In this document: in pieces, positions 1-59,518 of the stretch
How the letters are laid out: every line of letters begins with the position of its first letter
Numbering within the stretch: the first letter of the stretch is position 1
Virus record (IMG/VR): IMGVR_UViG_3300033076_000460
Coordinates: 1-59,518 of that record
Direction: 5' to 3' (one strand)
DNA from: a virus
Lineage: Duplodnaviria; Caudoviricetes
Length of the DNA stretch: 59,518 nucleotides
Made by a program: the position numbers and the translations under genes
Notes under the pieces: model-generated
Told to the model about the DNA's origin: nothing
Databases searched by the model: none
The model's input: only the letters and a program-made list of their open reading frames with translations

Positions 1-152
1 GTCGATGCGGTGATGGGGTCATCTACGATAGTAGTTCTCCCCACCATGAACAAGCCTGCGAAGAAAGCAAACTGCTTCTCACGCATCAGGCTCACATGAA
101 CAAGCTCAAGCCGCTTCTCAGCGGGAAGCTTGGACTTAATTACTGCGCTCAT
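1..152 (-). CDS. DUF2201-type putative metallopeptidase/VWA protein, N-terminus only (runs off window)
   Basis: Read by hand: MSAVIKSKLPAEKRLELVHVSLMREKQFAFFAGLFMVGRTTIVDDPITAST. Matches the start of DUF2201_N (F..L...TA[S/A]TDG). ATGA overlap with the upstream gene; close to a MoxR-like AAA gene. Confidence 0.65.
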   Translation of the reverse strand, partial: MSAVIKSKLPAEKRLELVHVSLMREKQFAFFAGLFMVGRTTIVDDPITAS

Positions 153-514
153 TTCTTTACTCCTTGGTTAAGTTCGTCAGGTACATCAACCTCGTCGCCC
201 AGCTTGCTGGCAACAAAGCATCGCATGGCCGCGATCAGTGGGGTGTCACCGTACATGAGACACCAGCCCTTGTCATCAAACACCTTGGCTCGTGTGGCGC
301 ACACCCCAAGACCACCTCGCACCTTTGCGTAGTAGCCAATGGCGATCTGTTCTCTCTCAATGATCGGTCCACCTTGCGCCCAGTCGGTTGAGTAGGCGGC
401 ATAGCTGGAAGGCTTGCCGTCAAGCCAAATGGGAAACCTACGGCTGTTCTCCACAACCATCGACACCGCCCAGTCAAGGGCAGTGTCTTTCAACTCACTT
501 GTCTTGATCTTCAT
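149..514 (-). CDS. NinX/DUF2591 family phage protein
   Basis: LDWAV and YSTDWAQGGPIIERE motifs, plus GDTPLIAAMRCFVASKLG. Confidence 0.8.
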   Translation of the reverse strand: MKIKTSELKDTALDWAVSMVVENSRRFPIWLDGKPSSYAAYSTDWAQGGPIIEREQIAIGYYAKVRGGLGVCATRAKVFDDKGWCLMYGDTPLIAAMRCFVASKLGDEVDVPDELNQGVKK

Positions 515-684
515 TTCTTTACTTCTTCTGTGATTTGGTAAGTGAATGTGAAGTTGGTTCCATCCGCTTCCCCCTTGGGTGAATCTTTGACCATGTCTTC
601 GATACTAAGCAGTGCGCCCTCAACAGACGCATGGATGGCATCCCAGTCAGGTGCTTCCACTTCGATCTCTAATACAAACTTCAT
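511..684 (-). CDS. hypothetical protein
   Basis: MKFVLEIEVEAPDW...; GGAG RBS; ATGA overlaps at both ends. Confidence 0.65.
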   Translation of the reverse strand: MKFVLEIEVEAPDWDAIHASVEGALLSIEDMVKDSPKGEADGTNFTFTYQITEEVKK

Positions 685-884
685 TTCGTTTCTCCCAATG
701 ATGTGATCCGCGCCTTTGCGATGACCGCCTCGGTCGCGGTCGCGCACGCCTGTTCGAATTGCTCAAGATTGAGGTCGCCCTCGATCAGCACCTCGCGGAG
801 TGTGCTGGTGAGTGCATCGATCCGCTCGATCAACTCCTGCCTGTGCTTCTTGATGTATGGCAAGGTCATTGCGTCTTTGCCCAT
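681..884 (-). CDS. hypothetical coiled-coil protein
   Basis: MGKDAMTLPYIKK...; GGAGG RBS; fits the tightly packed operon. Confidence 0.6.
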   Translation of the reverse strand: MGKDAMTLPYIKKHRQELIERIDALTSTLREVLIEGDLNLEQFEQACATATEAVIAKARITSLGETK

Positions 885-885
885 G

Positions 886-1071
886 TCACACCTCCCTTGC
901 CATGTGGCGTTTGTAGTCGGCAACGATGGTCTCGCGCATCTCGTCATCGCTGAGGATAGCTTTGATGAACAGTTTTGCCCCCTTGGTCTCGTCGCGGTAC
1001 TTGAGCCACATGGCCGTAGCCACGACAGCCCATGCGAACAGAACAATTTCAGTGAATGTGATTTCAAGCAT
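886..1071 (-). CDS. small membrane protein
   Basis: MLEITFTEIVLFAWAVVATAMW, N-terminal hydrophobic helix; GGAGG RBS. Confidence 0.65.
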   Translation of the reverse strand: MLEITFTEIVLFAWAVVATAMWLKYRDETKGAKLFIKAILSDDEMRETIVADYKRHMAREV

Positions 1072-1267
1072 GGTTAGCCTCCGAAATATCCGACGCCTTG
1101 TCGGTTTCTTCAAGAACTTGGTTTGTGATTTCCTGACGCAGGGCAAGCACGTAGAGCTCCATCTCATGAGCTTCCTCGTGCCGCTGCAACCTACGCAGGG
1201 CTTGGGCAAAGTCCATCCCGCTCGTATAGAGCGTCTGAACAATGCGTTGTTTGTCAGTCTTGACCAT
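1064..1267 (-). CDS. hypothetical protein
   Basis: MVKTDKQRIVQTL...; overlaps neighbours in the operon. Confidence 0.55.
   Translation of the reverse strand: MVKTDKQRIVQTLYTSGMDFAQALRRLQRHEEAHEMELYVLALRQEITNQVLEETDKASDISEANHA
1083..1111. promoter_or_regulatory. 29-bp palindromic element, copy 1
   Basis: GAAATATCCGACG-CCT-TGTCGGTTTCTTC, directly upstream of the RBS of 886..1071. Confidence 0.7.
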
Positions 1268-1409
1268 CTGCAACATCCTCCAAAGTAGTGGACACGGTCT
1301 CGGGTTCTTCAACAACCACGCGCAGGAAACGAACACCATCGAAGATCTCGATGATTTCAAACTCCACGCCCGCGTTGTCGAGCAAGTCGTACAGTTGAGT
1401 GGGCGTCAT
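1254..1409 (-). CDS. small acidic hypothetical protein
   Basis: MTPTQLYDLLDNAGVEFEIIE...; starts 2 nt after the ATPase stop. Confidence 0.6.
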   Translation of the reverse strand: MTPTQLYDLLDNAGVEFEIIEIFDGVRFLRVVVEEPETVSTTLEDVADGQD

Positions 1410-1411
1410 GA

Positions 1412-2494
1412 TCAGCCTTTCAAGCCAGCGAACATGTACTGGTTCTCGCGGGCCCAAGCCACGAAGGCCGGGTGAGACATGACCCACTGCTTCTTGATCT
1501 TCACTTCCAAGATCGAGTTGATGAACACGGCTTGCACTTCCTTGGGCATACGCTTGACGTAGCGCAACCAAGTCGCAAAGCTTTCTTTGTCCACCGCTTG
1601 CACCGCCTTGAACACAAGGATGCACTGAGCTGCCGGGCTGCTCGGAACAATCGCCGTATCAGGGCTTGACTCGATGGACTCACGCGTTGGGAGCTGATCA
1701 GCAAGTTCAATGAATGCTTGCATATCACGCGACGCCGCAAAGCCAATCGTGCCGTCGAGGCATCCGATGAACGCATTCTCCGTGAGCCGGTCGCGACGCA
1801 AGACCCAGTGCGAAGCTTTCGCAAGGGAGCGCGGCGACACGAACGCAGTCTGCGACGCATCATTGGGGTTGAAGATGTACGGGTTCTTCTCTTGCCCGCC
1901 GTCCATGTACGACGCCATGCAGTGCTCGTACTCGTGGACCCAAGCGATCACCTCGGGCGCGATGCCGTTGTTGCCCGCCCAGGCACACCATTCTTTTGCA
2001 GTAGGTTTCATGTAGTTCAGCCAAGTCTGTCGGTTGCGGGTATGCGCCTTGCTTGAGTCGCCCACACCATCGCCGTCCATGTTGCCGGTGGTGAAGACGA
2101 TTGAGTCAGGGTGCAGGGGGAAGTCACCAAGTCTGCGCTCGTGCAGTAGCGGGTGCAAGGTGTTACGCACATAGTCGTCGGTCTTGGTCCACTCGTCAAT
2201 CATGATGGCCAGAGGCTCATTCAGATGCAACCCATACGCACCAGATGGGTAGAAGTCCAACGTGCGGGTGTCGTGGTTGGGGATGGGCATGCCCGACTGA
2301 CCAACGTCAGTGTTGGGGCCGTCGATGTAGATGCCCCGGTAACCGGTGCGGGCGATGATTTCCTTGTGCATCGCGGTCTTGCCAACGCCCGGTTCGCCCA
2401 TCAGGTGAACAGCGTTCTCGCCAGCGTTGAGCAGGATGTCCACGGTCTCAGCGAAGTTGACGCGACGGGACAGGTTCAGATCAGATTTAGCCAT
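1412..2494 (-). CDS. MoxR-like AAA+ ATPase
   Basis: Walker A GEPGVGKT, Walker B IMIDEW, TTGN sensor, SPRS motif; GGAG RBS before MAKSD. Confidence 0.9.
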   Translation of the reverse strand: MAKSDLNLSRRVNFAETVDILLNAGENAVHLMGEPGVGKTAMHKEIIARTGYRGIYIDGPNTDVGQSGMPIPNHDTRTLDFYPSGAYGLHLNEPLAIMIDEWTKTDDYVRNTLHPLLHERRLGDFPLHPDSIVFTTGNMDGDGVGDSSKAHTRNRQTWLNYMKPTAKEWCAWAGNNGIAPEVIAWVHEYEHCMASYMDGGQEKNPYIFNPNDASQTAFVSPRSLAKASHWVLRRDRLTENAFIGCLDGTIGFAASRDMQAFIELADQLPTRESIESSPDTAIVPSSPAAQCILVFKAVQAVDKESFATWLRYVKRMPKEVQAVFINSILEVKIKKQWVMSHPAFVAWARENQYMFAGLKG

Positions 2495-2516
2495 GGTGGC
2501 TCTCCATAAGTGAGGT

Positions 2517-2545
2517 GAAATAAACGACAACTGGTCGGTTTTTTC
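2517..2545. promoter_or_regulatory. 29-bp palindromic element, copy 2
   Basis: GAAATAAACGACA-ACT-GGTCGGTTTTTTC, upstream of the ATPase RBS. Confidence 0.6.
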
Positions 2546-2792
2546 AGGACCGAAGTTGCTTCTGGTTTGTGTCCAGCAATGTGCTGAACGCCGCAGTCGG
2601 GGTCACTAGCATGTAGGGGCCCTTGCCGTACGGCTGGATGACGCACCAAGAGGCGCGTGTAGAAACAGCGAGAGACTCGCCGCATGGTAGGCACACTCGA
2701 TACCCGAGTTGCCAACGTGCCGCCGCCACGCCCGCCCCGCATTGGGAGCACGCGTTGTCGGCGGCATCGTATTCGTTGTCTATTGGTTGCAT
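2544..2792 (-). CDS. C4 zinc-finger protein (DksA/TraR-like finger)
   Basis: CSQCG...ARWQLGYRVCLPCG; AGGAG RBS. Confidence 0.65.
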   Translation of the reverse strand: MQPIDNEYDAADNACSQCGAGVAAARWQLGYRVCLPCGESLAVSTRASWCVIQPYGKGPYMLVTPTAAFSTLLDTNQKQLRS

Positions 2793-2804
2793 TGTGGTTC
2801 TCCT

Positions 2805-2833
2805 GAAGGATCCGACACCATGTCGGTTTCTTC
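2805..2833. promoter_or_regulatory. 29-bp palindromic element, copy 3
   Basis: GAAGGATCCGACA-CCA-TGTCGGTTTCTTC, abutting the RBS of 2544..2792. Confidence 0.7.
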
Positions 2834-2889
2834 GACATGGCATCGGGGTCAAAGTTGTGGCTGTCATCATCAAATGTGTCTAAAGACAC

Positions 2890-2918
2890 ATTCTACCACA
2901 TATTCTTGACAATGTCAA
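2890..2918 (-). promoter_or_regulatory. sigma70 promoter (early, leftward)
   Basis: TTGACA-17 nt-TAGAAT on the minus strand. Confidence 0.85.
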
Positions 2919-2941
2919 TACCCCTTTCGCCTTTTTGGGCG

Positions 2942-3670
2942 TCATTTCGGGTTATTGGCTTCCCATTCCTTGCGGCGGCGGATCATTTCAAAGATGTCGT
3001 CGGTGAGATCCGGGTGCTCCACATCTTGACTGGTTTCGTCCAGCACCTCGGGCAGTGGCTCGGACCTGCGGAACGGACGCTCAAGGTCATCCCAGTCTGA
3101 ATCGGTGATCGGCTTGGCCGCGCCCCGTGCGGCGGCGGGTTCAAAGCCCTTGATCACCAGCACAGGGTCTTCCCCAGCGTAGTTCGGCAGTCGGAACTGG
3201 GGCGGCACGTACCGCTTGTGGTCTGGGAGGCCGTTGCCGTCAAAGCCCGCGATGACCGCCGCGTCCATCAGCCGCTTGATGTGCAGGGGATTCTTGGGGC
3301 GCATGGACTCGATGACCTCGTCGGGCGGGGCGATCGATTCACGTTGGGCTTCTTGCTGGGGGAACAATCCGTTGGGGTTTGGGAGCTTCGCCCGCTTGAC
3401 CATGTACTTGCGGGACTCGGTGTAGTGGTAGGGATTGACGCAGAAGTCCGAGTTGCACTTTCGCACCAGACGTCGGCCATACGGGATGTACTTACAGATA
3501 ACGAATAGGATGCGCACGACCGACGACGTCCCGAATGCAACCGCCATGGGGGAGGCCGGGCCGAGCATGGGCATGGAGCATGAGGACTCGGGCCAGAGGT
3601 AGCAGTCGTCGTGGATCTGGCAGTGGTCGAGCAGGTCGTCGGCAGTTTTGTATTTCAGCGGGCGAGGCAT
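2942..3670 (-). CDS. protein with N-terminal HNH/His-Me finger-like zinc motif
   Basis: DDCYLWP and RKCNSDFCVNPYHY resemble the phage HNH motifs CW.W and H.CDN..CVNP.HL; AAGGAG RBS. Confidence 0.6.
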   Translation of the reverse strand: MPRPLKYKTADDLLDHCQIHDDCYLWPESSCSMPMLGPASPMAVAFGTSSVVRILFVICKYIPYGRRLVRKCNSDFCVNPYHYTESRKYMVKRAKLPNPNGLFPQQEAQRESIAPPDEVIESMRPKNPLHIKRLMDAAVIAGFDGNGLPDHKRYVPPQFRLPNYAGEDPVLVIKGFEPAAARGAAKPITDSDWDDLERPFRRSEPLPEVLDETSQDVEHPDLTDDIFEMIRRRKEWEANNPK

Positions 3671-3711
3671 GATGGGCTCCTTGAGGGGGTGATTTCTATA
3701 AAACGAGGCTA

Positions 3712-3740
3712 ATTTTATAATTGAATTTGGGGCGTGTCAA
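3712..3740 (-). promoter_or_regulatory. sigma70 promoter (leftward)
   Basis: TTGACA-17 nt-TAAAAT on the minus strand, upstream of 2942..3670. Confidence 0.85.
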
Positions 3741-3744
3741 TAAA

Positions 3745-3757
3745 AATCAAGGGTTTA
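3745..3757 (+). promoter_or_regulatory. IHF consensus site
   Basis: AATCAAGGGTTTA fits WATCAANNNNTTR. Confidence 0.55.
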
Positions 3758-3946
3758 TTTGCGTAATGTCTTAAATAAATTGTATAAATCACGTTTTTTG
3801 GAAAGTATGAAAGGGAGAGAATGAGCGCGGGAGGGCATGGGGCTGGGTCTGGGGGCTCAGCGAGGAAATTTCGGCGGATTATTCAATTTCTAAAAACACT
3901 GTATTATATGATTTAAAATTTATATTATTATTAGAGAACTAAGGAA

Positions 3947-3959
3947 AATCAAGGACTTG
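3947..3959 (+). promoter_or_regulatory. IHF consensus site
   Basis: AATCAAGGACTTG fits WATCAANNNNTTR, with AT-rich upstream DNA. Confidence 0.55.
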
Positions 3960-4200
3960 CGGGCTGCACGGATGCGCCGGAAATGTAAAATTAGCTCAAT
4001 AATGTGTGATACGAGGAATATCTTAGGAAACTGGGCTTTTTTGAACTTTGGGGTGGTGCGTTGCCCGCGTGGCTATTGGGTTTGGCGGTTAGTGCCCGCT
4101 TCGCCCGTCCCTGAAATATAAAAATAGCAGAAAAACAACACACTAAGGTTCTCAAAAAGCACTAGGCGAGGCGGGCGATTAGAACTGGGTCTTTATACAG

Positions 4201-4229
4201 GAAAAATCCGACAATGTGTCGGTTTCTTC
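4201..4229. promoter_or_regulatory. 29-bp palindromic element, copy 4
   Basis: GAAAAATCCGACA-ATG-TGTCGGTTTCTTC. Confidence 0.7.
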
Positions 4230-4286
4230 GTCGTTGTTTTTACGCGACAATGGCAAGATCTATGCCAGCTTAGCGGGCAAAGCTAT

Positions 4287-4393
4287 CCCGTTGCTTGCCA
4301 CGTCTCGAGGCCCAGCGCCATCCTATTCGCCAGCATAGCCCGCGTGGGCTGTCCCGTTGCTTCGCACGCGTAGGCTGACCCGTTGCTTCGCAC
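4287..4393. repeat. short direct repeats CCCGTTGCTT x3
   Basis: Copies at 4287, 4353 and 4379; the last two sit in near-identical GGCTGWCCCGTTGCTTCGCAC units. Confidence 0.75.
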
Positions 4394-4474
4394 CGGGAAC
4401 TACTATCGCGCCCGCGCCGCTCGATGGCGGCGCAGTCGCGCCCTGCGCGACCCGCTTCGCGGGCCGAGCAGGCC

Positions 4475-4527
4475 AAAAAAAACCGCCCGCCATGCCGGGC
4501 AGGCACAGCGGGCAAAGCGGGCGGGGA
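4475..4527 (-). terminator. probable intrinsic terminator
   Basis: CCGCCCGC/GCGGGCGG stem followed by a T8 run on the minus strand. Confidence 0.5.
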
Positions 4528-4743
4528 TCATGGGCGCAGGAAGATGGGTTCACGCATGACAAACTCAGCGGCGAAACCTGGATTGCGCAACAGGTCACCG
4601 CCATTGTCATCAACAAAATTGCGGAGCACGGTTTCGCGCTCGGCGTATTCGCAAGGAATAGATGCCAGCGTAGCGCGCTTGAGCCGACCATTGGGCATGG
4701 TCACGAACATGAGAATCAACAAAGTACCAGAAACATTTTCCAT
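4528..4743 (-). CDS. hypothetical protein
   Basis: 71-aa ORF with GGAG RBS, bounded by terminators. Confidence 0.5.
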   Translation of the reverse strand: MENVSGTLLILMFVTMPNGRLKRATLASIPCEYAERETVLRNFVDDNGGDLLRNPGFAAEFVMREPIFLRP

Positions 4744-4757
4744 GATGGAACTCCAAT

Positions 4758-4816
4758 AAAGAAAGAAAAGAAAAGCCCACCCCGGAGGGTGGGCAGGAAA
4801 GCCCCCGAAGGGGCTG
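4758..4816 (-). terminator. tandem intrinsic terminators
   Basis: AGCCCC-TTCG-GGGGCT hairpin with TTT, then GCCCACCC...GGGTGGGC hairpin with TTTTCTTTTCTTT. Confidence 0.75.
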
Positions 4817-4819
4817 GGA

Positions 4820-5539
4820 TCACTTGGACGCCTGAACCATGCGGATCAGGATTTCGACCGAGTCAGGTGTGCCAGCTTTGGCCAGCTCGCGAATGCGCTT
4901 TGTGAGCGCATCGGCCAATTGCTTCGCCTCGGCCTTGACCTTGTCGATCTCGGGCTTCGCGCGGGCTTCGAGCTCTTTGGCCAATTCGCCCGCCACGCGC
5001 AGGGACTTCGAATCACCCTTTTCGATCAGCTCGGTGCGCTGGGCTTCCAGCTCGAGCTCCGTCATTTTTGCCAGCTCGGCCCTGCGCTTCTCGGCCTTCT
5101 CGCTCATGCGCTTTGCGTCCTTGCCCTCGGCTCTAGGACGGACAAAGCCCGCATTGCTGATCAATCGATTGATCGAACGACGCCAGACCGCGCCCGCGCT
5201 ATCCTCTTCCATGGACTCCGCGCCCGCATCGTATGCCGCCTTGACGAACACCGCGCGAATGCGCATGAAATCATCGTAGGGCACAGGAATGAGCTTCTTT
5301 GTCTCCGGATCGCGCACAGGCTTGCTGTCATCGTCACAGACGCAAATCCATGGGAGGAGTTGCGCGTCACGCTGTTGCAGAACATCCGTGGCCTGACCGA
5401 TCACGGCTTCGGTTTTTTGCATGTCAAAACCGATCGCCGACACCGTGGCTTCCACGTCTGACCACAAACGACCGTTGAACATCTCAGCCGAGGCCGAGGC
5501 CACTGCGGACACTGCCGCTTGGTTTGCTTGGTTTGCCAT
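4820..5539 (-). CDS. hypothetical helical protein, first gene of the leftward arm
   Basis: MANQANQAAV... with GGGAG RBS; GC3-rich codons; charged coiled-coil C-terminus. Confidence 0.75.
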   Translation of the reverse strand: MANQANQAAVSAVASASAEMFNGRLWSDVEATVSAIGFDMQKTEAVIGQATDVLQQRDAQLLPWICVCDDDSKPVRDPETKKLIPVPYDDFMRIRAVFVKAAYDAGAESMEEDSAGAVWRRSINRLISNAGFVRPRAEGKDAKRMSEKAEKRRAELAKMTELELEAQRTELIEKGDSKSLRVAGELAKELEARAKPEIDKVKAEAKQLADALTKRIRELAKAGTPDSVEILIRMVQASK

Positions 5540-5577
5540 TTTTAACTCCCGATAAGAGGAAGGGCAGGATCGCCCGC

Positions 5578-5607
5578 GAAGAAACCTACACCAATGTAGG
5601 TTTTTTC
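5578..5607. promoter_or_regulatory. 30-bp palindromic element, copy 5 (covariant)
   Basis: GAAGAAACCTACA-CCAA-TGTAGGTTTTTTC; compensatory change relative to the CCGACA/TGTCGG core. Confidence 0.65.
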
Positions 5608-5669
5608 GCAGGACTGCAACGCGGGCATCGCTTTGCTGTCCATGTTTATAACTATACATTGTCTATTAG

Positions 5670-6010
5670 AATGGGGGGGATTTTCCACACAGGGTCACAG
5701 AGCACAGGACAATGTGGGCGCGGGACGCAATGCCCGCAATGCCAAAAAAAATGCGCGACAGTGCCACATCGAACGCAAGGGCGCACCACCGCTCGCGAAG
5801 TGCCACATCGGGCGGTCGGGCCACCCCCACCCCCCAAAACTGCCACATCAGGAGGTACGCATACGTACACAGTGTTTTGCACACCCGATTGGCAATTTTT
5901 ATCATGCAATTCATCATGCACGAGACCCCCCCTCCCCCCTCTGAAATTTGGGGCAAGTCCATCATGCAGCGTGTTCTACAAACACCCCCCGGCTTGGAGT
6001 CCCACAAAAA
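5670..6010. repeat. repeat-rich non-coding region, putative packaging/terminus region
   Basis: TGCCACATC at 5762, 5801 and 5841; ATCATGCA at 5901, 5913 and 5961; long C/G runs; lies at the strand switch just before TerS. Confidence 0.6.
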
Positions 6011-6013
6011 AAT

Positions 6014-6043
6014 TTGCGTACCCTATATTTCTTCTGATACATT
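6014..6043 (+). promoter_or_regulatory. putative rightward promoter
   Basis: TTGCGT-18 nt-TACATT with an extended -10 TG; predicted start near 6050. Confidence 0.5.
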
Positions 6044-6050
6044 TCGTTCC

Positions 6051-6241
6051 GCTGGCTCACAGTAATCTGACCACGACTCCTTTCCTGCTTTCTGTCATTA
6101 GATTGTTGTCAGAAGCTCCCTGAGCCAGCACCAACACGCATGGCCGTGTGCATTCTCCGGAAGCTTCTGTCGAGTAGGGTTTGTTCGGGGCCAGCCGTGT
6201 TGGGAAAGCAGTAAGCCACAGTGGCATCAATTGACGCTGTG
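6051..6241 (+). ncRNA. candidate structured RNA (ncRNA or 5' leader) upstream of TerS
   Basis: Stems 6051-59/6121-29, 6060-70/6098-6108 (3 G-U pairs), 6131-38/6196-6203 and 6217-23/6235-41; two 8-bp pseudoknot pairings. Confidence 0.6.
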
Positions 6242-6278
6242 AGTACCAACGCCCTTCAATGGAGTGCCTTTTTCCTTC

Positions 6279-7085
6279 ATGCAAGTGCCGATCAGCCCTG
6301 ACAAAACCGTCCCTCTCCCAGAAAATCTGGAGCCGGAGGCGGCTACCACCTTACGCGAAAACATGCAGATCGCAGCCAACACGGCAGATCTGATCCATGC
6401 TTTAGGCGGGCGAAGCGAAACTCCAGACACGGTGCAAGTCACCACCAGCGAAGACCCCGATGCGACCGAAGTAACGGGTTCGGCGCAAGCCGCCGACGAC
6501 GTCTTCAAAGCATTCGCCCAGCGGGCGCAGCAACAGTTCGACGAGGCAATGTCCGTCTCGCCCGCCGAGCCAGACAAACCCAAGCGTGGCCGGCCTAGGA
6601 AACATCCAGCTGTTGAAAAACCCAGTGTCAATCCGCCCGCTTTGTACGAAGGAAGTGTAGCTGAGCGTATTTCAGCAATGCTTAAGGAGTACAATAACCC
6701 AATCGTGGCGGACGCCGCCGAGCTGCGGCAGGTCACAATCAACAAGCTGCTGGACTTGTCGATGTGCGGGGATCCGCGCATTGAGATCAAAGCAACGGAG
6801 TTGCTGGGCAAGGTCTCGGATGTGGGGCTCTTCACCGAGAAAACTGAGATCACAGTGACCTATAACAGCGTATCTGACCTTGATCAGATGATTAAGGACA
6901 AAGTTCGCAAAATGTTGATGGCCAATACTGTGGATATCACACCTGTGGTGCTCGATGTGGACAAGGAAATGGGGTTTGAGGAGCAGAAAATCGACGTCGG
7001 AGAGCCCGGTAACCGCAATTTGGACCAAAAATTCGTCGAAAACGTCACTAAATTCCTCGAAAACGGGGAAGGAACTGCCGAATGA
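6279..7085 (+). CDS. terS: terminase small subunit (probable)
   Basis: IKATELLGKVSDVGLFTEKTEIT resembles the Terminase_2 C-terminal motif; ATGA overlap with TerL; start may be GTG at 6264. Confidence 0.65.
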   Translation: MQVPISPDKTVPLPENLEPEAATTLRENMQIAANTADLIHALGGRSETPDTVQVTTSEDPDATEVTGSAQAADDVFKAFAQRAQQQFDEAMSVSPAEPDKPKRGRPRKHPAVEKPSVNPPALYEGSVAERISAMLKEYNNPIVADAAELRQVTINKLLDLSMCGDPRIEIKATELLGKVSDVGLFTEKTEITVTYNSVSDLDQMIKDKVRKMLMANTVDITPVVLDVDKEMGFEEQKIDVGEPGNRNLDQKFVENVTKFLENGEGTAE

Positions 7086-8620
7086 GGCCTGAAACACCGG
7101 TTTCAACCATGGATGCGGAGCTGCAACTGCTGCTCAGCCAGCTAGACAAGCTGCCGGAGGCCCAAAAACGGCTCATTTTGCAGGATTTGGAGCGCCGCGA
7201 GCAGCTCTACGAGAAGCAGCAGGCCCGTGACACCTTCATGGGGTTCGTGAACAAGGTCTGGCCGGACTTCATTGGTGGCCGGCACCACTCGATCATGGCC
7301 AAAGCGTTCGAGCGGGTGGCCCGGGGTGAATGCAAGCGGCTCATCATCAACATGCCGCCCCGCCATACCAAGTCTGAGTTTGCGTCGTACTTGCTGCCCG
7401 CTTGGTTCCTGGGGAAGTTCCCCAACAAGAAGGTGATTCAGACCTCGCACACCGCCGAACTGGCCGTTGGCTTTGGTCGCAAGGTCAGGAACTTGGTGGA
7501 CTCGGACGTTTACCACGACATCTTCCCCACTTTGCAGCTGCAAGCGGACTCCAAGGCGGCGGGCCGCTGGAACACCAGCAAGCAGGGTGACTATTTCGCC
7601 ATCGGTGTGGGCGGTGCTGTGACCGGTAAGGGTGCGCACCTGCTGATCATCGACGATCCGCACTCTGAACAGGAGGCGGCGCTGGCGGCGACCAACCCGG
7701 ATGTGTACGACAAGGTCTATGAGTGGTACACGTCAGGTCCGCGTCAGCGTCTCCAGCCGGGCGGGGCCATTGTGATCGTGATGACCCGCTGGTCGCAGCG
7801 TGACTTGACTGGCCAAGTGATCAAGGCCAGTGCGCAGCGTGGTGGCGAGGAGTGGGAGGTCATCGAGTTCCCGGCCATCCTGCCCTCGGGCAACCCGCTG
7901 TGGCCCGAGTTCTGGAGCTTGCAGGAGTTGCAGGCGCTCAAGGACGAACTGCCCAACTCCAAGTGGCAGGCCCAGTACCAGCAGAACCCGGTGGGCAACG
8001 AGTCGGCCATCATCAAGCGCGACTGGTGGCAGTGGTGGGAAGAGGACAACCCGCCCGAGTGCGAGTACATCTTGCAGGCGTGGGACACGGCGTTTGAGAA
8101 GACTCAGCGTGCTGACTATTCAGCGGGCACGACGTGGGGTGTCTTCACTCACCACAAGGACAACACCAAGAACCTCATCCTGCTCAACACGTACAAGAAG
8201 CGTGTCGAGTTCCCAGAGCTGAAGAAGGATGTGATGTACGAGTACAAAATGTACGAACCAGACACATTGCTCGTGGAGAAGAAGGCGTCTGGAGCGCCGC
8301 TGATCTACGATCTGCGGGCGATGGGGATCCCCGTAAGTGAGTACGTGCCAAGCAGGGGGCAGGACAAAATCGCCCGTTTGAACTCTGTTTCCGACATAAT
8401 CGCGTCGGGAAGAGTGTGGGTTCCTAGGACTCCTTGGGCTGAAGAATTAGTTGATGAAATCGCAGAATTCCCCAACGGAGAGAACGACGACTTGGTTGAT
8501 TCGACAACGCTGGCGCTCATGCGGTTTCGTCAGGGCGGGTTCCTCCGTTTGCCAACGGACGAGCCCGAAGAAATTGAATGGTTCCGTAGCCCCCGCAGAG
8601 AGCGGTACTACACAGTTTAA
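7082..8620 (+). CDS. terL: terminase large subunit
   Basis: MPPRHTKSE Walker A, LLIIDDPH Walker B, VMTRW, YQQNP, nuclease WDTA and NDDLVDS. Confidence 0.97.
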   Translation: MRPETPVSTMDAELQLLLSQLDKLPEAQKRLILQDLERREQLYEKQQARDTFMGFVNKVWPDFIGGRHHSIMAKAFERVARGECKRLIINMPPRHTKSEFASYLLPAWFLGKFPNKKVIQTSHTAELAVGFGRKVRNLVDSDVYHDIFPTLQLQADSKAAGRWNTSKQGDYFAIGVGGAVTGKGAHLLIIDDPHSEQEAALAATNPDVYDKVYEWYTSGPRQRLQPGGAIVIVMTRWSQRDLTGQVIKASAQRGGEEWEVIEFPAILPSGNPLWPEFWSLQELQALKDELPNSKWQAQYQQNPVGNESAIIKRDWWQWWEEDNPPECEYILQAWDTAFEKTQRADYSAGTTWGVFTHHKDNTKNLILLNTYKKRVEFPELKKDVMYEYKMYEPDTLLVEKKASGAPLIYDLRAMGIPVSEYVPSRGQDKIARLNSVSDIIASGRVWVPRTPWAEELVDEIAEFPNGENDDLVDSTTLALMRFRQGGFLRLPTDEPEEIEWFRSPRRERYYTV

Positions 8621-8629
8621 GGACGCATC

Positions 8630-11152
8630 ATGGCAACATTTGGAATGGACAAGGGTCTGTATCAAGCACCGCAGGGCTTGCCCGGGTTTGGCCAGTCAGA
8701 CATCCCGGCAGAGGGTCTTGAGATCGAGATTGAGGATCCCGAGGCGGTTCACATCGGCCTTGGTGGTTTGGAGATTGATCTGGAGAAGAAGCGGCCCAAC
8801 GAGGGCGGTGACTTCGACGCCAACCTCGCCGAGCTGATGGACGACAAAGAGTTGGCCACGCTGGCCACTGATCTGATCGCCGACTTTGAGAAGGACATGT
8901 CCGACCGCAAGGACTGGGTGCAGACCTACATCGACGGCTTGAAGCTCTTGGGCCTGAAGTATGAAGAGCGTACCGAGCCTTGGCAGGGGGCCTGTGGCGT
9001 GTTCCACCCGATGCTCACTGAGTCCGTGGTCAGGTTCCAGTCAGAGGCCATGATGGAGACGTTCCCAGCCATGGGGCCCGTCAAGACCCAGATCGTTGGG
9101 GCCATCGACAAGTACCGTGAAGAGTGTGCCGCTCGCGTGCGCGAGGACATGAACTTCCAGCTGACCGAGGTGATGACTGAGTATCGCTCGGAGCATGAGA
9201 AGCTCCTGTGGGCGTTGCCGATCGCGGGCTCCGCGTTCAAGAAGGTCTACTACGACCCGAGCAAGGGCCGGCAGGTTGCCATGTTCATCCCCGCTGAGGA
9301 CATGGTCGTGCCCTACGGCGCGAGTAACTTGGAGGAGGCCGAGCGCGTGACGCACATCATGCGCAAGACCGAGAATGAGATTCGCAGGCTCCAAGAGGCG
9401 GGCTTCTACGTGGACGTGGAGCTGGGCGAGCCCACTCATGCGTTGGATGACATCGAGAAGCAGAAGGCCGAAGAGGGCGGCATGAGCGCCATCCAAGATG
9501 ACCGCTACCGCGTGCTTGAGATGCACGTCATGCTGGACCTGCCGGGCTTTGAGCACACGGACAAGAAGGGTGAGCCCACGGGCATCGCGCTGCCCTACGT
9601 CGTGACAATCGAGAAGGGAACGACTACCATTCTGGCCATCCGCCGCAATTGGTATGAAGATGACTCGCTCCACACAAAACGCCAACACTTCGTCCACTAC
9701 CAATACATCCCCGGCTTCGGGTTTTACGGATACGGACTCATCCATCTTATTGGAGGTTACGCTAAGTCCGCTACCATGCTCATCCGCCAATTGGTTGATG
9801 CTGGGACTCTCTCGAATCTCCCCGGGGGCCTTAAATCACGGGGCCTTCGCGTTAAAGGTGATGACACACCCATTCAACCGGGGGAATTCAGGGACGTAGA
9901 CGTCCCCTCCGGTTCGATCCGCGACAACATCCTGCCGCTGCCCTACAAGGAGCCTTCGCAGGTTCTCTTCGCGCTGTTCAACCAGATCGTGTCTGAGGGC
10001 CGGGCCTTCGCCTCCAGTGGTGACATGAAGGTGTCGGACATGTCCAGTCAAGCACCGGTGGGCACGACTCTGGCCATCCTTGAGCGCACGCTGAAGGTGA
10101 TGAGCGCGGTGCAGGCCCGCCTGCACTTTGCGATGAAGCAGGAGTTCAAGCTTCTCAAGGTCATCATCGCCGACTACTGCCCCGAGGAGTACGACTACCA
10201 GCCGGTGGATGGCTCGCGTCGGGCTCGCCGCGAAGACTACGACATGGTGGACGTGATCCCCGTGTCCGACCCCAACGCAGCCACGATGGCCCAGAAGGTT
10301 GTGCAGTACCAAGCTGTGCTCCAGCTGGCGCAGACGGCTCCTCAGCTGTACGACCTGCCCCTGCTGCACCGGCAGATGATCGAGGTGCTTGGCATCAAGA
10401 ACGCTGCCAAGCTCGTGCCGATCGAGGACGATGCTGTGCCGATCGACCCCGTGCAGGAGAACCAGAACCTCCTGAACATGCAGTCGGTCAAGGCGTTCAT
10501 GGAGCAGAACCACGAGGCGCACATCGCCGTTCACATGGCCGCGATCCAGAACCCCCGCATCCAGCAGATGATGCAGCAGAACCCCATGGCGCAGCAGATC
10601 TTGGCCGCAGCGATGGCTCACATCAACGAGCACATTGCGTTCCAGATGCGCTTGGAGATCGAGCAGCTCATGGGCACGACGCTGCCCCCGATGGAGAAGA
10701 AGGGCGAGGAGAGCCAGCAGATCCCCCGCGAACAGGCCGACCAGATCGCTGTCATGGCCGCACAAGCCGCCACTCAACTCCTCCAGCGCGACCAGCAAGC
10801 AGCAGCGCAAGCCGCGGCTCAGCAGCAGATGCAGGATCCTGTGGTTCAGATGCAGATGCAAGAACTCCAGCTGCGTCAGCAAGAGGTGCAGCTCAAGGCT
10901 CAGAAGCAGCAGATCGAGGCCGCAGAGAAGGCCGACCGTCTGCGCATCGAGCAGGAGCGCATCAACGCCCAGAAAGAGATTGCCGCCATGCAGGTGGGCG
11001 CTCAGGCCGCTGCCAACAAAGACAAGCTGGCACGTCAGCAGCAGACCGAAGGTATGCGTATGGGCGTGGATCTCGCCAAACACCGTGCGCAGATGGCCTC
11101 ACAGCAACGCGCTTCACAACCCAAACCGCCTTCGAAGAAAGAATCTAAATGA
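8630..11152 (+). CDS. portal protein with Gln-rich coiled-coil barrel
   Basis: Follows TerL; GSAFKKVYYD motif; P22-like long Q/A-rich C-terminus. Confidence 0.9.
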   Translation: MATFGMDKGLYQAPQGLPGFGQSDIPAEGLEIEIEDPEAVHIGLGGLEIDLEKKRPNEGGDFDANLAELMDDKELATLATDLIADFEKDMSDRKDWVQTYIDGLKLLGLKYEERTEPWQGACGVFHPMLTESVVRFQSEAMMETFPAMGPVKTQIVGAIDKYREECAARVREDMNFQLTEVMTEYRSEHEKLLWALPIAGSAFKKVYYDPSKGRQVAMFIPAEDMVVPYGASNLEEAERVTHIMRKTENEIRRLQEAGFYVDVELGEPTHALDDIEKQKAEEGGMSAIQDDRYRVLEMHVMLDLPGFEHTDKKGEPTGIALPYVVTIEKGTTTILAIRRNWYEDDSLHTKRQHFVHYQYIPGFGFYGYGLIHLIGGYAKSATMLIRQLVDAGTLSNLPGGLKSRGLRVKGDDTPIQPGEFRDVDVPSGSIRDNILPLPYKEPSQVLFALFNQIVSEGRAFASSGDMKVSDMSSQAPVGTTLAILERTLKVMSAVQARLHFAMKQEFKLLKVIIADYCPEEYDYQPVDGSRRARREDYDMVDVIPVSDPNAATMAQKVVQYQAVLQLAQTAPQLYDLPLLHRQMIEVLGIKNAAKLVPIEDDAVPIDPVQENQNLLNMQSVKAFMEQNHEAHIAVHMAAIQNPRIQQMMQQNPMAQQILAAAMAHINEHIAFQMRLEIEQLMGTTLPPMEKKGEESQQIPREQADQIAVMAAQAATQLLQRDQQAAAQAAAQQQMQDPVVQMQMQELQLRQQEVQLKAQKQQIEAAEKADRLRIEQERINAQKEIAAMQVGAQAAANKDKLARQQQTEGMRMGVDLAKHRAQMASQQRASQPKPPSKKESK

Positions 11153-11343
11153 GAGAAACGATCCAAGTGCTTGCACTTGTGCAGAAAGAACTTCGGAAAC
11201 TCGCTGACGAAAACACCGCCTACTTGGCTGCAAGTCGCGCTGATTCCTACGATGAGTACAAAAAAATCTGCGGGGTGATCCGAGGTCTAGGTCTCGCAGA
11301 TTCCATCATCAATGACCTCGTGCAAAAAATGGAGCGTGAATGA
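11149..11343 (+). CDS. small conserved head-module protein
   Basis: ATGA-coupled between portal and GroES-like gene; YKKICGVIRGL. Confidence 0.7.
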   Translation: MRETIQVLALVQKELRKLADENTAYLAASRADSYDEYKKICGVIRGLGLADSIINDLVQKMERE

Positions 11344-11753
11344 ACGACATCAATCCGGCCCTTGCGGTGGATCTATCCAAGATCCTCAACAACTCAGCCG
11401 AGCAAAAGGCAAAACAACTGCCTGACCCCAAAACCTACCATCTCTTGTGTGTGGTTCCCGAAGCAATGGAGGAATATGCAGACAGTGAAGTGGGTTTGGT
11501 CAAGTCTGACAAGACCATGCACTACGAGGAGGTTCTGACCCCCGTGCTGTTTGTGGTCAAACTTGGTCCCGACGCATTCAAGAACGAGAAATTGTTCCCG
11601 ACTGGACCATCGTGCAAGGTCGGTGACTTCGTCATCGTGCGCCCCAATTCAGGCACCCGCCTGAAGATTCATGGCCGAGAGTTCCGGATCATCAACGATG
11701 AGTCGGTCGAGGCTGTTGTTGAAGACCCGCGAGGCATCAGCCGCGCTGCTTGA
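11340..11753 (+). CDS. groES: GroES-like co-chaperonin
   Basis: LPDPKTYHLLCV...VVKLGP...KVGDFVIVRPNSGTRLKIHGREFRIINDESVEAVV, Cpn10 pattern. Confidence 0.85.
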   Translation: MNDINPALAVDLSKILNNSAEQKAKQLPDPKTYHLLCVVPEAMEEYADSEVGLVKSDKTMHYEEVLTPVLFVVKLGPDAFKNEKLFPTGPSCKVGDFVIVRPNSGTRLKIHGREFRIINDESVEAVVEDPRGISRAA

Positions 11754-11764
11754 GGAGTTGAAGC

Positions 11765-12769
11765 ATGGCAAATAAGTTTGGTGAAGAGTTTAAGTTCCCC
11801 GATGAGGTGGACGACAAAGAAGAACAGAAGGCTGAGAAGCTGGAAGTTGAAATTGAAGACGACACCCCCGAAGAAGATCGCGGGCGTAAACCTTCGAAGC
11901 GACCCATTGAAGAAGTGACTGACGATGAACTTGCGTCTTACGACGAGAAAGTTCAAAGCCGCATCAAGCGTTTCACTCGTGGGTACCACGATGAGCGCCG
12001 TGCAAAAGAGGCGGCAGAGCGTGAGCGGCAGGCGGCTGAAGCGTTTGCTCGTCAGGTCTTCGAAGAGAACAAGAAGCTCAAGGAGCAGCTGTCTACCGGC
12101 AGTAAGGCGTACATCGAGACGTCCAAGTCCGCCGCAGAAGCTGAGCTTGAAGCCGCCAAGGCTCGGTACAAGAAGGCGTATGAAGACGCCAACCCCGACG
12201 AAATCGTCCAAGCTCAGGAAGCTATCGCCAAAGCCACGGTCAAACTTGATCGTGTCGGGGTGATGAAGCCTATCGAGATTGAGGCGGAAGAACGAGAGTT
12301 CAAAGTCCCCCCAGCCCAGCAAGCCGAACCGTCCACCCCACCGGTCAGCCGTCGCACCCAGAAATGGATGGACGACAACGCAGACTGGTTTGGCCGCGAC
12401 ACCGAAATGACGGGCGCTGTGATGGGGCTTGACCAAAAGCTGCAAAAGCAGTATGGTGCGGACTATGTCGGTACAAAAGAGTATTTCGATACCATTGACC
12501 GTACAATCCGAAAACGATTTCCTGAGTATTTTGAAGATGCTCAGAGCCAAGAGGACAACGATCCGCCTCCTGAGAAAAAGGTCGAACCGGCTGAGGACGA
12601 AACTCCCCGCCGTGCATCAAAAGCAGCTACGGTTGTGGCCCCGGCCTCACGTAGCACCCCGCCTAGTCGCGTCAAATTGAAGGCATCCGAAGCTGCGATC
12701 GCTCGCAGGCTTGGGGTTCCGATTGAACTGTACGCACAACAGGTTGCCAAACTTAATAGAGGTGAATGA
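11765..12769 (+). CDS. capsid scaffolding protein (probable)
   Basis: Acidic coiled coil; C-terminal AIARRLGVPIELYA helix; located between portal and capsid. Confidence 0.7.
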   Translation: MANKFGEEFKFPDEVDDKEEQKAEKLEVEIEDDTPEEDRGRKPSKRPIEEVTDDELASYDEKVQSRIKRFTRGYHDERRAKEAAERERQAAEAFARQVFEENKKLKEQLSTGSKAYIETSKSAAEAELEAAKARYKKAYEDANPDEIVQAQEAIAKATVKLDRVGVMKPIEIEAEEREFKVPPAQQAEPSTPPVSRRTQKWMDDNADWFGRDTEMTGAVMGLDQKLQKQYGADYVGTKEYFDTIDRTIRKRFPEYFEDAQSQEDNDPPPEKKVEPAEDETPRRASKAATVVAPASRSTPPSRVKLKASEAAIARRLGVPIELYAQQVAKLNRGE

Positions 12770-13257
12770 TGGAACAAGCAGAAACTCAAACTCGTGGTCG
12801 TCAAGGTCGTCTGGTGGCAGAACATGAAGCAAGGGTGGGCCGAGCCCCCCAGCGCCCTCAACAGTGGCGTGCTCCTGAAACGCTTCCTAACCCCGATGAG
12901 CGCCCCGGTTGGGCTCACCGTTGGGTCCGTGTTTCGACTCTCGGAACCGCTGATCCCTCAAACATCTCCGGCAAGTTGCGCGAAGGGTACGAGCCTTGCA
13001 AGGCAGAAGACTACCCTGAGCTGATGTTGCACGCCACCACTGAAGGTCGCTTCAAAGGAAGCATCGAAGTGGGCGGACTGTTGCTCTGCCGCATTCCAAA
13101 AGAATTCATGGGACAACGCGCTGAGTTTTACGAAACCCAGAACAAGGCCCAGATGGAATCGGTGGACAACAATTTCCTTCGTGAAAGGGACGGTCGTTCG
13201 AATATGGCGTTGTTCGCCGATAAGAAAACGAGCGTCAGTTTCGGTTCTGGTTCTTAA
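12766..13257 (+). CDS. conserved head-module hypothetical protein
   Basis: RWVRVST...GGLLLCRIP; GAGGTG RBS. Confidence 0.75.
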   Translation: MMEQAETQTRGRQGRLVAEHEARVGRAPQRPQQWRAPETLPNPDERPGWAHRWVRVSTLGTADPSNISGKLREGYEPCKAEDYPELMLHATTEGRFKGSIEVGGLLLCRIPKEFMGQRAEFYETQNKAQMESVDNNFLRERDGRSNMALFADKKTSVSFGSGS

Positions 13258-13274
13258 CTTTTTGGAGTCCTTAA

Positions 13275-13931
13275 ATGGCATATCCTACCGTTGACGCCCC
13301 CTACGGGCTGAAGCCGATCAATCTGATCGGTGGGCAGGTGTTTGCTGGCGCGACTCGTCAACTCGTCATCACCGCAAATTATGCAACTAGCATTTATTAC
13401 GGTGATGCGCTGACGATCGTTGCTGGTGGCACTGTTGAAAAAGACTCTGGCACTACGACCGCCACTCCTGTTGGCGTGTTCCTTGGTTGCCAGTACGTGA
13501 GCGCCGCGACCGGCCAGACCACCTTTGCGCAGTACTACCCTGCAAGCTTGGCGGTCAAGTCTGGTACTAACGTGTTGGCCTTCGTGGCTGACGATCCTGA
13601 TCAGTTGTTCAAGGTTGTGCTGGTTGCCGGTACGACTGCGGACGGCAACGGCTTGACCCCCACCTTCTTGGGTCGCACCGTGATCGGCTCGAACGCTCAG
13701 TTGGTTCAAAACACCGGTTCCACCGTGACCGGCGACTCCAAGGTTGGTATCTATACCGCCGCAGGGGCCACCACCACGGCAACCCTCCCCATCCGCATCA
13801 TTGATGTGGTTCCCGATACTGCCAACTCTTCCGGTAACTTCTGCGAAGTCATCGTGAAGTGGAACGCCCCCAATGTGACCGGTCAAGTGGTTGCTGGTGG
13901 TCATCAGTATCTCAACCCGACTGGCGTCTGA
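13275..13931 (+). CDS. capsid decoration/cement protein (probable)
   Basis: Beta-rich, directly before the capsid gene, strong codon bias. Confidence 0.6.
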   Translation: MAYPTVDAPYGLKPINLIGGQVFAGATRQLVITANYATSIYYGDALTIVAGGTVEKDSGTTTATPVGVFLGCQYVSAATGQTTFAQYYPASLAVKSGTNVLAFVADDPDQLFKVVLVAGTTADGNGLTPTFLGRTVIGSNAQLVQNTGSTVTGDSKVGIYTAAGATTTATLPIRIIDVVPDTANSSGNFCEVIVKWNAPNVTGQVVAGGHQYLNPTGV

Positions 13932-13946
13932 TCCAAGGAGTAAAAA

Positions 13947-14858
13947 ATGGCTATTTCACGCGCACAACTGCTGAAAGAGTTGCTCCCCGGCCTGAACGCC
14001 CTGTTCGGTCTGGAGTACGCTCGCTACGGCGAAGAACACAAAGAGATCTACGAAACCGAGACCTCTGAGCGTTCGTTTGAAGAAGAAACCAAGCTGTCTG
14101 GCTTCTCTGCCGCACCGGTGAAGAACGAAGGTTCTGCCATCGCGTACGACAACGCACAGGAAGCTTGGACCACCCGCTATACGCACGAAACCATCGCTCT
14201 GGGTTTCTCGATCACCGAAGAGGCGATCGAAGACAACCTGTACGACAGCTTGTCTGCTCGTTACACCAAGTCGCTGGCCCGTGCCATGGCTTACACCAAG
14301 CAGGTCAAGGCCGCAGCCGTCCTGAACAACGGCTTCTCCGCCAGCTACCCCGGTGGCGACGGTGTTGCTCTGTTCAGCACTGCTCACCCCTTGGTTTCTG
14401 GTGGAACCAACAGCAACACTCCCTCCACCCAAGTTGACCTGAATGAGACTTCCTTGGAAGCCGCCATCATTCAGATCGCCGCTTGGACGGATGAACGTGG
14501 TCTGTTGATCGCCGCCAAGCCCAAGAAGATGGTGATCCCCCCGGCTCTGATGTTCGTTGCTGAGCGTCTCCTTGAGACTTCTCTGCGTGTCGGTACCAAC
14601 GACAACGACATCAACGCCATCAAGAACATGGGCGCTGTGCCGGAAGGCTACACCGTCAACCACTTCTTGACGGATCCCAACGCTTGGTTCCTGACGACCG
14701 ACGTGCCCAACGGCATGAAGCACTTTGTCCGCACCCCCTTGCAGAACGGCATGGATGGTGACTTCGACACTGGCAACGTGCGCTACAAGTCCCGTGAGCG
14801 TTACAGCTTCGGCTGGTCTGACCCTCTCGGTATGTGGGGCTCTTCAGGTTCGTCCTGA
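13947..14858 (+). CDS. major capsid protein
   Basis: MAISRAQLLKELLPGLNALFG...GGDGVALFSTAHP...RERYSFGWSD; AAGGAG RBS; followed by a terminator. Confidence 0.92.
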   Translation: MAISRAQLLKELLPGLNALFGLEYARYGEEHKEIYETETSERSFEEETKLSGFSAAPVKNEGSAIAYDNAQEAWTTRYTHETIALGFSITEEAIEDNLYDSLSARYTKSLARAMAYTKQVKAAAVLNNGFSASYPGGDGVALFSTAHPLVSGGTNSNTPSTQVDLNETSLEAAIIQIAAWTDERGLLIAAKPKKMVIPPALMFVAERLLETSLRVGTNDNDINAIKNMGAVPEGYTVNHFLTDPNAWFLTTDVPNGMKHFVRTPLQNGMDGDFDTGNVRYKSRERYSFGWSDPLGMWGSSGSS

Positions 14859-14868
14859 TGAGATGAAG

Positions 14869-14897
14869 AAGGGGGCCCTTGTGGCCCCTTTCTTTTT
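14869..14897 (+). terminator. intrinsic terminator after the capsid gene
   Basis: AAGGGGGCC...GGCCCCTT stem followed by TCTTTTT. Confidence 0.8.
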
Positions 14898-14914
14898 GGG
14901 GTATATTGACCCCA

Positions 14915-14988
14915 ACCGGAGTTCCCGGTGTGTCAGACTGATCCGGCAGATGCGTACACAACTGACACGCTGATCTTTGTACGAAGGA
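14915..14988 (+). ncRNA. candidate pseudoknotted leader RNA
   Basis: Stem 14928-36/14962-70; CGTACA 14953-58 pairs with TGTACG 14978-83 next to the RBS; preceded by TTGTGG-17-TATATT. Confidence 0.5.
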
Positions 14989-14996
14989 CAATTCAA

Positions 14997-15446
14997 ATGG
15001 CTCTCTCTACGACCCAATCAATTTGGCGCTCGGGCGGCGGCGATCAAACTCGCACCGCTTACTGTGGTTCCGGCGTCATGGCCGCTCAGTTCTACATCGC
15101 TGACGCCTCTGTTGCTACCGCAACCAACGTCACCGTCTCCAACGGCGGTCCCGCTCTGATTCTTCCCCAAGGCGCAGTTGTGCTCTCCGTCGCGATCAAC
15201 GACGCAGGTGCAGGTTCTGTGGACCTCGGCACTCGTGGCTACAACAGCGGCACTGTGACCGGTGCGGCCATTGCAAACAACCTGTCGGTTGCTTCGGCTG
15301 GCGTTGTGACCAGCGGCCTCACCTTGACTGCTACCTCTGAGATGGCTTATGTCACCGTGACGATCGACACCAGCGGCGCTGGCACGGTTGGCGGCTACAT
15401 CACCTACTTTGTTGCAGATCCCTTGGTTGGCCAGCAGAACGTCTAA
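14997..15446 (+). CDS. virion structural protein (beta-rich)
   Basis: MALSTTQSIWRSGGG...; AAGGA RBS. Confidence 0.75.
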   Translation: MALSTTQSIWRSGGGDQTRTAYCGSGVMAAQFYIADASVATATNVTVSNGGPALILPQGAVVLSVAINDAGAGSVDLGTRGYNSGTVTGAAIANNLSVASAGVVTSGLTLTATSEMAYVTVTIDTSGAGTVGGYITYFVADPLVGQQNV

Positions 15447-15458
15447 AAGGAGCATCTC

Positions 15459-15749
15459 ATGACGATGCAATACGACGTTAAATCAGCGCACTTGAACGCG
15501 TCTGGTTCTGTTTTCGCAGGGCCAGCGCGGGTCAAAGGCTTCTCGATTTGCGCGACCGCCAGTCAGGCTGGAACCCTTCTTCTGAAAGATGGGGGTTCCG
15601 GTGGAACGACCTTGCTTGAAGTGGACATCCCGGCCAACTCAAACCCCAACTCGTTCTACACCCTGGTCCCCGGCGAAGGAATCAAGTTCAGCACAAACGT
15701 CTATGCGACGCTGACCAACATTGCTTCTGTCACGGTGTACTATGGCTAA
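15459..15749 (+). CDS. small virion protein
   Basis: AAGGAG RBS; PGEGIKF...VTVYYG. Confidence 0.75.
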   Translation: MTMQYDVKSAHLNASGSVFAGPARVKGFSICATASQAGTLLLKDGGSGGTTLLEVDIPANSNPNSFYTLVPGEGIKFSTNVYATLTNIASVTVYYG

Positions 15750-15996
15750 AACTCCAGCATGGCAACGCAAGGAAGGGAAGAATCCCAAAGGCGGCTTGAA
15801 CGCCAAAGGACGAGCTTCCTACAACAAAGCAAACCCGGGGAAGCCGGGGCTGAAAGCCCCGCAACCCGAGGGCGGCCCACGCCGAGACTCTTTTTGCGCC
15901 CGTATGGAAGGGATGAAAAAGAAATTGACGAGCGCAAAAACCGCAAAGGATCCCAATTCGAGGATTAACAAATCCTTGAGAGCATGGAACTGCTGA
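15742..15996 (+). CDS. small basic protein (DUF6321-like)
   Basis: MAKTPAWQRKEGKNPKGGLNAKGRASYN...SFCARM...SLRAWNC. Confidence 0.7.
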   Translation: MAKTPAWQRKEGKNPKGGLNAKGRASYNKANPGKPGLKAPQPEGGPRRDSFCARMEGMKKKLTSAKTAKDPNSRINKSLRAWNC

Positions 15997-15997
15997 C

Positions 15998-16207
15998 ATG
16001 GGCCAACACAACGACACAGTCAAGCATGGAATGGACGTTCTGGCGGCAATTGCTGCCATTTCGTCTTTTCTTCAGCTACTTACCCCTATCTTCGGTTTGA
16101 TCGGGGCGGTCTGGACGCTCATGCGCATTGCAGAGATGGTGTCAGGCAAGCCTTTTGCGGTCTTGATTGGGCGTAAAAAGGACGACGCAGATGCCAAGCA
16201 AGAGTAA
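15998..16207 (+). CDS. small membrane protein (holin-like)
   Basis: Two hydrophobic segments and a charged C-terminus. Confidence 0.55.
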   Translation: MGQHNDTVKHGMDVLAAIAAISSFLQLLTPIFGLIGAVWTLMRIAEMVSGKPFAVLIGRKKDDADAKQE

Positions 16208-16682
16208 AGCGCAACACAATTTCATGGCGGCTGTGGCCAACAGCCCCGAGTTCGCCAAGAAAGCAGGAGTCCCACAGTCCGTGGGCAGTGAGTTCGTGAA
16301 AGCGGACAAACGCAAGGCGATGGGCACTCGTGCCGATCTTCAATCAGTCAACAAGCCCAAGACCAATCAGGGCTCTCAAGAACTTTTCTCACGAGGTGGT
16401 GAAATGAAAGAATCCAAAGCGATGGCCAAGAAAGAGATCTCCTTCATGGAGAAAAAGGGCGCACCCAAGTCCATGATCAAACACGAAAAAGAGGAGTACG
16501 GTATGAAAAAAGGTGGCATGAAGAAGATGGCTTCTGGTGGTATCACCACTGCCAAAATGGGCGCAGTTCGCACCGCCGCCCCCAGCCGTGACGGTATCGC
16601 CGCCAAGGGCAAGACCAAAGGCACTCAGGTCAAGATGTCCGGCTCTAAGCCTCTGGGCATGAAAAAAGGCGGCAAGTGCTGA
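16191..16682 (+). CDS. Lys-rich small protein with repeated MKKGG/MASGG
   Basis: MPSKSKAQHNFMAAVA...; four xxGG motifs. Confidence 0.75.
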   Translation: MPSKSKAQHNFMAAVANSPEFAKKAGVPQSVGSEFVKADKRKAMGTRADLQSVNKPKTNQGSQELFSRGGEMKESKAMAKKEISFMEKKGAPKSMIKHEKEEYGMKKGGMKKMASGGITTAKMGAVRTAAPSRDGIAAKGKTKGTQVKMSGSKPLGMKKGGKC

Positions 16683-16697
16683 TTTAAGGAGGCCGTC

Positions 16698-17339
16698 ATG
16701 GCAAAAAATCGTGGTGCAGCAAATCTAGCGGGCCTCGCCGCTCTTGGCGCATTGGGGTACAAGATGCTCCAAGACAAAAAGGGTTCGTCCGCCCCAGTCG
16801 AAGATCGCGGGGGGAGCGCCGTTGCTCGCCCCAGCGAAGATAGCGGCATGGGCGTGGATGAGTATGCTCGCGACAATTCCGAGTCTGCGATGTACGAAAA
16901 AGAGCCGGGCGGGGAGTCCAAAGTTGCGCCTCCCAAAGCCGCCGCTCCCAAAGCTGCTGCCAAGTCGAGATCAGTTGCTCCGACACCTCCCAACGACTCC
17001 GAAGCTGTGGTGGCACCAAAAGGCGGCTCTGGCGGCGGGCGTGGCCCGGCCTTTGGCGAACGAGAAGCCTATGAAGCCACCCGATACAAACCCCGCTACA
17101 CACCACCGGGCGTTGCCCCTAGGTCTGTTGCCGGAGCGCGATACCCCATGACTTCCCTCACTCGTGAAGACGTGTTGAAGGCAACTGAAATGAAAAAAGG
17201 TGGCGCAGTCAAGAAAATGGCTTCCGGCGGCGTGACCCGTTCTTCGGCTTCCAAGCGTGCTGACGGAATTGCTCAGAAGGGCAAGACCCGTGGGACCATG
17301 GTCATGTGCGGCGGCGGTTACGCCAAGGGCAAAAAATGA
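16698..17339 (+). CDS. low-complexity basic protein with MKKGG/MASGG
   Basis: AAGGAGG RBS; C-terminal RADGIAQKGKTRG shared with the upstream gene. Confidence 0.75.
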   Translation: MAKNRGAANLAGLAALGALGYKMLQDKKGSSAPVEDRGGSAVARPSEDSGMGVDEYARDNSESAMYEKEPGGESKVAPPKAAAPKAAAKSRSVAPTPPNDSEAVVAPKGGSGGGRGPAFGEREAYEATRYKPRYTPPGVAPRSVAGARYPMTSLTREDVLKATEMKKGGAVKKMASGGVTRSSASKRADGIAQKGKTRGTMVMCGGGYAKGKK

Positions 17340-17623
17340 TGGCCTCGCGTGGCATGGGGGCCATCAAACCGTCCAAGATGCCAAAGAAGAAGGTCATCCA
17401 ACGCAAGGATGACCCGAACGACGTTGACATGTACGCTGAAGGCGGCAAGACAAAGTCGAAGGTCAACGAGGCGGGCGTCTACACCAAGCCGGGCATGAGG
17501 AAGTCGCTGTTCGAATCCATCAAGTCCCGGGCGGTGCAAGGCACAGCCGCAGGTCAGTGGTCGGCCCGCAAGGCCCAGCTTCTGGCCAAGCAGTACAAAG
17601 CCCGTGGGGGTGGGTACAAGTGA
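17336..17623 (+). CDS. basic protein (DUF5872-like region)
   Basis: YTKPGMRK...GQWSARKAQLLAKQYKARGGGYK. Confidence 0.7.
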   Translation: MMASRGMGAIKPSKMPKKKVIQRKDDPNDVDMYAEGGKTKSKVNEAGVYTKPGMRKSLFESIKSRAVQGTAAGQWSARKAQLLAKQYKARGGGYK

Positions 17624-17853
17624 AGAATCCGCAGCAATCCCTCAAGGACTGGACTGCCCAAAAGTGGAGGACGAAAAGTGGTAAACGCTCTTCTGACACC
17701 GGTGAAAGATACCTTCCTGAAGCTGCGATCAAAGCTCTCAGCCCTTCTGAGTACGCTGCGACAACGCGTGCAAAACGTGCTGGCAAAGCTTCGGGGAAAC
17801 AATTCGTGAAGCAGCCGCCCAAGGTGGCGGCAAAGACAGCGAGGTACAGATAA
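17620..17853 (+). CDS. basic protein (DUF5872-like)
   Basis: GTG start overlapping the upstream stop; QQSLKDWTAQKWRTKSGK...GERYLP. Confidence 0.7.
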   Translation: MKNPQQSLKDWTAQKWRTKSGKRSSDTGERYLPEAAIKALSPSEYAATTRAKRAGKASGKQFVKQPPKVAAKTARYR

Positions 17854-18792
17854 ATGGCACAGACATCCGGCGCATCAGCATTCAACCTTGACCTGACTGA
17901 ACTGGTCGAGGAAGCGTTCGAGCGTGCCGGTCGTGAACTGCGCTCTGGCTACGACTTGCGAACTGCTCGTCGCAGCCTCAACATCATGTTCGCCGACTGG
18001 GCCAACCGTGGCATCAATCTGTGGACGATCGACACCGGTGTGATTGATTTAGTGCAGGGGCAGAACACGTACGCTTTACCTGTCGATACAATCGATCTTT
18101 TGGAACACGTTATTCGCACCGGTGGGAACCAAGCGGCGACTCAGGCCGACCTGACCATCACCCGCATTAGTGTTTCTACCTACGCCACGATCCCCAACAA
18201 AATCCAGCAAGCCCGGCCTATTCAGGTCTGGATTCAGCGGTACAACGGCCAGCAGTCGCCCACTGGTTTGGCAATCGACCAAACCGGCGGCATGGGGGCG
18301 GCAGATACCCAAGTGACCTTGGATTCTGTGGTTGGCTTGCCAGCCTCTGGTTTTGTGAAGATCGAAAACGAGATCATCAACTACGGCTACATCTCAGGGA
18401 ATACCCTATACAACTGCTTCCGTGGTCAGGCAAACACGACTGCGGCCAGCCATGCGGACGGCACGGCGGTGTACTGGCAGCAGCTCCCGGCTGTCACTGT
18501 CTGGCCAACCCCCGACAACGCGCAGCAGTACCAGTTCGTGTATTGGCGCTTGCGCCGCACGCAGGACGCTGGCGGCGGCGTGAACATCATGGACGTGCCA
18601 TTTCGCTTCATCCCCTGCATGGCGGCTGGCTTGGCCTACTACATCGCTGGCAAGATCCCCGAGGGGGCTGAGCGCATCATGATGCTCAAGCAGCAGTACG
18701 ACGAGGCTTGGGAGCTTGCGGCGTACGAGGACCACGAGAAAGCGGCTCTGCGCTTTGTACCCCGTCAGCAGTTCCTTGGGAATACGATCTAA
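17854..18792 (+). CDS. head-tail connector/adaptor protein
   Basis: EEAFERAG...ARRSLN...WANRGINLW...VWPTPD. Confidence 0.7.
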   Translation: MAQTSGASAFNLDLTELVEEAFERAGRELRSGYDLRTARRSLNIMFADWANRGINLWTIDTGVIDLVQGQNTYALPVDTIDLLEHVIRTGGNQAATQADLTITRISVSTYATIPNKIQQARPIQVWIQRYNGQQSPTGLAIDQTGGMGAADTQVTLDSVVGLPASGFVKIENEIINYGYISGNTLYNCFRGQANTTAASHADGTAVYWQQLPAVTVWPTPDNAQQYQFVYWRLRRTQDAGGGVNIMDVPFRFIPCMAAGLAYYIAGKIPEGAERIMMLKQQYDEAWELAAYEDHEKAALRFVPRQQFLGNTI

Positions 18793-19179
18793 ATGGGAAA
18801 CAGGTTCGCCTCCGGCAAATGGGCGATTGCTCAGTGCGACCGCTGCGATCAGCGGTTCAAGCTCAAGCAGTTGCGCCGGGAGATCATCAAGACCAAGAAC
18901 TACGAGTTGTTGGTCTGCCCTGAGTGCTGGGATCCTGATCAGCCCCAGCTTCAGTTGGGCATGTATCCGGTGGACGACCCGCAGGGCTTGCGCAACCCGC
19001 GCCCCGACCGCAGCTACGTCAGCTCTGGTTTGGACTCTGGCGGGTTTCTGTCGGGCGGGAGCAGAGACATTCAGTGGGGTTGGAACCCGGTTGGCGGGTC
19101 ACGCTCAATTGACAACGGGCTGACACCCAACTACTTGGTTTTGTCAGTGCAAATTGGTACAGTCACGGTATCCGTGTAA
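18793..19179 (+). CDS. zinc-ribbon virion-module protein
   Basis: CDRC...CPEC; DPQGLRNPRPD. Confidence 0.7.
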   Translation: MGNRFASGKWAIAQCDRCDQRFKLKQLRREIIKTKNYELLVCPECWDPDQPQLQLGMYPVDDPQGLRNPRPDRSYVSSGLDSGGFLSGGSRDIQWGWNPVGGSRSIDNGLTPNYLVLSVQIGTVTVSV

Positions 19180-19188
19180 GGAGCAAAA

Positions 19189-19359
19189 ATGGACAAGAAG
19201 CAAGTCAAGCAGATCGCTGACACCGAAGTGCGAAAGCACGAAAAGCGCATGCACGGCTCGAAGATGGCCAAGGGCGGCGTTACCACCGATTCGATGAAGA
19301 AGTACGGGCGCAACATGGCCCGTGTGATGAACCAGACCGGTTCCAAGCGCGGAGGCTGA
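19189..19359 (+). CDS. small basic protein (56 aa, below the ORF-track cutoff)
   Basis: AAGGAG RBS; MDKKQVKQIADTEVRKHEKRMHGSKMAKGGVTTDSMKKYGRNMARVMNQTGSKRGG. Confidence 0.7.
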   Translation: MDKKQVKQIADTEVRKHEKRMHGSKMAKGGVTTDSMKKYGRNMARVMNQTGSKRGG

Positions 19360-19360
19360 T

Positions 19361-19612
19361 ATGGCAAAGTACAGCATGAAAAAAGGCGGTAAGGAAGTTG
19401 GCCCTGCCTCGACCTACGCCGAACCCCACACGATGAAGGGCAAGAAGATGACTGCCGCCCCGGCTCCCAAGCCGCTGAAGGCTGATGATCTGAACCCCTC
19501 CGCTGCCAACATCTCCAAGGGCAACTATCCGCCCGTCAAGACTTCTGGCATCAAGATTCGTGGCACTGGGGCCGCGACCAAAGGCGTGATGGCCCGTGGC
19601 CCGATGGCGTGA
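19361..19612 (+). CDS. small basic protein
   Basis: GGAGG RBS; MKKGG; C-terminal RGTGAATKG. Confidence 0.7.
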   Translation: MAKYSMKKGGKEVGPASTYAEPHTMKGKKMTAAPAPKPLKADDLNPSAANISKGNYPPVKTSGIKIRGTGAATKGVMARGPMA

Positions 19613-19619
19613 GGTTTGA

Positions 19620-20330
19620 ATGACCTACGATGAACTTGTTGCGGCGATCCAGTCGTACACCGAGAACCAATTCCCAACGACCTACTTGGCCGATGGGTCT
19701 GGCGTTTCTCCGACCACCCAGATCAACACGTTCATCAAGCAAGCGGAACAACGAATCTTCAACACGATTCAGTTCCCTTCTCTTCGCAAGAATGTGACCG
19801 GGACGACGACAGCGAATAACAAGTACCTGTCTTGCCCCGATGACTTCTTGGCGGTGTACTCGCTGGCTGTGATTGATGCGGCAGGGGCGTACGAGTTTTT
19901 GCTGAACAAGGATGTGAACTTCATCCGTCAGGCATACCCGACCCCCACTGACACGGCCATTCCGAAGTATTACGCGCTCTTTGGCCCCACGACCACGAGC
20001 GGTGCAACGCCAGTCATCACGAACGAACTGTCGTTCATTCTTGGCCCCACCCCCGATGCTGCGTACAGCGTTGAACTGCACTACTTCTACTATCCAGTTT
20101 CGATTGTGGATTCAGTCGATGGTCACACATGGCTGGGTGACAACTTTGATTCGGTGCTGCTCTACGGCTCTTTGGTCGAGGCGTACACCTTCATGAAGGG
20201 TGAAGCTGACTTGATGACCCTGTACGATGGCAAGTACAAAGAAGCACTTGCTCTGGCCAAGCGTCTGGGCGACGGCATGGAACGTCAGGACGCGTATCGT
20301 TCTGGCCAATACAGACAGGCGGTCACATGA
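19620..20330 (+). CDS. phage adaptor/tail tubular A-like protein
   Basis: FIKQAEQRI...PKYYA...GPTPD...LLYGSLVEAY. Confidence 0.7.
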   Translation: MTYDELVAAIQSYTENQFPTTYLADGSGVSPTTQINTFIKQAEQRIFNTIQFPSLRKNVTGTTTANNKYLSCPDDFLAVYSLAVIDAAGAYEFLLNKDVNFIRQAYPTPTDTAIPKYYALFGPTTTSGATPVITNELSFILGPTPDAAYSVELHYFYYPVSIVDSVDGHTWLGDNFDSVLLYGSLVEAYTFMKGEADLMTLYDGKYKEALALAKRLGDGMERQDAYRSGQYRQAVT

Positions 20331-20746
20331 GCATCATGCAAGGAGCCACCACAAGCTTCAAGCTTGAGCTGCTTGAGGGGGTTCACAACTTTCTCACCGA
20401 CACGTTTCAGATTGCCCTGTACACGGGCAACGCAAACTTGGGCCCGTCCACTACGGTTTACAGCACCGCGAATGAGGTGACTGGAACCGGGTACACGGCG
20501 GGCGGCAACACCTTGACTGTCATCCCCCCGGCCTCTTCTGGCACGGTGGCGTATGTCTCTTTCCAAAATACCTCATGGGCCTCCGCGTCGTTCACCGCAA
20601 GAGCGGCTTTGATCTACAACGCAACCCAAGGTAACAAGTCTGTGGCCGTGCTGGATTTCGGTTCTGACAAAACCGCGTCCAACAGTCCATTCACGATCAC
20701 CTTCCCAGTTGATGACGCCTCCAACGCCATCGTGAGGGTTGCTTAA
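20327..20746 (+). CDS. tail-module structural protein
   Basis: SFKLELL...GTGYTAGG...AVLDFGSDK. Confidence 0.7.
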   Translation: MSIMQGATTSFKLELLEGVHNFLTDTFQIALYTGNANLGPSTTVYSTANEVTGTGYTAGGNTLTVIPPASSGTVAYVSFQNTSWASASFTARAALIYNATQGNKSVAVLDFGSDKTASNSPFTITFPVDDASNAIVRVA

Positions 20747-20831
20747 GGGGTATTCGTATGTTGGGCAACAACGTAGAATCGATTCAAACTTCAACACATG
20801 CGCTTAGTCGCATCTCTTAACAGGAGTCATC

Positions 20832-21437
20832 ATGCACAAGGAACTTTCCGGTTTTGGCGACAACGCGCAAGTCGTTCTGCACGCTAATACCGCTGCGGCG
20901 GAAACCACATCCATCGAAGGCCACTACCACGTTGTGTGCCGCGACAAAGACGGCAACATCAAGTGGGAAGAGCAATTCCCCAATTTGGTTGTTGCTGTGG
21001 GCAAGCAGCTCATGCTCGACACTTTGCTCAAAGGCTCCAGCTACTCTGTGACCGGCCCGTTCCTCGGCCTGATCTCGGGTTCTGGCAACACTTTCTCTGC
21101 CTCCGACACCATGTCCAGCCATGCTGGTTGGACTGAGTTCACCAACTACACCGTTGGCGGTTCTACGGTTCGCGGCACGGCGGTGTTCGGTTCTGCCACT
21201 TCTTCGGGTTCCACGCCCACCAACGTGACCACTTCTCTTGCTTCGGCCATCACCTACACCATCACCGGTGGCGGCGGCACGATCGGCGGCTGCTTCTTGG
21301 TCACGGGTTCTGGCGCGTCGTCCACCCAAGGCAACACCTCTGGTACGTTGTACAGCGCGGGCGCTTTTGGCACCGCAAAAGCCACAACGGCAGGCGACAC
21401 GGTCAGCGTTACCTACAGCACAACCGCAACTTCTTAA
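20832..21437 (+). CDS. tail-module structural protein
   Basis: AGGAG RBS; KWEEQFPNLVV; Ser/Thr/Gly-rich. Confidence 0.7.
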   Translation: MHKELSGFGDNAQVVLHANTAAAETTSIEGHYHVVCRDKDGNIKWEEQFPNLVVAVGKQLMLDTLLKGSSYSVTGPFLGLISGSGNTFSASDTMSSHAGWTEFTNYTVGGSTVRGTAVFGSATSSGSTPTNVTTSLASAITYTITGGGGTIGGCFLVTGSGASSTQGNTSGTLYSAGAFGTAKATTAGDTVSVTYSTTATS

Positions 21438-21447
21438 GGAGTCTTAA

Positions 21448-23193
21448 ATGGCTCTGGTCCTCGCGAACCGTGTCCAAGAACAGGCCACGGCAAATACCAC
21501 TGTAAGCTTCACGCTTACTGGTGCGGCTTCGGGCTTTCAGACTTTTGCTGTTGTCGGTAACGGCAACACCACCTACTACTCGGCCACCGATGCGTCGGGT
21601 AATTGGGAAGTCGGCCTTGGAACGTACTCGACGACCGGGCCAACACTGACTCGGACGACGGTCTACGCCTCCAGTAACTCTGGCAGTGCAGTGACGTTCT
21701 CTGGAACAGTCACAGTGTTTGTCACCTACCCGTCTGGGCAAGCAGTCAACCTCGATGCGTCTGGCAACGTCAGCGCATTGGGTACTGTTTCCTCGGGTAC
21801 GTGGCAGGGCAGTACGGTTGGTGTGGCGTATGGCGGCACGGGCGTGACATCTTCGTCTGGCGCGAACTCTGTCGTGCTGCGGGATGCAAACCAAAACATC
21901 AGCGTCAACAGCATCACCCAAGCCAGAGCGATTGTCACCTCTGCTGGCGGGACCACTACGCTGACGGCGGCATCGGCGCATTTCCAGATTTTGATTGGCA
22001 CATCTACCCAGACGTTCCAACTCCCTGATGCCACATTGCTGCCTACAGGATCCTCGTGGATTTTTGATAACGACTCCACCGGCAACTTGACGGTTGTTGA
22101 CAACGCCAGTGGCGCTGTTGATGTCGTGCCGCCCGGTGGCTATGCCACGGTGTTCTTGGAAAACAATTCGACTGTTGCGGGTACATGGGGCCGTTTTGGC
22201 ATGATCCCCGGTGAAATCAACTGGGGCACGAACAGCCTAGACCTTGGCGGTACTACGGTTCTCAGCAACGGCTACTGGCAGGGTAACGCCGTTCAACCTG
22301 CGTACGGTGGCACAGGGCTCACTACTTTTACCGGTGCCAACAACGCTCTGTACTCCACCAGCTCCAGCGCGTTGACGGCGGGGACGCTCCCCGTAGCCGC
22401 TGGCGGAACTGGGTCAGCCAGCCTCACCGCCAACAACGTGCTTTTGGGCAACGGGACATCCGCGCTCCAAGTGGTGGCTCCCGGTGCGGCTGGCAATATT
22501 CTGAAGAGCAACGGCACGACTTGGACTTCTGCCGCTCCTTCGACAAACGGGACCGTCACCAGCGTAGCGATGACTGTGCCGACGGGCTTGTCGATCTCTG
22601 GGTCACCGATTACCACCTCGGGTACGTTGGCGCTGTCGCTTCAGTCTGGGTACAGTATTCCGACCACAGCCAGTCAAGGGGAGTGGAACTCTGCCTATAC
22701 AAATACTTTGAAATGGAGTGGTGGGGCGACTGGTTTGGACGCTGCGCTTGGCAGGACAAGCCTTGGGCTTGGTTCTGCCGCCACCATGACGGGGCCTAGC
22801 GGCGCTATTGTTGGTACAACCGACACGCAGACCCTGACGAATAAATCGATCACTCCGCGTGTTTACATAGGGTTCGCTCCGTCCGGCTCTCAAACGCCAG
22901 ATTCCGATTCCTACGACATCATCACCTATGCTTTCGTCGGGGGGGCATTGACCATCAACGCCCCAACGATGTCGCCTGCCACTGATGGTCGCAAGCTGAT
23001 CTTCAGGATTTACGACAACGGGACGGCGCAAACAATCAGTTGGGCCAGCGGGTTTGGCGGATACAAAGCAATTGGCGTGACACTGCCCACCTCAACTCTC
23101 GGGTCATCCAAGCAGATTTATGTTGGCGTGATGTACAACGCTTTGGGTCCAACTGGGCCGGTCTGGGATGTGATCGCAGTGACGAACGAATAA
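21448..23193 (+). CDS. tail fibre protein
   Basis: MALVLANRVQE...WEVGLGT N-terminal module; repeated GGTG fibre motifs. Confidence 0.75.
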   Translation: MALVLANRVQEQATANTTVSFTLTGAASGFQTFAVVGNGNTTYYSATDASGNWEVGLGTYSTTGPTLTRTTVYASSNSGSAVTFSGTVTVFVTYPSGQAVNLDASGNVSALGTVSSGTWQGSTVGVAYGGTGVTSSSGANSVVLRDANQNISVNSITQARAIVTSAGGTTTLTAASAHFQILIGTSTQTFQLPDATLLPTGSSWIFDNDSTGNLTVVDNASGAVDVVPPGGYATVFLENNSTVAGTWGRFGMIPGEINWGTNSLDLGGTTVLSNGYWQGNAVQPAYGGTGLTTFTGANNALYSTSSSALTAGTLPVAAGGTGSASLTANNVLLGNGTSALQVVAPGAAGNILKSNGTTWTSAAPSTNGTVTSVAMTVPTGLSISGSPITTSGTLALSLQSGYSIPTTASQGEWNSAYTNTLKWSGGATGLDAALGRTSLGLGSAATMTGPSGAIVGTTDTQTLTNKSITPRVYIGFAPSGSQTPDSDSYDIITYAFVGGALTINAPTMSPATDGRKLIFRIYDNGTAQTISWASGFGGYKAIGVTLPTSTLGSSKQIYVGVMYNALGPTGPVWDVIAVTNE

Positions 23194-23205
23194 TTGGAGG
23201 TCGCA

Positions 23206-23385
23206 ATGGAATCGCATGTTTTTTCGTACACCACAAAATATGGGCAATTCACTGACGCCATCGTTTTGGAGGAAGGCCACGGCCTGACCGCAGAAGAGAT
23301 CGATGCAATGAAACTTGATCGCCTCAATAGGTGGTTGGCCCATCTTGACGGAGTCCACGCACAACAGGCGCAGGAGCCCCAGTAA
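23206..23385 (+). CDS. small protein, possible fibre chaperone
   Basis: GGAGG RBS; sits between the fibre and adhesin genes. Confidence 0.55.
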   Translation: MESHVFSYTTKYGQFTDAIVLEEGHGLTAEEIDAMKLDRLNRWLAHLDGVHAQQAQEPQ

Positions 23386-26072
23386 TGGCGACACGGTACT
23401 GGGTCGGCGGAACCGGCAACTGGATTACCGGCGGCACCGCCAACTGGTCAACCACCTCTGGCGGCGCGGGGGGCGCGTCGGTTCCTACATCCGCTGACGA
23501 TGTAGTGTTTGACGCAAATAGTGATGGCGGGAACCCTAGTTTTACAGTTTCTGTCGCGACATCTGGATCTAGTTGCAGAAACTGGACCAACACCGGTGTC
23601 GATGTGCCCATGACTTTTACATTTGGTAGCGGCTTGACTACCCTCAATGTCTACGGCTCTGTCACCATGCACGCGACTAGAACCACGTTGGGTGCGTCAC
23701 TCAATTGGGTTTTTACTGGTACTGGCGGTACTATTACCACCAACGGCGTTAGTTTCGCGGGGGGACGAGTAAACTTTGACAGCAGCACTGGTAGCTGGAC
23801 GCTTGGTTCCGCTATGAGTACGACCGGCGAATTTAACCTCGTATCGGGGAGTCTTAATACAGCCGGATTTGCTATCTCCTCGACCATAGTTACTTGTTCT
23901 GGCTCGGCTGTCAGATCTCTTACTCTTGGCGCTACAGCTTGGGCGATTACCGGCTCGGCGGGTTGGAGTTTTACGTCTACTGGGTTGACGTTCAATGCTG
24001 GAACTTCTACGCTGACTTTTTCATCCAGTGGGGTTACATTTAGCCACGCTAATCTCGCGTACTACAATGTGAGTTTTACCGGCGTTTATGGCACGTATGA
24101 TTTCACCGCGGGAGCGTTTTCTGCTAATAACTTGACATTCGGGGCGTTTACGAGTATTGGAAGCGTCGTTCTTGGCGGTGATATTTCACTTTCGGGTACG
24201 CTGTCTTGCGCTCCAGCTACGTCGAATGATAGAAGGCGGTTCATTCGCTCAAACACCATAGGTGCGACCCGAACCATTACTTGCGCTTCGAATGTCACTT
24301 CGTTTGGCATGGTTGATTTGCGGGATATTTCGATCAGCGCCCCAACCACGGTTACTGGGACATCGCTTGGTGATTGTGGCGGCAACAGTGGCGTCACGTT
24401 CACAGCACCTAAAACCGTTTACTGGAACCTCGTGGCGGGTGGGACGTGGACTTCCACTCCGTGGGCTTTAACGTCCGGCGGCGCGGTCTCACTGGCTAAT
24501 TTTCCGTTGCCACAAGACACATTGATTTTTAACAACACAGGACTGAATGCTGGTAGCACGGTTTCCCTCAACACATATGTCAACTTACCAAACTTCGATG
24601 CTAGTGCGTTGACCAACGCCTGCACCCTGACGAACAACATCACTACTGTCGGCCTTGCAAATTTTTGCGGCAGTTTGTCCGTCGGTAACTTTACTATGGG
24701 CGGCACGGCGTCCACCATCTACACATTTACAAGTCGCAATCCGTCGCTTTCTTCGGTCAATACGAACTCGAAGACTTTCACCAGTCAAGTCTACGTTTCA
24801 GCCCCCAGTGGCGGCATTAAGATCACCGGAACAAACGCCACATGGACAAACACCAACGGGTTGATCCACACCGCTGGAACAATTGATCTATCTGCGGGGT
24901 TCGATATTTCAGCCGTCAAATACACGTCAACCTACGTCTCCGGCGTGGCTCGTGGGTTTGTGTTTGGTGGGTCACTTAATCTATCCACCAGTGGGACTGC
25001 CGTTTTCAACGTGGCTGATGGCACTGGGTTCGTTGTGTCTGGTACCAGCGGGTATGTAAAGCTGACCTTCAGCGGCGCTACAGCTACCACCGTTGTTGCC
25101 AATTCTCCGTCTGGCCCAACCTCGGCGTTTCCATTCTGGTTTTCTGCGGGAACTTATAACCTCACCTTCCTCAACACCGCGAATGAAGTGGCGAACAGAG
25201 TTTCATTTGCTGGGTTTTCCGGAAAGTGGAACAACACGTTTCCAGCAGGAGGGGTAGCTTTGTTTGGCAGTATTGAGTTCTCTAGCGCGATGACGTTTAC
25301 AACCGGGTACGTTTACTCCTTGTCTGTCGGCGCTGGGGATTCTGGCTCCTACACCATTACTACAAACGGCAAAACCATACCCTTTGCAATGCAAGTTGTT
25401 GGCGCTGGCGGCACGCTTGCTCTTGCGGATGCCTACACGGCAACCGCAGGTTTTGCGGTATCGGTGGGAAATTTCAATTTGAATGGCTACACACTGACCA
25501 CGCCAAGCTTCCTTGTATCTAGCTCCATGCCTAAAAATATCACCTTTAACGGGGGAACAATTTCTGTCTCTGGGGATTTCACAACCGCTAGTGCGGCCAA
25601 TTTGACCACTACCGCTGGAACTGGGCCCGGGTATATTTCAATGACTTCGCCCAGCGCAAAAAATTTTAGCGGGGGTGGGCTTGACTATAGTGCCGCGACG
25701 CTTCAGCAAAGTGGTGCTGGGCCGTTGACAATCAGTGGTAGCAATACGTTTTATGACATTGCAAATACCACGCAGCCTGTGACCGTGCAGTTCGCTGCTG
25801 GGTCAACCAACACCTTTTCCAATTTCTCCCTGTCTGGGACGCTTGGGAATCAGGTCACAATCGCTTCCAACACTTCGGCCACGCACACTCTGTCTAAACT
25901 TACTGGTACAGTGAACGTGTCCTATTGCACAATCAGCTATTCTGTTGCCACCGGCGGCGCGACATGGAATTCGCTCCTGACAAACGGCAACATTGACAAC
26001 GGAAACAACACTGGGTGGAACTTTGTAGCGGTAGCGCCTTCCGCCGGTGGTAAATTTTTCACGGTCTTCTAA
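23385..26072 (+). CDS. large beta-solenoid adhesin-like/receptor-binding protein
   Basis: 895 aa, T/S/G/F-rich; RYWVGGTGNW...ADDVVFD module present twice; more T-ending codons than neighbours. Confidence 0.7.
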   Translation: MATRYWVGGTGNWITGGTANWSTTSGGAGGASVPTSADDVVFDANSDGGNPSFTVSVATSGSSCRNWTNTGVDVPMTFTFGSGLTTLNVYGSVTMHATRTTLGASLNWVFTGTGGTITTNGVSFAGGRVNFDSSTGSWTLGSAMSTTGEFNLVSGSLNTAGFAISSTIVTCSGSAVRSLTLGATAWAITGSAGWSFTSTGLTFNAGTSTLTFSSSGVTFSHANLAYYNVSFTGVYGTYDFTAGAFSANNLTFGAFTSIGSVVLGGDISLSGTLSCAPATSNDRRRFIRSNTIGATRTITCASNVTSFGMVDLRDISISAPTTVTGTSLGDCGGNSGVTFTAPKTVYWNLVAGGTWTSTPWALTSGGAVSLANFPLPQDTLIFNNTGLNAGSTVSLNTYVNLPNFDASALTNACTLTNNITTVGLANFCGSLSVGNFTMGGTASTIYTFTSRNPSLSSVNTNSKTFTSQVYVSAPSGGIKITGTNATWTNTNGLIHTAGTIDLSAGFDISAVKYTSTYVSGVARGFVFGGSLNLSTSGTAVFNVADGTGFVVSGTSGYVKLTFSGATATTVVANSPSGPTSAFPFWFSAGTYNLTFLNTANEVANRVSFAGFSGKWNNTFPAGGVALFGSIEFSSAMTFTTGYVYSLSVGAGDSGSYTITTNGKTIPFAMQVVGAGGTLALADAYTATAGFAVSVGNFNLNGYTLTTPSFLVSSSMPKNITFNGGTISVSGDFTTASAANLTTTAGTGPGYISMTSPSAKNFSGGGLDYSAATLQQSGAGPLTISGSNTFYDIANTTQPVTVQFAAGSTNTFSNFSLSGTLGNQVTIASNTSATHTLSKLTGTVNVSYCTISYSVATGGATWNSLLTNGNIDNGNNTGWNFVAVAPSAGGKFFTVF

Positions 26073-26082
26073 AGGGTAGCTG

Positions 26083-26922
26083 ATGTTTGGAACCTCTGCA
26101 TTTGCACAAACACCGTTTGCATCGCTTGCAGGGAGCGGCTTTGCTCTTTCCATCACAGAGAACCTCCTTGCTGAAGACTCGTCAACGCAACAAACAAACT
26201 ACGCTGTATCCCTGACCGAAGACAGCGTGCTCACTGATCTCAGCTCTACTGGCGCTTTGGTCCTTTTGGAAATTCAGGAAGATTTTGCCCCGGCGGATTC
26301 ATCGACTATCGGGTCTTCGCTTCTCCAAAGCATTACTGAAGACATCACGGTCGCGGACAGCGAACTGACTCAAACTCAGTTTGCTGTGTCCCGTACCGAG
26401 GACATCACTTTGGCCGACGACAACACGGTGTATCTGGCGTTTTCTCTGAGCCTGACCGAGGGAACCGTGACGGTTGGGGACTCCAGCACTCAAGCCTACA
26501 ACTACGCACAGTCGGTTATTGAGAATCTGGATGCTGCGTCGAGCGAAACTGCGCAAGCAAGTTTTATCCAGACCATCACAGAGAACGTGTCTTTGGCGGA
26601 TGTCCCAACAATCGGCGCACAGCTTGCTGTATCGATCACGGAAGCATTGACCTCCGGGGATCTGCCAGAGTACGTCTACATCATCAATCTCTCGCTCACA
26701 GAAAACCTGACTTCTGATGATGCAAGCCAGATCGGTTCGCAGTTTCTTGAAACCGTGGTTGAAAACCTGAGCCCAGCTGATGCCGCCGCAGTGACCGGCC
26801 AGCTTCAGTTCACGATTGCCGAAAATTCCGGGCTGGCCGACAATACGGTGGTATCGGGGTGGATCAAAGTCGTCTCCGCGCAGACTGCAAACTGGACACT
26901 GATTGACAATTCGCAACCGTAA
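26083..26922 (+). CDS. acidic repeat fibre-like protein
   Basis: MFGTSAFAQTPFASL start; recurring [ILV]TE[ND]...D repeats of about 21 aa. Confidence 0.7.
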   Translation: MFGTSAFAQTPFASLAGSGFALSITENLLAEDSSTQQTNYAVSLTEDSVLTDLSSTGALVLLEIQEDFAPADSSTIGSSLLQSITEDITVADSELTQTQFAVSRTEDITLADDNTVYLAFSLSLTEGTVTVGDSSTQAYNYAQSVIENLDAASSETAQASFIQTITENVSLADVPTIGAQLAVSITEALTSGDLPEYVYIINLSLTENLTSDDASQIGSQFLETVVENLSPADAAAVTGQLQFTIAENSGLADNTVVSGWIKVVSAQTANWTLIDNSQP

Positions 26923-26962
26923 GTAGCGCCGCTGTGACGCTGCTTTCAACCAAGGACAAGGC

Positions 26963-28003
26963 ATGAGCACCTATTCCAGCAATCTTCGCATCGAACTGAT
27001 CACCACGGGTACTCAGGCGGGCACATGGGGCACGACCACCAACGACAACCTGTCAACGGTGCTGGAAGCGGCAATCGCTGGCAGTGTGTCCGTCACCACG
27101 GCGTCCGCCAACGAGGCGCTGACCTACCTCAATGGTCCCTCCACCACGGCAGCAGCCAACGCGGCTGTGCGGGCAATTCTGACCCTGAACACCTCGGCGG
27201 CGGCAAACTTTGCCGTTTACGCGCCACCGGTGTCCAAGCTGTACATCATCAAGAACGCCAGCTCCTACACGGCCACGATTTACAACTCGACCGTGATTGG
27301 GAACACCACGGCGGCAGGAACTGGTGTCGCCATCCCCTCTGGCAAGACCATCGCGGTCTGGTCTGACGGCACGAACTTCGTCCAGCAGGTCACCTACCTG
27401 ATCTCCCCTGAGTTGGCCGGAACCCCTGTTGCGCCGACTGCGTCTGCTGGCACGAACACCACCCAGATTGCCACCACGGCTTTTGTGCAAGCCGCAACTA
27501 CGGCGCTCAACTTGGGCACGATGTCTACCCAGAACGCCAACAACGTGGCGATCACGGGTGGCACGATTGCCGGGACGACCAACTCAAGCAACACCTTCAC
27601 CACGGGCAACAGCATTCAGGGCTTGCTGGAGAAGGCGACCATCACGGCATCCGCCCCCAGTAGCACCACCAACTTTGATGTCCAGACCCAGTCTGTCCAG
27701 TACTACACCAGCAATGCCTCAACCAACTTCACGCTGAATGTGCGCGGGGATGGCTCCACTGCCCTGAACTCGGTGATGTCCACCGGTCAGGCGATCACGA
27801 TTGCCCTGCTGGTGACCTGCGGCTCCACGGCCTACTACCCCAGCGCCTTGACGATTGATGGAACCGCACTGACCCCCAAGTGGCAAAACGGGTCTACCCC
27901 AACTGGGGGGTTGGCAAGCTCAGTTAACGTATACGTTTACACCATCATCAAGACGGCGTCCGCCACGTTCACGGTTCTGGCCTCTCAAACCAAATTTGCC
28001 TGA
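26963..28003 (+). CDS. tail fibre protein
   Basis: LRIELITTG..AGTWGTTTN N-terminus; GTPVAPTA..GTNTTQIATTAFV fibre repeat. Confidence 0.75.
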   Translation: MSTYSSNLRIELITTGTQAGTWGTTTNDNLSTVLEAAIAGSVSVTTASANEALTYLNGPSTTAAANAAVRAILTLNTSAAANFAVYAPPVSKLYIIKNASSYTATIYNSTVIGNTTAAGTGVAIPSGKTIAVWSDGTNFVQQVTYLISPELAGTPVAPTASAGTNTTQIATTAFVQAATTALNLGTMSTQNANNVAITGGTIAGTTNSSNTFTTGNSIQGLLEKATITASAPSSTTNFDVQTQSVQYYTSNASTNFTLNVRGDGSTALNSVMSTGQAITIALLVTCGSTAYYPSALTIDGTALTPKWQNGSTPTGGLASSVNVYVYTIIKTASATFTVLASQTKFA

Positions 28004-28005
28004 TC

Positions 28006-28788
28006 ATGCCCATCCTCTCTTCTGTCGCATCAGCCTCTGCCCGAGGGTACGGGTTCAACGGAAACATTTTGGTTCCGGGGAACAGCGGCGTTTTGACCTC
28101 TGGTACGTCCTACACCCTGCCGCTGACTTCTGGTACGACAGTGAACATTTTGGTCATCGCAGCTGGCGGCGGTGGTGGCGGCGGTTCTGGCAGGAACGCA
28201 AACTATGACGGCTTCAACACCGGTGGCGGTGGCGGTGGAGCAGGTGGAAACGCATACGTTCTAAGTGTCCCAGTTGTGCCCGGCCAGACCATCAGCTATT
28301 CAATCGGCAGTGGCGGCAGCGCTGGAAGCTACAGGGATGGCGTTTACACAAGCGGTAGCTCTGGCGGCACTGGGAGCGTGACTACTGCCACGGTTGATGG
28401 GAATCTGGTTGCAAGGGCAACCGGAGGTAGCGGCGGCACGGTTTCCCCAAGCGGTAGTGCTGGCGGCGCTGGCTCCTACACGGTTGGCACTCAACTATCA
28501 ACGCCCACCGCTGGCGGCAGCGCACCGAGCGGGAGCTATTCTGGCGGCGTGGGCGCAAAAGGGTACACCATCACCACCACGGTGGGCACTGTGCTTGGAT
28601 CTTTGCTTTCCTACGGATCAAACGGGACAACCTATCCGCAGGGGAGCAGCAGCTCAAACACCCCGGGCACTGGGTACGGTGCGGGCGGCTCTGGCGGCAG
28701 TGCTTTGCAGTCCGACCAATACAACACGGCCCCGCTGTCTTCAAACGCTGGCCTTGCTGGCGCAGTGTTCATCTGGTGGGGCTATTAA
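28006..28788 (+). CDS. glycine-rich tail-associated protein
   Basis: VIAAGGGGGGG...GGGGGAGG glycine-rich domain. Confidence 0.7.
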   Translation: MPILSSVASASARGYGFNGNILVPGNSGVLTSGTSYTLPLTSGTTVNILVIAAGGGGGGGSGRNANYDGFNTGGGGGGAGGNAYVLSVPVVPGQTISYSIGSGGSAGSYRDGVYTSGSSGGTGSVTTATVDGNLVARATGGSGGTVSPSGSAGGAGSYTVGTQLSTPTAGGSAPSGSYSGGVGAKGYTITTTVGTVLGSLLSYGSNGTTYPQGSSSSNTPGTGYGAGGSGGSALQSDQYNTAPLSSNAGLAGAVFIWWGY

Positions 28789-28791
28789 AGT

Positions 28792-29508
28792 GTGGACCCC
28801 TTCACCCTCCTTGCCATCGCCAAAGGCGCTGTCGCTGCCATCAAGCAGGGATGTGAGCTTTACAACGAATTCAAGGGGCATCTGGTCGAGGCCAAAGAGG
28901 CCATTGATGAGGCCCGTGGCATCGTCACTGAGGTCACTGGGTTCTGGGGCAACTTCAAGAAGTGGTGGTTTGGAGAGCCCGAGCCCCAGCCAACCGCAGA
29001 GCAACCCAAGCCAAAGGCCAAGTCGCGCAAGAAGTTTCAGGAGTTTGACGAGATTGAGGTTCGCCGGGACATTGCCGACAACCTCGTCAAGTTCTTCAAA
29101 GCCTTGGAAGCACTCAAGAACCACATCGCCGAGGAGGAGGAGAAGTCCCGAAACGTGTACGACCCCGACCAAAACCTGATGGAAGCCGCGCTGCACCGAG
29201 TTCTGGCTCTTGATGAGATGGAGAAGTTGCAGTACGAGATCAGGCAGGTGATGGTGTATCAGACCCCCGGGATGGGAGACCTGTACACCCGAGTAGTCAA
29301 GATGGTTGGTGTGATTTCCGAGGAGCAAGAGCTGGCTCGGATTCAGAAGGTCAAAGCGGAGCGGGACGCAAGATGGCGACGAAGAAGGGCGCAGGACAAG
29401 GCAACGGACGTTCTTTTGGCGGCAGTGGGAATCGTCCTGCTGGCGGGGTATCTCGGGGGCGCATGGTGGATTCTGGTGAAGGATCGGATGGATCGCTGGG
29501 GATTTTGA
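28792..29508 (+). CDS. coiled-coil membrane-anchored protein
   Basis: MDPFTLLAIA...; C-terminal transmembrane helix. Confidence 0.7.
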   Translation: MDPFTLLAIAKGAVAAIKQGCELYNEFKGHLVEAKEAIDEARGIVTEVTGFWGNFKKWWFGEPEPQPTAEQPKPKAKSRKKFQEFDEIEVRRDIADNLVKFFKALEALKNHIAEEEEKSRNVYDPDQNLMEAALHRVLALDEMEKLQYEIRQVMVYQTPGMGDLYTRVVKMVGVISEEQELARIQKVKAERDARWRRRRAQDKATDVLLAAVGIVLLAGYLGGAWWILVKDRMDRWGF

Positions 29509-29663
29509 TTGCCATGTTGTCGATGGCGGTCGTGATGTTTTTGCTGGTCTTGACAGCCTTCATGTACATCGACATCCTCGGAGCCAAGGCAGAAGTAAGG
29601 GAGCAGCTTGTCAAGCTTGAGAAGTTGCGTCGGGAAGTGGAAAAACTTGCAAAGGAAAAGTAA
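29463..29663 (+). CDS. small membrane protein with coiled coil
   Basis: TM segment ILIAMLSMAVVMFLLVLTAF followed by a charged helix; start uncertain. Confidence 0.55.
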   Translation: MVDSGEGSDGSLGILIAMLSMAVVMFLLVLTAFMYIDILGAKAEVREQLVKLEKLRREVEKLAKEK

Positions 29664-30166
29664 TGCTCAGTCTCATTTCAACCCTAGGTGGCCTCCTGAT
29701 CTCAGGTTTGCCCAAACTCCTTGAGTTCTTCCAAGACAAGGCGGACAAGAAGCACGAGCTGGCGCTGGCCGAGATGCAGACCATCCGCGAGAAGGAGCTG
29801 GCCGTCATGGGCTACGCCGCCCAAGCCAAGGTCGAAGAGATCCGCGCCGACCAGATCGCCATGCAGACCGATGCCCAGATGACCCAAGCGGCTCTGGCGC
29901 ACGATGAGAAGGTTCTGGAGAAGTCCAGCAAATGGGTGGTCAACTACGTGGGCACTGTGCGCCCGACTGTCACCTACATGTTCGTGCTGGAGTTGATTGC
30001 CATCAACCTGTACATGACCTACTACCTGTTTGCCCACCCAAGTCTGATTCAGACGGTGGACGATGTGATCCGCTATTCCGAAATTATTTTCAGTGGTGAT
30101 GAGATGGCAATGCTCGGGGGGATTATTGGATTTTGGTTTGGAAGCCGTAACTGGAACAAGAAGTGA
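29663..30166 (+). CDS. holin-like membrane protein
   Basis: VRPTVTY and IIGFWFGSR motifs of 3TM/GTA-type holin-like proteins; directly before the lysozyme. Confidence 0.65.
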   Translation: MLSLISTLGGLLISGLPKLLEFFQDKADKKHELALAEMQTIREKELAVMGYAAQAKVEEIRADQIAMQTDAQMTQAALAHDEKVLEKSSKWVVNYVGTVRPTVTYMFVLELIAINLYMTYYLFAHPSLIQTVDDVIRYSEIIFSGDEMAMLGGIIGFWFGSRNWNKK

Positions 30167-30687
30167 AGACATCCGACAAAGGCATCCATCTGATGCACCT
30201 GTTTGAGGGCTACAGGGACAAACCCTATCAATGCTCTGCTCACATGTGGACGATTGGGTGGGGCCATGTCATCTACCATGATCAACTCAAACTGCCGATG
30301 GTCAGGAAGGAAGGCTATGAAGGACTCATCCGTTCGGAATACCCGCTTCGCCCGGAGCATAACCGTGTCTGGAGCCGCCCAGAATTGGTCGGTATATTCA
30401 AAGATGACCTCGTCAATTTTGAACGTGGTGTTCTTCGACTTGCTCCCAATCTGTCTGGCCGTCAAGGCGCTTTCGACGCTTGCGTGGCTTTCAGCTTTAA
30501 CGTAGGTCTGGGGAGCTTCCAAAGATCCACGATTCGTCAGAAAATCGGGCGCAAGGATTGGGACGGAGCCGCCGAGGCATTTATGGTTTGGACGAAGGCC
30601 GGTGGCAAGGTTCTCAAAGGTTTGGTTCGCCGCCGAGAGGCGGAACGTGCGCTCTTCCTGAGCGACAAAAACGAAGAAGAGAATTGA
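30163..30687 (+). CDS. endolysin, GH24 lysozyme
   Basis: FEG...PYQCSAHMWTIGWGH, FSFNVG, GLVRRREAE. Confidence 0.92.
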   Translation: MKTSDKGIHLMHLFEGYRDKPYQCSAHMWTIGWGHVIYHDQLKLPMVRKEGYEGLIRSEYPLRPEHNRVWSRPELVGIFKDDLVNFERGVLRLAPNLSGRQGAFDACVAFSFNVGLGSFQRSTIRQKIGRKDWDGAAEAFMVWTKAGGKVLKGLVRRREAERALFLSDKNEEEN

Positions 30688-30688
30688 C

Positions 30689-32722
30689 ATGCCCCTCCAA
30701 AAGTTGCAGTTCAGACCCGGTGTAAACAGAGAATCGACCACCCTTGCAAACGAGGGCGGCTGGTTTGAGTCTGACAAGGTGCGCTTCCGCTCGGGCTTCC
30801 CCGAGAAGATCGGTGGCTGGGTCAAAGACACAGGGTTTGAAACCGATACCACGCCCAAAGATACCTTTGCCGCCAGCGGCCTTGTGACGGCTTTGCAGCC
30901 CACCACCGGTTCGTTCTGGGGGGTCTGCCGCGCCCTTTTCAACTGGATCAACTTGTCCGGCTACAACCTGCTGGGTCTTGGCACGAACCTCAAGTACTAC
31001 ATCCAGAACGGCTCCGGCGGCACGTTCTACGACATCACGCCCATCCGCGACACCCAGTTGGCGCTTGCCAGCGCTTTCACCACTGACACCACCACCAATT
31101 CCGGTGGACAGACCACGCTGGTGGTCAATGACCCCGGCCACGGCGCTCAGACTGGCGACTTTGTCTGCATCTCAAACACCTCCGGCCCGGTCAACGGTGT
31201 GCTTGCGGCCAACATCGACGGCGAACATCAGATCACATACATCTCGTCGAGCACCTACTCCATCGTGGTGACTGGCACGGCCACGTCCTCCGGCACACCT
31301 GCGGTGTCTGCCGACTTTTACTACCAGCTTACAACCGGTTCGGACATCTACACAACTTCGGTTGGCTGGGGCGCTGGCGGCTGGGGTGGCGCTACGACTG
31401 GGTACTCTTCGACCGGGTGGGGATCTGCGGCTCCTGCGGGTCTCGGGATTGGCGTTCAGCTTCGCCTGTGGAGCCAAGCCAACTTTGGGCAAGACTTGAT
31501 CATCAACCCCCGTGGTGGGGCCATGTATTACTGGGCGGTTAACAGCAACCCAAACACCTTTGATCGCGCTCAGATCATTAAGGCTGGCACTGCCATCACC
31601 GTTCGGGGCGCTACCGTTACCCCAGACTCCACTTGCCCATCTCTGGTCAACACGACTTTGGTGTCGGACGCGTCTCGTTTTGTGATCGCCCTTGGGTGTA
31701 ACGACCCGTCGGGCGTTGTGCATGACACTGCACTTGACCCTCTGCTCATCCGTTGGTCTGATCAAGAATCCGTGGCAACTTGGTCTCCGGATGTAGCCAA
31801 TCAGGCCGGTAGCTACCGCCTGAGCCAAGGTTCTGAGATCGTCACTGGTTTGCAAACGCGCCAAGAAATTCTGGTTTGGACAGATGCCGCGATCTACTCC
31901 ATGCAGTATTTGGGTGCGCCCTATGTGTGGGGCTTCCAGATTCTTGGAGCCAACATCTCCATCATGAGCCCAAACACTGTGGCGACCGCGAACAACGTGA
32001 CCTACTGGATGGGCACGGACAAGTTCTACATGTACTCCGGTCGCGTGGAAACACTCCCTTGCACCCTGCGCCAGTATGTGTTTGATGACATCAATCTTGA
32101 TCAGGCGTATCAGTTCTTTGCCGGGACGAATGAAGGCTACAACGAGGTGTGGTGGTTCTACTGCTCCGCCAATTCGACCGTGATTGACCGCTATGTGATC
32201 TTCAACCACTTGGAGCGCACTTGGTACTACGGAACAATGGAGCGCACGGCTTGGACTGACAGCCCCTTGCGCGACTTCCCAATGGCCGCTGGGTATGACG
32301 GCATGCTCATTTATCATGAAGACGGAGTCGATGATGGAACCACAAACCCTCCTTCTCCTATCGTTTCTTATTGCCAGTCCTCGGATTTCGACATTGGTGA
32401 TGGTCATAATTTTGGGATTGTGTGGCGGATCATTCCAGATGTGACATTCGATGGGTCAACTGTCAACAACCCGACGACGGTTTTCACCGTGCGTCCGCGC
32501 CAGAACCCCGGGTCAAACTATGGCGACACCGACAATCCAGATGTGATCAGCGCACAAAACTACCAGAACCAGCAGACTTACAACGTCCAGCAGTTCACTG
32601 AATACGCCTACGTCCGTGTTCGCGGGCGTCAGATGGCGTTCAAGATCAGCTCAGACGGTCTGGGCGTTTCGTGGCAGCTGGGTACCCCGCGCCTTGATGT
32701 GCGTCCTGATGGAAGACGTTAA
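30689..32722 (+). CDS. tail tubular B / DNA stabilisation protein (P22 gp10-like)
   Basis: Beta-propeller-like composition; IRWSDQE; RVRGRQMA. Confidence 0.7.
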   Translation: MPLQKLQFRPGVNRESTTLANEGGWFESDKVRFRSGFPEKIGGWVKDTGFETDTTPKDTFAASGLVTALQPTTGSFWGVCRALFNWINLSGYNLLGLGTNLKYYIQNGSGGTFYDITPIRDTQLALASAFTTDTTTNSGGQTTLVVNDPGHGAQTGDFVCISNTSGPVNGVLAANIDGEHQITYISSSTYSIVVTGTATSSGTPAVSADFYYQLTTGSDIYTTSVGWGAGGWGGATTGYSSTGWGSAAPAGLGIGVQLRLWSQANFGQDLIINPRGGAMYYWAVNSNPNTFDRAQIIKAGTAITVRGATVTPDSTCPSLVNTTLVSDASRFVIALGCNDPSGVVHDTALDPLLIRWSDQESVATWSPDVANQAGSYRLSQGSEIVTGLQTRQEILVWTDAAIYSMQYLGAPYVWGFQILGANISIMSPNTVATANNVTYWMGTDKFYMYSGRVETLPCTLRQYVFDDINLDQAYQFFAGTNEGYNEVWWFYCSANSTVIDRYVIFNHLERTWYYGTMERTAWTDSPLRDFPMAAGYDGMLIYHEDGVDDGTTNPPSPIVSYCQSSDFDIGDGHNFGIVWRIIPDVTFDGSTVNNPTTVFTVRPRQNPGSNYGDTDNPDVISAQNYQNQQTYNVQQFTEYAYVRVRGRQMAFKISSDGLGVSWQLGTPRLDVRPDGRR

Positions 32723-32725
32723 TCT

Positions 32726-34102
32726 ATGACTTTCTTTGTCACATCCACTTACGAACTCAACCGAGTTGTTGCGCCTCGCCTTCCGGCGGCTCCCGTTCAG
32801 TACGAGCAACGGTATCAAGATCAGTTCGCTGACATCCTGCGCTTGTACTTCAACCGACTCGACAACATACTGGGGCAACTCATGGCAACGATGGAAACCA
32901 TTCCTGTATCAATCGGCGGCACGAATGTCGATGCGTTTGGACGACTGCGTGTCAGTCAGCCGTACACACTGTTTGATAGCCAACAGCAATACGGTGCTGA
33001 CACTCAGTTCGACACATCCACATCTGGCACTGGCACGACGACCTACAACGCTGATCAGGCATCTTTGTACATGACGGTGGGCTCAGGCGGTGCGGGGTCT
33101 GTGGTGCGACAAACGTATCGTTGTTTCCCGTACCAGCCGGGCAAGGGGCTTCTGGTGCTTGCCACATTCTGCATGGATGGCAGTTCAAACGTTGGTCTGA
33201 CCCAACGGGTTGGTTACTTTGACACCAAGAATGGCGTGTACTTCCAAAGAGTGGATGGCACGTACTCATTCACCCTACGCTCTTATGTCACTGGCACGGT
33301 GGACAACAGCCGAAATGTGACGCAAGCCAATTGGAATGGCGACAAGCTAGATGGCACTGGCCCTTCTGGCTTCACTCTTGATCCAAGCAAGTCACAAATT
33401 TTGTGGATGGATTTTGAGTGGCTTGGAGTTGGATCGGTGCGCTGTGGCTTCATCATTGACGGCCAGTACATCGTCTGCCACACATTCAATAACGCCAACG
33501 AGATCACCACGACCTACATGACGCGGGCCACCTTGCCCGTGCGCTACGAGATCACATCGACCACAGGGATCGCCGCCACCATGAAGCAGATTTGCTCATC
33601 GGTTGTGTCGGAAGGTGGGTACGAGCAGTACTCGGTGGGGAACGTAGCTCGACGCACTACGAAATTGTCGAACATCCAATTGACGTTTAAACCCGTCGTC
33701 TCGATTCGCTTGGCATCCACATCGCCCAACGCTGTCATTGTCCCGGCAAGGATTCAAGTGATTGCGATCACGAGCCAGAACTACGAGATTGCCCTGTTTA
33801 AAAACCCAACTCTTACCGGTGCGTCGTGGGGCGCAGTGCCGACGGATGCCAACGTGGAGCAAGACACAAGCGCCACTGCAATGACTGGCGGGACAATCAT
33901 TCAGACTGATTACCTCAACGCCACGGGCTCTGGCGGCTCTCAACCTTTGGTTGATCCTGCTGGCTACAACTGGGCGTTCCAGCCCGGTGTTTCTTTGGCC
34001 GGAGTGTCGGACATCATCACCGTCGGCATCAGGACAATCGACTCTGCAACCCCCGCTGGTGACTGTTATGGGTCATTGTCTTTCTGGGACTTGACAGCTT
34101 AA
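32726..34102 (+). CDS. tail-associated protein
   Basis: LRLYFNRLD N-terminus; DAFGRLRVS; WNGDKLDG; WLGVGSVRCGF. Confidence 0.7.
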   Translation: MTFFVTSTYELNRVVAPRLPAAPVQYEQRYQDQFADILRLYFNRLDNILGQLMATMETIPVSIGGTNVDAFGRLRVSQPYTLFDSQQQYGADTQFDTSTSGTGTTTYNADQASLYMTVGSGGAGSVVRQTYRCFPYQPGKGLLVLATFCMDGSSNVGLTQRVGYFDTKNGVYFQRVDGTYSFTLRSYVTGTVDNSRNVTQANWNGDKLDGTGPSGFTLDPSKSQILWMDFEWLGVGSVRCGFIIDGQYIVCHTFNNANEITTTYMTRATLPVRYEITSTTGIAATMKQICSSVVSEGGYEQYSVGNVARRTTKLSNIQLTFKPVVSIRLASTSPNAVIVPARIQVIAITSQNYEIALFKNPTLTGASWGAVPTDANVEQDTSATAMTGGTIIQTDYLNATGSGGSQPLVDPAGYNWAFQPGVSLAGVSDIITVGIRTIDSATPAGDCYGSLSFWDLTA

Positions 34103-34124
34103 AATTGCTCAAAAGGATCAACTC

Positions 34125-35438
34125 ATGAGCCTCAAAGCCGCCGCACAACATCTCGCCAGTCAAGGACGTGGGCCAGATACCACCCTTGTCCACATGTCCC
34201 CCCGCGAGGTGAGGAGCCTCCAAGAGCTTGCGATGGCTCACGGCGGGTCTCTCAGTATTAACCCTAGTACCGGTCTCCCCGAGGCTGGTTTCCTCGACAA
34301 CCTGCTGCCCACGATCATCGGCGGCGCAGCTGTCGCCCTCACCGGCGGCGCGGTCACCCCTTTGATGGCCGGGCTTGGCGTTGGCGGTTTGGAGGCCTTG
34401 CGCTCAGGTGATGTGGGCAAAGGCTTGATGGCAGGTCTGGGGGCCTACGGCGGCGCTGGCCTGATGGGTGGTTTGGTTGGCGCTGGCGGTAGCGCTGTCG
34501 GAGAAGCGGCGGGTGACATAGCCGGACGGGTCGGCAGTGGGGAGCATGGCTTAGCAGCCAACCAAGCAGTCGCGGCTCAGAGTCCCTTCAGTCTTGCTGG
34601 CGAAGGTGTCAAATCCGTTTTCAACAACCCCAAAGGCATCAGCGCAGGGCTTGAGTCCATTGGGCGCAATATGGATACTGGCTTTGGAAGCAGCCCCCTC
34701 ATGAAACTGGGAACCACTGCCGCCGCTGCCGCCGCTCCTGCGTTGTTCTCCGAACCAGAGTTCGAGACCCCACAAACCAAGAACGAAGCGGCTCCTGTTC
34801 GCTCGTACTCGGCCAACCCCACAATGCCCACGCCGCAACCCAACGTGCCGCGCCCCATCGACTACCGGAACTTTGTGCCGGGCGTCACTCCCTCTCCCCA
34901 GTCGCAGAACTTCGGAGTCGAGCAGCGGTACTTCAACCCCATGTTCTACGCAAACGGTGGTCCCGTCGAGCAAATGTCCCAAGCCAACTCTGTCGGGGCC
35001 AACACTGGCTACCCGCAGGCCGACATCCGTGGGCACGCCTACGCCACGCCTTGGCAAACCCCCGTCTCCCAGAACATGGTGACCGGCGTTGCTGACACTG
35101 GGGTTAACCCTATCACTGGTGAAATGTCGTTCGCTGACGGCGGCGTGTCCCACCTTGGCGATTACTCGGACGGTGGCCGACTGTTGCGCGGGCCGGGCGA
35201 CGGCGTGTCCGACGACATCCCTGCTACGATCGGCAACAAACAGCCAGCCCGTCTGGCCGATGGTGAGTTTGTGGTACCGGCCCGGATCGTTTCCGAGCTG
35301 GGCAACGGCTCGACTGAATCTGGAGCACGCAAACTGTACGCCATGATGGACCGCATTCAAGCTGGCCGCAAGAAGACGATGGGCCGTGGCAAAGAGTTTG
35401 CCAAGGACAGCAAGGCCGAGCGCCACTTGCCCGCCTGA
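34125..35438 (+). CDS. internal virion/ejection protein
   Basis: GRGPDTTLVH..INPSTGLPEA N-terminus; Gly/Ala hydrophobic segment; C-terminal GPGDGVSDDIPA...LADGEFVVPA. Confidence 0.7.
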   Translation: MSLKAAAQHLASQGRGPDTTLVHMSPREVRSLQELAMAHGGSLSINPSTGLPEAGFLDNLLPTIIGGAAVALTGGAVTPLMAGLGVGGLEALRSGDVGKGLMAGLGAYGGAGLMGGLVGAGGSAVGEAAGDIAGRVGSGEHGLAANQAVAAQSPFSLAGEGVKSVFNNPKGISAGLESIGRNMDTGFGSSPLMKLGTTAAAAAAPALFSEPEFETPQTKNEAAPVRSYSANPTMPTPQPNVPRPIDYRNFVPGVTPSPQSQNFGVEQRYFNPMFYANGGPVEQMSQANSVGANTGYPQADIRGHAYATPWQTPVSQNMVTGVADTGVNPITGEMSFADGGVSHLGDYSDGGRLLRGPGDGVSDDIPATIGNKQPARLADGEFVVPARIVSELGNGSTESGARKLYAMMDRIQAGRKKTMGRGKEFAKDSKAERHLPA

Positions 35439-35869
35439 TGGATATCAGTCTGGTTCCGGTTGGGCAGGTGGCGCGGGCAATTCCTGTGCTGCTGCCTTAC
35501 CTGAAGGTGTCCGAAGAGTGGGCGCATGGGCGGGCAACGGCTGATGACCTGATCCGGTTTGTGCTGAACGGGCAGATGTTTTTGTGGGTTGTGTTTGAGG
35601 ATGACAAGGTCTACGGCCATGTGATCACGGAGATCAAGCAGTACCCGCAGTGCAAGATGTTGGTGATCCAGTATTGCGCGATGGATACTGGAACACTGGA
35701 AAAAATCAACCCGAAGATGCAAGACATTGCAGAGCGTTTTGCCAAAGACGCAGGTTGTGCAGGGATTGAATTTGTGGGTCGCCCCGGCTGGAAGCAGACC
35801 GCCCGTGAATACGGGTACGCCGTGCAAAGCGTAACGTATCAGAAATTTTTTGAAGAGGTCGCATCATGA
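35438..35869 (+). CDS. acetyltransferase-like virion assembly protein
   Basis: FAKDAGCAGIEFVGRPGW; position between tail tube and ejection genes, as for P22 gp14 and T7 gp13. Confidence 0.6.
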   Translation: MDISLVPVGQVARAIPVLLPYLKVSEEWAHGRATADDLIRFVLNGQMFLWVVFEDDKVYGHVITEIKQYPQCKMLVIQYCAMDTGTLEKINPKMQDIAERFAKDAGCAGIEFVGRPGWKQTAREYGYAVQSVTYQKFFEEVAS

Positions 35870-38358
35870 GCAGTGGTGGGCAACAAAAAGCAAGCGAACA
35901 GACAACAATTACGGAACTTCCGGCGTGGGCGAAACCGTACGCGCAAGACGTGCTGTCCAAGGGCCAAGCTCTGACGGACGTCAAACAGAATCCGTACCAA
36001 ACCTACGGCGCACCTCGCGTTGCTGGTTTCTCCCCGATGGAGGAGCAGTCCTTCTCCGGTGCGGCCAACCTTGCGCCGTCGCAAGCAGGTCTGGCCGGAC
36101 AGGGCGTGGCGCTGGGTGCGAGTCTTGGGGCCATGGACACTGGGCAGTTTGGCCCTCGTCAGGCCCAGCGGTACATGAACCCGTACTTGGAGTCGGCACT
36201 GGCTCCCCAGATGGAGTTGATGCGTCGTCAGCAGGGCGCTCAGGCTCAGCAGATGGCGGGTCAGGCCACACTGGCCGGTGCTTTTGGCGGCTCTCGATAC
36301 GGTCTGGGGCAGGTTCAGCAGAACCTTGCCAACCAGCTTGCTCAGCAGAACTTGGTTGGTCAGGGCTACAACACCGCGTACCAGAACGCGATGGCCCAGT
36401 TCAACGCCGATCAGGCCCGTCGTCTCCAAGGCTTGCAGACCTCCTTGCAGGGCGCACAGACCCTTGGTGGCCTCGGCCAACAGCAGTTCGGCCAACAGGC
36501 TCAAGCGATTGGCATCCAGAACCAGCTTGGCGGGCAGCAACGTGGTTTGGAACAGCAGGGCCTTGACGTCGCCTATCAAGACTTCCTGAACCAGCAGAAC
36601 TACCCCTACCGCCAACTTGGCTTCATGTCCGACCTGTTGCGCGGCACTCCCACGGGTCAGTCCACCACGACCAACATGTACCAAACGCCCGGCAGCATCA
36701 TGGGCCAACTGGGCGGCATTGGCATGGGCGCTTATGGCCTGAGCAAGGCTGGCCTGTTCAAAGAGGGTGGTGAAGTTGACAGCTATGCCGAGGGTGGCGA
36801 AACTGATCTTGACATGCTGAGCGATGATCAGCTGAAGGTTTCGTACCAAAATGCTCTGGCGCGGGGCGACATCCTGACGGCCCAAGCCATTCAAACACGC
36901 CTTGCTGAAAACACGGCTCTGCGCAATGCTCAGCAAGCTTCGCTGTCGCGTGGCCTCGGTTACGCATTTGATCAGCTTCCCGCTGAGCAACAGAACAACG
37001 TGATCTCTGCCGCAGGTGGTGGCATCGTTGCGTTTGCTGGTGGTGGGAACAAGGGCGAATACTACCAAGACCCGCTTGGGACGCCTTCGGCGGCGGAACC
37101 CGATGACTCTGGTTACAGCATCTTCAAACAGGACATTCGTGAAGGCGAAGAGTATTCGCCGAACCTGTTGGGCATGTTGTTTGGGTACAACCGCTTGCCC
37201 CCCAAAGAGAAGAAAGCGGCAGAAACTAAAAGCGCCGCTCCTTCCGGCACTCCGTACGATCCTCTGACGGCCACGCGCCGTGAGGATTTTTCTGACGCGC
37301 CCCCCGCAAAAGCACCGGCAAAAGCACCCGCAACAGCGTCGGGTGCCGCGGCTCCCACACCGGCAAAATCCATCACGGAAGCCGTCAAGCGGACCAGCAT
37401 GCCTGATGCCATCAAGCAGATGCAAGAAGTCTTGAACGATCCTGAATCCGCAAAGCTCATTCAAGAGAACGCGGATGAGATCAAACGCTACGCCGCACGC
37501 GCAGAAGACGTGAAGAAGCAGCGCGGTGCAAACGCTCTGGCAGAGTTTGGATTCCGCATGGCAGCAGAAGCGTCCAAGCCGGGCTCCACCTTCTTTGGTA
37601 GCGCGGCAGCGGCCAGCCCGACCATCACGGAGTCGCTCAAGAAGTCCGAAGAAGTCGAACAGCGCATGGCTGACAACGCCATGAAGATGCGCCAGTTGCA
37701 GAACCAGTCGGTCATTGCGATGCGCAAGGGTGATCGTCAGTCGGCGATCCAAGGCGCAGCACAACTTCGTATGCTTGAGCAGTCGCAGGAACAACTGGCG
37801 CTCCAACGAGATCAGTTGGCTGAAACCATCCGCGCCCACAAGGCGACGGAATCCATCCATCGCGAACAGCAGAACAAGCCCAGTGAAACTGAGCGTATCT
37901 TGGCAAAAGTTGAGAACATCCGCAGTGGCAAGGAGTCGTATGCCGGTATGACTGGTGAAGAGGGTGTAGCTGCCTACACTGCGGCGATGGGCGATGTCGG
38001 CGCGGCTCGCTACGGTGTGCGTTACTCGGGACAAAACAAAGACATCGAGCGCTACACGAACATCCTCAAGGACGACCAAGAGTACAAAATGCTCAAGGTT
38101 CAGCGTTCACAGCTTGCCGGGCAAGCAGAACCCAACGACAAGCAACGTGCCAAGCTTGCGCGGATTGACAACCGCATTGCGGAGATTGAGGCTCGTGCGC
38201 GTAGCAGCGCAGGTATGGGTCAGGGCGCTGGCCCGGTGCAGGGAGCACCGCAAGTTCCTCCGCAAGCGATTGCCGCGTTGCGTGCAGATCCCCGCTTGCG
38301 CGATCAATTTGATGCAAAATATGGACGAGGTTCGGCAGATCGATATCTAGGAGACTGA
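35866..38358 (+). CDS. DNA ejection (internal virion) protein
   Basis: Q/G/A-rich; YMNPY and AGAFGGSR motifs. Confidence 0.7.
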   Translation: MSSGGQQKASEQTTITELPAWAKPYAQDVLSKGQALTDVKQNPYQTYGAPRVAGFSPMEEQSFSGAANLAPSQAGLAGQGVALGASLGAMDTGQFGPRQAQRYMNPYLESALAPQMELMRRQQGAQAQQMAGQATLAGAFGGSRYGLGQVQQNLANQLAQQNLVGQGYNTAYQNAMAQFNADQARRLQGLQTSLQGAQTLGGLGQQQFGQQAQAIGIQNQLGGQQRGLEQQGLDVAYQDFLNQQNYPYRQLGFMSDLLRGTPTGQSTTTNMYQTPGSIMGQLGGIGMGAYGLSKAGLFKEGGEVDSYAEGGETDLDMLSDDQLKVSYQNALARGDILTAQAIQTRLAENTALRNAQQASLSRGLGYAFDQLPAEQQNNVISAAGGGIVAFAGGGNKGEYYQDPLGTPSAAEPDDSGYSIFKQDIREGEEYSPNLLGMLFGYNRLPPKEKKAAETKSAAPSGTPYDPLTATRREDFSDAPPAKAPAKAPATASGAAAPTPAKSITEAVKRTSMPDAIKQMQEVLNDPESAKLIQENADEIKRYAARAEDVKKQRGANALAEFGFRMAAEASKPGSTFFGSAAAASPTITESLKKSEEVEQRMADNAMKMRQLQNQSVIAMRKGDRQSAIQGAAQLRMLEQSQEQLALQRDQLAETIRAHKATESIHREQQNKPSETERILAKVENIRSGKESYAGMTGEEGVAAYTAAMGDVGAARYGVRYSGQNKDIERYTNILKDDQEYKMLKVQRSQLAGQAEPNDKQRAKLARIDNRIAEIEARARSSAGMGQGAGPVQGAPQVPPQAIAALRADPRLRDQFDAKYGRGSADRYLGD

Positions 38359-38359
38359 G

Positions 38360-41300
38360 ATGGCTAACTTCTTTGACCAGTTTGACGCTGAGCAAAAAGG
38401 TCGGCCACAAGGGAACTTTTTCGATCAGTTCGACAGCGGCGCTCAACCCAAACTTGGGCCAACCGAATCTGGTGGGTTCACGGGCTCTTTCCTTGAGTCG
38501 CTCAAGGAACGCTTCTCCACCGCACTCCCAGCGGCCAAGTTGTACACCGGGCTGGGTGACCAGAGCGAAGCTACCAAGCAATTGTTGGCTGCGAACCAAG
38601 CTTCTGAAGAAGCGTTCAAACAAACTGAATTCAGCGACATTGGTGACTCCTTGAAGCAGGGGCGCTACGGTGAGGCCCTTGGCAAAACCGTGGACAAGTT
38701 CAAAGAAGTCGCGGGTTCTTCTTTCGGTTCCATGGCCCCCGCCATGGTGGCTGGTCGCGGCGCGGCCATGTTTGGTGGCCCCGTTGCCGGCCTGACCGCG
38801 TTTGGGCTCGTGTCCCTCGGGTCGTACATCGCCGACAACATTGGCCGGCAGAAACAAGAACAGCAAAAGCTGGGGCGTGAAGGCGAGGACATTGATCGTC
38901 TGTCTGCATCAGCGGCTTCTGCTGGGCAGGCGGCGCTGGACGTCTTCGGCTTCAAGTTCTTCAAACCGTTGGGCAAGCTGGTCGGCATCGAAGGCAAAGA
39001 AGCCGCCGATCGCGCAGCGATGGAGATTGTGGAAGCCGCCACAAAACCCAACGCGTACAAACGTGCTGTGGCCAAAGGGCTGGCGGAAGGTATCGCGTTT
39101 GAAGTCCCGCAAGAAGTGGCGCAGCAGGTTCTGGAGCGTTGGCAAGCTGGGCTCCCCCTTGACCCGTTCACCGACCCTGAAGCCGCCAAAGAGTACGCCG
39201 AAGCCGCCGGTGGGGCGTTGTTGCTTGGTGGTCCAATGGGCGCGGGCAGCAAGGTCATGCAGACCTACGCAGCCCGTCAGACACCCGAGGGCCAAGCTCT
39301 TTTGAGTCCCGCTACGCAAGGGTCGGTTTACGACACGCTCTCTAAAGGAGAAGAAGATGTTGCAGGATTTGAGCCAAGAGAAGATCGAACTGGCGCTGAA
39401 ATGGCTGGACAGCCCGGTGCTATCGCCCCCGCCGCAGGAGCTGGAGAACTTGACACAAGTAGAATGGTATCTGCTGGACAACCTGCTCCAGCTGCTGTTG
39501 AAAGAGAAACAGAACAGCCAAGTTCACTGACCGACGACACGCTTGAACGTCTCGACACGTTCAAGCGGCAGTACCAAGATCTCCGAAACGAAGCCTTGTC
39601 CTTGATGGGCCAAGGCGCTATGACGCCCGGGCAGACCAATCAGCTGCGCATGGTCCAGCGTGATTTGAGTGCTGTCGTGGACGCCAACGCCGACTTGCTT
39701 CGCAACCCAGAGCTGGTTGCCCAGCTCAAGAACCCGGTCTTCAACGGAATGGCCGCACTGCCGTCTCAAGGCGAACTGATCCCCACCGCCTCTGCTGTGC
39801 ATCGCAAGATTGCCGTTGCACTGACTATGGGTCGTCGCGATCCGCAAGCCGCCGCAGCTTTCTTGCAAGGGCAGAAGGAACGCTTGCAGCAGCGCTACGA
39901 CAACGGCGAGTACAACCAAGACTGGGCACGGTCTGTCGCCAAGAGCTACAACCTGACGCAGGGTGAAGCGGTGCAACGCTACCAAGAGTTGGCCAAGGCC
40001 CACCTGCAACAGCAGATGGCCGAGATCGATCAGGCAATCGCCGACGTGTCTCGCCAGAAGTCATTGGCCAGCCGCGCCCCCGAACAGCAGCAAGGTTTGT
40101 TTGACGAAGATGAGGCTGCGGCCAAGCTTGAAAAAGCTATCTACGGGGGCGAGGCTTCTCAACGCAAAGTGATCGATGAGACGTTTGGTGCCCCAGCGCC
40201 AAGCACCCTAAAACCGCGAACAGCATCGGTTAATTTCAAATCGAACAGCACTACCGGCATCGTTTCTAATGAATCTGTGCTTGGTGGTCTGCGCCGAATT
40301 GCTGAAGACGACGATATCGCGTCGGAGTACCCCAATCGAGTGGGCGCAGTGATGCTCACTGGTTTAGATCGTCAAGATGGCGGGCAAAAAGGTCGAGCTT
40401 CTGATGTATTGAAAGCGTTGACCGCATGGGCGGACAAAAATAATGAACGCCTAGTCCTGATGCCTGCCGCCTCCGGAGATTTAACCCAAGCGGATTTAGT
40501 TAAATGGTACGAGCGTAACGGATTTGTTTCTCGAAATGACGGCGCTATGGAGCGTGCCCCCGCCGCAAAACAAGAACGCGTCGCGGAGCCTACAGCCGAA
40601 GAATCCGAAATCCAGCCCGGGCTCACTGAGAAACAAGTTGGCAAAGAAGGCGTACCCGCTGAGTTCAGCGCCGAGCACATTTTGGGTACGCCAGAAGGTC
40701 GGGCCGTGCAGCAGCTTTTTGGTGGGATTAAGTCCGCTGCTGGTTCACCTAGCGAGACCCAGAAGCATCAGTCCTTGTTGCAGAACATTGCCAAGGTGTT
40801 CACTGAATACGACATCATTAGTATCAGTGAACGCGCTGGCGCGGGTATGCGTGCGGCGCTTGAGTTTCTCCAAAATAAATTTGGTGGCGCCGACGCTTTT
40901 CAAAATTTGCTGTCTCGCTTGGGCACCATGTCAGCAGAAGCACAGTCGAAACTTTTCAAGCAGCTTCGATTGCCTGATCTCACGACCCGCCGTGGGCTGG
41001 AAGACTTCCAGCGTGAGGTTGAGAAGTATCTGGAGCAGCGCACGCTTACCGGCGGAGGCGTCAAGATCCCCACAAAATCTACGTCTGCTGGACGTGGCAT
41101 CTTCCCGTACAGCGAAGAGATCTCGGTTGGTCTCAACGAGGCCAAATCTTTCCCTCCATTGGAAAGCGGCCAGCCCCGCCGCCCCGAGATGCGTATTTAT
41201 GATAAAAAGTACAAGGTCTCCGACACTCGAATTCGTCAGGCCGTCAAGTTTTTGCGCCAAAAGATTGAAGCGCGTTTGAAGCTCACGCCTGAAGACATCG

Positions 41301-44300
41301 CTGCCAAGACTTATTTAGACAACAAATCCCGTAGCACCTTTGGTGACGTGCTTCGAGATTTGGCGTGTGATTTGGCTATGTTCAAACTCGACCCCAAAGA
41401 GCACGGAGCCAACTCCCTGTTCCGTGGAGAGGGTGGTAAGTACGCAGAAAACTTCCGTGCATGGCTTGAGAAGAACACAGACAAAAACACAATCGAGCTT
41501 CTCGATCAGCTGATTGCGGATCAGACTGCCACCTTCGAGGCCGAAAAGCTGTTTGACTCGTATGTCAGCGACTACAACCGCAAGTTGGAAAAGCTGGCTG
41601 AACAGCGCCAAGACGACTACGAGAAGCGCACCGGTAAAAAGCTGACCCGTGCGCCCGGCCAGCGCAAACCGCGCAAGGTCGTTCAGACCAAAGTAGCCGA
41701 GGCAGTTGGAGAAACCACCGCCGAAGAAACTGAAGAGACACCTGATGTAGAGGCCATCACAAAGAACCTTCCGCAGGTTAAGTGGCTCGGTCTCCATACC
41801 GCCATCTTCCGCACCCTTGAAAAAGGTGACGTGCGTGGTGCGCTTGAGATCATGGCCGGAGGCAACGGTTACTACTCGTTGCTGGCTCAGCGCCTTTTGG
41901 ACGCCGGGATCGATGCAAAAGTCCGCTTTATCGACAACAGCACGATGGAGTCGCTTAACGACAACCCGATGGATAAACGGGTCTTGGACAGCTACATCAG
42001 TTCTGTGTCCAAGATTGTTGAAGCGTTGGCGGCTGGTGATATGAAGGAAGAATTGCTCGCCAAGTTGAAGTCAAGCGACCCCAACCTTGTGGGCAACGCG
42101 TTGTATCAGGTGGCTGGTACGGCAAAACAATCAGGCGGCACGAAGAGCCAAATTCAAACACTTGAAGACGCATACAAGTTTTTCCAAAACAACTATATGT
42201 GGCGGGGAAAGTTTGCCCCCGATAAAAATGAGATTGTGTTTCGCCGCTCGAATGGATTGACTAATGCTTTGTTCTTGCACGAGGCTATCCATGCGGCTAC
42301 GGCTTCTGCCATCAACAAGTCTGAGAAGCTCACCGGGATCCGCAAGCAAGGTTACGACCAGCTCAAAGAGTTGTTTGAGTACTCGCAAAAAGCACTGAAA
42401 GATTTGCAGGTCACCGACGGCAGTCTCTACGGGTTGACCAACCTGCACGAGTTTGTTGCCGAGGCCATGACCAACCCCTTGTTCCAAGCGCATCTGCGCA
42501 AGCTGGCGTACAAGGCGTCGCCGTTCTCGTTGTGGACTCGTTTCACCCAAGCCGTCCGCAAACTGTTTGGCATCAAGAACGACAAGAGCATCGAATCCAA
42601 CGTGTTCAATGAAGCCCTGCTGGCTACGGATGCGTTGATGCCCGGCGGCATCACCGGTAAGGAAGATGTGACAGGAACCGGCGGCGCTATGGCGGCTGCG
42701 TTCTTCCCCAAAGGTGTAGCCAACTCCAAGACCGCGCTCAACAACCTGATGACTTCAGGCTCTTGGAATGAAGCCAAAGCCAACTGGCCCCGGTTCTACA
42801 ACAGCTTGAAAGCCGACATGCGCCCCGGCGTGCTGGGCTTCCTGACCATGCGCCAGATGGCGGATATTGTGGGCGGGCGTATCCCGCAGCTGAACAACTT
42901 CATCCGCGTGGCCGAAGAGTTCATGGCCCGCAAGAACGAGATTCTGACCCTCTCCGGTGACATCTCCAAGCGTTGGGAGAAGCTGCAAGCTCGCAACCCA
43001 GATATGTCTCGTCAGCTGGGCGCGGTCATGCACCGAGCCACGATCAATGAGATTGACCCTGACCCCCAGAGCATCTTCACGTCTCAAGCGCAACGCGCCA
43101 AAGACCCGGATCTGACCAAGATGTGGAACGCCCTCGACGCTGAGGCCAAGGCCATTTACCGGCAGGTGCGTGACTTCTACGAAGACCGTTACTCCGAGTA
43201 CCGTCAGACGTTGAACCGACGTTTGATCGCCATGAACCAGTACGGGGTCTCAGAAACTACTATCAATGAGATTCGCGCCGAGTTCGACAAAGCGCGACGC
43301 AAGGGGCCGTACTTCCCGCTCATGCGTCATGGGCGGTTTTGGTATCAGGTCGGCACTGGCAACACCCGTGAGTACTACATGTTTGAGTCTCAGGGTCAGT
43401 TGGAAGCGCACCTCGCGGACAACCCCCGCAAGGACGAACTGACTGCCTCGGGGTCGCAGTACCGCGAGCAGCAAGACCTGCACGCTCGCCAGTCTCAGTT
43501 CTTGAAGGCTACGTTCGACGCGATCGACAACTCGTCCGCGTTGAACGCACAGGATCTGAAGGACTCCGTGTACCAAGCATGGCTGTCTACGCAGCCTGAG
43601 TCGAGCTTCCGCAACCAGTTCGTGCATCGCCAGAAGGTGGCCGGCTACTCGGAAGACGCCCTGCGCAACTTCGCCAAGTCTTCGTTCCACATGGCCTATC
43701 AGTTGGCGCGGTTTGAGCACTCCTCAGAGATGTTCTCCCAGATCGCCGCCGCTCGCCTTCAGTTGAAGGAACGCGTGAAGCCTGCTGATCCCGCCAACGT
43801 GAAGACCATGCGCGAAAACAATGAATTGAGCGACTACGTGAAGGAGATGGACCGCCGTCTCACGTTGATGCTCAACCCGACTGACATCGGCACGATCCCC
43901 TCGGTGCTGTCAAACATCGGCTTCATCTGGTATCTGACCGCCCCCGCCTCGGCGATCGTCAACGTGTTGGGCGGCATGGTCATCGGCTTGCCCACACTGG
44001 TGGGTCAGCAGGTCCGGCTCAACCCCAATATGTCATACATCAAGGCCACCCTCAAGGCGCTCGGCGAAATGAAGACCGTGGCTGCCGAGATCATGCGAAC
44101 GGGGTTTGCGTTTGAGAAGGGCGCACGTCTCAAGGACAACATGCTGCACTTCCCGTCTTTGACCCGCTCCTCCACCCTGAGCGCCGTGGACAAAGCAGCG
44201 TACGACCGCTTTGTCGCGGATGGCCTGATCGACATCACCGCCACCTACGACCAGTCGGGCTTGGCCGCATCTCCTACTGAGTCCTACACGGGCACGCGCC

Positions 44301-45496
44301 ACCGCGTCATGCAGGCTCTGTCCAGCTTGTTCCACAACGCTGAACGGTTCAACCGAGAAGTTATGGCGATGTCCGCTTTCCGCACGGCCATGGAGAAGCG
44401 CAAGGACTACGCTGATAAAACCCAAGCATTCAACGAAGCCATCGCTGAAGCCAAGGACGTGACCAACCGCTCGATGTTTGACTACTCGTCCATGAACAAG
44501 CCGCGCTACTTCCAGCACCCGGTTGCTCGTGTGGTGTTGCAGTTCAAGCAGTTCCCGCAGCAGATGACTTTCTTCTTGGCCCACAACTTCCTGAACATGA
44601 TCAAGGGGGCGTCGCCTGAAGTCCGCCGTGAGGCCACCGCCCGATTCGTCGGAACCATGGGCATGGCGGGCATCTTCTCCGGGGCCACCGGTCTGTGGGG
44701 CTTCTCGACCGTAGCCAGCATTTTGAATGCGGTGATCAATGGCTTGGACGACGAGCGGGACGAACCCTTCGACTTTGAGTTGGAGTTCGTCAACTGGGCC
44801 AACGAGACCTTTGGCAAAGGTCTGGGCATGTTCATCTCCCGCGGCATCGGCAACGCGGTCGGCGTGGACTTGGCCAGCCGCACCAAGCTTGACGAGATGT
44901 GGTTCCGCGACGGGCGCAAGAACCAAGACGAGGTGGAAGCCCTGCAATCATTCCTCGTGGAGCAGCTTGGCCCCACCGTTGGGCTTGGCATCAACGCCGC
45001 GCAAGCCGTCAAGCTGTGGAACGAAGGCCACGCCGATCGTGCGCTGGAGATGGTGGCCCCTGCCTTTATCAAGAACCCGCTGGTCGCTGCCCGTTACGCC
45101 CGCGAGGGGGCCAACACGCTTGCAGGTGACCCGCTTGCCGAAGATATTGGGTCTTTCGACCTACTGATGCAGTCCCTCGGTCTGCGCTCTGCGGACATCG
45201 CGGAGCGCCAGTACTACAACATCACGAAGAAGGGGCAGGAACAGGCCATCCTCAAGGAGCGCCAGAACCTGCTGAACCTGTACGGCATCAGCTTCATGGC
45301 CGGCGACTTTGAGTCGAACGACAAGGCGCTTGAGAAGATCATGAAGTTCAACGAGAAGCACCCGTCGGTGGCGATCCCCTCGGACTCGATCATTCGTTCG
45401 ATCGAGCAGCGTGCCAAGAAGTCGGCCATGACAGACCATGGTCTGTACATCGACAAGCGGATGCTGGGGATGAAGAGCGAGAGCTATCTGGACTAA
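38360..45496 (+). CDS. giant polyvalent internal virion protein (GNAT-like, HExxH zincin, PLxRFG-like domains)
   Basis: 2378 aa; QKGRASDVL...LVKWYERNGF; LHEAIH...HEFVAEA; YFPLMRHG. Confidence 0.8.
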   Translation: MANFFDQFDAEQKGRPQGNFFDQFDSGAQPKLGPTESGGFTGSFLESLKERFSTALPAAKLYTGLGDQSEATKQLLAANQASEEAFKQTEFSDIGDSLKQGRYGEALGKTVDKFKEVAGSSFGSMAPAMVAGRGAAMFGGPVAGLTAFGLVSLGSYIADNIGRQKQEQQKLGREGEDIDRLSASAASAGQAALDVFGFKFFKPLGKLVGIEGKEAADRAAMEIVEAATKPNAYKRAVAKGLAEGIAFEVPQEVAQQVLERWQAGLPLDPFTDPEAAKEYAEAAGGALLLGGPMGAGSKVMQTYAARQTPEGQALLSPATQGSVYDTLSKGEEDVAGFEPREDRTGAEMAGQPGAIAPAAGAGELDTSRMVSAGQPAPAAVERETEQPSSLTDDTLERLDTFKRQYQDLRNEALSLMGQGAMTPGQTNQLRMVQRDLSAVVDANADLLRNPELVAQLKNPVFNGMAALPSQGELIPTASAVHRKIAVALTMGRRDPQAAAAFLQGQKERLQQRYDNGEYNQDWARSVAKSYNLTQGEAVQRYQELAKAHLQQQMAEIDQAIADVSRQKSLASRAPEQQQGLFDEDEAAAKLEKAIYGGEASQRKVIDETFGAPAPSTLKPRTASVNFKSNSTTGIVSNESVLGGLRRIAEDDDIASEYPNRVGAVMLTGLDRQDGGQKGRASDVLKALTAWADKNNERLVLMPAASGDLTQADLVKWYERNGFVSRNDGAMERAPAAKQERVAEPTAEESEIQPGLTEKQVGKEGVPAEFSAEHILGTPEGRAVQQLFGGIKSAAGSPSETQKHQSLLQNIAKVFTEYDIISISERAGAGMRAALEFLQNKFGGADAFQNLLSRLGTMSAEAQSKLFKQLRLPDLTTRRGLEDFQREVEKYLEQRTLTGGGVKIPTKSTSAGRGIFPYSEEISVGLNEAKSFPPLESGQPRRPEMRIYDKKYKVSDTRIRQAVKFLRQKIEARLKLTPEDIAAKTYLDNKSRSTFGDVLRDLACDLAMFKLDPKEHGANSLFRGEGGKYAENFRAWLEKNTDKNTIELLDQLIADQTATFEAEKLFDSYVSDYNRKLEKLAEQRQDDYEKRTGKKLTRAPGQRKPRKVVQTKVAEAVGETTAEETEETPDVEAITKNLPQVKWLGLHTAIFRTLEKGDVRGALEIMAGGNGYYSLLAQRLLDAGIDAKVRFIDNSTMESLNDNPMDKRVLDSYISSVSKIVEALAAGDMKEELLAKLKSSDPNLVGNALYQVAGTAKQSGGTKSQIQTLEDAYKFFQNNYMWRGKFAPDKNEIVFRRSNGLTNALFLHEAIHAATASAINKSEKLTGIRKQGYDQLKELFEYSQKALKDLQVTDGSLYGLTNLHEFVAEAMTNPLFQAHLRKLAYKASPFSLWTRFTQAVRKLFGIKNDKSIESNVFNEALLATDALMPGGITGKEDVTGTGGAMAAAFFPKGVANSKTALNNLMTSGSWNEAKANWPRFYNSLKADMRPGVLGFLTMRQMADIVGGRIPQLNNFIRVAEEFMARKNEILTLSGDISKRWEKLQARNPDMSRQLGAVMHRATINEIDPDPQSIFTSQAQRAKDPDLTKMWNALDAEAKAIYRQVRDFYEDRYSEYRQTLNRRLIAMNQYGVSETTINEIRAEFDKARRKGPYFPLMRHGRFWYQVGTGNTREYYMFESQGQLEAHLADNPRKDELTASGSQYREQQDLHARQSQFLKATFDAIDNSSALNAQDLKDSVYQAWLSTQPESSFRNQFVHRQKVAGYSEDALRNFAKSSFHMAYQLARFEHSSEMFSQIAAARLQLKERVKPADPANVKTMRENNELSDYVKEMDRRLTLMLNPTDIGTIPSVLSNIGFIWYLTAPASAIVNVLGGMVIGLPTLVGQQVRLNPNMSYIKATLKALGEMKTVAAEIMRTGFAFEKGARLKDNMLHFPSLTRSSTLSAVDKAAYDRFVADGLIDITATYDQSGLAASPTESYTGTRHRVMQALSSLFHNAERFNREVMAMSAFRTAMEKRKDYADKTQAFNEAIAEAKDVTNRSMFDYSSMNKPRYFQHPVARVVLQFKQFPQQMTFFLAHNFLNMIKGASPEVRREATARFVGTMGMAGIFSGATGLWGFSTVASILNAVINGLDDERDEPFDFELEFVNWANETFGKGLGMFISRGIGNAVGVDLASRTKLDEMWFRDGRKNQDEVEALQSFLVEQLGPTVGLGINAAQAVKLWNEGHADRALEMVAPAFIKNPLVAARYAREGANTLAGDPLAEDIGSFDLLMQSLGLRSADIAERQYYNITKKGQEQAILKERQNLLNLYGISFMAGDFESNDKALEKIMKFNEKHPSVAIPSDSIIRSIEQRAKKSAMTDHGLYIDKRMLGMKSESYLD
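39357..39530 (+). CDS. nested +1-frame small protein (57 aa) inside the giant virion gene
   Basis: AAAGGAG RBS 6 nt before the ATG; MLQDLSQEKIELALKWLDSPVLSPPPQELENLTQVEWYLLDNLLQLLLKEKQNSQVH; GC3 bias moves to this frame. Confidence 0.7.
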   Translation: MLQDLSQEKIELALKWLDSPVLSPPPQELENLTQVEWYLLDNLLQLLLKEKQNSQVH

Positions 45497-45522
45497 AAAA
45501 GACCCCCGCCTAGGCGGGGGGT
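45495..45522. terminator. terminator at the convergence of the two arms
   Basis: CCCCCGCC-TA-GGCGGGGG palindrome with an A6 run (T6 on the minus strand). Confidence 0.75.
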
Positions 45523-45764
45523 AAGTTCGGAGAAATGACCGAATGTGCAACTACAGGAGGATTGTAGCGGCTGACTCGCCACACGCGCAACCCCCGGATG
45601 CCGTCCTCCACAACCAACTTAATTAAAACTTTATACCCCAATCTACGCATCTTGGTTTCGATACGTTCCCGCGCTTCCTTGTCGCGGATGCACGGGATGA
45701 AGAAAGAACTCCCGATGGTGAAGTTCTTCCAGTCGATGCTGTAGAAAACGCCTTCAATTCGCAC
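45510..45764 (-). CDS. small DNA-binding-like protein
   Basis: GTG start; DWKNFTIGSSFFIPC...GLRVWRV. Confidence 0.65.
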   Translation of the reverse strand: MRIEGVFYSIDWKNFTIGSSFFIPCIRDKEARERIETKMRRLGYKVLIKLVVEDGIRGLRVWRVSRYNPPVVAHSVISPNLPPA

Positions 45765-48597
45765 TGGGCTGTTGGGATGTGGCGGGGGACACGCCAAGCA
45801 GGTCGGCGTCAAACTCAAGCGCGATGACCGGCGGCGCGTTGATCTCCGTGCCGGCATCGAGCTTGGTGCGGATCTCCCCGGTGAACGCGCCAGACTTGTG
45901 GAGCTCGGTGAGCATGTCCCCGAAGGAAACCTGCTTCTCCACGCAGTACTGCCGAAGCTCGTGCTTGATGATGTACATGCGGCGGGTGTCGGGCTCGTAG
46001 CGGACGATGAGGGAGCCACGCGGCATGACGATTGGTGCGGCGGCGATGTTGTTGCGTGAGGTGCTCTTGCGGTTGCACACCAAAATGTTTGAGTTGTGGT
46101 ACAGCAAGAACTCGCCAATCAGCGCCGCAAAGTCTGTGTAGGTCAACCTCGTGTTGTCCTGCATCGACTTCACTTCCTCGACCACCCAGTCAAACACACG
46201 CCTCACGTTGATGTTGTGGAGGCCCAGTTGAGAGGACGCCACCAGAGCGCCAGTCAGGTTGGCCGCTACCGTGGCTGACCAGAAGCGTTCACGGGTCTGG
46301 ATCTTCACGGCGTCGTCAAACCGCATCTGCATCTTCATGGCTTGCTCCACGACCTCTTCCAGATTCTGGACAAGGTACTGGGCGTAGGGTTGCCCGGCTA
46401 GGCCGTGATGCCGATACAGACCCCCGAAGATGTGCTTGGCCCGTGCCTTGTCGAGGTTGTTTGTCGGGTCAATCTTGTACTGCATCAGGCGCATGAGTTC
46501 GCCCTCAGAGGTGGCCTTCATCGCTTCCAGCTTGTCCGTCATGCTGGCGTTCGACGTAGCCACCATGATCGTCGCCCAAAACCCCTGAGCCTCTCGCTCC
46601 TCGTTGACCGAAGCTTTCATGCGGCGGCGCGGCGCACCTTGGGTCACGCTGTACGCGAGGTCTGAGAAGTCATCCCCGCTCAGCTTCGTGATCTCGTCCA
46701 CACCCAGAGGCAGGTTGTTCATCACGGCCATGCGGTGCAGCTTGACGTTCAAGGTGTCTCTCCACTGGAGCATCAGCTCGTCGGGGTGACCCCACACGCT
46801 GTTCATCACCTGAAGAATCGTTGACTTGCCCGTACCAGAGCGGCTGTTCACCAGATTGATGATGCTCCCTTTCACGCCCATGAATTTGAGCAGGGGTGCG
46901 CCAAACGCTGAGAACACCGCGAACGCATGGGGTTCAAAGCCCGGCATGTCGTAGACATTGACGATGTTGCGCCACTCGTCCAACGATCCAACGGGGCGCA
47001 GGGCCGCGCTGACTTCACGGGTTGCCTTTGACGGTGGGCTATAGCGTACAAACGTCGGCCCAATCTCTCGATCTCCGAGGATGAACCGGCTGTCTTCGTC
47101 GGCCCAACCACATTGAACACGCATCATCTCAATCTCCTGCTCGACTTGAAGACTCTTGGCGCACGCCACGAGGTAGTTCAGAATTCGGTTCATCTGTCCC
47201 GGCAACGCGATCACACCGTGAAAGGACATCACGCGGCGCAGTTCATCTTTGCTGAGCGCCTCAACGAGCGTCACCGCAAACTCCTTGACCTTGTCACGCG
47301 GCAAGGAAAGCCGCACCAGCACAGTTTCGCCTTGCTGGGGGTCGTACATCCGCTTCATCAAGAATAGGTCGTACTCGTAGACCAGCTTGACGCCGCTTTC
47401 CGGGTCTTCGTCTGATTCTTCCTCTTTGGGCATGTTGTAGAAGATGCCGCCGTTCTTGCCCCGGAAGTAGTTCGTCGGCAGGTTGGGCACAACGAACTCG
47501 GGTTTGAAGTGGGTCACGGGTCCGTCGCCCGCTATGGTGTCGCCGGGGTTGGACTTGGCGATCTCATGGCCAAGAACGATGGGGGACTTGATCTTGCCCC
47601 AGTGCTGGCAACCCGAGCAGATGTTGGGGGAGAAGTCGTCGAATGTTTCGCAGGTGTACGGACCTTTGATCTGCGCGGCCTTTTTCTCGGTGGCCGTGGG
47701 GTCGTACTTGGGATGCTTGCGGGAGATGAAGTGGATTGCCTTGTCGCGATCCACGCAGTGTTGGGCGATTGAAAGCCCTGCCCGCCACATCGGCTCGTCG
47801 GCTTGATGTTGGTTGGCGATGATGTACTTGAGCTGCTCACAGCCCGTGCCGTTCTCTGTCTTCAGAAGAATGGTTTTGAAGCGGGACTGACGGTTGCCCA
47901 TCAGGGCTTGCATGAAAGGATCCAACTGCTTGGGTTGGGAGACTTTCTTCCGGGGCCGCAACGGGCCAATCTTCTCAACGAAGTCGTCGTACGAAATCGG
48001 TTCGGAAGTGTGGACGACCAGCACATCATGTGCGGGGTCATCCTTGAAGTTCTTCGTGCCGGGGATCCTCAATACCCTTGCGGCATCAGCAGGTACATCG
48101 GGGTCAATGTAAAACCCCTTCTCCATGCACCGTGCTTTGAAAGTGTGCGCGGCATCCAGCCACTTCTCTTTGTCCACCGCCTCGGTGAGCGGCCAGTACA
48201 CATGCCAGCCGCGACCGGAGTTGACGATGGTCGGCTTGGGTAAACCCAAGGCTTTGCACAACTCTCGCAGGGCCAGCATCCCTGCTTGTTGATCGATGTA
48301 ACCTTTGATGCGCCCACGCTCATCTGGTTCGGCTTTTGTTGGGCCGCAATCAATGTCGAGGAAAAAGGACTGCATCCACCCGCAGTTGTCGGCCTTTCTG
48401 TTTTCGTTGGTCTTGAACTTCCCCAGACCGTAGAAGGCATCCATCTTCTGGTTGACCAGTCGATCCGCCGCATCATTGACCTCTTCAAGGGTCTTGTAAA
48501 ACTTCTGAGACTTGATTTGCCCTTGATAAAGTCCGACCACACAGTACCAGCCATCTGTGTGGGCGACGACTTGATCCAGCAAGGATACGTCCGCCAT
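45754..48597 (-). CDS. primase/helicase with DUF927 domain
   Basis: SFFLDIDC, NSGRGWHVYW and ARVLRIPGTKN (AEP/RepB-like primase); Cys cluster; SGTGKST Walker A; VDEIT. Confidence 0.85.
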   Translation of the reverse strand: MADVSLLDQVVAHTDGWYCVVGLYQGQIKSQKFYKTLEEVNDAADRLVNQKMDAFYGLGKFKTNENRKADNCGWMQSFFLDIDCGPTKAEPDERGRIKGYIDQQAGMLALRELCKALGLPKPTIVNSGRGWHVYWPLTEAVDKEKWLDAAHTFKARCMEKGFYIDPDVPADAARVLRIPGTKNFKDDPAHDVLVVHTSEPISYDDFVEKIGPLRPRKKVSQPKQLDPFMQALMGNRQSRFKTILLKTENGTGCEQLKYIIANQHQADEPMWRAGLSIAQHCVDRDKAIHFISRKHPKYDPTATEKKAAQIKGPYTCETFDDFSPNICSGCQHWGKIKSPIVLGHEIAKSNPGDTIAGDGPVTHFKPEFVVPNLPTNYFRGKNGGIFYNMPKEEESDEDPESGVKLVYEYDLFLMKRMYDPQQGETVLVRLSLPRDKVKEFAVTLVEALSKDELRRVMSFHGVIALPGQMNRILNYLVACAKSLQVEQEIEMMRVQCGWADEDSRFILGDREIGPTFVRYSPPSKATREVSAALRPVGSLDEWRNIVNVYDMPGFEPHAFAVFSAFGAPLLKFMGVKGSIINLVNSRSGTGKSTILQVMNSVWGHPDELMLQWRDTLNVKLHRMAVMNNLPLGVDEITKLSGDDFSDLAYSVTQGAPRRRMKASVNEEREAQGFWATIMVATSNASMTDKLEAMKATSEGELMRLMQYKIDPTNNLDKARAKHIFGGLYRHHGLAGQPYAQYLVQNLEEVVEQAMKMQMRFDDAVKIQTRERFWSATVAANLTGALVASSQLGLHNINVRRVFDWVVEEVKSMQDNTRLTYTDFAALIGEFLLYHNSNILVCNRKSTSRNNIAAAPIVMPRGSLIVRYEPDTRRMYIIKHELRQYCVEKQVSFGDMLTELHKSGAFTGEIRTKLDAGTEINAPPVIALEFDADLLGVSPATSQQPSAN

Positions 48598-48625
48598 AAC
48601 AATCCAATCAACACGTCAAGAAGAA

Positions 48626-48678
48626 GGGGGAGAAGGGGCTGACGGATACCCCGTTCGCTCCGTCGAGCTATCTCCCCC
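48626..48678 (-). promoter_or_regulatory. structured leader upstream of the primase gene
   Basis: GGGGGAGA/TCTCCCCC outer stem and GACGGA/TCCGTC inner stem; no T-run. Confidence 0.5.
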
Positions 48679-48684
48679 AAACTT

Positions 48685-48906
48685 TTACAGAGGGTACAAC
48701 TCGCGGATCTTCTGAACCATTGCTTTTCTAGGTTCGGTCACACCCGTGAACCAGAAATAGACAGCTTGGCGCGTCACTTTGAGCTGCTGCGTGACCTCAA
48801 TAACAGAGATGTTATTTTTGATGCAGTACCGCCCAAAGCGCACGCCGAACAGCTTTCCATTCGCGGCCTTGTTGCGCTTCTGAAGATGGATTGAATATCC
48901 AATCAT
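48685..48906 (-). CDS. XRE/Cro-like HTH protein
   Basis: SVIEVTQQLKVTRQAVYFWFTGVTEP. Confidence 0.75.
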   Translation of the reverse strand: MIGYSIHLQKRNKAANGKLFGVRFGRYCIKNNISVIEVTQQLKVTRQAVYFWFTGVTEPRKAMVQKIRELYPL

Positions 48907-49838
48907 TCGTCGCCCCATTCATCGATGAGCGTGTTGAGCCCGCTCTGCTTGGCGGCGGGCGGTTCCGCTTTCTTCTTGGCGGCGGGCGCGGGGGCGGCGG
49001 CAGGAGCGGCGGCAGGAGCGGCGGCAGGAGCGGCGGCAGGAGCGGCGGCAGGAGCAGCGGCCTTGAGTTGCGCGGCGGCTGACCCAGCGGGCGCAGTCAG
49101 CTTGGGAACGGTGGTAGCGGCGGTCTCACCTTTCTTCTTGAAGTTCAGCTTGCCAGCGTTGATGGCAATCTGAGACTGACCCTGCGCCACGGCAATGTTG
49201 TAGTTGTCCATGTCGAGGAACTCAGTGTTGCTGAAGAAAAGCTTGGGCACATCGCTGTCCGTGTCAAACGTCATGCGCGTGACCAGCATGTTCAGGTTGA
49301 AGCCCGAGCTACCCACATAACGAGCGTACTGGAGGAAGGGCATGTGCTCCATGTCGCCCGCGCCGAACAACGACAGCGAGGGGATGACCAGCTGATAGAT
49401 GTCGCCGCCGGGGTTGTTGGCCAGCACGACAGCCACGCGCTGTGAGAAACGGCACTGGGTCTTTTGCCCGCCAGCCGAACCTTTGATGGCGCGGGGGCAC
49501 TCTTTGCAGTTGTGGTGCTGGGGCTCTTCCACATCGGCGTCGGGCTGTTCGCCATTGCTCGACCAGCAGTCGGGGATCGAGGTCTCTTCGGCGCTGTACG
49601 CACCGGCGTGGAACGTCTTCTGAACGGTGGTCGAACCGTTGACGACGATCACGTCCAGATGAGGCTCGGTGTTCTTTGCGATCTCCTTGCCGCCATCGAC
49701 AAGACGGAACACGCGGCCCCGCAGAGAGATGCGCTTGACGCTACCACCAGCGGTGGTGAAGGCTTTGGTGAAATCGTCGAGCTTGACGTTGGCGAGGTGG
49801 GCAGGAAGGTTGCCTTTGAAAACTTGCACTTCAGACAT
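48903..49838 (-). CDS. ssDNA-binding/annealing-like replication protein
   Basis: Replication cluster; PDCWS...CKECP...QCRF; Ala/Pro linker and acidic tail IDEWGDE. Confidence 0.55.
   Translation of the reverse strand: MSEVQVFKGNLPAHLANVKLDDFTKAFTTAGGSVKRISLRGRVFRLVDGGKEIAKNTEPHLDVIVVNGSTTVQKTFHAGAYSAEETSIPDCWSSNGEQPDADVEEPQHHNCKECPRAIKGSAGGQKTQCRFSQRVAVVLANNPGGDIYQLVIPSLSLFGAGDMEHMPFLQYARYVGSSGFNLNMLVTRMTFDTDSDVPKLFFSNTEFLDMDNYNIAVAQGQSQIAINAGKLNFKKKGETAATTVPKLTAPAGSAAAQLKAAAPAAAPAAAPAAAPAAAPAAAPAPAAKKKAEPPAAKQSGLNTLIDEWGDE
48994..49053. repeat. 12-bp tandem repeat x5 (encodes AAAP)
   Basis: Five perfect copies of GCGGCGGCAGGA. Confidence 0.95.
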
Positions 49839-49840
49839 GG

Positions 49841-50239
49841 TTATTCTCCAGATTTGCGTTTGACAGTAACCGCGTAGCGGCTATCGAGCTTGAGTTTGGC
49901 CGGATATTCTTCCGGGTGCTCCTCAAGAAAGGTTGACATGTTGCCGTCGTGGATACGCTTGTGCAACAGGCCAAATGCTTTGTGCTTGTCGATCAAGGCG
50001 TAGATTTCATCCCAGCAATTTGCAGGGTCATAACGCTTGGTGACACGGCGCAGAATGGTTGCGTTCTTGGTGCTGATGCTCGATGCGTTGGCCGCATTGA
50101 GCTCAGTGATCATAGCCTCTTCGATCAGGGTCATTTCTTTTTCAAGCACGGAATCTTGTTCAACGTACCGTTCTTTGAGGATCTCGCGATCCCGGCGCAA
50201 AGAAAGATATCGCTGAGACATCTCTTCTAGATCTGCCAT
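49841..50239 (-). CDS. hypothetical replication-module protein
   Basis: AAGGAG RBS; N-terminal coiled coil; LLHKRI. Confidence 0.75.
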   Translation of the reverse strand: MADLEEMSQRYLSLRRDREILKERYVEQDSVLEKEMTLIEEAMITELNAANASSISTKNATILRRVTKRYDPANCWDEIYALIDKHKAFGLLHKRIHDGNMSTFLEEHPEEYPAKLKLDSRYAVTVKRKSGE

Positions 50240-50262
50240 GGTTTCTCCTTTTGTGAGCGGGT

Positions 50263-50291
50263 ATTGTACGGGTTGTTTTTGACGGTGTCAA
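50263..50291 (-). promoter_or_regulatory. sigma70 promoter for the replication operon
   Basis: TTGACA-17 nt-TACAAT. Confidence 0.85.
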
Positions 50292-51676
50292 GCGTCTGAC
50301 AACTCTTTTTTGTAAAGGTCCACAAGTTGCTCGTGGTTGCTGATGTTGCCCTGAAGCATGGCGTAGAGCCGCGCTTCGATTGGACTGCCTTGGATGTGGA
50401 ACACCGTCATCGGGTGTTTCTGGCCCGGCCTATCAATCCGAGCGTTGGCTTGGAGATAAGTCTCAACGCTGGTGACAGGAGAGTACCAGATGATTGTGTC
50501 GGCGGCTGTCAGGGTAACTCCGTGTGCCGCCGCTTGCGGCTGAATCACAAGCACGGTCGGGTCAGGCTTTTCCTGAAAGTCTTTGAATACTTGAGTACGC
50601 TTGGCCACCGGGACACTGCCGTCAATGATCGCGTTTGCGATGCCCGCTTTGGTCAGATGTTCTGACAGCAGATTGATGGTGTGCGTGAAGGGCGCAAAAA
50701 TGAGAACTTTGTTGCTTGCCTCCTCGATGACTTCCTCGATGACTTGCAGTCGATTGGATACATCGAACTGCACCACCACTCGGTTGTCCGAGTAGACCGC
50801 ACCGCCAGAGATCTGGAGAAGCTTGGTCATCTTCGCCGCCGCGTTCACCGCCGAGACTTCTTCGCCGCCAGATTCCAGCAGCATCTCGTCCTTGAGCTGC
50901 TTGTAGTACCGGCGCTGTTCTGGCGTCATGGGGGCAACCCGTGTCATGAACGTCACAGGCGGCAAGTCCAAGCACTGTTCCTTCTCAAAGCGAATGGCCG
51001 GCTGGAGCATGTCATACACAATCTGCTTGGCCTCGGGGCGTGGCTCCCAGCGGTACATGCTGTACTGCAACATGACCGATTGACGGAAGTCCCCAAAGAA
51101 CTGTGGTGCTTTGTCGGGTACGCACATCTTGGCCAAGCCATACGCATCAACAGGAGACTGCGCGGCAGGAGTACCCGTGAGCATCCACAATCCAGTCTTC
51201 GGGCCGAGCAGCTTTCGCATCAGCCGCCAGCGTTTCGTCTGGACGTTCTTGTACGCATTGGCCTCGTCGATAACGATTAGGTCAAAGCCGCCCGCTTTGA
51301 GTTCTTCAAACACACTGGGTACGCCGTCATAGTTGATGATGACGAATGAAGCCGTGCCATTGATGACCTTCTTGCGGCGGTCTGCCGTGCCGTGTGCGAC
51401 ATCGACTGTGCGGTGAACCGCGAACTTGAACAAGTCGTTCTGCCATGACGCTTGCATGATCGACAGGGGGCACACGACCAGCACTCGTTTGATCGCCCCC
51501 CGCGACAGCAGGTAGTCAGCCGCCCAGATGACGGAGGCTGTTTTGCCTGTACCCTGTTCGTTGAAACAAAAGGCACGGCGGCGCAGAGCAAGAAACTCTG
51601 CGGTTTCTTTTTGATGCTCGAAAGGCTCAAACCCAATGGGCCGGGGCCACTTGTAGTTGTCTTTGATTGTTTGCAT
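50288..51676 (-). CDS. SNF2-family helicase
   Basis: EQGTGKT, VIDEAN, LTGTP, HGVTLT, QANARIDRPGQ. Confidence 0.93.
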   Translation of the reverse strand: MQTIKDNYKWPRPIGFEPFEHQKETAEFLALRRRAFCFNEQGTGKTASVIWAADYLLSRGAIKRVLVVCPLSIMQASWQNDLFKFAVHRTVDVAHGTADRRKKVINGTASFVIINYDGVPSVFEELKAGGFDLIVIDEANAYKNVQTKRWRLMRKLLGPKTGLWMLTGTPAAQSPVDAYGLAKMCVPDKAPQFFGDFRQSVMLQYSMYRWEPRPEAKQIVYDMLQPAIRFEKEQCLDLPPVTFMTRVAPMTPEQRRYYKQLKDEMLLESGGEEVSAVNAAAKMTKLLQISGGAVYSDNRVVVQFDVSNRLQVIEEVIEEASNKVLIFAPFTHTINLLSEHLTKAGIANAIIDGSVPVAKRTQVFKDFQEKPDPTVLVIQPQAAAHGVTLTAADTIIWYSPVTSVETYLQANARIDRPGQKHPMTVFHIQGSPIEARLYAMLQGNISNHEQLVDLYKKELSDA

Positions 51677-51930
51677 TACTTCATCGAACCGTCGGAGTTC
51701 CTTTTGAAAGATCGATTTTTATGGGCCGACTCCACCCGGACACCATCTTTATTCGACCCGCCTTTGCTCAGGGCTTTGACGTGCGCAACGTCTTTCCCTT
51801 TGTGATCAATTCCGCGTTTGTCCAAATCGCGTCGTGCGCGTTGGCGCTCTAACTTGTCCGGAATCTCTCCGCGCTTGATCTGTTGCTGATACTCCTTCTT
51901 GTAGGGTCTGGGTTTGTTGACGTAAGGCAT
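51676..51930 (-). CDS. small HNH endonuclease
   Basis: KDVAHVKALSKGGSN...KNRS. Confidence 0.7.
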   Translation of the reverse strand: MPYVNKPRPYKKEYQQQIKRGEIPDKLERQRARRDLDKRGIDHKGKDVAHVKALSKGGSNKDGVRVESAHKNRSFKRNSDGSMK

Positions 51931-52096
51931 TTGCTTGCTCCTTCATGATGGTGATGGTGTTCAAAAAGAAACGAGACTCGGCCACAAGATCAAGGGCTTT
52001 CGCGGTAGCTTCGTCAAATCGTTTTTCCTGAAGATGATTGTGCGCTTCGCTCAAGATTTTTTCAATGCGCAAAAGCGGGGCAGAGTAATCAATCAC
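51806..52096 (-). CDS. hypothetical protein
   Basis: Helical ORF; 3' part overlaps the HNH gene. Confidence 0.5.
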   Translation of the reverse strand: MIDYSAPLLRIEKILSEAHNHLQEKRFDEATAKALDLVAESRFFLNTITIMKEQANALRQQTQTLQEGVSATDQARRDSGQVRAPTRTTRFGQTRN

Positions 52097-52205
52097 AGGG
52101 GGGCTTCCTCATGTTGTGTTGTGGGTGTTGCCGGCTTCGCCCGCCGGTTGAGTTGTTTGTAGGCATCCCCGGTAGCCAGCGTGAACGGCCACCAAGTCTT
52201 CCAGT

Positions 52206-52382
52206 CTATGTCTTCTTTTCGTTTGGTCGCACGATTGTTTCCAGTGTCGTGAACCTGTGCAGGTTTGCGCATTCGTATCTCCTCCTTTTACTTCCATCTG
52301 ATCTGGTTCTTGTTTCCTTCACGATCCCCCAAGCTTTGCACTCTGGGCAGGGGAGAGGTTTGTACTTTTTACGGCGTTGCAT
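52206..52382 (-). CDS. NrdR/Ogr-like zinc-ribbon protein
   Basis: CPEC...VKETR...RRRYECANLHRFTTLE. Confidence 0.7.
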   Translation of the reverse strand: MQRRKKYKPLPCPECKAWGIVKETRTRSDGSKRRRYECANLHRFTTLETIVRPNEKKT

Positions 52383-52537
52383 TTGTGATGCTCCCACTCC
52401 TTGCGGTTGAAAAAATATCTTCCACATTCTTTGCATCGAAAAATGTAGCCTTCCCGTACGCGAGTAGCTCCCCCTCTGTCATACGGGTCAGTTCGGTACG
52501 AAGTCCCTTCGAATGTTCTGATGATCTCTGGTTCCAT
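52319..52537 (-). CDS. C2H2-like zinc-finger protein
   Basis: FRCKECGRYF...WEHHKC. Confidence 0.5.
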   Translation of the reverse strand: MEPEIIRTFEGTSYRTDPYDRGGATRVREGYIFRCKECGRYFFNRKEWEHHKCNAVKSTNLSPAQSAKLGGS

Positions 52538-52570
52538 GATCTCTTCGCTTTGTAGTAGGTGGTGATGAGT

Positions 52571-52774
52571 TTAATGATTGTCCACTTCACGCCTTGTCTC
52601 CCGCAGTTGTTGTTTGATCCCATCAATGAATCCTCGCTCGTACTCCTTGCGGAGCAGCTCCTCTGGCTCCCACGGCAGGGGTGTGCCGCCTTGCTTGTAC
52701 GCCTCATGCCGCCACATGGACGCGCTGAGTTTGTATCGTTCGCAGTTTTGGCAAGTCTTGTCATCTTCAGTCAT
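52571..52774 (-). CDS. hypothetical protein
   Basis: CQNC; EYERGFIDG; ATGA coupling. Confidence 0.6.
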   Translation of the reverse strand: MTEDDKTCQNCERYKLSASMWRHEAYKQGGTPLPWEPEELLRKEYERGFIDGIKQQLRETRREVDNH

Positions 52775-53010
52775 ACTCGCTCTCTTTTTGCTTTTTCTTC
52801 CGCCAACATCTCCGACAATCTTTCTTCAATCGGCTTGTCTTGCAACGGCCTGTTTGTCCATGAATCCCAGATTGGCATTCGGTTGTTGATGGTCAAGTCG
52901 CCATTCGGACTGTTCTTCAACAGTTCTCCCATCTGGGCGCAACTTGCCGTTGGCTGTTTTGGCTCCGGCCCCGGGGGGCAGATTGTGTAGGTGTACGGCA
53001 ACTTAGCCAT
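52771..53010 (-). CDS. hypothetical protein
   Basis: AAGGAG RBS; MAKLPYTYTICP. Confidence 0.65.
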   Translation of the reverse strand: MAKLPYTYTICPPGPEPKQPTASCAQMGELLKNSPNGDLTINNRMPIWDSWTNRPLQDKPIEERLSEMLAEEKAKRERV

Positions 53011-53230
53011 TTTTTTCTCCTTCGTGTGCTCGTTGAAGTCGGCGATAGTGCGAGATGTTGTTGTGCAGTGCGCGGGGGTCTGAACCGTTCTTTGAGATGA
53101 TCTGCGCTTGTGGGAACTCGGCAAAGACAACAAGGAAGTGTGCCCCACTTCGCGGCTCAACATGAATCGCATGGAAGCCCTTGCTCTCATAGAACTTCAG
53201 CTGATCTCTCAATACTCTTGGTATGTTCAT
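53003..53230 (-). CDS. HicA-like fold small protein
   Basis: KGF...GAHFLV...SKNGSDPRALHN pattern. Confidence 0.5.
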   Translation of the reverse strand: MNIPRVLRDQLKFYESKGFHAIHVEPRSGAHFLVVFAEFPQAQIISKNGSDPRALHNNISHYRRLQRAHEGEKNG

Positions 53231-53832
53231 AGTACAAGTGTCCCCATTTCAGTGTCGATGTGTTTCAAAAGATTGCCGTAGTCGTCGGTGACGTACCAGA
53301 CATTGCGTGTTCTGCTCAACCCATTCACGTTGTGAACCTCCAGCTTGCCGTAGTTTGTGACGTACCCGTCCACCATCGACATCATCCTGAACGGCCTGTG
53401 TGGGCGGTACTCGTAGTTGATGGTGGTCTTGTTCTCCCGCAGGATGTACGCACCGTTGCCCAGATGGAAGTCCTGCGCCATCACTGTCTTGGGAGACAGC
53501 GTGACAAACCTCTTCACCTCTGGCCTGATGCGGTTGATGTGGTCAAGCGCCCCCATGAGCAAGCCACGCGCCGCGCCCCGCTTGTACGACCATATCGTGT
53601 AGAACACCGCCACGGTCTGCTTGTCTCCATCATCGAACAGATCGTCCTCTGATGTCGGCACGGCTTGCGTGTAGGACACACAGGTCACCGCAGTGGGGTT
53701 CTCGTGGTCACCCGTTATGAAGAGGTGGGCGTTGCGCCCGAGGCGCTTCTCTGCCGGGATGCCCGGACGAACCGGGTCATCCTTGACCAGCCGCTCAATC
53801 AGTGCTGGTTGGTTGATGTAGTGGGTCTTCAT
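53227..53832 (-). CDS. minimal malonyl-CoA decarboxylase-like GNAT-fold protein
   Basis: AVFYTIWS, FVTLSP and FHLGNGA, in the order of the MCD catalytic-domain motifs. Confidence 0.6.
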   Translation of the reverse strand: MKTHYINQPALIERLVKDDPVRPGIPAEKRLGRNAHLFITGDHENPTAVTCVSYTQAVPTSEDDLFDDGDKQTVAVFYTIWSYKRGAARGLLMGALDHINRIRPEVKRFVTLSPKTVMAQDFHLGNGAYILRENKTTINYEYRPHRPFRMMSMVDGYVTNYGKLEVHNVNGLSRTRNVWYVTDDYGNLLKHIDTEMGTLVL

Positions 53833-53983
53833 TTGTTTTTTCCAATTCCTTTGCAAACTTGTTACACATCACCCACGCATCAAGCTCCGTGATGACCAGA
53901 ATAATGCGTCCCTCTGAGTCTTTGTAGAAAGTTTCGTACATGCAGTTCTTTTCCACCCAGTCCTGAAAATCTTTGTACTTCAC
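53795..53983 (-). CDS. hypothetical protein
   Basis: GGAGG RBS, GTG start. Confidence 0.55.
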   Translation of the reverse strand: MKYKDFQDWVEKNCMYETFYKDSEGRIILVITELDAWVMCNKFAKELEKTNEDPLHQPTSTD

Positions 53984-54204
53984 ACAACCTCCTGCACAGA
54001 CTCAAGCCACGCAACAGGCGCGCCGACATATTGGTACGGCCCATGCCCGTCAAACCTTACCCATGCGCCGCCATCCCCAGCTCCACACAGGACAGTCCCA
54101 TAACAACCGTGGTACGCCAGATGCTCTCCGTTGATCTGCGGGAACTTCATCAGAGACTTCATCGGCTCTTTGTCGTGGTCGGGGATCATCAACCTTACCC
54201 TCAT
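53980..54204 (-). CDS. hypothetical (SH3-like) protein
   Basis: Starts within a junction repeat; GTV...WVRFDG. Confidence 0.55.
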   Translation of the reverse strand: MRVRLMIPDHDKEPMKSLMKFPQINGEHLAYHGCYGTVLCGAGDGGAWVRFDGHGPYQYVGAPVAWLESVQEVV

Positions 54205-54410
54205 GTGTTCTTCTCCCGTTTGGTTTCCATGGCCTTCCACCAGCCAAAGGCAAACGCCTTCTTCTCTGCTTCTGTTTGGCACTCGGGTGGAGGCTCGGGC
54301 TGTGCCATTCGGTTGACAGCCTTGTCCACGCTGGACTGCATCTGATGTTGCACCCCATCAACGAACCCGCGCTCGTAGTCCGGGCCTTGGTCAAGTCGCG
54401 GCTTGGTCAT
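54201..54410 (-). CDS. hypothetical protein
   Basis: MTKPRLDQGPDYERGFVDG...KREKNT; junction repeats at both ends. Confidence 0.65.
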   Translation of the reverse strand: MTKPRLDQGPDYERGFVDGVQHQMQSSVDKAVNRMAQPEPPPECQTEAEKKAFAFGWWKAMETKREKNT

Positions 54411-54559
54411 GTATTCTTCTCCTTCGCATGCACAACCGCCTCCAAGCATTTCCAATCCTGCGGTGTCCACTTGCGGCCAAGCCGGGCTTCATCCTCCTTG
54501 ACGAACGCCATGAGTTGGATCAGCCTGTCAAACAATGCTGGTTCTTTTCTCAGGTTCAT
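54407..54559 (-). CDS. hypothetical protein (50 aa)
   Basis: Read by hand: MNLRKEPALFDRLIQLMAFVKEDEARLGRKWTPQDWKCLEAVVHAKEKNT. Confidence 0.6.
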   Translation of the reverse strand: MNLRKEPALFDRLIQLMAFVKEDEARLGRKWTPQDWKCLEAVVHAKEKNT

Positions 54560-54894
54560 TCTTTCTTCTCCTCGTTCGTGTCGAGAACCCAGTACACACC
54601 CGGGTTGGCGATCTTCTCCTTGCGGGTTGCTGGGCGCATGCCAAGTTGATTGAGCAAATCCTTCAGCATCCTGTTTTCATCGGAAAGATGAAGCGTCAAT
54701 TTGAGGTTCTCAGCGTGGCGCTCTGCCACGGTCTTGGAAAACTTCTCAATGCGGTGGAGCAAGCCCTGCACATCCTTCCGCAGGGTTTCTGTTTCATACC
54801 AGAGGTAGTCTGGGTTTACACCCTCGACTGAAAGGCTGTCTTTGTAGTCGGCGGGTTTGCCAGCTTCTTCTGTGGTTGATGGTTGGGGGTTCAT
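54556..54894 (-). CDS. hypothetical coiled-coil protein
   Basis: ATGA-coupled ORF. Confidence 0.6.
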   Translation of the reverse strand: MNPQPSTTEEAGKPADYKDSLSVEGVNPDYLWYETETLRKDVQGLLHRIEKFSKTVAERHAENLKLTLHLSDENRMLKDLLNQLGMRPATRKEKIANPGVYWVLDTNEEKKE

Positions 54895-55148
54895 TCTTCA
54901 ACCCTTTCGTAGGTCATTTCAAAAATGTCGGGCTTGCAGGGATAGTGCTCACCCTTCACGCCAGTGATGATCCAATCTCCGGGTGTAACCATGTGTCCAC
55001 CTTCAAGGGTGTTAACCCACCCGCTATCTGACTCGGTCCATTTATCAGACACGCCATCCCCAACCATTACTTTCTTCACCGCAGGATGGTCGCCGTGCTT
55101 GAACCACTGCGTGGCCTCAATGACCACGGGCTTCTTTCTGAACTTCAT
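54891..55148 (-). CDS. conserved small phage protein (KKPVVIEA/PGDW family)
   Basis: MKFRKKPVVIEATQW...TLEG..VTPGDWIITGVKGEHYPCKPDIF. Confidence 0.85.
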   Translation of the reverse strand: MKFRKKPVVIEATQWFKHGDHPAVKKVMVGDGVSDKWTESDSGWVNTLEGGHMVTPGDWIITGVKGEHYPCKPDIFEMTYERVEE

Positions 55149-55339
55149 TCTTCAACTCCAAAATGTTTTTTGATCAGGTCATCGGCTTTGTATGGCTCGG
55201 CGATGTCGGCAATCTCAGCGCACTGTCTGGCTACCTCCTTGACCAGAAGCTCAAGGTGCGGCGTTGATACCGTCCATGTTGTGTAGTTGCTGTTTTGGGC
55301 AATGATCTGCCTGAGTGCTGTTGCCATGTCGAATTTCAT
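55145..55339 (-). CDS. hypothetical protein
   Basis: ATGA-coupled; IKKHFGVEE. Confidence 0.65.
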   Translation of the reverse strand: MKFDMATALRQIIAQNSNYTTWTVSTPHLELLVKEVARQCAEIADIAEPYKADDLIKKHFGVEE

Positions 55340-55581
55340 GTGTTCTTCTCCTTAAGTCGTTCTTCAAAGGCGGCATACAGATCCTGCATGTAGACAACTT
55401 TCCCCGTGAGAACCTTAGCCTTGATTGCGTCGCGCTCCTCGTCAGTCAGGCCCACCCAGTTATCACGCGGGTTCAGGCGTCTTACTTCGGCTTCATGCGG
55501 CGCAAGGCTGTTAGCGATATACGGACCCGCCTTGCGTGAAATTTCATTGCGCCTTTTGTTGGTCAAAAATACCCATGTCAT
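55336..55581 (-). CDS. hypothetical protein
   Basis: WVGLTDEE...LKEKNT. Confidence 0.65.
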   Translation of the reverse strand: MTWVFLTNKRRNEISRKAGPYIANSLAPHEAEVRRLNPRDNWVGLTDEERDAIKAKVLTGKVVYMQDLYAAFEERLKEKNT

Positions 55582-55823
55582 GTGTTCTTCTCCTTAAACC
55601 CAACAACAGCAAGTACAGATAACTCTTTGAAATCATCTGCATCCATCGTGATTGATACGCTGTGGTCTTTGCCAATACCAATCGTGCTGGTCATCCAGCC
55701 TTCGCCACAATACTCTGTCTTCTTGGCTGCTCGCTGAAATCCGTTTCGGCGCACCAACTCAAACAGCAACTGCTCATCTGAAAAAGTCTCAATACTTCTT
55801 TCCCATTTGGTGTCTTTGCTCAT
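55578..55823 (-). CDS. hypothetical protein
   Basis: ATGA-coupled; ends FKEKNT. Confidence 0.65.
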   Translation of the reverse strand: MSKDTKWERSIETFSDEQLLFELVRRNGFQRAAKKTEYCGEGWMTSTIGIGKDHSVSITMDADDFKELSVLAVVGFKEKNT

Positions 55824-56143
55824 TTGTTGCTCCTTGCTCTGATAAATTCAGCCCTGTTTCTCACCCATGCAATTGCGGTGCTCGGCTCCATGTCGGCAAT
55901 CATTTGTTCTGCCATCTCATCAAGCACCTTCGCACACGCCTCACGCTCTGCCCTGACTGCCGCCTCGCGGGACTCGTGCAGTTCACGCATCACCTCAATG
56001 ACAGCTATCTCATGCTTGAGCATGATGGCTTTAATCATCTCAATGGGCGTCTCAATCATTGCCAGTGCCGCCGCTTTGTTTTGGTCGGTTTCGTTCTGCG
56101 CTTTGATGATCGCCTCTTGATGTAACTTACTCAGTGGTTTCAT
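55820..56143 (-). CDS. hypothetical protein
   Basis: AEREACAKV...IRARS. Confidence 0.65.
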   Translation of the reverse strand: MKPLSKLHQEAIIKAQNETDQNKAAALAMIETPIEMIKAIMLKHEIAVIEVMRELHESREAAVRAEREACAKVLDEMAEQMIADMEPSTAIAWVRNRAEFIRARSNK

Positions 56144-56624
56144 GTTTTCTTCTCCTGTTCATCCAGCACTTCCTTCAGCTTGGGGTAGTACCGCCCAACA
56201 CTAATCAGCGTAGACTGTGTCGTCCTCGGGTCGAACCCATACTCAAGGTGTTGTTTCAGATTTGCGTGAGCTATACCAAGCAGTCCGTAGAGCGTGGCGT
56301 TCTCATTTTTGAGTTCTTCGATCTCCAGATTCCTGCGCCGCGTCACCTCTTGGGCAAACCTCCTGAGCATGGAGTTGGTGGCCTCATGCTCCACGTTCCA
56401 GCCAAGCAGTCGAGCAATCTCAATCACCTCGTCCCGCCTCATTGCCTCTTCCTGCCTGTCGGCAATCTGCCTCTTGCGCCAACCGCTTTGACGGCGGGCG
56501 GCTTCAAATGCTTCGTCTTCTTCGTTCATTTTCTCCCCCTTGCTCGGATTGCTTTGGCAAATATATGGTCATGCCCATAGTATTCATATTGTTCTTCGCA
56601 CACCTTCGCACACGCCTCACGCTC
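55925..56624. repeat. 24-bp perfect direct repeat pair
   Basis: CACCTTCGCACACGCCTCACGCTC at 55925-55948 and 56601-56624 (encodes EREACAKV). Confidence 0.9.
56140..56529 (-). CDS. hypothetical protein
   Basis: ATGA-coupled; ends QEKKT. Confidence 0.6.
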   Translation of the reverse strand: MNEEDEAFEAARRQSGWRKRQIADRQEEAMRRDEVIEIARLLGWNVEHEATNSMLRRFAQEVTRRRNLEIEELKNENATLYGLLGIAHANLKQHLEYGFDPRTTQSTLISVGRYYPKLKEVLDEQEKKT

Positions 56625-56750
56625 GTCAGCGCGGACAAGCGCTGCAAAGCGTTCAATGAAAACCTCATACATTGAGTGTTGGTAAACGATGTTGCTTTTT
56701 TCTGGCAACAACCCAGCCTCCCTCGCCATGCGCATGGTGTCTTCATTCAT
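56526..56750 (-). CDS. hypothetical protein
   Basis: MAREAG...ERFAALV..DEREACAKVCE...AIRARG. Confidence 0.7.
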   Translation of the reverse strand: MNEDTMRMAREAGLLPEKSNIVYQHSMYEVFIERFAALVRADEREACAKVCEEQYEYYGHDHIFAKAIRARGRK

Positions 56751-56850
56751 CTTTATTCATCTCCGAAAAGATTGTGAGCAACAACACCATGCCGCCGACC
56801 CCAAGACCTGCGCCAAGGATCAGCAACAGCCCCATGAAAAGTCCTTCCAT
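56743..56850 (-). CDS. 35-aa membrane peptide
   Basis: MEGLFMGLLLILGAGLGVGGMVLLLTIFSEMNKDE; GGAG RBS. Confidence 0.5.
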   Translation of the reverse strand: MEGLFMGLLLILGAGLGVGGMVLLLTIFSEMNKDE

Positions 56851-56853
56851 GAT

Positions 56854-57033
56854 TCAGCTCCCCAAAAGATAAAAGAGTACAAACACCCAGCCAGCGTAGC
56901 CCGCGACGCGCAACGCTGTGTCAACCCATCCTTGGTCATGCGACGGTGGGTAGAACCACGCCCCATCGCACCCGAATGCTTCATTCATGGTGCGGGGGAA
57001 CCGGCGTGTGGTCGGATTCAAATCCTCAAGCAT
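56854..57033 (-). CDS. small membrane protein
   Basis: TRRFPRTMNEAFG followed by a C-terminal hydrophobic helix. Confidence 0.6.
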   Translation of the reverse strand: MLEDLNPTTRRFPRTMNEAFGCDGAWFYPPSHDQGWVDTALRVAGYAGWVFVLFYLLGS

Positions 57034-57268
57034 TGGTTTTCTCAATGGCTCGATTGAGATACCACTGGGCCTTGCGCAGGTTTTCCAGTCGTTCACCTTT
57101 GTGGTTTGCTCGGGAGATGTACTTGACGACGTTGCCAAGGTGATAGTCCAGTTGCTTTGCTTCGATGAAATCAATGGTTTCAATTCCGCCTACCTTGTAA
57201 TGTGATGGGTGGTTGACGACATCTTCTTTCTGAATCTTGCGGGGCGTACTTTTTGTTTTACGCATCAT
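57026..57268 (-). CDS. DUF3310 (SaV-like) protein
   Basis: VNHPSHY..GGIETIDFI...GNVVKYISRA.HK...LRKAQWYL. Confidence 0.88.
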   Translation of the reverse strand: MMRKTKSTPRKIQKEDVVNHPSHYKVGGIETIDFIEAKQLDYHLGNVVKYISRANHKGERLENLRKAQWYLNRAIEKTNA

Positions 57269-57933
57269 CTTTCTCCTTTGTTGTGAGCACATGAAGTCAC
57301 GGGGCAGTAACCCCGGCAGGTGAAGTTGGGCTTGGCGTTCCACACCCCGCTGTTCACGGAGTCTTCCAAGAGCCCAACGTCGGATACCCATGGACCCCAC
57401 AACTCATCTTGCTGGTCCACGACGTATTCGTCTTTTACAAAGTCCTCGGCGAAAAAGAACAACAAGCCCGCCTTGACTTTCTTGATATGGGGGTAGTGCT
57501 TGAACAGAGCCAGCGCCAGAATCTCCAACTGCTTGAGGTCTGCGTACTGGCTTTTCTTGCCCGTCTTGTAATCGACAGTGAAAGCTTTGTCGTCTTGCAA
57601 GATGATGATGTCGGCGATGCCGCGCCACCACACCCGCTTGTCAAAGAACCCGCATGGCTTGAGGTCTTCCGTCAACCCCAGTTTGTTCTCGCAGAGTTTG
57701 TCGCCGGGCATGGCCTTGAGCCTGTCCAGCGGAGCTTGCATCGCCTTCACGTACTCATCGGGGATAGGTGCGTCTTCCTCAACGTACTTCTGGGCAATCT
57801 TGTGGATCTTGTTCCCAAACGCGATCGCGTCGCTCGGAGCCTCCACAACGTCCTTCGCCACCTTGAGGTGGTAGTACTTCTTCGGGCACTGTTGGTACAG
57901 ACTCAGGGTGCTATACGACCAAGTGATGCTCAT
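57265..57933 (-). CDS. PD-(D/E)XK exonuclease (Cas4/RecB-like)
   Basis: SYSTL...CPKKY, GIADI, VDYKTGK, C-terminal CRGYCPVTSC. Confidence 0.88.
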   Translation of the reverse strand: MSITWSYSTLSLYQQCPKKYYHLKVAKDVVEAPSDAIAFGNKIHKIAQKYVEEDAPIPDEYVKAMQAPLDRLKAMPGDKLCENKLGLTEDLKPCGFFDKRVWWRGIADIIILQDDKAFTVDYKTGKKSQYADLKQLEILALALFKHYPHIKKVKAGLLFFFAEDFVKDEYVVDQQDELWGPWVSDVGLLEDSVNSGVWNAKPNFTCRGYCPVTSCAHNKGER

Positions 57934-59518
57934 TAACAATCTCCATAGGTTGTGGCCATTCCAGATTCACAACTGAGCGGGAGGCCGACAGCCCAATCAG
58001 GTGCTTTGCTCATACAGGATTCGATGTAGGCCCGTGCGTCTTCCGCTACAGCTTCAGGCACAACACAGGCTATGGCGTCGTGGACGGTCAGCACCACGCG
58101 CAACTCCTTGGCGATTTCAAGCATTTGCTCGGCGATGATGCACCGCGCAACGGCTTGGCACAGGTTCTCCGCTACCTTGCCGCCGTAGATGCGACTGCGC
58201 CCGTAGCGTGTCATGTAAGAGAACCCGTCCGTCTCCTTGCGCAGATCGGGGTAGCTGATGTACAGGCCGTTGGGTAGCCGCACACCGGTAAACGGAGACA
58301 ACTCCAACACACCGGGGTTAGTGATGCGCTCAATGGGTTTGTTAGCCAGCATGTACTGCAACAGCGTGTTCAGGTTGTTCCACCACATCGAAATCATGCG
58401 GTTGTTGTTGCGGTACTGCTTGATGATGTACTTGCAGGTGTCGAGGTCTACCAGCTTGCCCATCATCTGAAGTTGCCGCTGGAACTTCACCGCGCCCATG
58501 CCGTAGCCCGCGCCAAGCACGGTGGTCTTGCCGATGAATCGTTCTTCGGGTGTGATGTCGCTTTCCTGCTTCCCGTAGATCAAGGACGCCATGAACTTGT
58601 AGACGTCCTCGCGGTTGGCGAACTTGTAGAGCAACATGTCTTCGCCCGCCAGCCACGCCAGCACCCGCGCTTCAATCTGCGCTGAGTCACAGTCAATGAT
58701 GACATGCCCCTTGGGTGCGACGATGCACCGCTTGAGCTTGTTGCCCTGCGTCCCACGGCTCGGCAGGTTCTGGAGGTTTACCGAATCTGAGCCACCCCAT
58801 CGCCCCGTGTGCGCGGCGTAGTACTTCAGTGGGATGGGCAACACATGGGTGGGCGTTCTGCCCGCGATGCCGATGAATCGCTCGGTGCGTGTTTCTTCCA
58901 GTGTGGATCGAGCGCCTAGCCGTGCGGCCACCAATGCTTGCACCCGCTCGTCATCATGCTCCTGCAAGGCTAGGAAGTCCTCGTCGCTCTTTGCAAACGC
59001 ATAGGTTGGTTGGCCTGTGGTGGAGCTGATCTTCATAGGGGGCGTGACCCCAAAAGACTCAAGCAGGGCGGCGAACTTCTTGTTGCTGTTCAGGACGTCG
59101 GGGGTGATGTTCGCTTCGGTGAACAGTTGTTGCTTCCTGTCCCGCACCTCTTGCAAGTGCGTCTCCAGTCGAGGCACATCCAACTCCAGCACCGGGTCGC
59201 TGAACATGCGGATCGTGAGATCGATGATCTTCTTCTCTTTGACGGGGAAGTTCGCGTTGAGTTCTTTGTACAGCCTATAGGTCAACTCCACATCGTTGCA
59301 ACAATACGCGCCGTATTGCGCCAGTTGTTCGGGGGAGAAATCGTCGCGATGGATACCCTTGGCGTCGTTGACTTCTCCACCTTTCTGGCCTAGCCCGAAG
59401 TGGTTGGAGAGAACTGCGAGGCTCATGCTGGTGGTGACCCCGAGGGTGGCACGGGCCATGCTCAGTGTGTCTAGCCACGCCTTGGGGCGGATGCCGAAGT
59501 GCCACGTCAAGATGGCCG
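57933..59518 (-). CDS. polA: DNA polymerase family A (N-terminus beyond the window)
   Basis: HTGRWGG, NLQNLP, motif A DSAQIEARV, motif B RFIGKTTVLGAGYG, motif C TVHDA; exonuclease DTL and YCCND. Confidence 0.95.
   Translation of the reverse strand, partial: AILTWHFGIRPKAWLDTLSMARATLGVTTSMSLAVLSNHFGLGQKGGEVNDAKGIHRDDFSPEQLAQYGAYCCNDVELTYRLYKELNANFPVKEKKIIDLTIRMFSDPVLELDVPRLETHLQEVRDRKQQLFTEANITPDVLNSNKKFAALLESFGVTPPMKISSTTGQPTYAFAKSDEDFLALQEHDDERVQALVAARLGARSTLEETRTERFIGIAGRTPTHVLPIPLKYYAAHTGRWGGSDSVNLQNLPSRGTQGNKLKRCIVAPKGHVIIDCDSAQIEARVLAWLAGEDMLLYKFANREDVYKFMASLIYGKQESDITPEERFIGKTTVLGAGYGMGAVKFQRQLQMMGKLVDLDTCKYIIKQYRNNNRMISMWWNNLNTLLQYMLANKPIERITNPGVLELSPFTGVRLPNGLYISYPDLRKETDGFSYMTRYGRSRIYGGKVAENLCQAVARCIIAEQMLEIAKELRVVLTVHDAIACVVPEAVAEDARAYIESCMSKAPDWAVGLPLSCESGMATTYGDC

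Follow-up and report, generated by a model that had tools for sequence, protein, structure and literature searches.

Hairpins at or near the 5' end of a transcript are known as 5'-terminal stabilizers and as RNase III processing sites, with the ompA 5' UTR, the R sites of T7, and the lambda N leader as examples. The put RNAs of phage HK022 consist of two adjacent conserved hairpins with internal loops, which follow a promoter and act on their own transcript, and Rfam includes a model of the pRNA, the prohead RNA of phi29. Another kind of noncoding element, the promoter-early stem-loop (PeSL) of T4-type phages, forms cassettes that Comeau et al. are also said to have treated in 2014. As set out in the text of Arbiol et al. 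2010 (PMC2839356), recombination at shared noncoding motifs of these phages swaps the intervening sequence. At the scale of a virus collection, the text of Fremin et al. 2023 (PMC10690425) reports 10,006 candidate structured RNAs obtained from IMG/VR by comparative prediction, among them 14 located ahead of a putative large terminase and some that resemble tRNAs.

Here, we found three consecutive hairpin modules (D1, A, and D3) in the leader of a phage terminase operon; as read from comparison across loci, each module family combines a basal stem conserved in sequence with a fixed noncanonical internal loop, and its apical interior is swapped as a whole between phages. The window, meaning the whole 59,518-base IMG/VR record analyzed, is 94% complete by the collection's estimate and has a G+C content of 56%. 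Its nearest isolates by TerL are podophages of the HTVC023P/HTVC027P type, at about 50 to 56% identity, and a blastn search with positions 5500 to 7100 returned no match among GenBank phages. The last of the minus-strand genes ends at 5659. On the plus strand, TerS starts at the ATG of 6279 to 6281, at which 14 relatives align from residue 1 by tblastn, followed by TerL (7082 to 8620, Terminase_6C) and the portal gene (8630 to 11152); the far end of the block opened by TerS is a gene for a 2378-aa protein that ends at 45496. Since minus-strand genes stop at 5659 and the plus-strand block opens with TerS, the interval 5660 to 6278 is a divergent control region of the late/packaging operon. On balance, the source is probably a freshwater podophage of about 60 kb, with positions 6014 to 6262 holding the promoter and 5' leader of its late operon, which runs from terminase to structural genes. 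The initial annotation had considered such a late-operon leader, and the conservation of promoter, extended -10, and ribosome site in relatives bears this out.

A sigma-70-type promoter can be read on the plus strand at 6014 to 6043 (TTGCGT at 6014 to 6019, an 18-nt spacer, and TACATT at 6038 to 6043), with TG at 6035 and 6036 ahead of TACATT giving an extended -10, TGATACATT, at 6035 to 6043. These are the hexamers from which transcription had been proposed to start at stem P1; they are present and kept in relatives, and the predicted start falls at about 6049 to 6052, at the foot of P1 (6051). A simple consensus promoter scan did not list TTGCGT/TACATT because its -35 element is weak (three of six matches), and we relied instead on conservation: TTGCAC/TTGCGT-N17/18-TGnTAYAnT also precedes TerS in relatives with no more than 51 to 59% TerS identity. 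The other end of the leader (6261 to 6281, plus strand) is formed by a ribosome-binding block, GGAGTGCC at 6261 to 6268, and the ATG of TerS, and the series GGAGTGCC..TTCCTC..ATG is kept both in the alignment and in the listed leaders of relatives.

Between these two anchors, the leader is polymorphic in length. Anchor patterns yielded 57 distinct leaders from 113 loci; of these, 41 measure no more than 45 nt from promoter to ribosome site (31 to 45 nt) and 16 carry inserts of 86 to 297 nt; a first pass had given short leaders in 27 of 36. The window's own leader is 238 nt long, and in the insert-bearing leaders shown, the first stem begins about 7 nt past the -10. Because length varies while promoter and ribosome site are kept, the structured part is an optional insert in a leader that is short without it. 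Judged by sequence, most relatives have an unstructured leader of 31 to 45 nt and the modules are accessory insertions; since most relatives are without any module, module function is dispensable. Sequestration of the ribosome site by the anti-Shine-Dalgarno-like apical motif of D1 was considered and rejected, as its pairing with GGAGU would be limited to 5 bp and relatives without D1 have an identical ribosome-binding block.

The first module, D1, occupies 6049 to 6132 on the plus strand. Its basal stem (6051 to 6059/6121 to 6129) is P1 of the initial annotation, nine perfect base pairs that recur as the stem of a hairpin family. It is followed by conserved internal loops (C6060, AA at 6064 and 6065, A6114, and CCC at 6118 to 6120), a 3-bp element AGU/GCU (6061 to 6063/6115 to 6117) whose U-G pair is invariant (six of six members), an inner stem (6066 to 6071/6108 to 6113), and a variable apical part (6072 to 6107). 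We defined the D1 family by the 9-bp basal stem, the internal-loop block ACAGUAAUC / GAAGCUCCCUG, and the covarying inner stem. A covariance model built from five other phages with the window excluded (R2) has its sole match in the window at 6049 to 6132 (69.7 bits, E 4.6e-15), and it adds five members to the six strict ones. Across these six, 96.3% of cells are paired and five pairs are changed on both sides, which none of 500 shuffles reach; controls with slid arms are 29 to 40% paired. The window has TCTGAC/GTCAGA as its inner stem, the D1-bearing locus L191 has TCCGAT/ATCGGA, and other members have other complementary pairs. This covariation favors 6066 to 6071 pairing with 6108 to 6113, which replaces the stem P2 (6060 to 6070/6098 to 6108) proposed earlier: its 11 bp with three G-U pairs exist in the window but are not kept in homologues.

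Module A (6133 to 6203, plus strand) consists of an outer 8-bp stem (6131 to 6138/6196 to 6203), a fixed 2x2 internal loop (CA at 6139 and 6140 opposite GC at 6194 and 6195), an inner stem (TGGCC at 6141 to 6145/GGCCA at 6189 to 6193), and an apical cassette (6146 to 6188). Outer and inner stems together were noted earlier as P3, and they form the stem of a second recurring hairpin family. We defined family A by the 5' frame AACACG-CA-UGGGGAUUG and the 3' frame CAGUCCCCA-GC-CGUGUU, which form a 15-bp interrupted stem around a variable interior. Model R1, from 87 other hairpins with the window excluded, finds 6133 to 6203 on the plus strand as its sole match in the window (32.7 bits, E 4.5e-6). 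In place of the family's GGGG/CCCC, the inner stem of the window has GGCC/GGCC, so that two pairs are changed on both sides while the CA/GC loop and a U-A pair are kept. In the alignment of 87 sequences, which was seeded with exact 5'-frame words and thus undersamples variation there, 98.3% of the cells of the interrupted stem are paired, and 12 cells show compensating changes on both sides; the CA/GC loop hardly varies, and most sequences (78 of 87) have a U-G wobble. None of 500 shuffles reach this pairing, and slid controls are 36 to 48% paired.

The third module, D3 (6198 to 6251, plus strand), shares its GUUGG with the 3' arm of module A. This GUUGG (6199 to 6203) pairs with CCAAC (6246 to 6250) as a closing stem, conserved GAAAGC (6204 to 6209) lies opposite GAGUA (6241 to 6245), and the apical hairpin (6217 to 6223/6235 to 6241; 7 bp with one G-U) had been recorded as P4 and is a stem within this third recurring family, which we defined by the closing stem and the GAAAGC/GAGUA opposition. 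Model R3, from 15 other phages with the window excluded, again has one match in the window, at 6198 to 6251 (28.2 bits, E 1.2e-6). Motif search gave 17 distinct members, and R3 gave 21 matches in 80 family A loci, among the matches listed. The window's D3 is without the GGAUGC / ACGYAGC inner block carried by most members, and it ends 10 nt ahead of the TerS ribosome-binding block.

All six pairings listed in the initial annotation are found at their positions, and their number exceeds chance. Four perfect Watson-Crick stems of at least 8 bp lie in 6046 to 6278, a region picked post hoc, against a mean of 0.33 (maximum of 3) in 2000 dinucleotide shuffles, none of which reach this count. The minimum free energy of the whole leader is modestly unusual (z of -2.18 on the plus strand, with 4 of 200 shuffles as good, and -1.25 on the minus strand), and D1, A, and D3 folded one by one give z values of -3.68, -3.21, and -2.17 on the plus strand and -3.18, -2.42, and -1.11 on the minus strand. 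The complementarity is thus real and nonrandom, but the double-pseudoknot architecture built on it is unsupported. That model held that one integrated RNA of about 190 nt, with two crossing 8-bp helices (6110 to 6117/6162 to 6169 and 6085 to 6092/6204 to 6211) pairing within or between molecules, has a role in packaging. Both complementarities exist, perfect stems are enriched, and the region adjoins the terminase genes; yet neither helix is kept in relatives that retain one of its arms, and comparison resolves the proposed single fold into three autonomous, separately exchangeable hairpins.

For the first crossing helix, 6110 to 6117 sits in the conserved D1 frame and its proposed partner in the replaceable A interior; the partner is absent in the close relatives L130 and L131, which retain 6110 to 6117, as well as in L191 and four other D1-bearing loci, and RNA-library variants carry T6166C with no listed change at 6113. 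For the second, a variant from X19, a riverine metatranscriptome, lacks 4 nt at 6091 within the arm 6085 to 6092, and the GCTTTC-bearing D1 copies of L131 and L193 have no GAAAGC close by. Chance, or a side effect of conserved motifs, is the best explanation of both crossing helices, and pairing of the 8-mers between molecules is likewise unsupported, the proposed pairs lying in replaceable interiors. The likeness once drawn to phi29-type prohead RNA finds no match either: no family of Rfam 15 matches 6014 to 6262 at E up to 10 (a match would have removed the novelty), and the element is missing in most relatives. A packaging RNA with two pseudoknots is consequently exceedingly improbable in our estimate. 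Rfam scans of the leaders or loci of 13 relatives gave no match at E up to 1, and scans of nine array-bearing loci gave only tRNAs and one unrelated int-alpA match at gathering score.

Family A occurs in unrelated phages, often ahead of terminase genes or tRNAs. Its 15-letter 5'-frame word occurs in at least 120 viral contigs, where about 80 chance matches are expected for a 15-mer; the 3' frame follows 18 to 123 nt downstream of 87 of 92 word matches (80 loci among the matches listed), and the two-part pattern with 27 specified bases again hits at least 120 viral contigs. In prokaryotes (185,579 species, one genome each), the pattern is found only in three short MAG contigs, and the minimal hairpin compared with 50,697 GenBank phage records gave two chance-level partial matches and nothing credible. 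Among the matches listed, there are 206 instances in 174 loci. By number of loci, the commonest neighboring proteins are TerS (42), two TerL types (39 and 28), a primosomal protein (34), an HNH endonuclease (32), Erf (29), NinB (23), and two resolvases (21 each). In 37 of the loci, TerL-like matches are 30 to 66% identical to the window's TerL, which indicates that several phage lineages carry the family. The first downstream ORF is most often Dps-like (16 distinct), TerS (14), or TerL (4 and 3), and 78 of 193 copies (about 40%) directly follow another module ending in CCAAC.

Orientation within these loci is strict. The nearest long downstream ORF is co-oriented with the hairpin in 127 cases versus 47, and each of the 33 tRNAs found within 600 nt of a family A hairpin shares its strand, with 30 located downstream. 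Such co-orientation with tRNAs and downstream genes points to selection on one RNA strand. The conserved U-G wobbles of family A and D1 would be C-A mismatches on the other strand and thus identify the plus strand as the RNA, in agreement with the strand favored initially, and the models match that strand. The wobbles also bear on the idea that the inverted repeats are a DNA site, either for packaging (cos/pac) or for a DNA-binding regulator. Although the element lies upstream of TerS, many family A loci have HNH-TerS-TerL neighborhoods, and some contigs end near elements, the arm-to-arm distance ranges from 3 to over 100 nt, up to three tandem copies occur, other copies sit beside tRNAs, the wobbles are strand specific, and the window's element lies between a promoter and a ribosome site. 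We consider a DNA site very improbable.

Taken as RNA, the modules would most likely work where they are made. Transcription from the extended -10 promoter would begin at about 6050, at the foot of D1, and D1, A, and D3 would form three consecutive, independently folding hairpins at the 5' end of the late transcript. Acting in cis on that transcript, such a protein-recognizable hairpin stack may shield the 5' terminus against decay or steer processing of that end; a host or phage factor would use the conserved stems and loops as handles, and the tips would be tolerated cargo. We regard this cis-acting protective or processing structure, recognized by some factor, as somewhat favored. The most likely function would then be that of accessory, horizontally exchanged leader modules for transcript stability or processing.

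A second cis-acting role, in which the D1-A pair is a put-like processive antiterminator for the late operon of about 40 kb or for tRNA arrays, appears unlikely to us. The position directly after promoters would suit it, as would the typical site upstream of terminase and late genes in several phage lineages, and D1 and A do recur as a two-hairpin unit: among seven D1 matches, A comes directly after D1 in four and directly before it in two, and it also directly follows D1 in the window, L191, L308, and L352. A subset of loci moreover has the order of array, terminator, and gene. However, terminator-like sites near family A are as frequent upstream (18 of 164) as downstream (18 of 164), the plus strand of 6046 to 6278 has no terminator-like site, no terminator lies between leader and TerS, and the same operon of close relatives is transcribed without any module.

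The clearest view of how the modules evolve comes from close relatives. L130 and L131, with TerS 99% and 97% identical to that of the window, are letter-identical to it from the upstream region through D1 to the junction ...ACACGCATGG and again from CCAGCCGTGTTGG; the 45 to 90 nt between the junctions are unrelated across the three. In L131, the third module also differs from the window's. L191 keeps the window-like upstream region and the D1 stems, and its D1 and A interiors and its downstream gene are different. The complete A hairpin of L130 has an identical copy in L308, an unrelated array adjoining a different gene, the interior type of L131 is found again in L247, and the window's own A interior occurs across IMG/VR only in the near-identical contig L192. 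The crossovers are located inside the conserved stems. On 100 loci of the phage's own TerL/TerS relatives, R1 found family A in only one (L095), and its absence from the other 99 indicates that the modules were acquired horizontally, from outside the lineage.

This behavior raises the possibility that the stems serve chiefly as linkers for recombination at the DNA level, or are selfish hairpins, and that the RNA they encode has no function of its own. Short stretches that are identical across co-occurring phages would favor the shuffling of cassettes, in the manner of PeSL, and the crossovers inside conserved stems, the identical hairpins of unrelated phages, and the absence of family A from nearly all of the window's own TerL/TerS relatives, a mark of horizontal acquisition, are what linkers would leave behind. 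Among 240 distinct family A hairpins collected, interiors of at least 20 nt fall into 114 clusters among 239 (among the matches listed); the frequent neighbors include Erf, NinB, and Holliday-junction resolvases, and 7 of 38 whole-contig matches, among those listed, lie within 300 nt of a contig end. Near-invariant stems with few compensatory changes also fit recent horizontal spread or DNA-level recombination signals. Homologous recombination, however, has no need of fixed noncanonical loops (CA/GC; GAAAGC/GAGUA), the wobbles and co-orientation indicate selection on one RNA strand, and the elements are confined to transcribed leaders, with D1, A, and D3 each at one site only in the 59.5-kb genome. 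We hold linkers without RNA function to be possible but clearly less probable than the leader function. REP/BIME or MITE-like repeats were rejected as a class for the elements, given a single site in the window for each module and the many interior clusters.

The variable interiors invite a further reading, that the constant frames are scaffolds cut at module boundaries to release trans-acting small RNAs, such as decoys, sponges, or antisense RNAs against the host or rival phages. A constant frame with variable cargo in 114 interior clusters would suit such a system, and so would the arrays of up to three family A copies upstream of tRNA genes, some of which end in terminators and have no gene of their own. 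The inner stem with a 3' unpaired A also resembles an acceptor stem, and a stacked T-arm is found in 5 of 240 interiors; but so few tRNA-like cases, the window's not among them, led us to reject a tRNA-like minihelix, and ARAGORN found no tRNA in the leaders and no tRNA or tmRNA gene in the window or in the loci of 10 relatives. Antisense targets of the leader within the phage's own genome stay at chance level (best match of 12 nt, E 0.6). Structure within the interiors is mild (mean z of -0.69 for 104 nonredundant interiors, 15% below -2), which fits tolerated cargo as well as functional cargo.

Contigs from RNA libraries bear both on the leader reading and on released RNAs. As assembled contigs, possibly with DNA present, they give no reading of RNA ends, strand, or level, and stretches they leave uncovered are uninformative. 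A 224-nt contig of X19 spans 6049 to 6250 with flanks that differ on both sides. In library X18, one contig covers 6113 to 6228 and a second joins 6120 to 6142 to 6192 to 6250 across 118 other letters, that is, another A interior; a contig of X16, identical over 6221 to 6348, spans the junction of leader and TerS. In three RNA libraries, contigs follow the window to the module end at 6250 and diverge directly past it, and short ones (120 to 306 nt) span modules only and break there, as excised modules might; such breaks in assembled contigs cannot be read as RNA ends. Small-RNA release is a rather unlikely account in our judgment. We think it doubtful, though slightly less so, that freshwater phages share an RNA cassette system in which a few scaffolds (A, D1, D3, and others) present more than 100 apical cargos that, once freed as stable small RNAs, serve as decoys or guides in conflicts with hosts or between phages. 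If true, such a system would explain both the turnover of cargo between otherwise identical phages and its movement between unrelated ones.

The locus offers a natural experiment on the role of 5' leader hairpins, since the same operon occurs with and without modules, and it is a concrete case of noncoding cassette exchange between phage lineages. It also yields three well-defined RNA families that are new; they come with models and hundreds of members, and neither Rfam 15 nor the 50,697 GenBank phage records contain them. Should an RNase or RNA-binding protein turn out to use the scaffolds as handles, nature would have supplied RNA display scaffolds ready for use.

Compared with the systems described to date, the modules resemble the stabilizing and RNase III-processed hairpins in their place at the 5' end or as long irregular leader hairpins near a ribosome site, in their probable action in cis, and in their free tips. 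Those hairpins are single and lineage specific, whereas here three conserved families are common to unrelated phages, nested, and swapped. Relative to the put RNAs, compared by description only, the elements here show no terminator association and are optional among close relatives. They share with phi29 pRNA the nature of a phage-encoded structured RNA of about 170 to 190 nt for which a link to packaging was proposed; unlike pRNA, they are part of an mRNA leader, absent in most relatives, and their candidate intermolecular pairs are not conserved, so that with both 8-bp complementarities lost where one arm is kept and no Rfam match, we rejected a prohead RNA of this type.

The nearest concept is the PeSL cassette, in that small conserved noncoding motifs recur within and between phages and nearly identical phages differ by whole cassettes, as the text of PMC2839356 describes them. 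The PeSL stem-loops of that text are terminators flanking protein-coding ORFans; the leader stems here are no terminators, their cargo is 3 to 125 nt of noncoding RNA inside a hairpin, and they carry noncanonical loops and wobbles. We thus rejected a PeSL-type regulatory cassette, as the leader has a promoter but no terminator-like site on the plus strand and noncoding cargo, and only the recombination behavior is common to both. The text of PMC10690425 makes no mention of a modular cassette-swapping architecture; its catalogue may already list A, D1, and D3 motifs. Our literature search returned no description of hairpin families with swappable tips. Structured leaders in phage late operons are already known; what is new is a set of scaffolds that unrelated uncultured phages have in almost identical form and whose tips are replaced in full between genomes that are 97 to 99% identical in TerS.

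Upstream of the late promoter, the window carries a direct repeat, TGCCACATC, in three copies that begin at 5762, 5801 and 5841 (span 5762-5849) with a spacing of about 40 nt, and these copies could be regulator-binding sites or iterons. The triplet is identical in three related viral contigs (L130, L131 and L191).

Farther along the same intergenic region, a block conserved almost to the letter, CACAGTGTTTTGCACA (5868-5905), is also found in distant relatives, and a promoter scan placed a second promoter-like site, TTTGCA-18-TATCAT, in overlap with it; a tandem pair of promoters may serve the late operon. Next come repeats of the form (C/T)ATCATGCA, in three copies at 5900, 5912 and 5960. The intergenic region also holds the C-rich tracts CCCCCACCCCCC (5824-5835), CCCCCCCTCCCCCC (5926-5939) and CCCCCC (5985-5990), and relatives with a TerS identity of only 55-59% keep similar tracts at matching positions.

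Within the leader, the apical part of the hairpin module D1 contains a motif resembling the 3' tail of 16S rRNA, which reads GACTCCTTTCC in the window (within 6072-6096), ACCTCCTTTCT in L308 (within 1936-2014) and CACCTCCTG in L191 (within 1091-1165). Other D1 members carry GCTTTCTGTCA, and the D1 of the window has both motif types.

On the minus strand, an RNAI-like Rfam match at 5576-5658 scored 25.7 bits (gathering score 47; E = 0.029), a weak match that probably arose by chance; it sits at the start of a 279-aa minus-strand ORF. A 242-aa ORF on the same strand (2942-3670) has Cys/His motifs resembling those of HNH-type endonucleases, and Pfam and PHROG searches returned no match for it at the thresholds used.

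Among the matches listed for family A, the hairpins with a conserved basal stem and exchangeable interior, 7 of the 38 whole-contig matches are less than 300 nt away from the end of their contig (L213, L234, L238, L266, L228, L243 and L271), versus about 3 expected, and assemblies may have been broken at shared or hypervariable modules. Contig ends 50-300 nt upstream of TerS are frequent among TerL-relative contigs too.

Elsewhere, non-coding arrays of hairpin modules, 0.5-0.7 kb long, lie directly upstream of tRNA genes (L243, 170-1060; L225, 7960-8470; L308; L352), combining several module types with CCAACAAC-like spacers between them. Recurring array modules further include GCGGGTTAGCGCCGC...CACTGCTTTATGTGAGC and TGGTTCATGTGGTTGCCG...CTCTGGTAATTCCTC, the latter of which can be nested within a family-A stem. 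Directly after a family-A hairpin in L248, a 104-nt Rfam tRNA call (653-756; 40.1 bits) has a long insertion within its body and may represent an interrupted or otherwise unusual tRNA.

Family-A hairpins also recur in one particular setting, seen in L204, L223, L240, L299, L321 and L367, where a strong intrinsic terminator comes after the hairpin and a Dps-like gene (phrog_858) begins 8-20 nt farther downstream. The arrangement recalls a leader RNA and terminator placed before a regulated gene.

Follow-up and report, generated by a model that had tools for sequence, protein, structure and literature searches.

A Conserved [M/F/Y]-x-x-G-G Motif in Putative Ejection Proteins and Small Lysine-Rich Proteins of a Podovirus, and in Phage Tape-Measure Proteins

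Results and Discussion

Occurrence and Enrichment of the Motif

The pentapeptide [M/F/Y]-x-x-G-G, shared by several proteins of a podovirus of the HTVC023P/Pag-Yong1 type, is a genuine conserved signal, beyond chance, and it recurs in the tape-measure proteins (TMPs) of distant phages. A plausible explanation, which we prefer tentatively, is that the motif is a hinge or anchor element marking module edges in proteins of the DNA exit path which are probably ejected along with the DNA. The window (the whole stretch of DNA analysed) has 59,518 nucleotides; the ORFs given below with their coordinates lie on its + strand. A preliminary description had reported the pentapeptide in seven ORFs, and all 17 listed instances were found in place in the named ORFs. 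The enrichment was tested on 67 ORFs with 2000 within-protein shuffles, the start Met being left out. The pattern [MFY][AKS]xGG was observed 17 times (3.2 ± 1.8 expected) and [MFY]xxGG 28 times (13.7 ± 3.6 expected), and none of the 2000 shuffles was as high for either pattern, so composition alone is insufficient. Furthermore, 16 of the 17 [MFY][AKS]xGG matches lay in the seven named ORFs, and the other 60 ORFs were at expectation for [MFY]xxGG (11 versus 11.1). M, F or Y stood at position −3 of 17 of the 39 GG dipeptides in the seven ORFs, compared with 11 of 144 elsewhere. Because the pattern was set after data inspection, conservation is a stronger test than enrichment. In the independent relative Pag-Yong1, six motifs were present in syntenic proteins against 1.3 expected, a count attained in 4 of 2000 shuffles. 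The close motif pairs noticed earlier are real, and the remark that the portal lacks a cluster was likewise borne out: the portal had no hit, and the capsid protein had none in the φ-x-x-G-G register. The Gly-rich, tail-fibre-like ORF 23385 had five [FY]xxGG (1.6 expected, p = 0.019), of which a single one has A, K or S as its second residue.

Conservation and Extended Form of the Motif

Eleven to thirteen sites were conserved in diverged homologues and three were not, so the expectation of conservation held for most of the listed sites only. Among distinct homologues, MAKGG of ORF 19189 was kept in 53 of 53, YAEGG of ORF 17336 in 64 of 65, and YSDGG and FADGG of ORF 34125 in 53 and 49 of 54, respectively. 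MASGG and FSRGG of ORF 16191 were kept in 49 and 45 of 53, MASGG of ORF 16698 in 34 of 39, and YAEGG of ORF 35866 in 32 of 38. The poorly kept sites were MKKGG of ORF 19361 (7/58), MCGGG of ORF 16698 (1/39) and the MKKGG at residue 105 of ORF 16191 (14/53). Accordingly, MKKGG of ORF 19361 is probably no functional instance; the proposed signal shared by seven proteins stood as a conserved signal, but without this ORF.

The conserved positions extend beyond the pentapeptide. T or V was found two residues past GG in 298 of 461 motif contexts (extended logo), where the ORF 34125 family has S, L or V; the pentapeptide thus appears to be the core of a longer motif, [M/F/Y/L]-[A/K]-x-G-G-x-[T/V/S]. 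All 340 proteins of the ORF 34125 family with at least 250 aa had at least one [MFYL]AxGG, two to three copies being commonest, and [MFYL]..GG occurred 1770 times in them versus 613 times for [MFYL].GG. The Gly codons of the motif were GGT or GGC, varied synonymously and were not Shine-Dalgarno-like, which indicates that the constraint acts on the protein.

Small Lysine-Rich Proteins

Five of the motif-bearing ORFs encode small Lys-rich proteins, and their genes sit among the head–tail connector genes. ORF 16191 (163 aa, 16191–16682) has an N-terminal domain matching phrog_16759 and the motifs FSRGG (16386–16400), MKKGG (16503–16517), MASGG (16527–16541) and MKKGG (16659–16673), the last followed by a conserved terminal Cys. 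In the family alignment, the motif was present at every module boundary. The C-terminal copy lies 6–7 residues from the end, with GG in 47 of 53 homologues, a position that fits a docking tail better than cleavage. ORF 16698 (213 aa, 16698–17339) has a hydrophobic N-terminus, a low-complexity middle, and MKKGG (17190–17204), MASGG (17217–17231) and MCGGG (17304–17318). The ORFs had been regarded as otherwise unrelated; this was not so for ORFs 16191 and 16698, which have a common C-terminal module of about 45 residues, and some motif copies are therefore paralogous. The module of ORF 16698, with its MKKGG and MASGG, is also present in Pag-Yong1 (UMO75986).

ORF 17336 (95 aa, 17336–17623) consists of a conserved 32-residue leader, YAEGG (17432–17446) and a C-terminal domain matching phrog_17747. 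In its relatives, the leader and YAEGG precede four unrelated C-terminal domains (34, 9, 3 and 1 of 47 classified sequences), and domains inserted in homologues carry a second φ-xxGG at their far end. Each locus had the leader a single time (73 hits, 73 loci). ORF 19189 (56 aa, 19189–19359), with a central MAKGG (19264–19278), is also Lys-rich, and its gene is flanked by two SU10-adaptor-like genes. ORF 19361 (83 aa, 19361–19612) carries MKKGG at 19376–19390.

Ejection Proteins

The other two motif-bearing ORFs, 34125 and 35866, look like ejection proteins, as does the adjoining ORF 38360. ORF 34125 (437 aa, 34125–35438), a putative ejection protein, has MAHGG (34233–34247), YANGG (34947–34961), FADGG (35130–35144) and YSDGG (35163–35177), with a Gly-zipper hydrophobic stretch between MAHGG and YANGG. 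Its C-terminal domain of 104 aa (35124–35438), for which a family alignment was made, contains in order φ-A-x-GG, LG-x-YSDGG, RLL-GPGDG-SD-IPA, ADGEFVVPA and LYAMMDRIQ. This domain was matched by 12,492 cluster representatives and by no Pfam family. AlphaFold2 modelled the domain with low confidence (mean pLDDT 50.8, pTM 0.30, residues 1–36 below 50), so the model establishes no hairpin or fold.

ORF 35866 (830 aa, 35866–38358) matches phrog_4287, 'DNA ejection protein', over its N-terminal 300 aa, and FKEGG (36757–36771), YAEGG (36784–36798) and FAGGG (37033–37047) come directly after this domain. Throughout the family, two to four motif copies stand right behind the N-terminal domain, and in some loci shorter ORFs stop there. 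ORF 38360 (2378 aa, 38360–45496), a giant ejection or polyvalent protein with LPD39 and a DarB-like PHROG, had no φ-[AKS]xGG over its whole length. It contains a zincin-like segment, HEAIH (42278–42292) ... HEFVAEA, which is homologous to PhiM1 gp48 (8vb2) and to an internal virion protein (9sfn).

Relation to Tape-Measure Proteins

The motif was found in the C-terminal part of TMPs. The preliminary description had ascribed it to lambda gpH, correctly: FATGG (733), HRGEFVF and YATGG (778) are all present. Six further tape-measure C-termini share the GE[FVY]V block, and among the seven proteins an upstream F-x-x-GG and a downstream YA-x-GG were each found in six. The lambda block, which is not covered by Pfam, was matched by 1,044 phage records, and its conservation extends to the TMPs of T1-like phages, phi80, Klebsiella, Vibrio and Xanthomonas phages and P2-like phages. 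The TMPs of HK97, L5 and Mu had no motif, so it is dispensable for tape-measure function in general.

The C-terminal domain of ORF 34125 resembles this tape-measure module. The module was defined by φ-A-x-G-G, a G-E-φ-V core about 10–45 residues on and a short helix (..LY.LM..), and ORF 34125 fits the layout with FADGG / YSDGG ... ADGEFVVPARIVSELG ... LYAMM. Its FADGG / YSDGG ... ADGEFVV ... LYAMM is thus comparable with FATGG ... HRGEFVF ... YATGG of lambda gpH. However, lambda gpH has an invariant H-x-G-E, the His of which is missing from ORF 34125, and ORF 34125 has instead an invariant GPGDG-SD-IPA, common to the TMP of mycobacteriophage Douge. Douge gp16 (PDB 8zdo) contains two copies of Y-A-x-GG-F-L-S-G-x-G-T-G-R-SDS-M-L-A-R-V-S-N-GEF-I, which align with YSDGG-RLL-GPGDG-SD-IPA...GEFV of ORF 34125 but are internal rather than C-terminal. 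A profile of the ORF 34125 domain matched the Douge protein twice in the PDB, at an E-value of only 0.05. The comparison of the ORF 34125 C-terminus with the seven tape-measure modules by hhalign gave E = 0.0061 with a probability of only 6%, and the hmmsearch match to lambda gpH (E = 0.5) was not significant. In addition, DSL-LC04 and Caulobacter phage GB2A have homologues with a tape-measure annotation. In the published structures, as excerpted, neither the motif copies of Douge gp16 (PMC13033339) nor residues 690–817 of lambda gpH (PMC12617516) are resolved.

The cleavage of T5 pb2 coincides with the motif. In the excerpted text of PMC10038345, pb2 is cleaved after R1127 as determined by LC-ESI-TOF MS; the following residues are AEGG, and the cut falls exactly before Ala. 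Within the sources as excerpted, this is the only tape-measure cleavage mapped to the residue. The 1219 residues of pb2 contain only two A-x-G-G and five GG, and R-A-x-G-G was present in all four T5-type TMPs read, T5 included. The likeness of pb2 to the proteins of the window lies in an A-x-G-G-φ motif with a G-E-x-G-x-E-φ-φ-x-P block about 10 residues on, both downstream of a hydrophobic stretch, in a protein that exits before the DNA. The T5-type proteins differ from those of the window in their invariant Arg before Ala (4/4) in place of M, F or Y, and pb2 has a single copy and is a siphophage tail protein, unlike the podoviral proteins. The pb2C peptide is reported, in the same excerpts (PMC10038345), to possess a metallopeptidase motif and muralytic activity; the metallopeptidase His is missing from ORF 34125, which has A-D-G-E.

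In lambda, the excerpts of PMC12617516 (2025) place the gpH cut within the Gly-rich region, which contains FATGG, give its site and enzyme as unknown, and state that cleavage has been shown for no TMPs other than those of T5 and lambda. Both carry the motif. Cleavage at FATGG would yield fragments of about 80 and 12 kDa compared with the reported ~78 and ~14 kDa, and the best-fit mass of gpH* puts its end nearer residue 710 than 733–737.

Protease Search and Comparison with Known Systems

No protease family was found in 40 ORFs scanned against Pfam, 20 against PHROGs and 10 against NCBIfam, in line with the earlier remark that the window has no recognised prohead protease. The 40 ORFs of the Pfam scan, which did not include the terminase, portal, capsid protein, two fibre ORFs and the other small ORFs, contained no peptidase family and hence no clan CE cysteine protease. 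ORFs 11340, 11765, 12766 and 13275, which were considered for a prohead protease beside the portal and scaffold, gave no protease family. ORF 11340 had a weak GroES-like match. The HExxH...E segment of ORF 38360 was the only protease-like candidate seen, and an unproven one.

Proteases of the adenovirus and ASFV type cut after GG in the consensus φ-x-G-G. Such systems and that of T4 have likenesses to the window, the former in a short Gly-Gly signal in core or internal proteins and the latter in a leader with variable cargo. The parallel with adenovirus and ASFV that had been drawn for this phage fails on register, φ-x-x-G-G differing from φ-x-G-G: the conserved hydrophobic residue lies three places before the first Gly, not two as at adenain or ASFV pS273R-type sites, which were rejected as a model. 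The T5 cut, on the excerpted account, precedes Ala rather than following GG. The earlier proposal of cutting after GG inside the head is supported as to a cut at A-x-G-G but not as to its position, which in T5 is before Ala and in the tail. A T4-type shared leader was also rejected, the ORF 17336 leader occurring once per locus and not on several proteins.

Possible Role of the Motif

The motif carriers of the window are the putative ejection proteins of ORFs 34125 and 35866, together with four small Lys-rich proteins whose genes surround those of the adaptor. In the lambda-type TMPs of siphophages and myophages, the motif flanks GE[FVY]V near the C-terminus, and in T5-type TMPs R-A-x-G-G heads the pb2C peptide. 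In the preferred hinge-and-anchor explanation, the element would comprise a large hydrophobic side chain, a Gly-Gly turn and a short beta-type segment, disordered alone and folding upon contact, so that the flanking modules could swing outwards or be zipped to partner chains of the portal, core or adaptor channel. The proposed binding follows the analogy of T7 gp6.7 and gp7.3, which are described in the excerpted text of PMC11784390 as largely unstructured, ejected proteins whose short loops connect portal, core, adaptor and nozzle. The small proteins of the window are likewise small and Lys-rich, and their presence in the virion is suggested only by gene position and composition. The boundary, exposed on this view, is also a site of module exchange by recombination and, in T5 at least, the point at which the C-terminal module is removed.

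A proteolytic processing site is possible too, if somewhat short of likely. Ejection, small basic and tape-measure proteins would be cut between the hydrophobic residue or Arg and Ala, which is the T5 position, or else behind GG, releasing the downstream modules; the protease might come from the host, be a phage enzyme that was not recognised, or reside in the module. The T5 cut at A-x-G-G and the lambda cut in the Gly-rich region of FATGG favour processing, as do the R-A-x-G-G of the T5-type proteins, the fragment masses of gpH at FATGG, and the presence of the motif in the cleaved TMPs but not in those of HK97, L5 and Mu. The motif at all module boundaries of ORF 16191 and beside inserted domains is polyprotein-like, and the HExxH...E segment is conserved with two solved ejection proteins. 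However, the scans gave no protease family, and the residue before Ala varies by lineage (R in T5-type, F/Y in lambda-type and M/F/Y/L here), a poor fit to one protease specificity. The positions past GG are also conserved, YSDGG sits within an almost invariant 100-aa domain, and cleavage at the C-terminal copy of ORF 16191 would free only a stub. PhiM1 has an HExxH ejection protein yet no motif cluster, the gpH* mass fits better near residue 710, and a search of literature listings found no proteomic data for this phage group. A broader version, which we consider rather unlikely, is that the bond before A-x-G-G (or Gly-Gly) is a general release point where, whichever of the three tail types a phage has, its DNA-conduit proteins lose C-terminal modules in assembly or ejection. 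It would span TMPs, the ejection proteins of podoviruses and the small basic proteins with their exchangeable 'cargo' domains, with cleavage by an as yet unrecognised protease or by the conserved module. If this were true, gpH would be cut to gpH* at F733/A734 or after G737, and the phage of the window would inject a set of processed basic peptides. It is improbable that the motif, or a leader ending in it, is a cargo-sorting signal that would load the procapsid with small, variable, effector-like proteins to be co-injected, modelled on the T4 capsid-targeting sequence of internal proteins. The ORF 17336 family, with its conserved leader and exchangeable C-terminal 'cargo', the Lys-rich small proteins encoded in the head/connector module and the ejection proteins with the same motif would suit sorting, but the leader is found once per locus, most proteins have the motif at internal or C-terminal positions, and TMPs, which are no capsid cargo, carry it as well. 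Least probable is a motif without its own function, resulting from Gly/Lys composition, an RNA-level signal or descent from one duplicated module. The homologous C-terminal module of ORFs 16191 and 16698, the three unconserved sites and the five loose matches of fibre ORF 23385 are in agreement with it. This explanation is disfavoured by the composition-keeping shuffles (0/2000), by the conservation of motif columns far beyond their surroundings (in ORF 16698, MASGG in 34 of 39 homologues at a mean column identity of 0.24), by the Gly codons, and by the recurrence of the motif in unrelated contexts and in TMPs of distant phages.

The motif and the adjoining GE-φ-V module are very widespread yet uncatalogued, and their sequence strings did not occur in the literature searched. 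They would connect the C-terminal part of TMPs, which exits first, with a putative ejection protein of a podovirus, joining two functionally analogous DNA-conduit systems by sequence, and they bear on the position of the lambda gpH cut and the role of the gpH 690–817 region. Moreover, the ORF 17336 leader with its exchangeable domain suggests hypervariable small proteins, possibly delivered with the DNA.

Recurrence and Conservation of the Motif

The pentapeptides that the preliminary description had listed in seven ORFs, named here by start coordinate, were all present in the window. Five of these ORFs are small and Lys-rich (16191, 16698, 17336, 19189 and 19361), and two encode probable ejection proteins (34125 and 35866). 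When residues were shuffled within each of 67 ORFs (2000 shuffles), the loose pattern [MFY]xxGG was observed 28 times against 13.7 ± 3.6 expected, and the tight pattern [MFY][AKS]xGG 17 times against 3.2 ± 1.8; no shuffle reached either count, and the suspected enrichment was thus borne out. Sixteen of the 17 tight matches lay inside the seven ORFs, and the remaining 60 ORFs were at expectation.

Because the pattern had been defined after inspection of the data, more weight was given to conservation in homologues, sampled from 80 related IMG/VR loci around ORF 17854 and 80 around ORF 34125. Conservation held for eight sites, which were mostly kept among distinct homologues: MAKGG of ORF 19189 (53/53), YAEGG of ORF 17336 (64/65), YSDGG and FADGG of ORF 34125 (53/54 and 49/54), MASGG and FSRGG of ORF 16191 (49/53 and 45/53), YAEGG of ORF 35866 (32/38), and MASGG of ORF 16698 (34/39, in a family with a mean column identity of only 0.24). 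It failed for three listed sites, namely MKKGG of ORF 19361 (7/58), MCGGG of ORF 16698 (1/39) and the motif at residue 105 of ORF 16191 (14/53). The Gly codons of the motif were GGT or GGC and varied synonymously, so the constraint acts on the protein and not on the RNA, which rules out a Shine-Dalgarno-like GGAGG signal.

Furthermore, the tight pattern was enriched in Planktothrix phage Pag-Yong1 (6 vs. 1.3 expected, 4 of 2000 shuffles), with its matches in the syntenic proteins; the loose pattern showed no enrichment there (8 vs. 5.5 expected). Among 340 proteins of the ORF 34125 family from global collections, every member carried at least one [MFYL]AxGG, with one to six copies in 18, 114, 122, 63, 16 and 7 proteins, respectively. 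The residue before A-x-G-G was M in 22%, F in 15% and Y in 13%, compared with backgrounds of 4%, 2% and 3%. Overall, the motif is genuine, widespread and old; it stands at the edges of small modules in DNA exit-path proteins.

Fibre-like ORFs rich in Gly, Thr and Ser lie at 23385-26072 and 28006-28788. ORF 23385 contains five [FY]xxGG (p = 0.019) and ORF 28006 matched Pfam Gly_rich_2; here [FY]xxGG is probably a composition effect and not the same motif.

Motif Anatomy and Module Edges

The motif exceeded five residues. In the small proteins, T or V was dominant two places after GG (298/461 contexts), and in the ORF 34125 family the same place was held by S, L or V. Copies were often paired at a distance of 7-11 residues; in the ORF 34125 family, the spacing of 11 between phi-A-x-GG (phi, large hydrophobic residue) and YSDGG made up 302 of the 1006 pairs of successive copies.

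Proteins of the ORF 17336 family begin with a conserved leader of 32 residues and [Y]A-x-GG; behind these stood four unrelated C-terminal domains, found in 34, 9, 3 and 1 of the 47 pattern-classified sequences (66 in total). Some homologues had a whole inserted domain with a second phi-xxGG at its end. In ORF 16191, the motif stands between successive parts: the phrog_16759 domain at the N-terminus, a segment in the middle, a module of 40 residues that also occurs in ORF 16698 and Pag-Yong1 UMO75986, and a short tail. The ORF 35866 family carried 2-4 copies behind the N-terminal ejection-protein domain, and at some loci the ORF was shorter and ended at those copies. A compact phi-AxGG...GE-phi-phi..P module in ORF 35866 (FAGGGNKGEYYQDP) recurred in just 2 of the 39 family members and was attributed to chance.

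The ORF 16191 family ended in GG-K-x(0-2)-Cys (window 16674-16679; homologues L004-L083). Most of the 47 sequences in the alignment retain this Cys, HTVC023P gp43 likewise ends in Cys, and the residue could form a disulfide or metal contact in the particle. Near the N-terminus of ORF 34125, residues 20-60 (window 34125-34330; segment ...TLVHMSPREVRSLQELAMAHGGSLSINPSTGLPEAGF) were very widespread (1766/1858 candidates at E <= 0.001), and MAHGG inside this segment was less well kept (phi-xxGG in 24/54).

C-Terminal Domain of ORF 34125 and Tape-Measure Proteins

The last 104 residues of ORF 34125 were almost invariant, while the length of the remainder ranged from 191 to 1241 residues. At E <= 1e-3, a profile of this domain matched 12,492 cluster representatives. 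No Pfam family covered this domain, and two large protein searches gave only unnamed or 'hypothetical' proteins among the best 120 matches of each. Of the seven proteins, only ORF 35866 matched an informative family (phrog_4287) in Pfam, NCBIfam or PHROGs, and the ESM Atlas gave only viral hypothetical clusters. PDB sequence searches with ORFs 34125 and 35866 returned nothing relevant, and with the 104-aa profile the sole relevant match among all PDB sequences was the tape-measure protein (TMP) of mycobacteriophage Douge (E = 0.05). This TMP contains two internal copies of the matched segment, in parts described as absent from the solved structure (PMC13033339). Homologues also exist in phage DSL-LC04 and Caulobacter phage GB2A, where their annotation is TMP. 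The AlphaFold2 model of the domain (12-sequence alignment) was of low confidence (mean pLDDT 50.8, pTM 0.30), with only two helices (53-59 and 65-85) and a motif region below pLDDT 50; such a model is at most compatible with a segment that would need a partner to fold. An S24/LexA-like Ser-Lys dyad in GPGDG-SD was rejected, since the Lys position was not conserved (ARQL in homologue L106) and lambda lacks the Ser.

The sequence of the lambda TMP, gpH (...KFHFATGGFTGTGGKYEPAGIVHRGEFVFTKEATSRIGVGNLYRLMRGYATGGYVG...), agreed with the preliminary description, with FATGG, YATGG and a GEFV segment. In tblastn, gpH residues 681-853 matched 1,044 phage records; the match was mostly confined to residues ~745-785. 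GGK-x-x-P-x-G-x-VH-x-GE[FVY]V was kept in all six diverse TMPs examined (T1-like Jk06, phi80, Klebsiella Webervirus, P2-like Mannheimia myophage, Vibrio H2 and Xanthomonas Kintu). With lambda included, F-x-x-GG stood upstream of this block in 6 of 7 TMPs and YA-x-GG downstream in 6 of 7. Pfam covered only residues 54-256 and 627-701 of gpH. Profile matches to ORF 34125 were weak, both for the lambda-type block (hhalign E = 0.0061, probability 6%) and for gpH alone (hmmsearch with the ORF 34125 domain, E = 0.5). The TMPs of HK97, L5 and Mu had no such motif, which rules it out as a universal TMP feature.

According to the 2025 Ur-lambda paper, about 14 kDa is removed from a Gly-rich region near the gpH C-terminus, gpH residues ~690-817 are unresolved, the cleavage site and enzyme are unknown, and cleavage of a TMP has been demonstrated only for T5 and lambda (PMC12617516). 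The cut in T5 pb2 was mapped after R1127 by mass spectrometry (PMC10038345), where the sequence reads ...SFVPR|AEGGMMYPGVSYQMGEHGTEVVTPM... The sole mapped TMP cut thus falls, by sequence, exactly at the motif, before Ala and after Arg. GG dipeptides number just five in the 1219 residues of pb2, and A-x-G-G occurs there only twice; a bond picked at random would coincide with A-x-G-G with a probability of ~2 in 1218, a post-hoc figure. R-A-x-G-G followed by GE-x-G-x-E-phi-phi-TP was kept in three further T5-type TMPs. The C-terminus of the T5-type TMP of Vibrio phage D360 (L178) reads GENGKE where T5 has its 'metallopeptidase motif' GEHGTE; with His replaced by Asn, it is questionable whether this motif serves every member as a metal site.

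Possible Roles of the Motif

The preliminary description had proposed diglycine cleavage inside the head, or cargo docking. We tentatively favour a hinge-and-anchor or docking element, because the residues after GG are conserved, YSDGG is invariant inside a conserved domain, and one copy stands at the very C-terminal end of ORF 16191; T7 gp6.7 and gp7.3, as described in PMC11784390, offer a precedent. A genuine processing site is possible but less probable, and the two readings stay close. Processing would fit the T5 pb2 cut, the location of the lambda gpH cut and the polyprotein-like layout. A gpH cut at FATGG would yield 80.1 + 12.2 kDa, and the published estimates of ~78 and ~14 kDa fit slightly better at residue ~710. 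The likeness drawn to adenovirus and ASFV protease sites did not hold, as the register of their diglycine consensus is unlike that of the motif and no such protease was found in the ORFs scanned.

In line with the preliminary description, which recognised no prohead protease, scans of 40 ORFs against Pfam, 20 against PHROGs and 10 against NCBIfam matched no peptidase family. The giant ORF 38360, a probable ejection protein, carries a zincin-like HExxH...E segment (residues 1307-1370), with HEAIH at residue 1307 (window 42278-42292) and HEFVAEA ~55 residues (about 165 nt) downstream. Both are conserved in PhiM1 gp48 (8vb2) and the 9sfn protein, and a term search of the PhiM1 paper gave no mention of a metalloprotease. 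As a protease matching the motif this domain was not supported, because Pfam matches were sub-threshold and PhiM1 shows no motif clusters despite having the domain. Cutting linked to lambda gpK/gpI was rejected, since HK97 has K and I homologues, yet its TMP lacks the motif. A T4-like targeting leader is improbable, the ORF 17336 leader not being common to several proteins.

No paper naming the motif or the GE-phi-V block (the GE[FVY]V core) was found in searchable texts; proteomic tables may sit in supplements. The processed C-terminal region of TMPs is already known; here a similar region occurs in a probable ejection protein of a podovirus, and the short motif recurs across a set of small basic proteins.

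Phage Type and Gene Neighbourhood

The viral record of 59,518 bp is complete or nearly complete. Its capsid protein (13947-14858) shared 72% identity with Pag-Yong1 / Synechococcus phage MinM2 and 64-67% with pelagiphages HTVC023P and HTVC027P. The two paralogous ORFs 17854 (17854-18792) and 19620 (19620-20330) matched the Pfam SU10 adaptor family, and the first 300 residues of ORF 35866 matched phrog_4287 'DNA ejection protein'. ORF 38360 (2378 aa) matched LPD39 and a DarB-like PHROG, and one of its segments was homologous both to PhiM1 ejection protein gp48 (PDB 8vb2; E = 2.6e-4) and to 9sfn, an 'internal virion protein' (E = 1.2e-6). Judged by the capsid, adaptor, phrog_4287 and PhiM1/9sfn matches, the phage is a podovirus, in which ORFs 34125, 35866 and 38360 probably encode the ejection proteins. 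The five small ORFs (10-19% Lys) are placed between the capsid and adaptor genes, a position that suggests virion proteins.

A Cys-rich 128-aa ORF (18793-19179) lies between the two adaptor-like genes, alongside ORFs 19189 and 19361. ORFs 17336 (phrog_17747) and 17557 (phrog_14910) adjoin at 17336-17853; that the ORF list shows them overlapping at length is probably an artefact of start-codon choice, because conservation of ORF 17557 begins only near 17620, the stop codon of ORF 17336. A lysis cassette of membrane proteins and a phage lysozyme (30163-30687, Pfam E = 3.7e-31) is located amid the tail and ejection genes (28792-30687). Moreover, a 137-aa ORF (11340-11753; phrog_3188) flanked by the portal and scaffold genes gave a weak GroES-like NCBIfam match (E = 2e-4) that fell far short of the cut-off for the family, and its counterpart carries a GroES annotation in Pag-Yong1 and HTVC023P.

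What the first reader, a model, noticed from the sequence alone, without database searches (positions are those of the whole stretch)
39344..39530. Overprinted 57-aa gene with its own RBS nested inside the 2378-aa virion protein
Seen: AAAGGAG-6 nt-ATG at 39357 opens a +1-frame ORF to TGA at 39530, encoding amphipathic helices (MLQDLSQEKIELALKWLDSPV...EWYLLDNLLQLLLKEKQNSQVH). Over exactly this span the host frame switches to A/T-ending codons (gca gga ttt cca aga) and reads as a disordered linker. The +1 frame instead uses the genome's usual G/C-ending codons (ctg, gag, cag). It falls below the 60-aa track cutoff, and gene callers would probably miss it. Inference: a hidden co-expressed partner, such as an inhibitor or immunity protein for an effector domain of the giant protein, a chaperone, or an exclusion factor.
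Basis: partly seen in the sequence, partly recalled or inferred. Interest (0 to 1): 0.85.

Follow-up and report, generated by a model that had tools for sequence, protein, structure and literature searches.

The report
Conserved hidden gene inside giant phage gene
A 57-codon gene read in a second frame inside a phage's giant virion-protein gene is real, is kept by selection in over a hundred related uncultured phages, and encodes a small helical protein of unknown role.

Summary
AAAGGAG, 6 nt, then ATG at 39357 opens a 57-aa +1-frame ORF ending at TGA 39530, inside the 2378-aa gene 38360-45496. Host-frame GC3 falls to 0.22 over exactly this span, against a gene mean of 0.69.

An alternative-frame ORF of this size is common on its own: 58 open segments of at least 55 codons lie in this gene. 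This one is different. It recurs in every related viral locus examined, about 105 contigs, always in the +1 frame of a giant ORF. It keeps an AAGGAG-type ribosome-binding site, a start codon and the same stop.

An own-script OLGenie-type estimate gives dN/dS of 0.05-0.24 for the small frame and about 1 for the host frame. The host frame still stays open in 77 of 77 sequences, where 11% is expected. The segment therefore codes twice: a neutral Ala/Gly/Pro/Thr linker of the giant protein, and a conserved, acidic, three-helix 57-aa protein.

The family has at least 203 clusters at 50% identity. None carries a Pfam, PHROG, NCBIfam or PADLOC name, no structure matches, and nothing was found in print. 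Function is unknown. A partner role for the giant ejected protein is my leading guess and is untested.

The parts
39344..39350 (+). Shine-Dalgarno sequence AAAGGAG of the embedded gene, 6 nt before the ATG
   Evidence: Read directly. In 63 distinct related loci with the canonical ATG, positions -12..-7 read A.62 A.78 G.95 G.83 A.78 G.86. The host protein is unconstrained at this place.
39357..39530 (+). Embedded 57-aa gene (P0002), +1 frame, ATG to TGA. It encodes a small acidic three-helix protein.
   Evidence: Searches give the ORF. All 81 HMM hits in 80 loci (L057-L136) are in the +1 frame of an open frame of at least 300 codons. So are L002-L004 and the 19 L005-L056 loci hit, L012 (read; L013 gave the same HMM hit), L186/L187 and L194-L196/L199. 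dN/dS is 0.05-0.24. The AF2 model has pLDDT 79.6.
39356..39532 (+). Host-frame reading of the same bases: a low-complexity interdomain linker of the giant protein (host aa 333-391)
   Evidence: Across 77 sequences the host-frame peptide is 78% A/G/P/S/T/E/D/Q, with no Trp, Tyr, His or Cys and Phe at 0.1%. Host-frame dN/dS is about 1.0-1.4. The frame is nevertheless open in 77 of 77, against an expected probability of 0.11.
38360..45496 (+). Host gene: 2378-aa large polyvalent / DarB-like protein, the last gene of the + strand structural module
   Evidence: Pfam LPD39 matches aa 1485-1627 at E 1e-24. PHROG DarB-like matches at E 2.8e-92. Neighbours are terminase, portal, tail fibre, virion structural proteins and a DNA-ejection-like protein.
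38360..39355 (+). N-terminal all-helical domain of the giant protein, with a doubled NFFDQFD motif and Gly-rich hydrophobic stretches. It precedes the embedded gene in most relatives.
   Evidence: jackhmmer finds aa 60-330 homologous in 61-77 of 80 loci, while the downstream part falls to about 18 of 80. The AF2 model has pLDDT 54.9 and is all helix.
43130..45493 (+). Conserved C-terminal region of the giant protein (contains PLMRHG, like the 'PLxRFG' proteins of cultured podophages)
   Evidence: 36-74% identity over the full length in 49 viral loci. 26-30% identity to 70 cultured phage records annotated DarB-like or PLxRFG. Motif position.

Best explanation
The segment 39344-39530 is a true dual-coding region.

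Shown by comparison:
(1) The giant polyvalent virion-protein gene is read straight through it in the host frame. There it yields only a flexible Ala/Gly/Pro/Thr/Val linker whose amino acids drift neutrally, provided no stop appears.
(2) The +1 frame carries an independent 57-aa gene with its own AAGGAG ribosome-binding site, ATG and stop. Its protein sequence is under strong purifying selection across a large clade of uncultured podophage-like viruses.

Inferred: ribosomes start internally at this site on the same late structural mRNA, since no promoter-like site lies nearby. The small protein would therefore be made at the same time and place as the giant protein. It is an acidic, Cys-free, Leu-rich three-helix protein (helices 7-18, 27-30 and 34-56) with invariant or near-invariant L5, A13, W16, P25-P26, L29, L32, E36-W37, L40, L44, E50 and a C-terminal His or Gln.

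Guess, about 35% of my belief about function: it is an accessory partner of the giant ejected protein. It could be an assembly or encapsidation escort, or a regulator of the conserved C-terminal part. P1 DarB likewise needs small helper proteins to enter the capsid (recalled, not checked here). It could equally be a host-directed factor made late.
For: Anatomy in the window.

Composition: host GC3 is 0.224 in the span against 0.687 for the gene, the lowest 0.34% of windows, and the dip is sharply bounded.

Recurrence: P0002 finds 3 viral loci. HMM scans find the ORF in 19, then 21, of 52 loci fetched with the host N-terminus. An alignment-based scan finds 203 viral contigs, of which the best 80 were kept. 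All 81 HMM hits in these 80 loci are in the +1 frame of an open frame of at least 300 codons, and 0 are in +2. Distant relatives are nested in the same way.

Start and stop: the start at the canonical site is ATG in 61, GTG in 8 and TTG in 7. The remaining 5 have an in-frame ATG 10-12 codons upstream. Length is 57 aa in 66 hits, and the stop is at the same place. The SD logo is given. This phage uses AGGAG at real gene starts.

Selection, from my own OLGenie-type script on 77 distinct ungapped sequences:
- Small-frame dN/dS is 0.23 [0.12-0.36] for all pairs, 0.13 for pairs above 80% identity and 0.05 for pairs above 90%.
- Host-frame dN/dS is 0.96-1.42.
- Amino-acid identity is higher in the +1 frame than in the host frame in 171 of 171 pairs.

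Both frames are kept. The host frame is open in 77 of 77, against P=0.11 if synonymous codons were random. The third frame is open in 4 of 77.

Population variants in other metagenome runs: among the 40 listed places, 9 of 11 inside the ORF fall on ORF codon position 3, and 19 of 29 outside fall on host position 3. Fisher p = 0.0007.

Family size: 217 proteins at E<=0.01. 203 representatives at 50% identity at E<=1e-3, with nearly all matches running to the protein's C-terminus.

No sigma-70-like promoter lies in 38000-40000.
Against: There is no direct evidence of translation: no Ribo-seq or proteomics, and no RNA holder is listed. No cultured phage carries the gene, so nothing has been tested at the bench.

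The selection statistic comes from my own simplified script. It uses pairwise comparisons that are not phylogenetically independent, and divergence is saturated at the NS sites for distant pairs. The closer-pair bins avoid the saturation.

The 77 sequences were picked by matching the small-protein HMM, so 'the small frame is open in all of them' is circular. The host-frame and third-frame figures are not.

Five of 81 hits lack a start at the canonical site and need an upstream ATG.

For the functional guess there is no supporting evidence at all. The flanking host sequence is much less conserved than the small protein: blastp finds the window's upstream flank in 11 of 80 loci and its downstream flank in 16 of 80. 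That argues against a tight fit to the neighbouring domains.
Confidence: 0.85

Rival explanations
1. The small protein works independently of the giant protein. It would be a small acidic host-directed factor made late or carried along, for example an anti-defence or host-takeover protein, or a superinfection-exclusion factor. Its place inside the giant gene would then be only a historical accident that fixes its timing.
For: It is acidic: mean net charge is -4.6 over 260 family members. It is small, helical and Cys-free, as many phage inhibitors are (recalled). It is far better conserved than the host sequence on either side, which suits a conserved target that is not the neighbouring domain. 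An overlapping gene cannot move, so position says little about function.
Against: There is no match to any PADLOC, Pfam, PHROG or NCBIfam model and no similar solved structure. As I recall, anti-defence genes are usually patchy and fast-evolving. This one is present in every member examined of its clade, with dN/dS of 0.05-0.24. Late-operon expression is an odd time for a takeover factor unless the protein is packaged.
Confidence: 0.25
2. It is an inhibitor or immunity-like protein. It would keep an enzymatic domain of the giant polyvalent protein silent in the producing cell until packaging. Candidate domains are the HEAIH metallopeptidase-like motif at aa 1307-1311, LPD39, or in relatives ART-PolyVal.
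For: Polyvalent proteins carry peptidase and ADP-ribosyltransferase domains (PMC5512222, passages read). One database protein (P0243) shows an ART-PolyVal domain just upstream of the linker. The conserved C-terminal region is about as conserved as the small protein on the same contigs, at 56-71% against 51-58%.
Against: The domains next to the embedded gene vary between relatives, while the small protein does not. The term 'immunity protein' occurs 0 times in PMC5512222. No binding evidence exists.
Confidence: 0.12
3. There is no separate gene. The +1 frame would be reached by programmed +1 ribosomal frameshifting from the host frame, giving a truncated N-terminal domain with a 57-aa helical tail.
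For: SD-like sequences can stimulate frameshifting, as in prfB and dnaX (recalled). Two database proteins join host-frame sequence to the small frame: P0213 and P0243.
Against: A +1-frame stop lies 18 codons upstream of the ATG in the window and only 4 codons upstream in L007, L009, L010 and L129. A start codon sits at the same aligned place in 76 of 81 hits, and residues 1-6 are conserved. The loci matching P0213 show the ordinary nested arrangement, so P0213 is a frameshifted call.
Confidence: 0.03
4. It is not a gene. The conservation would be a by-product of host-frame conservation, of an antisense gene or of an RNA/DNA element, and the ORF would be one of many chance alternative-frame ORFs in GC-rich DNA.
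For: 58 alternative-frame open segments of at least 55 codons lie in the giant gene. Several in the conserved C-terminal part also 'hit' 40-46 loci purely as shadows of the host frame. An antisense frame is open across the region in the window.
Against: Here the host frame is the unconserved one, with dN/dS of about 1 and amino-acid identity of 0.37 against 0.57. Variation peaks at the small frame's third position and is lowest at its second. The three antisense frames are open in only 1, 53 and 57 of 77 sequences. The SD, start and stop are conserved.
Confidence: 0.02

Closest known systems
Embedded spanin gene Rz1 inside Rz (lambda; also the Bcep22-like podophages)
   Same: A short gene lies wholly inside a longer gene of the same strand in the +1 frame, with its own start, in a dsDNA phage late region. 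[quoted passage not shown] The +1 frame detail for lambda is recalled.
   Different: Rz1 is a lipoprotein with a signal peptide and a lipobox Cys. This protein has no Cys (P0002; family Cys content 0.3%) and no hydrophobic leader. In this case the host frame in the overlap is a neutrally drifting linker. The host gene is a giant ejected polyvalent protein, not a lysis protein.
Overprinted genes of small viruses (phiX174 B in A, E in D, K; many RNA-virus cases)
   Same: Two proteins are read from the same bases in different frames, one frame is strongly constrained, and one product is typically disordered. Search listings and abstracts only were seen for the reviews PMC8227390 and PMC6188560. 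The phiX174 details are recalled.
   Different: Those cases sit in genomes of a few kilobases, where compression is the usual explanation. This one is in a 59.5-kb phage, inside a 7.1-kb gene, and the conserved partner is the short embedded frame. Which frame is older is not resolved here.
Helper proteins of the P1 Dar antirestriction system (Hdf, DarA, Ulx and others, needed to load the giant DarB into capsids)
   Same: A giant DarB-like virion protein depends on small co-expressed accessory proteins. This is recalled. The JC1 paper alludes to it in a passage that was cut off. The window's giant protein matches the PHROG 'DarB-like antirestriction' family.
   Different: There is no sequence or fold similarity to any named protein. 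The P1 helpers are separate genes, not embedded ones. The analogy is functional and untested.
Large polyvalent proteins of phages and conjugative elements (Iyer et al. 2017, PMC5512222)
   Same: The host gene is one of these. It has an LPD39 domain, many domains joined by linkers, and a late-gene context next to packaging genes.
   Different: The paper's main text has 0 occurrences of 'overlapping' and its single 'embedded' refers to peptidase domains. A second gene hidden in a linker is not part of the described picture. Its supplementary files were not seen.

Membership tests
Same-strand embedded (overlapping) protein-coding gene | The whole ORF lies inside a longer ORF of the same strand in another frame, and this arrangement is conserved in relatives | tested here: met
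   Window. All 81 hits in 80 loci are in the +1 frame and none in +2. Further loci are covered.
Same-strand embedded (overlapping) protein-coding gene | Own translation-initiation signals (SD plus start codon), conserved | tested here: met
   The AAGGAG logo at -12..-7 holds in 63 loci. The start is ATG, GTG or TTG at the canonical site in 76 of 81 hits, and the other 5 have an upstream ATG.
Same-strand embedded (overlapping) protein-coding gene | Purifying selection on the embedded frame that the host frame cannot explain | tested here: met
   Small-frame dN/dS is 0.05-0.24 and host-frame dN/dS is about 1.0-1.4. 171 of 171 pairs are more alike in the +1 frame. Variant phase switches inside the ORF.
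Same-strand embedded (overlapping) protein-coding gene | Both frames are kept open | tested here: met
   The host frame is open in 77 of 77 against an expected 0.11. The third frame is open in 4 of 77.
Same-strand embedded (overlapping) protein-coding gene | The product is detected (ribosome profiling, proteomics, reporter) | not testable with these tools
   No RNA holder was listed, and no cultured phage carries the gene.
Rz1-type o-spanin | Lipoprotein signal peptide with a lipobox Cys; Pro-rich mature part | tested here: not met
   P0002 has no Cys and no hydrophobic N-terminus. Family Cys content is 0.3%.
Programmed ribosomal frameshift product | The alternative frame is open from the shift site, with no need for its own start | tested here: not met
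   +1-frame stops lie 4-18 codons before a conserved start. The P0213-type 'fusion' is a frameshifted call, because the matching loci are nested as usual.
Large polyvalent protein (host gene) | Multidomain giant protein with LPD-type domains, encoded with phage packaging or late genes | tested here: met
   LPD39 at E 1e-24. PHROG DarB-like at E 2.8e-92. Terminase, portal and structural genes lie upstream.
Virion-packaged DarB-like protein (host gene) | The protein is found in purified virions | not testable with these tools
   This is inferred only. The DarB-like gp69 of JC1 was found by mass spectrometry of virions (PMC9144972, passages). The window's C-terminal region is 26-30% identical to DarB-like or PLxRFG proteins of 70 cultured phage records.
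Any named protein family or known fold (small protein) | Significant match to a curated profile or a solved structure | tested here: inconclusive
   Pfam, PHROGs, NCBIfam and PADLOC gave no hit. The best PDB sequence match has E 0.061. Foldseek against PDB and BFVD gave nothing at E<=0.001. The best VIA-align Z is 5.0, in the noise for small helical models.

The most novel reading that the evidence does not exclude
Linkers of giant injected polyvalent proteins can hide essential genes. In this reading the 57-aa protein is an obligatory partner of the giant ejected protein, either an encapsidation or ejection escort or a brake on it. The odd-composition linker would be the younger frame: the giant gene arose by reading through an older small gene, fusing an N-terminal membrane-active module to the polyvalent body. 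That would be a gene fusion across a still-functional gene. It would give a ready handle on how multi-thousand-residue proteins are loaded into and released from capsids.
Probability: 0.2. Interest if true: 0.8.

Novelty: new member of a known kind. Interest (0 to 1): 0.62.

Why it matters
Embedded genes in large dsDNA phages are thought to be rare and are seldom proven. This case has unusually clean comparative proof: about 105 independent contigs, frame-specific selection, a conserved ribosome-binding site, and both frames kept open.

It defines a new, widespread small-protein family with at least 203 clusters at 50% identity. Public databases hold these proteins only as unnamed 'hypothetical proteins', and the nested position is not recorded.

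The gene sits in one of the least understood classes of phage proteins, the giant polyvalent or DarB-like proteins that are packaged and injected. It is better conserved than the host protein's first third. It is therefore likely to matter for these phages, and it is an obvious target for a first experiment.

The case also gives a practical lesson. A local collapse of GC3 inside a long gene, with the gene-like periodicity moving to another frame, located a real hidden gene in a single sequence. The same signature located a diverged copy in L012/L013.

Tried and rejected
Searches that found no homologue:
- Cultured phages (INPHARED). blastn of 38360-40400 found nothing. tblastn of the N-terminal 800 aa found nothing. 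tblastn with three family members found nothing beyond a 15-residue chance hit at E=10.
- The family model found nothing in 5 cultured relatives of the giant protein: Atu_ph08, Skulduggery, LASTA, Mwe-JY07 and douglas 12A4.
- Bacterial and archaeal species genomes: nothing with P0002. The alignment query was not accepted.
- ESM Atlas: no usable hit.

Complex prediction of the N-terminal domain (A2) with the small protein (A1) gave no verdict, with a score of 0.00. This is not evidence either way.

The AF2 model of the N-terminal domain was too poor (pLDDT 54.9) to search with.

Database proteins that turned out to be artefacts:
- P0262 looked like a small-terminase HTH fused to the small domain. 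Full-length relatives of its N-part are 218-225 aa and match only that part. P0262 comes from a 526-bp contig, so it is probably a chimera.
- P0213 looked like an in-frame fusion of the N-domain end to the small protein. The matching viral loci are nested as usual, so it is a frameshifted call.
- P0245 has a repeat resembling helix 1. It has no informative Pfam match, and I did not pursue it.

RNA runs: no RNA holder was listed. The contigs laid were DNA, or probably DNA.

Promoter scan: none found. Predicted unpaired probability around the start is only slightly raised, 0.55 against about 0.40, which is too weak to use.

The 251-aa +1 ORF at 40524-41279 has no conserved counterpart (0 loci) and is treated as chance.

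Literature searches found no mention of this gene: 'overlapping gene' + 'polyvalent protein' + phage; overlapping genes / bacteriophage / purifying selection / alternative reading frame / metagenom; PLxRFG. One query was rejected for its wording. Supplementary files of papers were closed and were not seen.
Full report
**What is in the window**

The window is a viral record of 59,518 bp, estimated 94% complete. At 39344-39350 it reads AAAGGAG, followed by six bases and ATG at 39357. The frame then stays open for 57 codons to TGA at 39528-39530. This ORF lies in the +1 frame of a 2378-codon ORF, 38360-45496.

The big gene carries Pfam LPD39 at aa 1485-1627 (E 1e-24). Its C-terminal 750-880 residues match PHROG families including 'DarB-like antirestriction' (E 2.8e-92). 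It is the last gene of a + strand block that holds large terminase, portal, tail fibre, virion structural proteins and a DNA-ejection-like protein. A primase on the other strand follows it.

The C-terminal 788 aa are 26-30% identical to the giant 'DarB-like' or 'PLxRFG' proteins of 70 cultured phage records of about 57-63 kb. In the Bcep22-like phage JC1, a protein of that kind was found in virions by mass spectrometry (PMC9144972, passages read). 'Virion protein' is therefore a reasonable inference, not a result.

**Is the observation more than chance?**

An alternative-frame ORF of this length means nothing on its own. Inside the giant gene there are 58 alternative-frame open segments of at least 55 codons.

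The composition claim is real and extreme. GC at host codon positions 1/2/3 is 0.596/0.419/0.687 for the gene but 0.741/0.621/0.224 in the span. Only 0.34% of windows of the same size have so low a GC3. The dip begins and ends with the ORF, at about 39290-39590. Read in the +1 frame, the span has a gene-like pattern of 0.62/0.22/0.74.

AGGAG-N4-9-ATG occurs 35 times in the window against 8.8 expected. Many of these sit at evident gene starts, including the giant gene's own start.

**Relatives**

The 57-aa protein alone found three viral contigs. In each it lies in the +1 frame of a giant ORF, with AAGGAG (or AAAGGAG) before an ATG (or GTG) and the stop at the same place. The host-frame peptides differ widely.

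An HMM scan of 52 loci fetched with the giant protein's N-terminal 700 aa found the small ORF in 19, all in the +1 frame. A broader HMM added a diverged copy in L012/L013, which lies about 700 residues into the host protein. This copy was first noticed as another GC3 dip. The other 31 of the 52 share only the first 25-40 residues of the giant protein and show no copy within 3 kb.

A scan of viral contigs with the family alignment gave 203 matching contigs, of which the best 80 were kept. All 81 HMM hits in these 80 loci lie in the +1 frame of an open frame of at least 300 codons, and none lies in +2.
- Start codons at the canonical site: ATG 61, GTG 8, TTG 7.
- The remaining five hits have an in-frame ATG 10-12 codons upstream, giving the 67-69-aa forms also seen in the databases.
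- Length is 57 aa in 66 hits.

Distant relatives are nested in the same way:
- Two of five records whose C-terminal region is only 36-40% identical to the window's carry a nested copy with GGAGG or AGGAGG before the start.
- A low-GC subfamily is also nested in the same way.

Counting distinct contigs by hand from the tables, about 105 were examined and all are nested. No stand-alone copy was seen.

None of five cultured relatives has a detectable copy, and neither do the species genomes searched.

**Selection**

Nineteen distinct 57-codon copies align without gaps. Mean amino-acid identity is 0.57 in the +1 frame and 0.37 in the host frame, and the +1 frame is the more alike in 171 of 171 pairs. 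The least variable nucleotide position is the host's third (the small frame's second), and the most variable is the host's first (the small frame's third).

I then applied an OLGenie-type count to 77 distinct ungapped copies. It classifies sites and differences by their effect in both frames and bootstraps over codons.
- Small-frame dN/dS is 0.23 [0.12-0.36] over all pairs.
- It is 0.13 [0.08-0.21] for pairs above 80% identity.
- It is 0.05 [0.02-0.08] for pairs above 90% identity.
- Host-frame dN/dS is 0.96-1.42.

The host frame is nonetheless open in all 77. If the small protein were kept and its synonymous codons drawn from the phage's usage, the host frame would stay open with probability 0.11. 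The third frame is open in 4 of 77. So the host frame is selected only to remain readable, and the small frame is selected for its sequence.

The ribosome-binding site lies outside the small coding sequence, in a stretch where the host protein is free to vary. It is still conserved: positions -12 to -7 read A.62 A.78 G.95 G.83 A.78 G.86 in 63 distinct loci.

An independent look at near-identical strains in other metagenome runs agrees. Of the 40 variant places listed, 9 of 11 inside the ORF fall on its third codon position. Outside the ORF, 19 of 29 fall on the host's third position. Fisher p = 0.0007, with 35 further places not listed by the tool.

**Rival readings of the conservation**

- Shadow of host conservation. 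This is excluded, because here the host frame is the unconserved one. blastp finds the window's 150-aa upstream flank in only 11 of 80 loci and its 300-aa downstream flank in 16 of 80. Profile iteration does show that the N-terminal domain is homologous in 61-77 of 80 loci and that the downstream domains are variable.
- Antisense gene. The three antisense frames are open in 1, 53 and 57 of 77 copies.
- Programmed frameshift. +1-frame stops lie 4-18 codons before the conserved start. The one apparent in-frame 'fusion' in the databases (P0213) is a frameshifted call, since five matching viral loci exist and the four I read are nested as usual.
- Internal promoter. None was found.

**The two products**

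In the host frame the overlap encodes a peptide that is 78% A/G/P/S/T/E/D/Q, with no Trp, Tyr, His or Cys and Phe at 0.1%. This is a flexible linker by composition.

In the +1 frame it encodes a protein with 22% Leu and no Cys in the window's copy (0.1% across the 77 copies). Mean net charge is -4.6. The profile reads L5-[ST]-x-x-Q-[VLI]-E-x-A-[LF]-x-[WYF]-L ... P-P-x-E-L-x-x-L ... E-W-[FY]-L-L-x-x-[ML]-L-x-x-L ... E-[KR] ... [LV]-[HQ]-stop. AlphaFold2 with the family alignment gives three helices at 7-18, 27-30 and 34-56, with mean pLDDT 79.6.

**What it is like**

The family is large. 217 proteins at E<=0.01 sit in the 5.8-billion cluster set, mostly exactly 57 aa, all unnamed or 'hypothetical' and without Pfam domains. 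There are 203 representatives at 50% identity at E<=1e-3. The window's own copy is not among the called proteins.

No curated profile matches. No solved sequence matches (best E 0.061). No fold match stands above noise: Foldseek against PDB and BFVD found nothing at E<=0.001, and the best VIA-align Z is 5.0.

The founding paper on polyvalent proteins does not mention overlapping genes (0 occurrences in the main text; its supplements were not seen). My literature searches found nothing on this gene.

The closest known arrangement is the embedded Rz1-in-Rz spanin pair. This protein fails the spanin test, having no lipobox Cys and no signal peptide. It therefore works like an embedded gene but is not a member of that family.

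**Mechanism and function**

The following are shown by comparison: dual coding, separate and conserved initiation signals, and purifying selection on the small frame only.

One step is inferred: translation by internal initiation on the late structural mRNA, and hence co-expression with the giant protein.

Function is not known. The small protein is much better conserved than the neighbouring parts of the giant protein. It is about as conserved as the giant protein's C-terminal 790 aa on the same contigs, at 51-58% against 56-71% identity to the window. It therefore probably meets a conserved partner.

My ranking of roles is:
- An accessory partner of the giant ejected protein (loading, stabilising or restraining it), about 0.35.
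- An independent host-directed factor, about 0.25.
- An inhibitor of an enzymatic domain, about 0.12.
- Something else takes the remainder.

The one complex prediction I could run, N-terminal domain with the small protein, returned no verdict and counts for nothing.

**Which frame is older?**

This is open. By composition the small frame looks like ordinary coding sequence and the linker looks like the overprinted one. That is also simply what stronger selection on the small frame would produce. By distribution, the giant protein family reaches cultured phages that lack the small gene. The linker region itself, however, is not comparable across that distance.

**Verdict**

The specific functional ideas are untested. 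This is a new, widespread family in a known kind of arrangement. It is of solid interest to phage biologists and to those who study overlapping genes.

Noticed in passing
window 38366-38386 and 38414-38434; the N-termini of the giant ORFs in L005-L136: The giant proteins begin with a short aromatic/acidic motif given twice about 10-16 residues apart. In the window it is NFFDQFD...NFFDQFD. Relatives have FDPDAYL x2, IIDPFE/IVDPFE, WWEEAP/WWQAAP and DFSxEL x2. The first 25-40 residues are the only part shared with 31 more distant giant proteins. This may be a docking or targeting signal.
   Followed up: partly
L012 4868-5173 (and L013): There is a second GC3 dip about 660-720 residues into a related giant gene. 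It marks a diverged copy of the same small gene, with ATG at 5018 and a C-terminus of ...NSLLH. The first two HMMs missed it, and the broader HMM found it at E 1.3e-5. The GC3-dip signature located it before any homology search did.
   Followed up: yes
window 54408-56156, - strand: Nearly the same SD-start context, AGGAGAAGAA(A/C/T)ACATG or AGGAGAAGAAAGAATG, recurs at 54408, 54557, 55337, 55579 and 56141. This suggests a run of small paralogous early genes.
   Followed up: no
window 42278-42292 and 40385-40420: The giant protein has an HEAIH (HExxH) motif at aa 1307-1311. It also has a Q-K-G-R-A-S-D-V-L stretch at aa 676-687 that looks like an acetyltransferase motif A (recalled). Pfam gives no significant match for either, only a weak 'Salactin' hit at E 0.015.
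   Followed up: partly
window 38714-38833: A Gly/Ala-rich hydrophobic stretch lies in the N-terminal domain at aa 119-158, with another at about aa 283-298. They look like membrane-active or glycine-zipper segments. The AF2 model of the domain is all-helical but of low confidence (pLDDT 54.9).
   Followed up: no
database proteins P0213, P0243, P0262, P0161: Public protein sets contain miscalled hybrids of this locus. Host-frame sequence runs into the small frame in P0213 and P0243, and P0243 has an ART-PolyVal domain upstream. P0262 (small-terminase HTH plus small-protein C-terminus) and P0161 are probable chimeric contigs.
   Followed up: yes
window 39279-39281 and 39343-39382, in contigs of other runs: One contig of run X15 has a 1-base loss at 39279 and a 1-base gain behind 39281, a compensated shift just upstream of the small gene. 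One contig of X5 skips or replaces 38 bases across the SD and start. Either could be strain variation or assembly noise.
   Followed up: no
window 40524-41279, + strand: A 251-codon +1-frame ORF lies inside the giant gene. It has no counterpart in any fetched locus (0 hits) and no GC3 collapse, so it is probably a chance ORF.
   Followed up: partly
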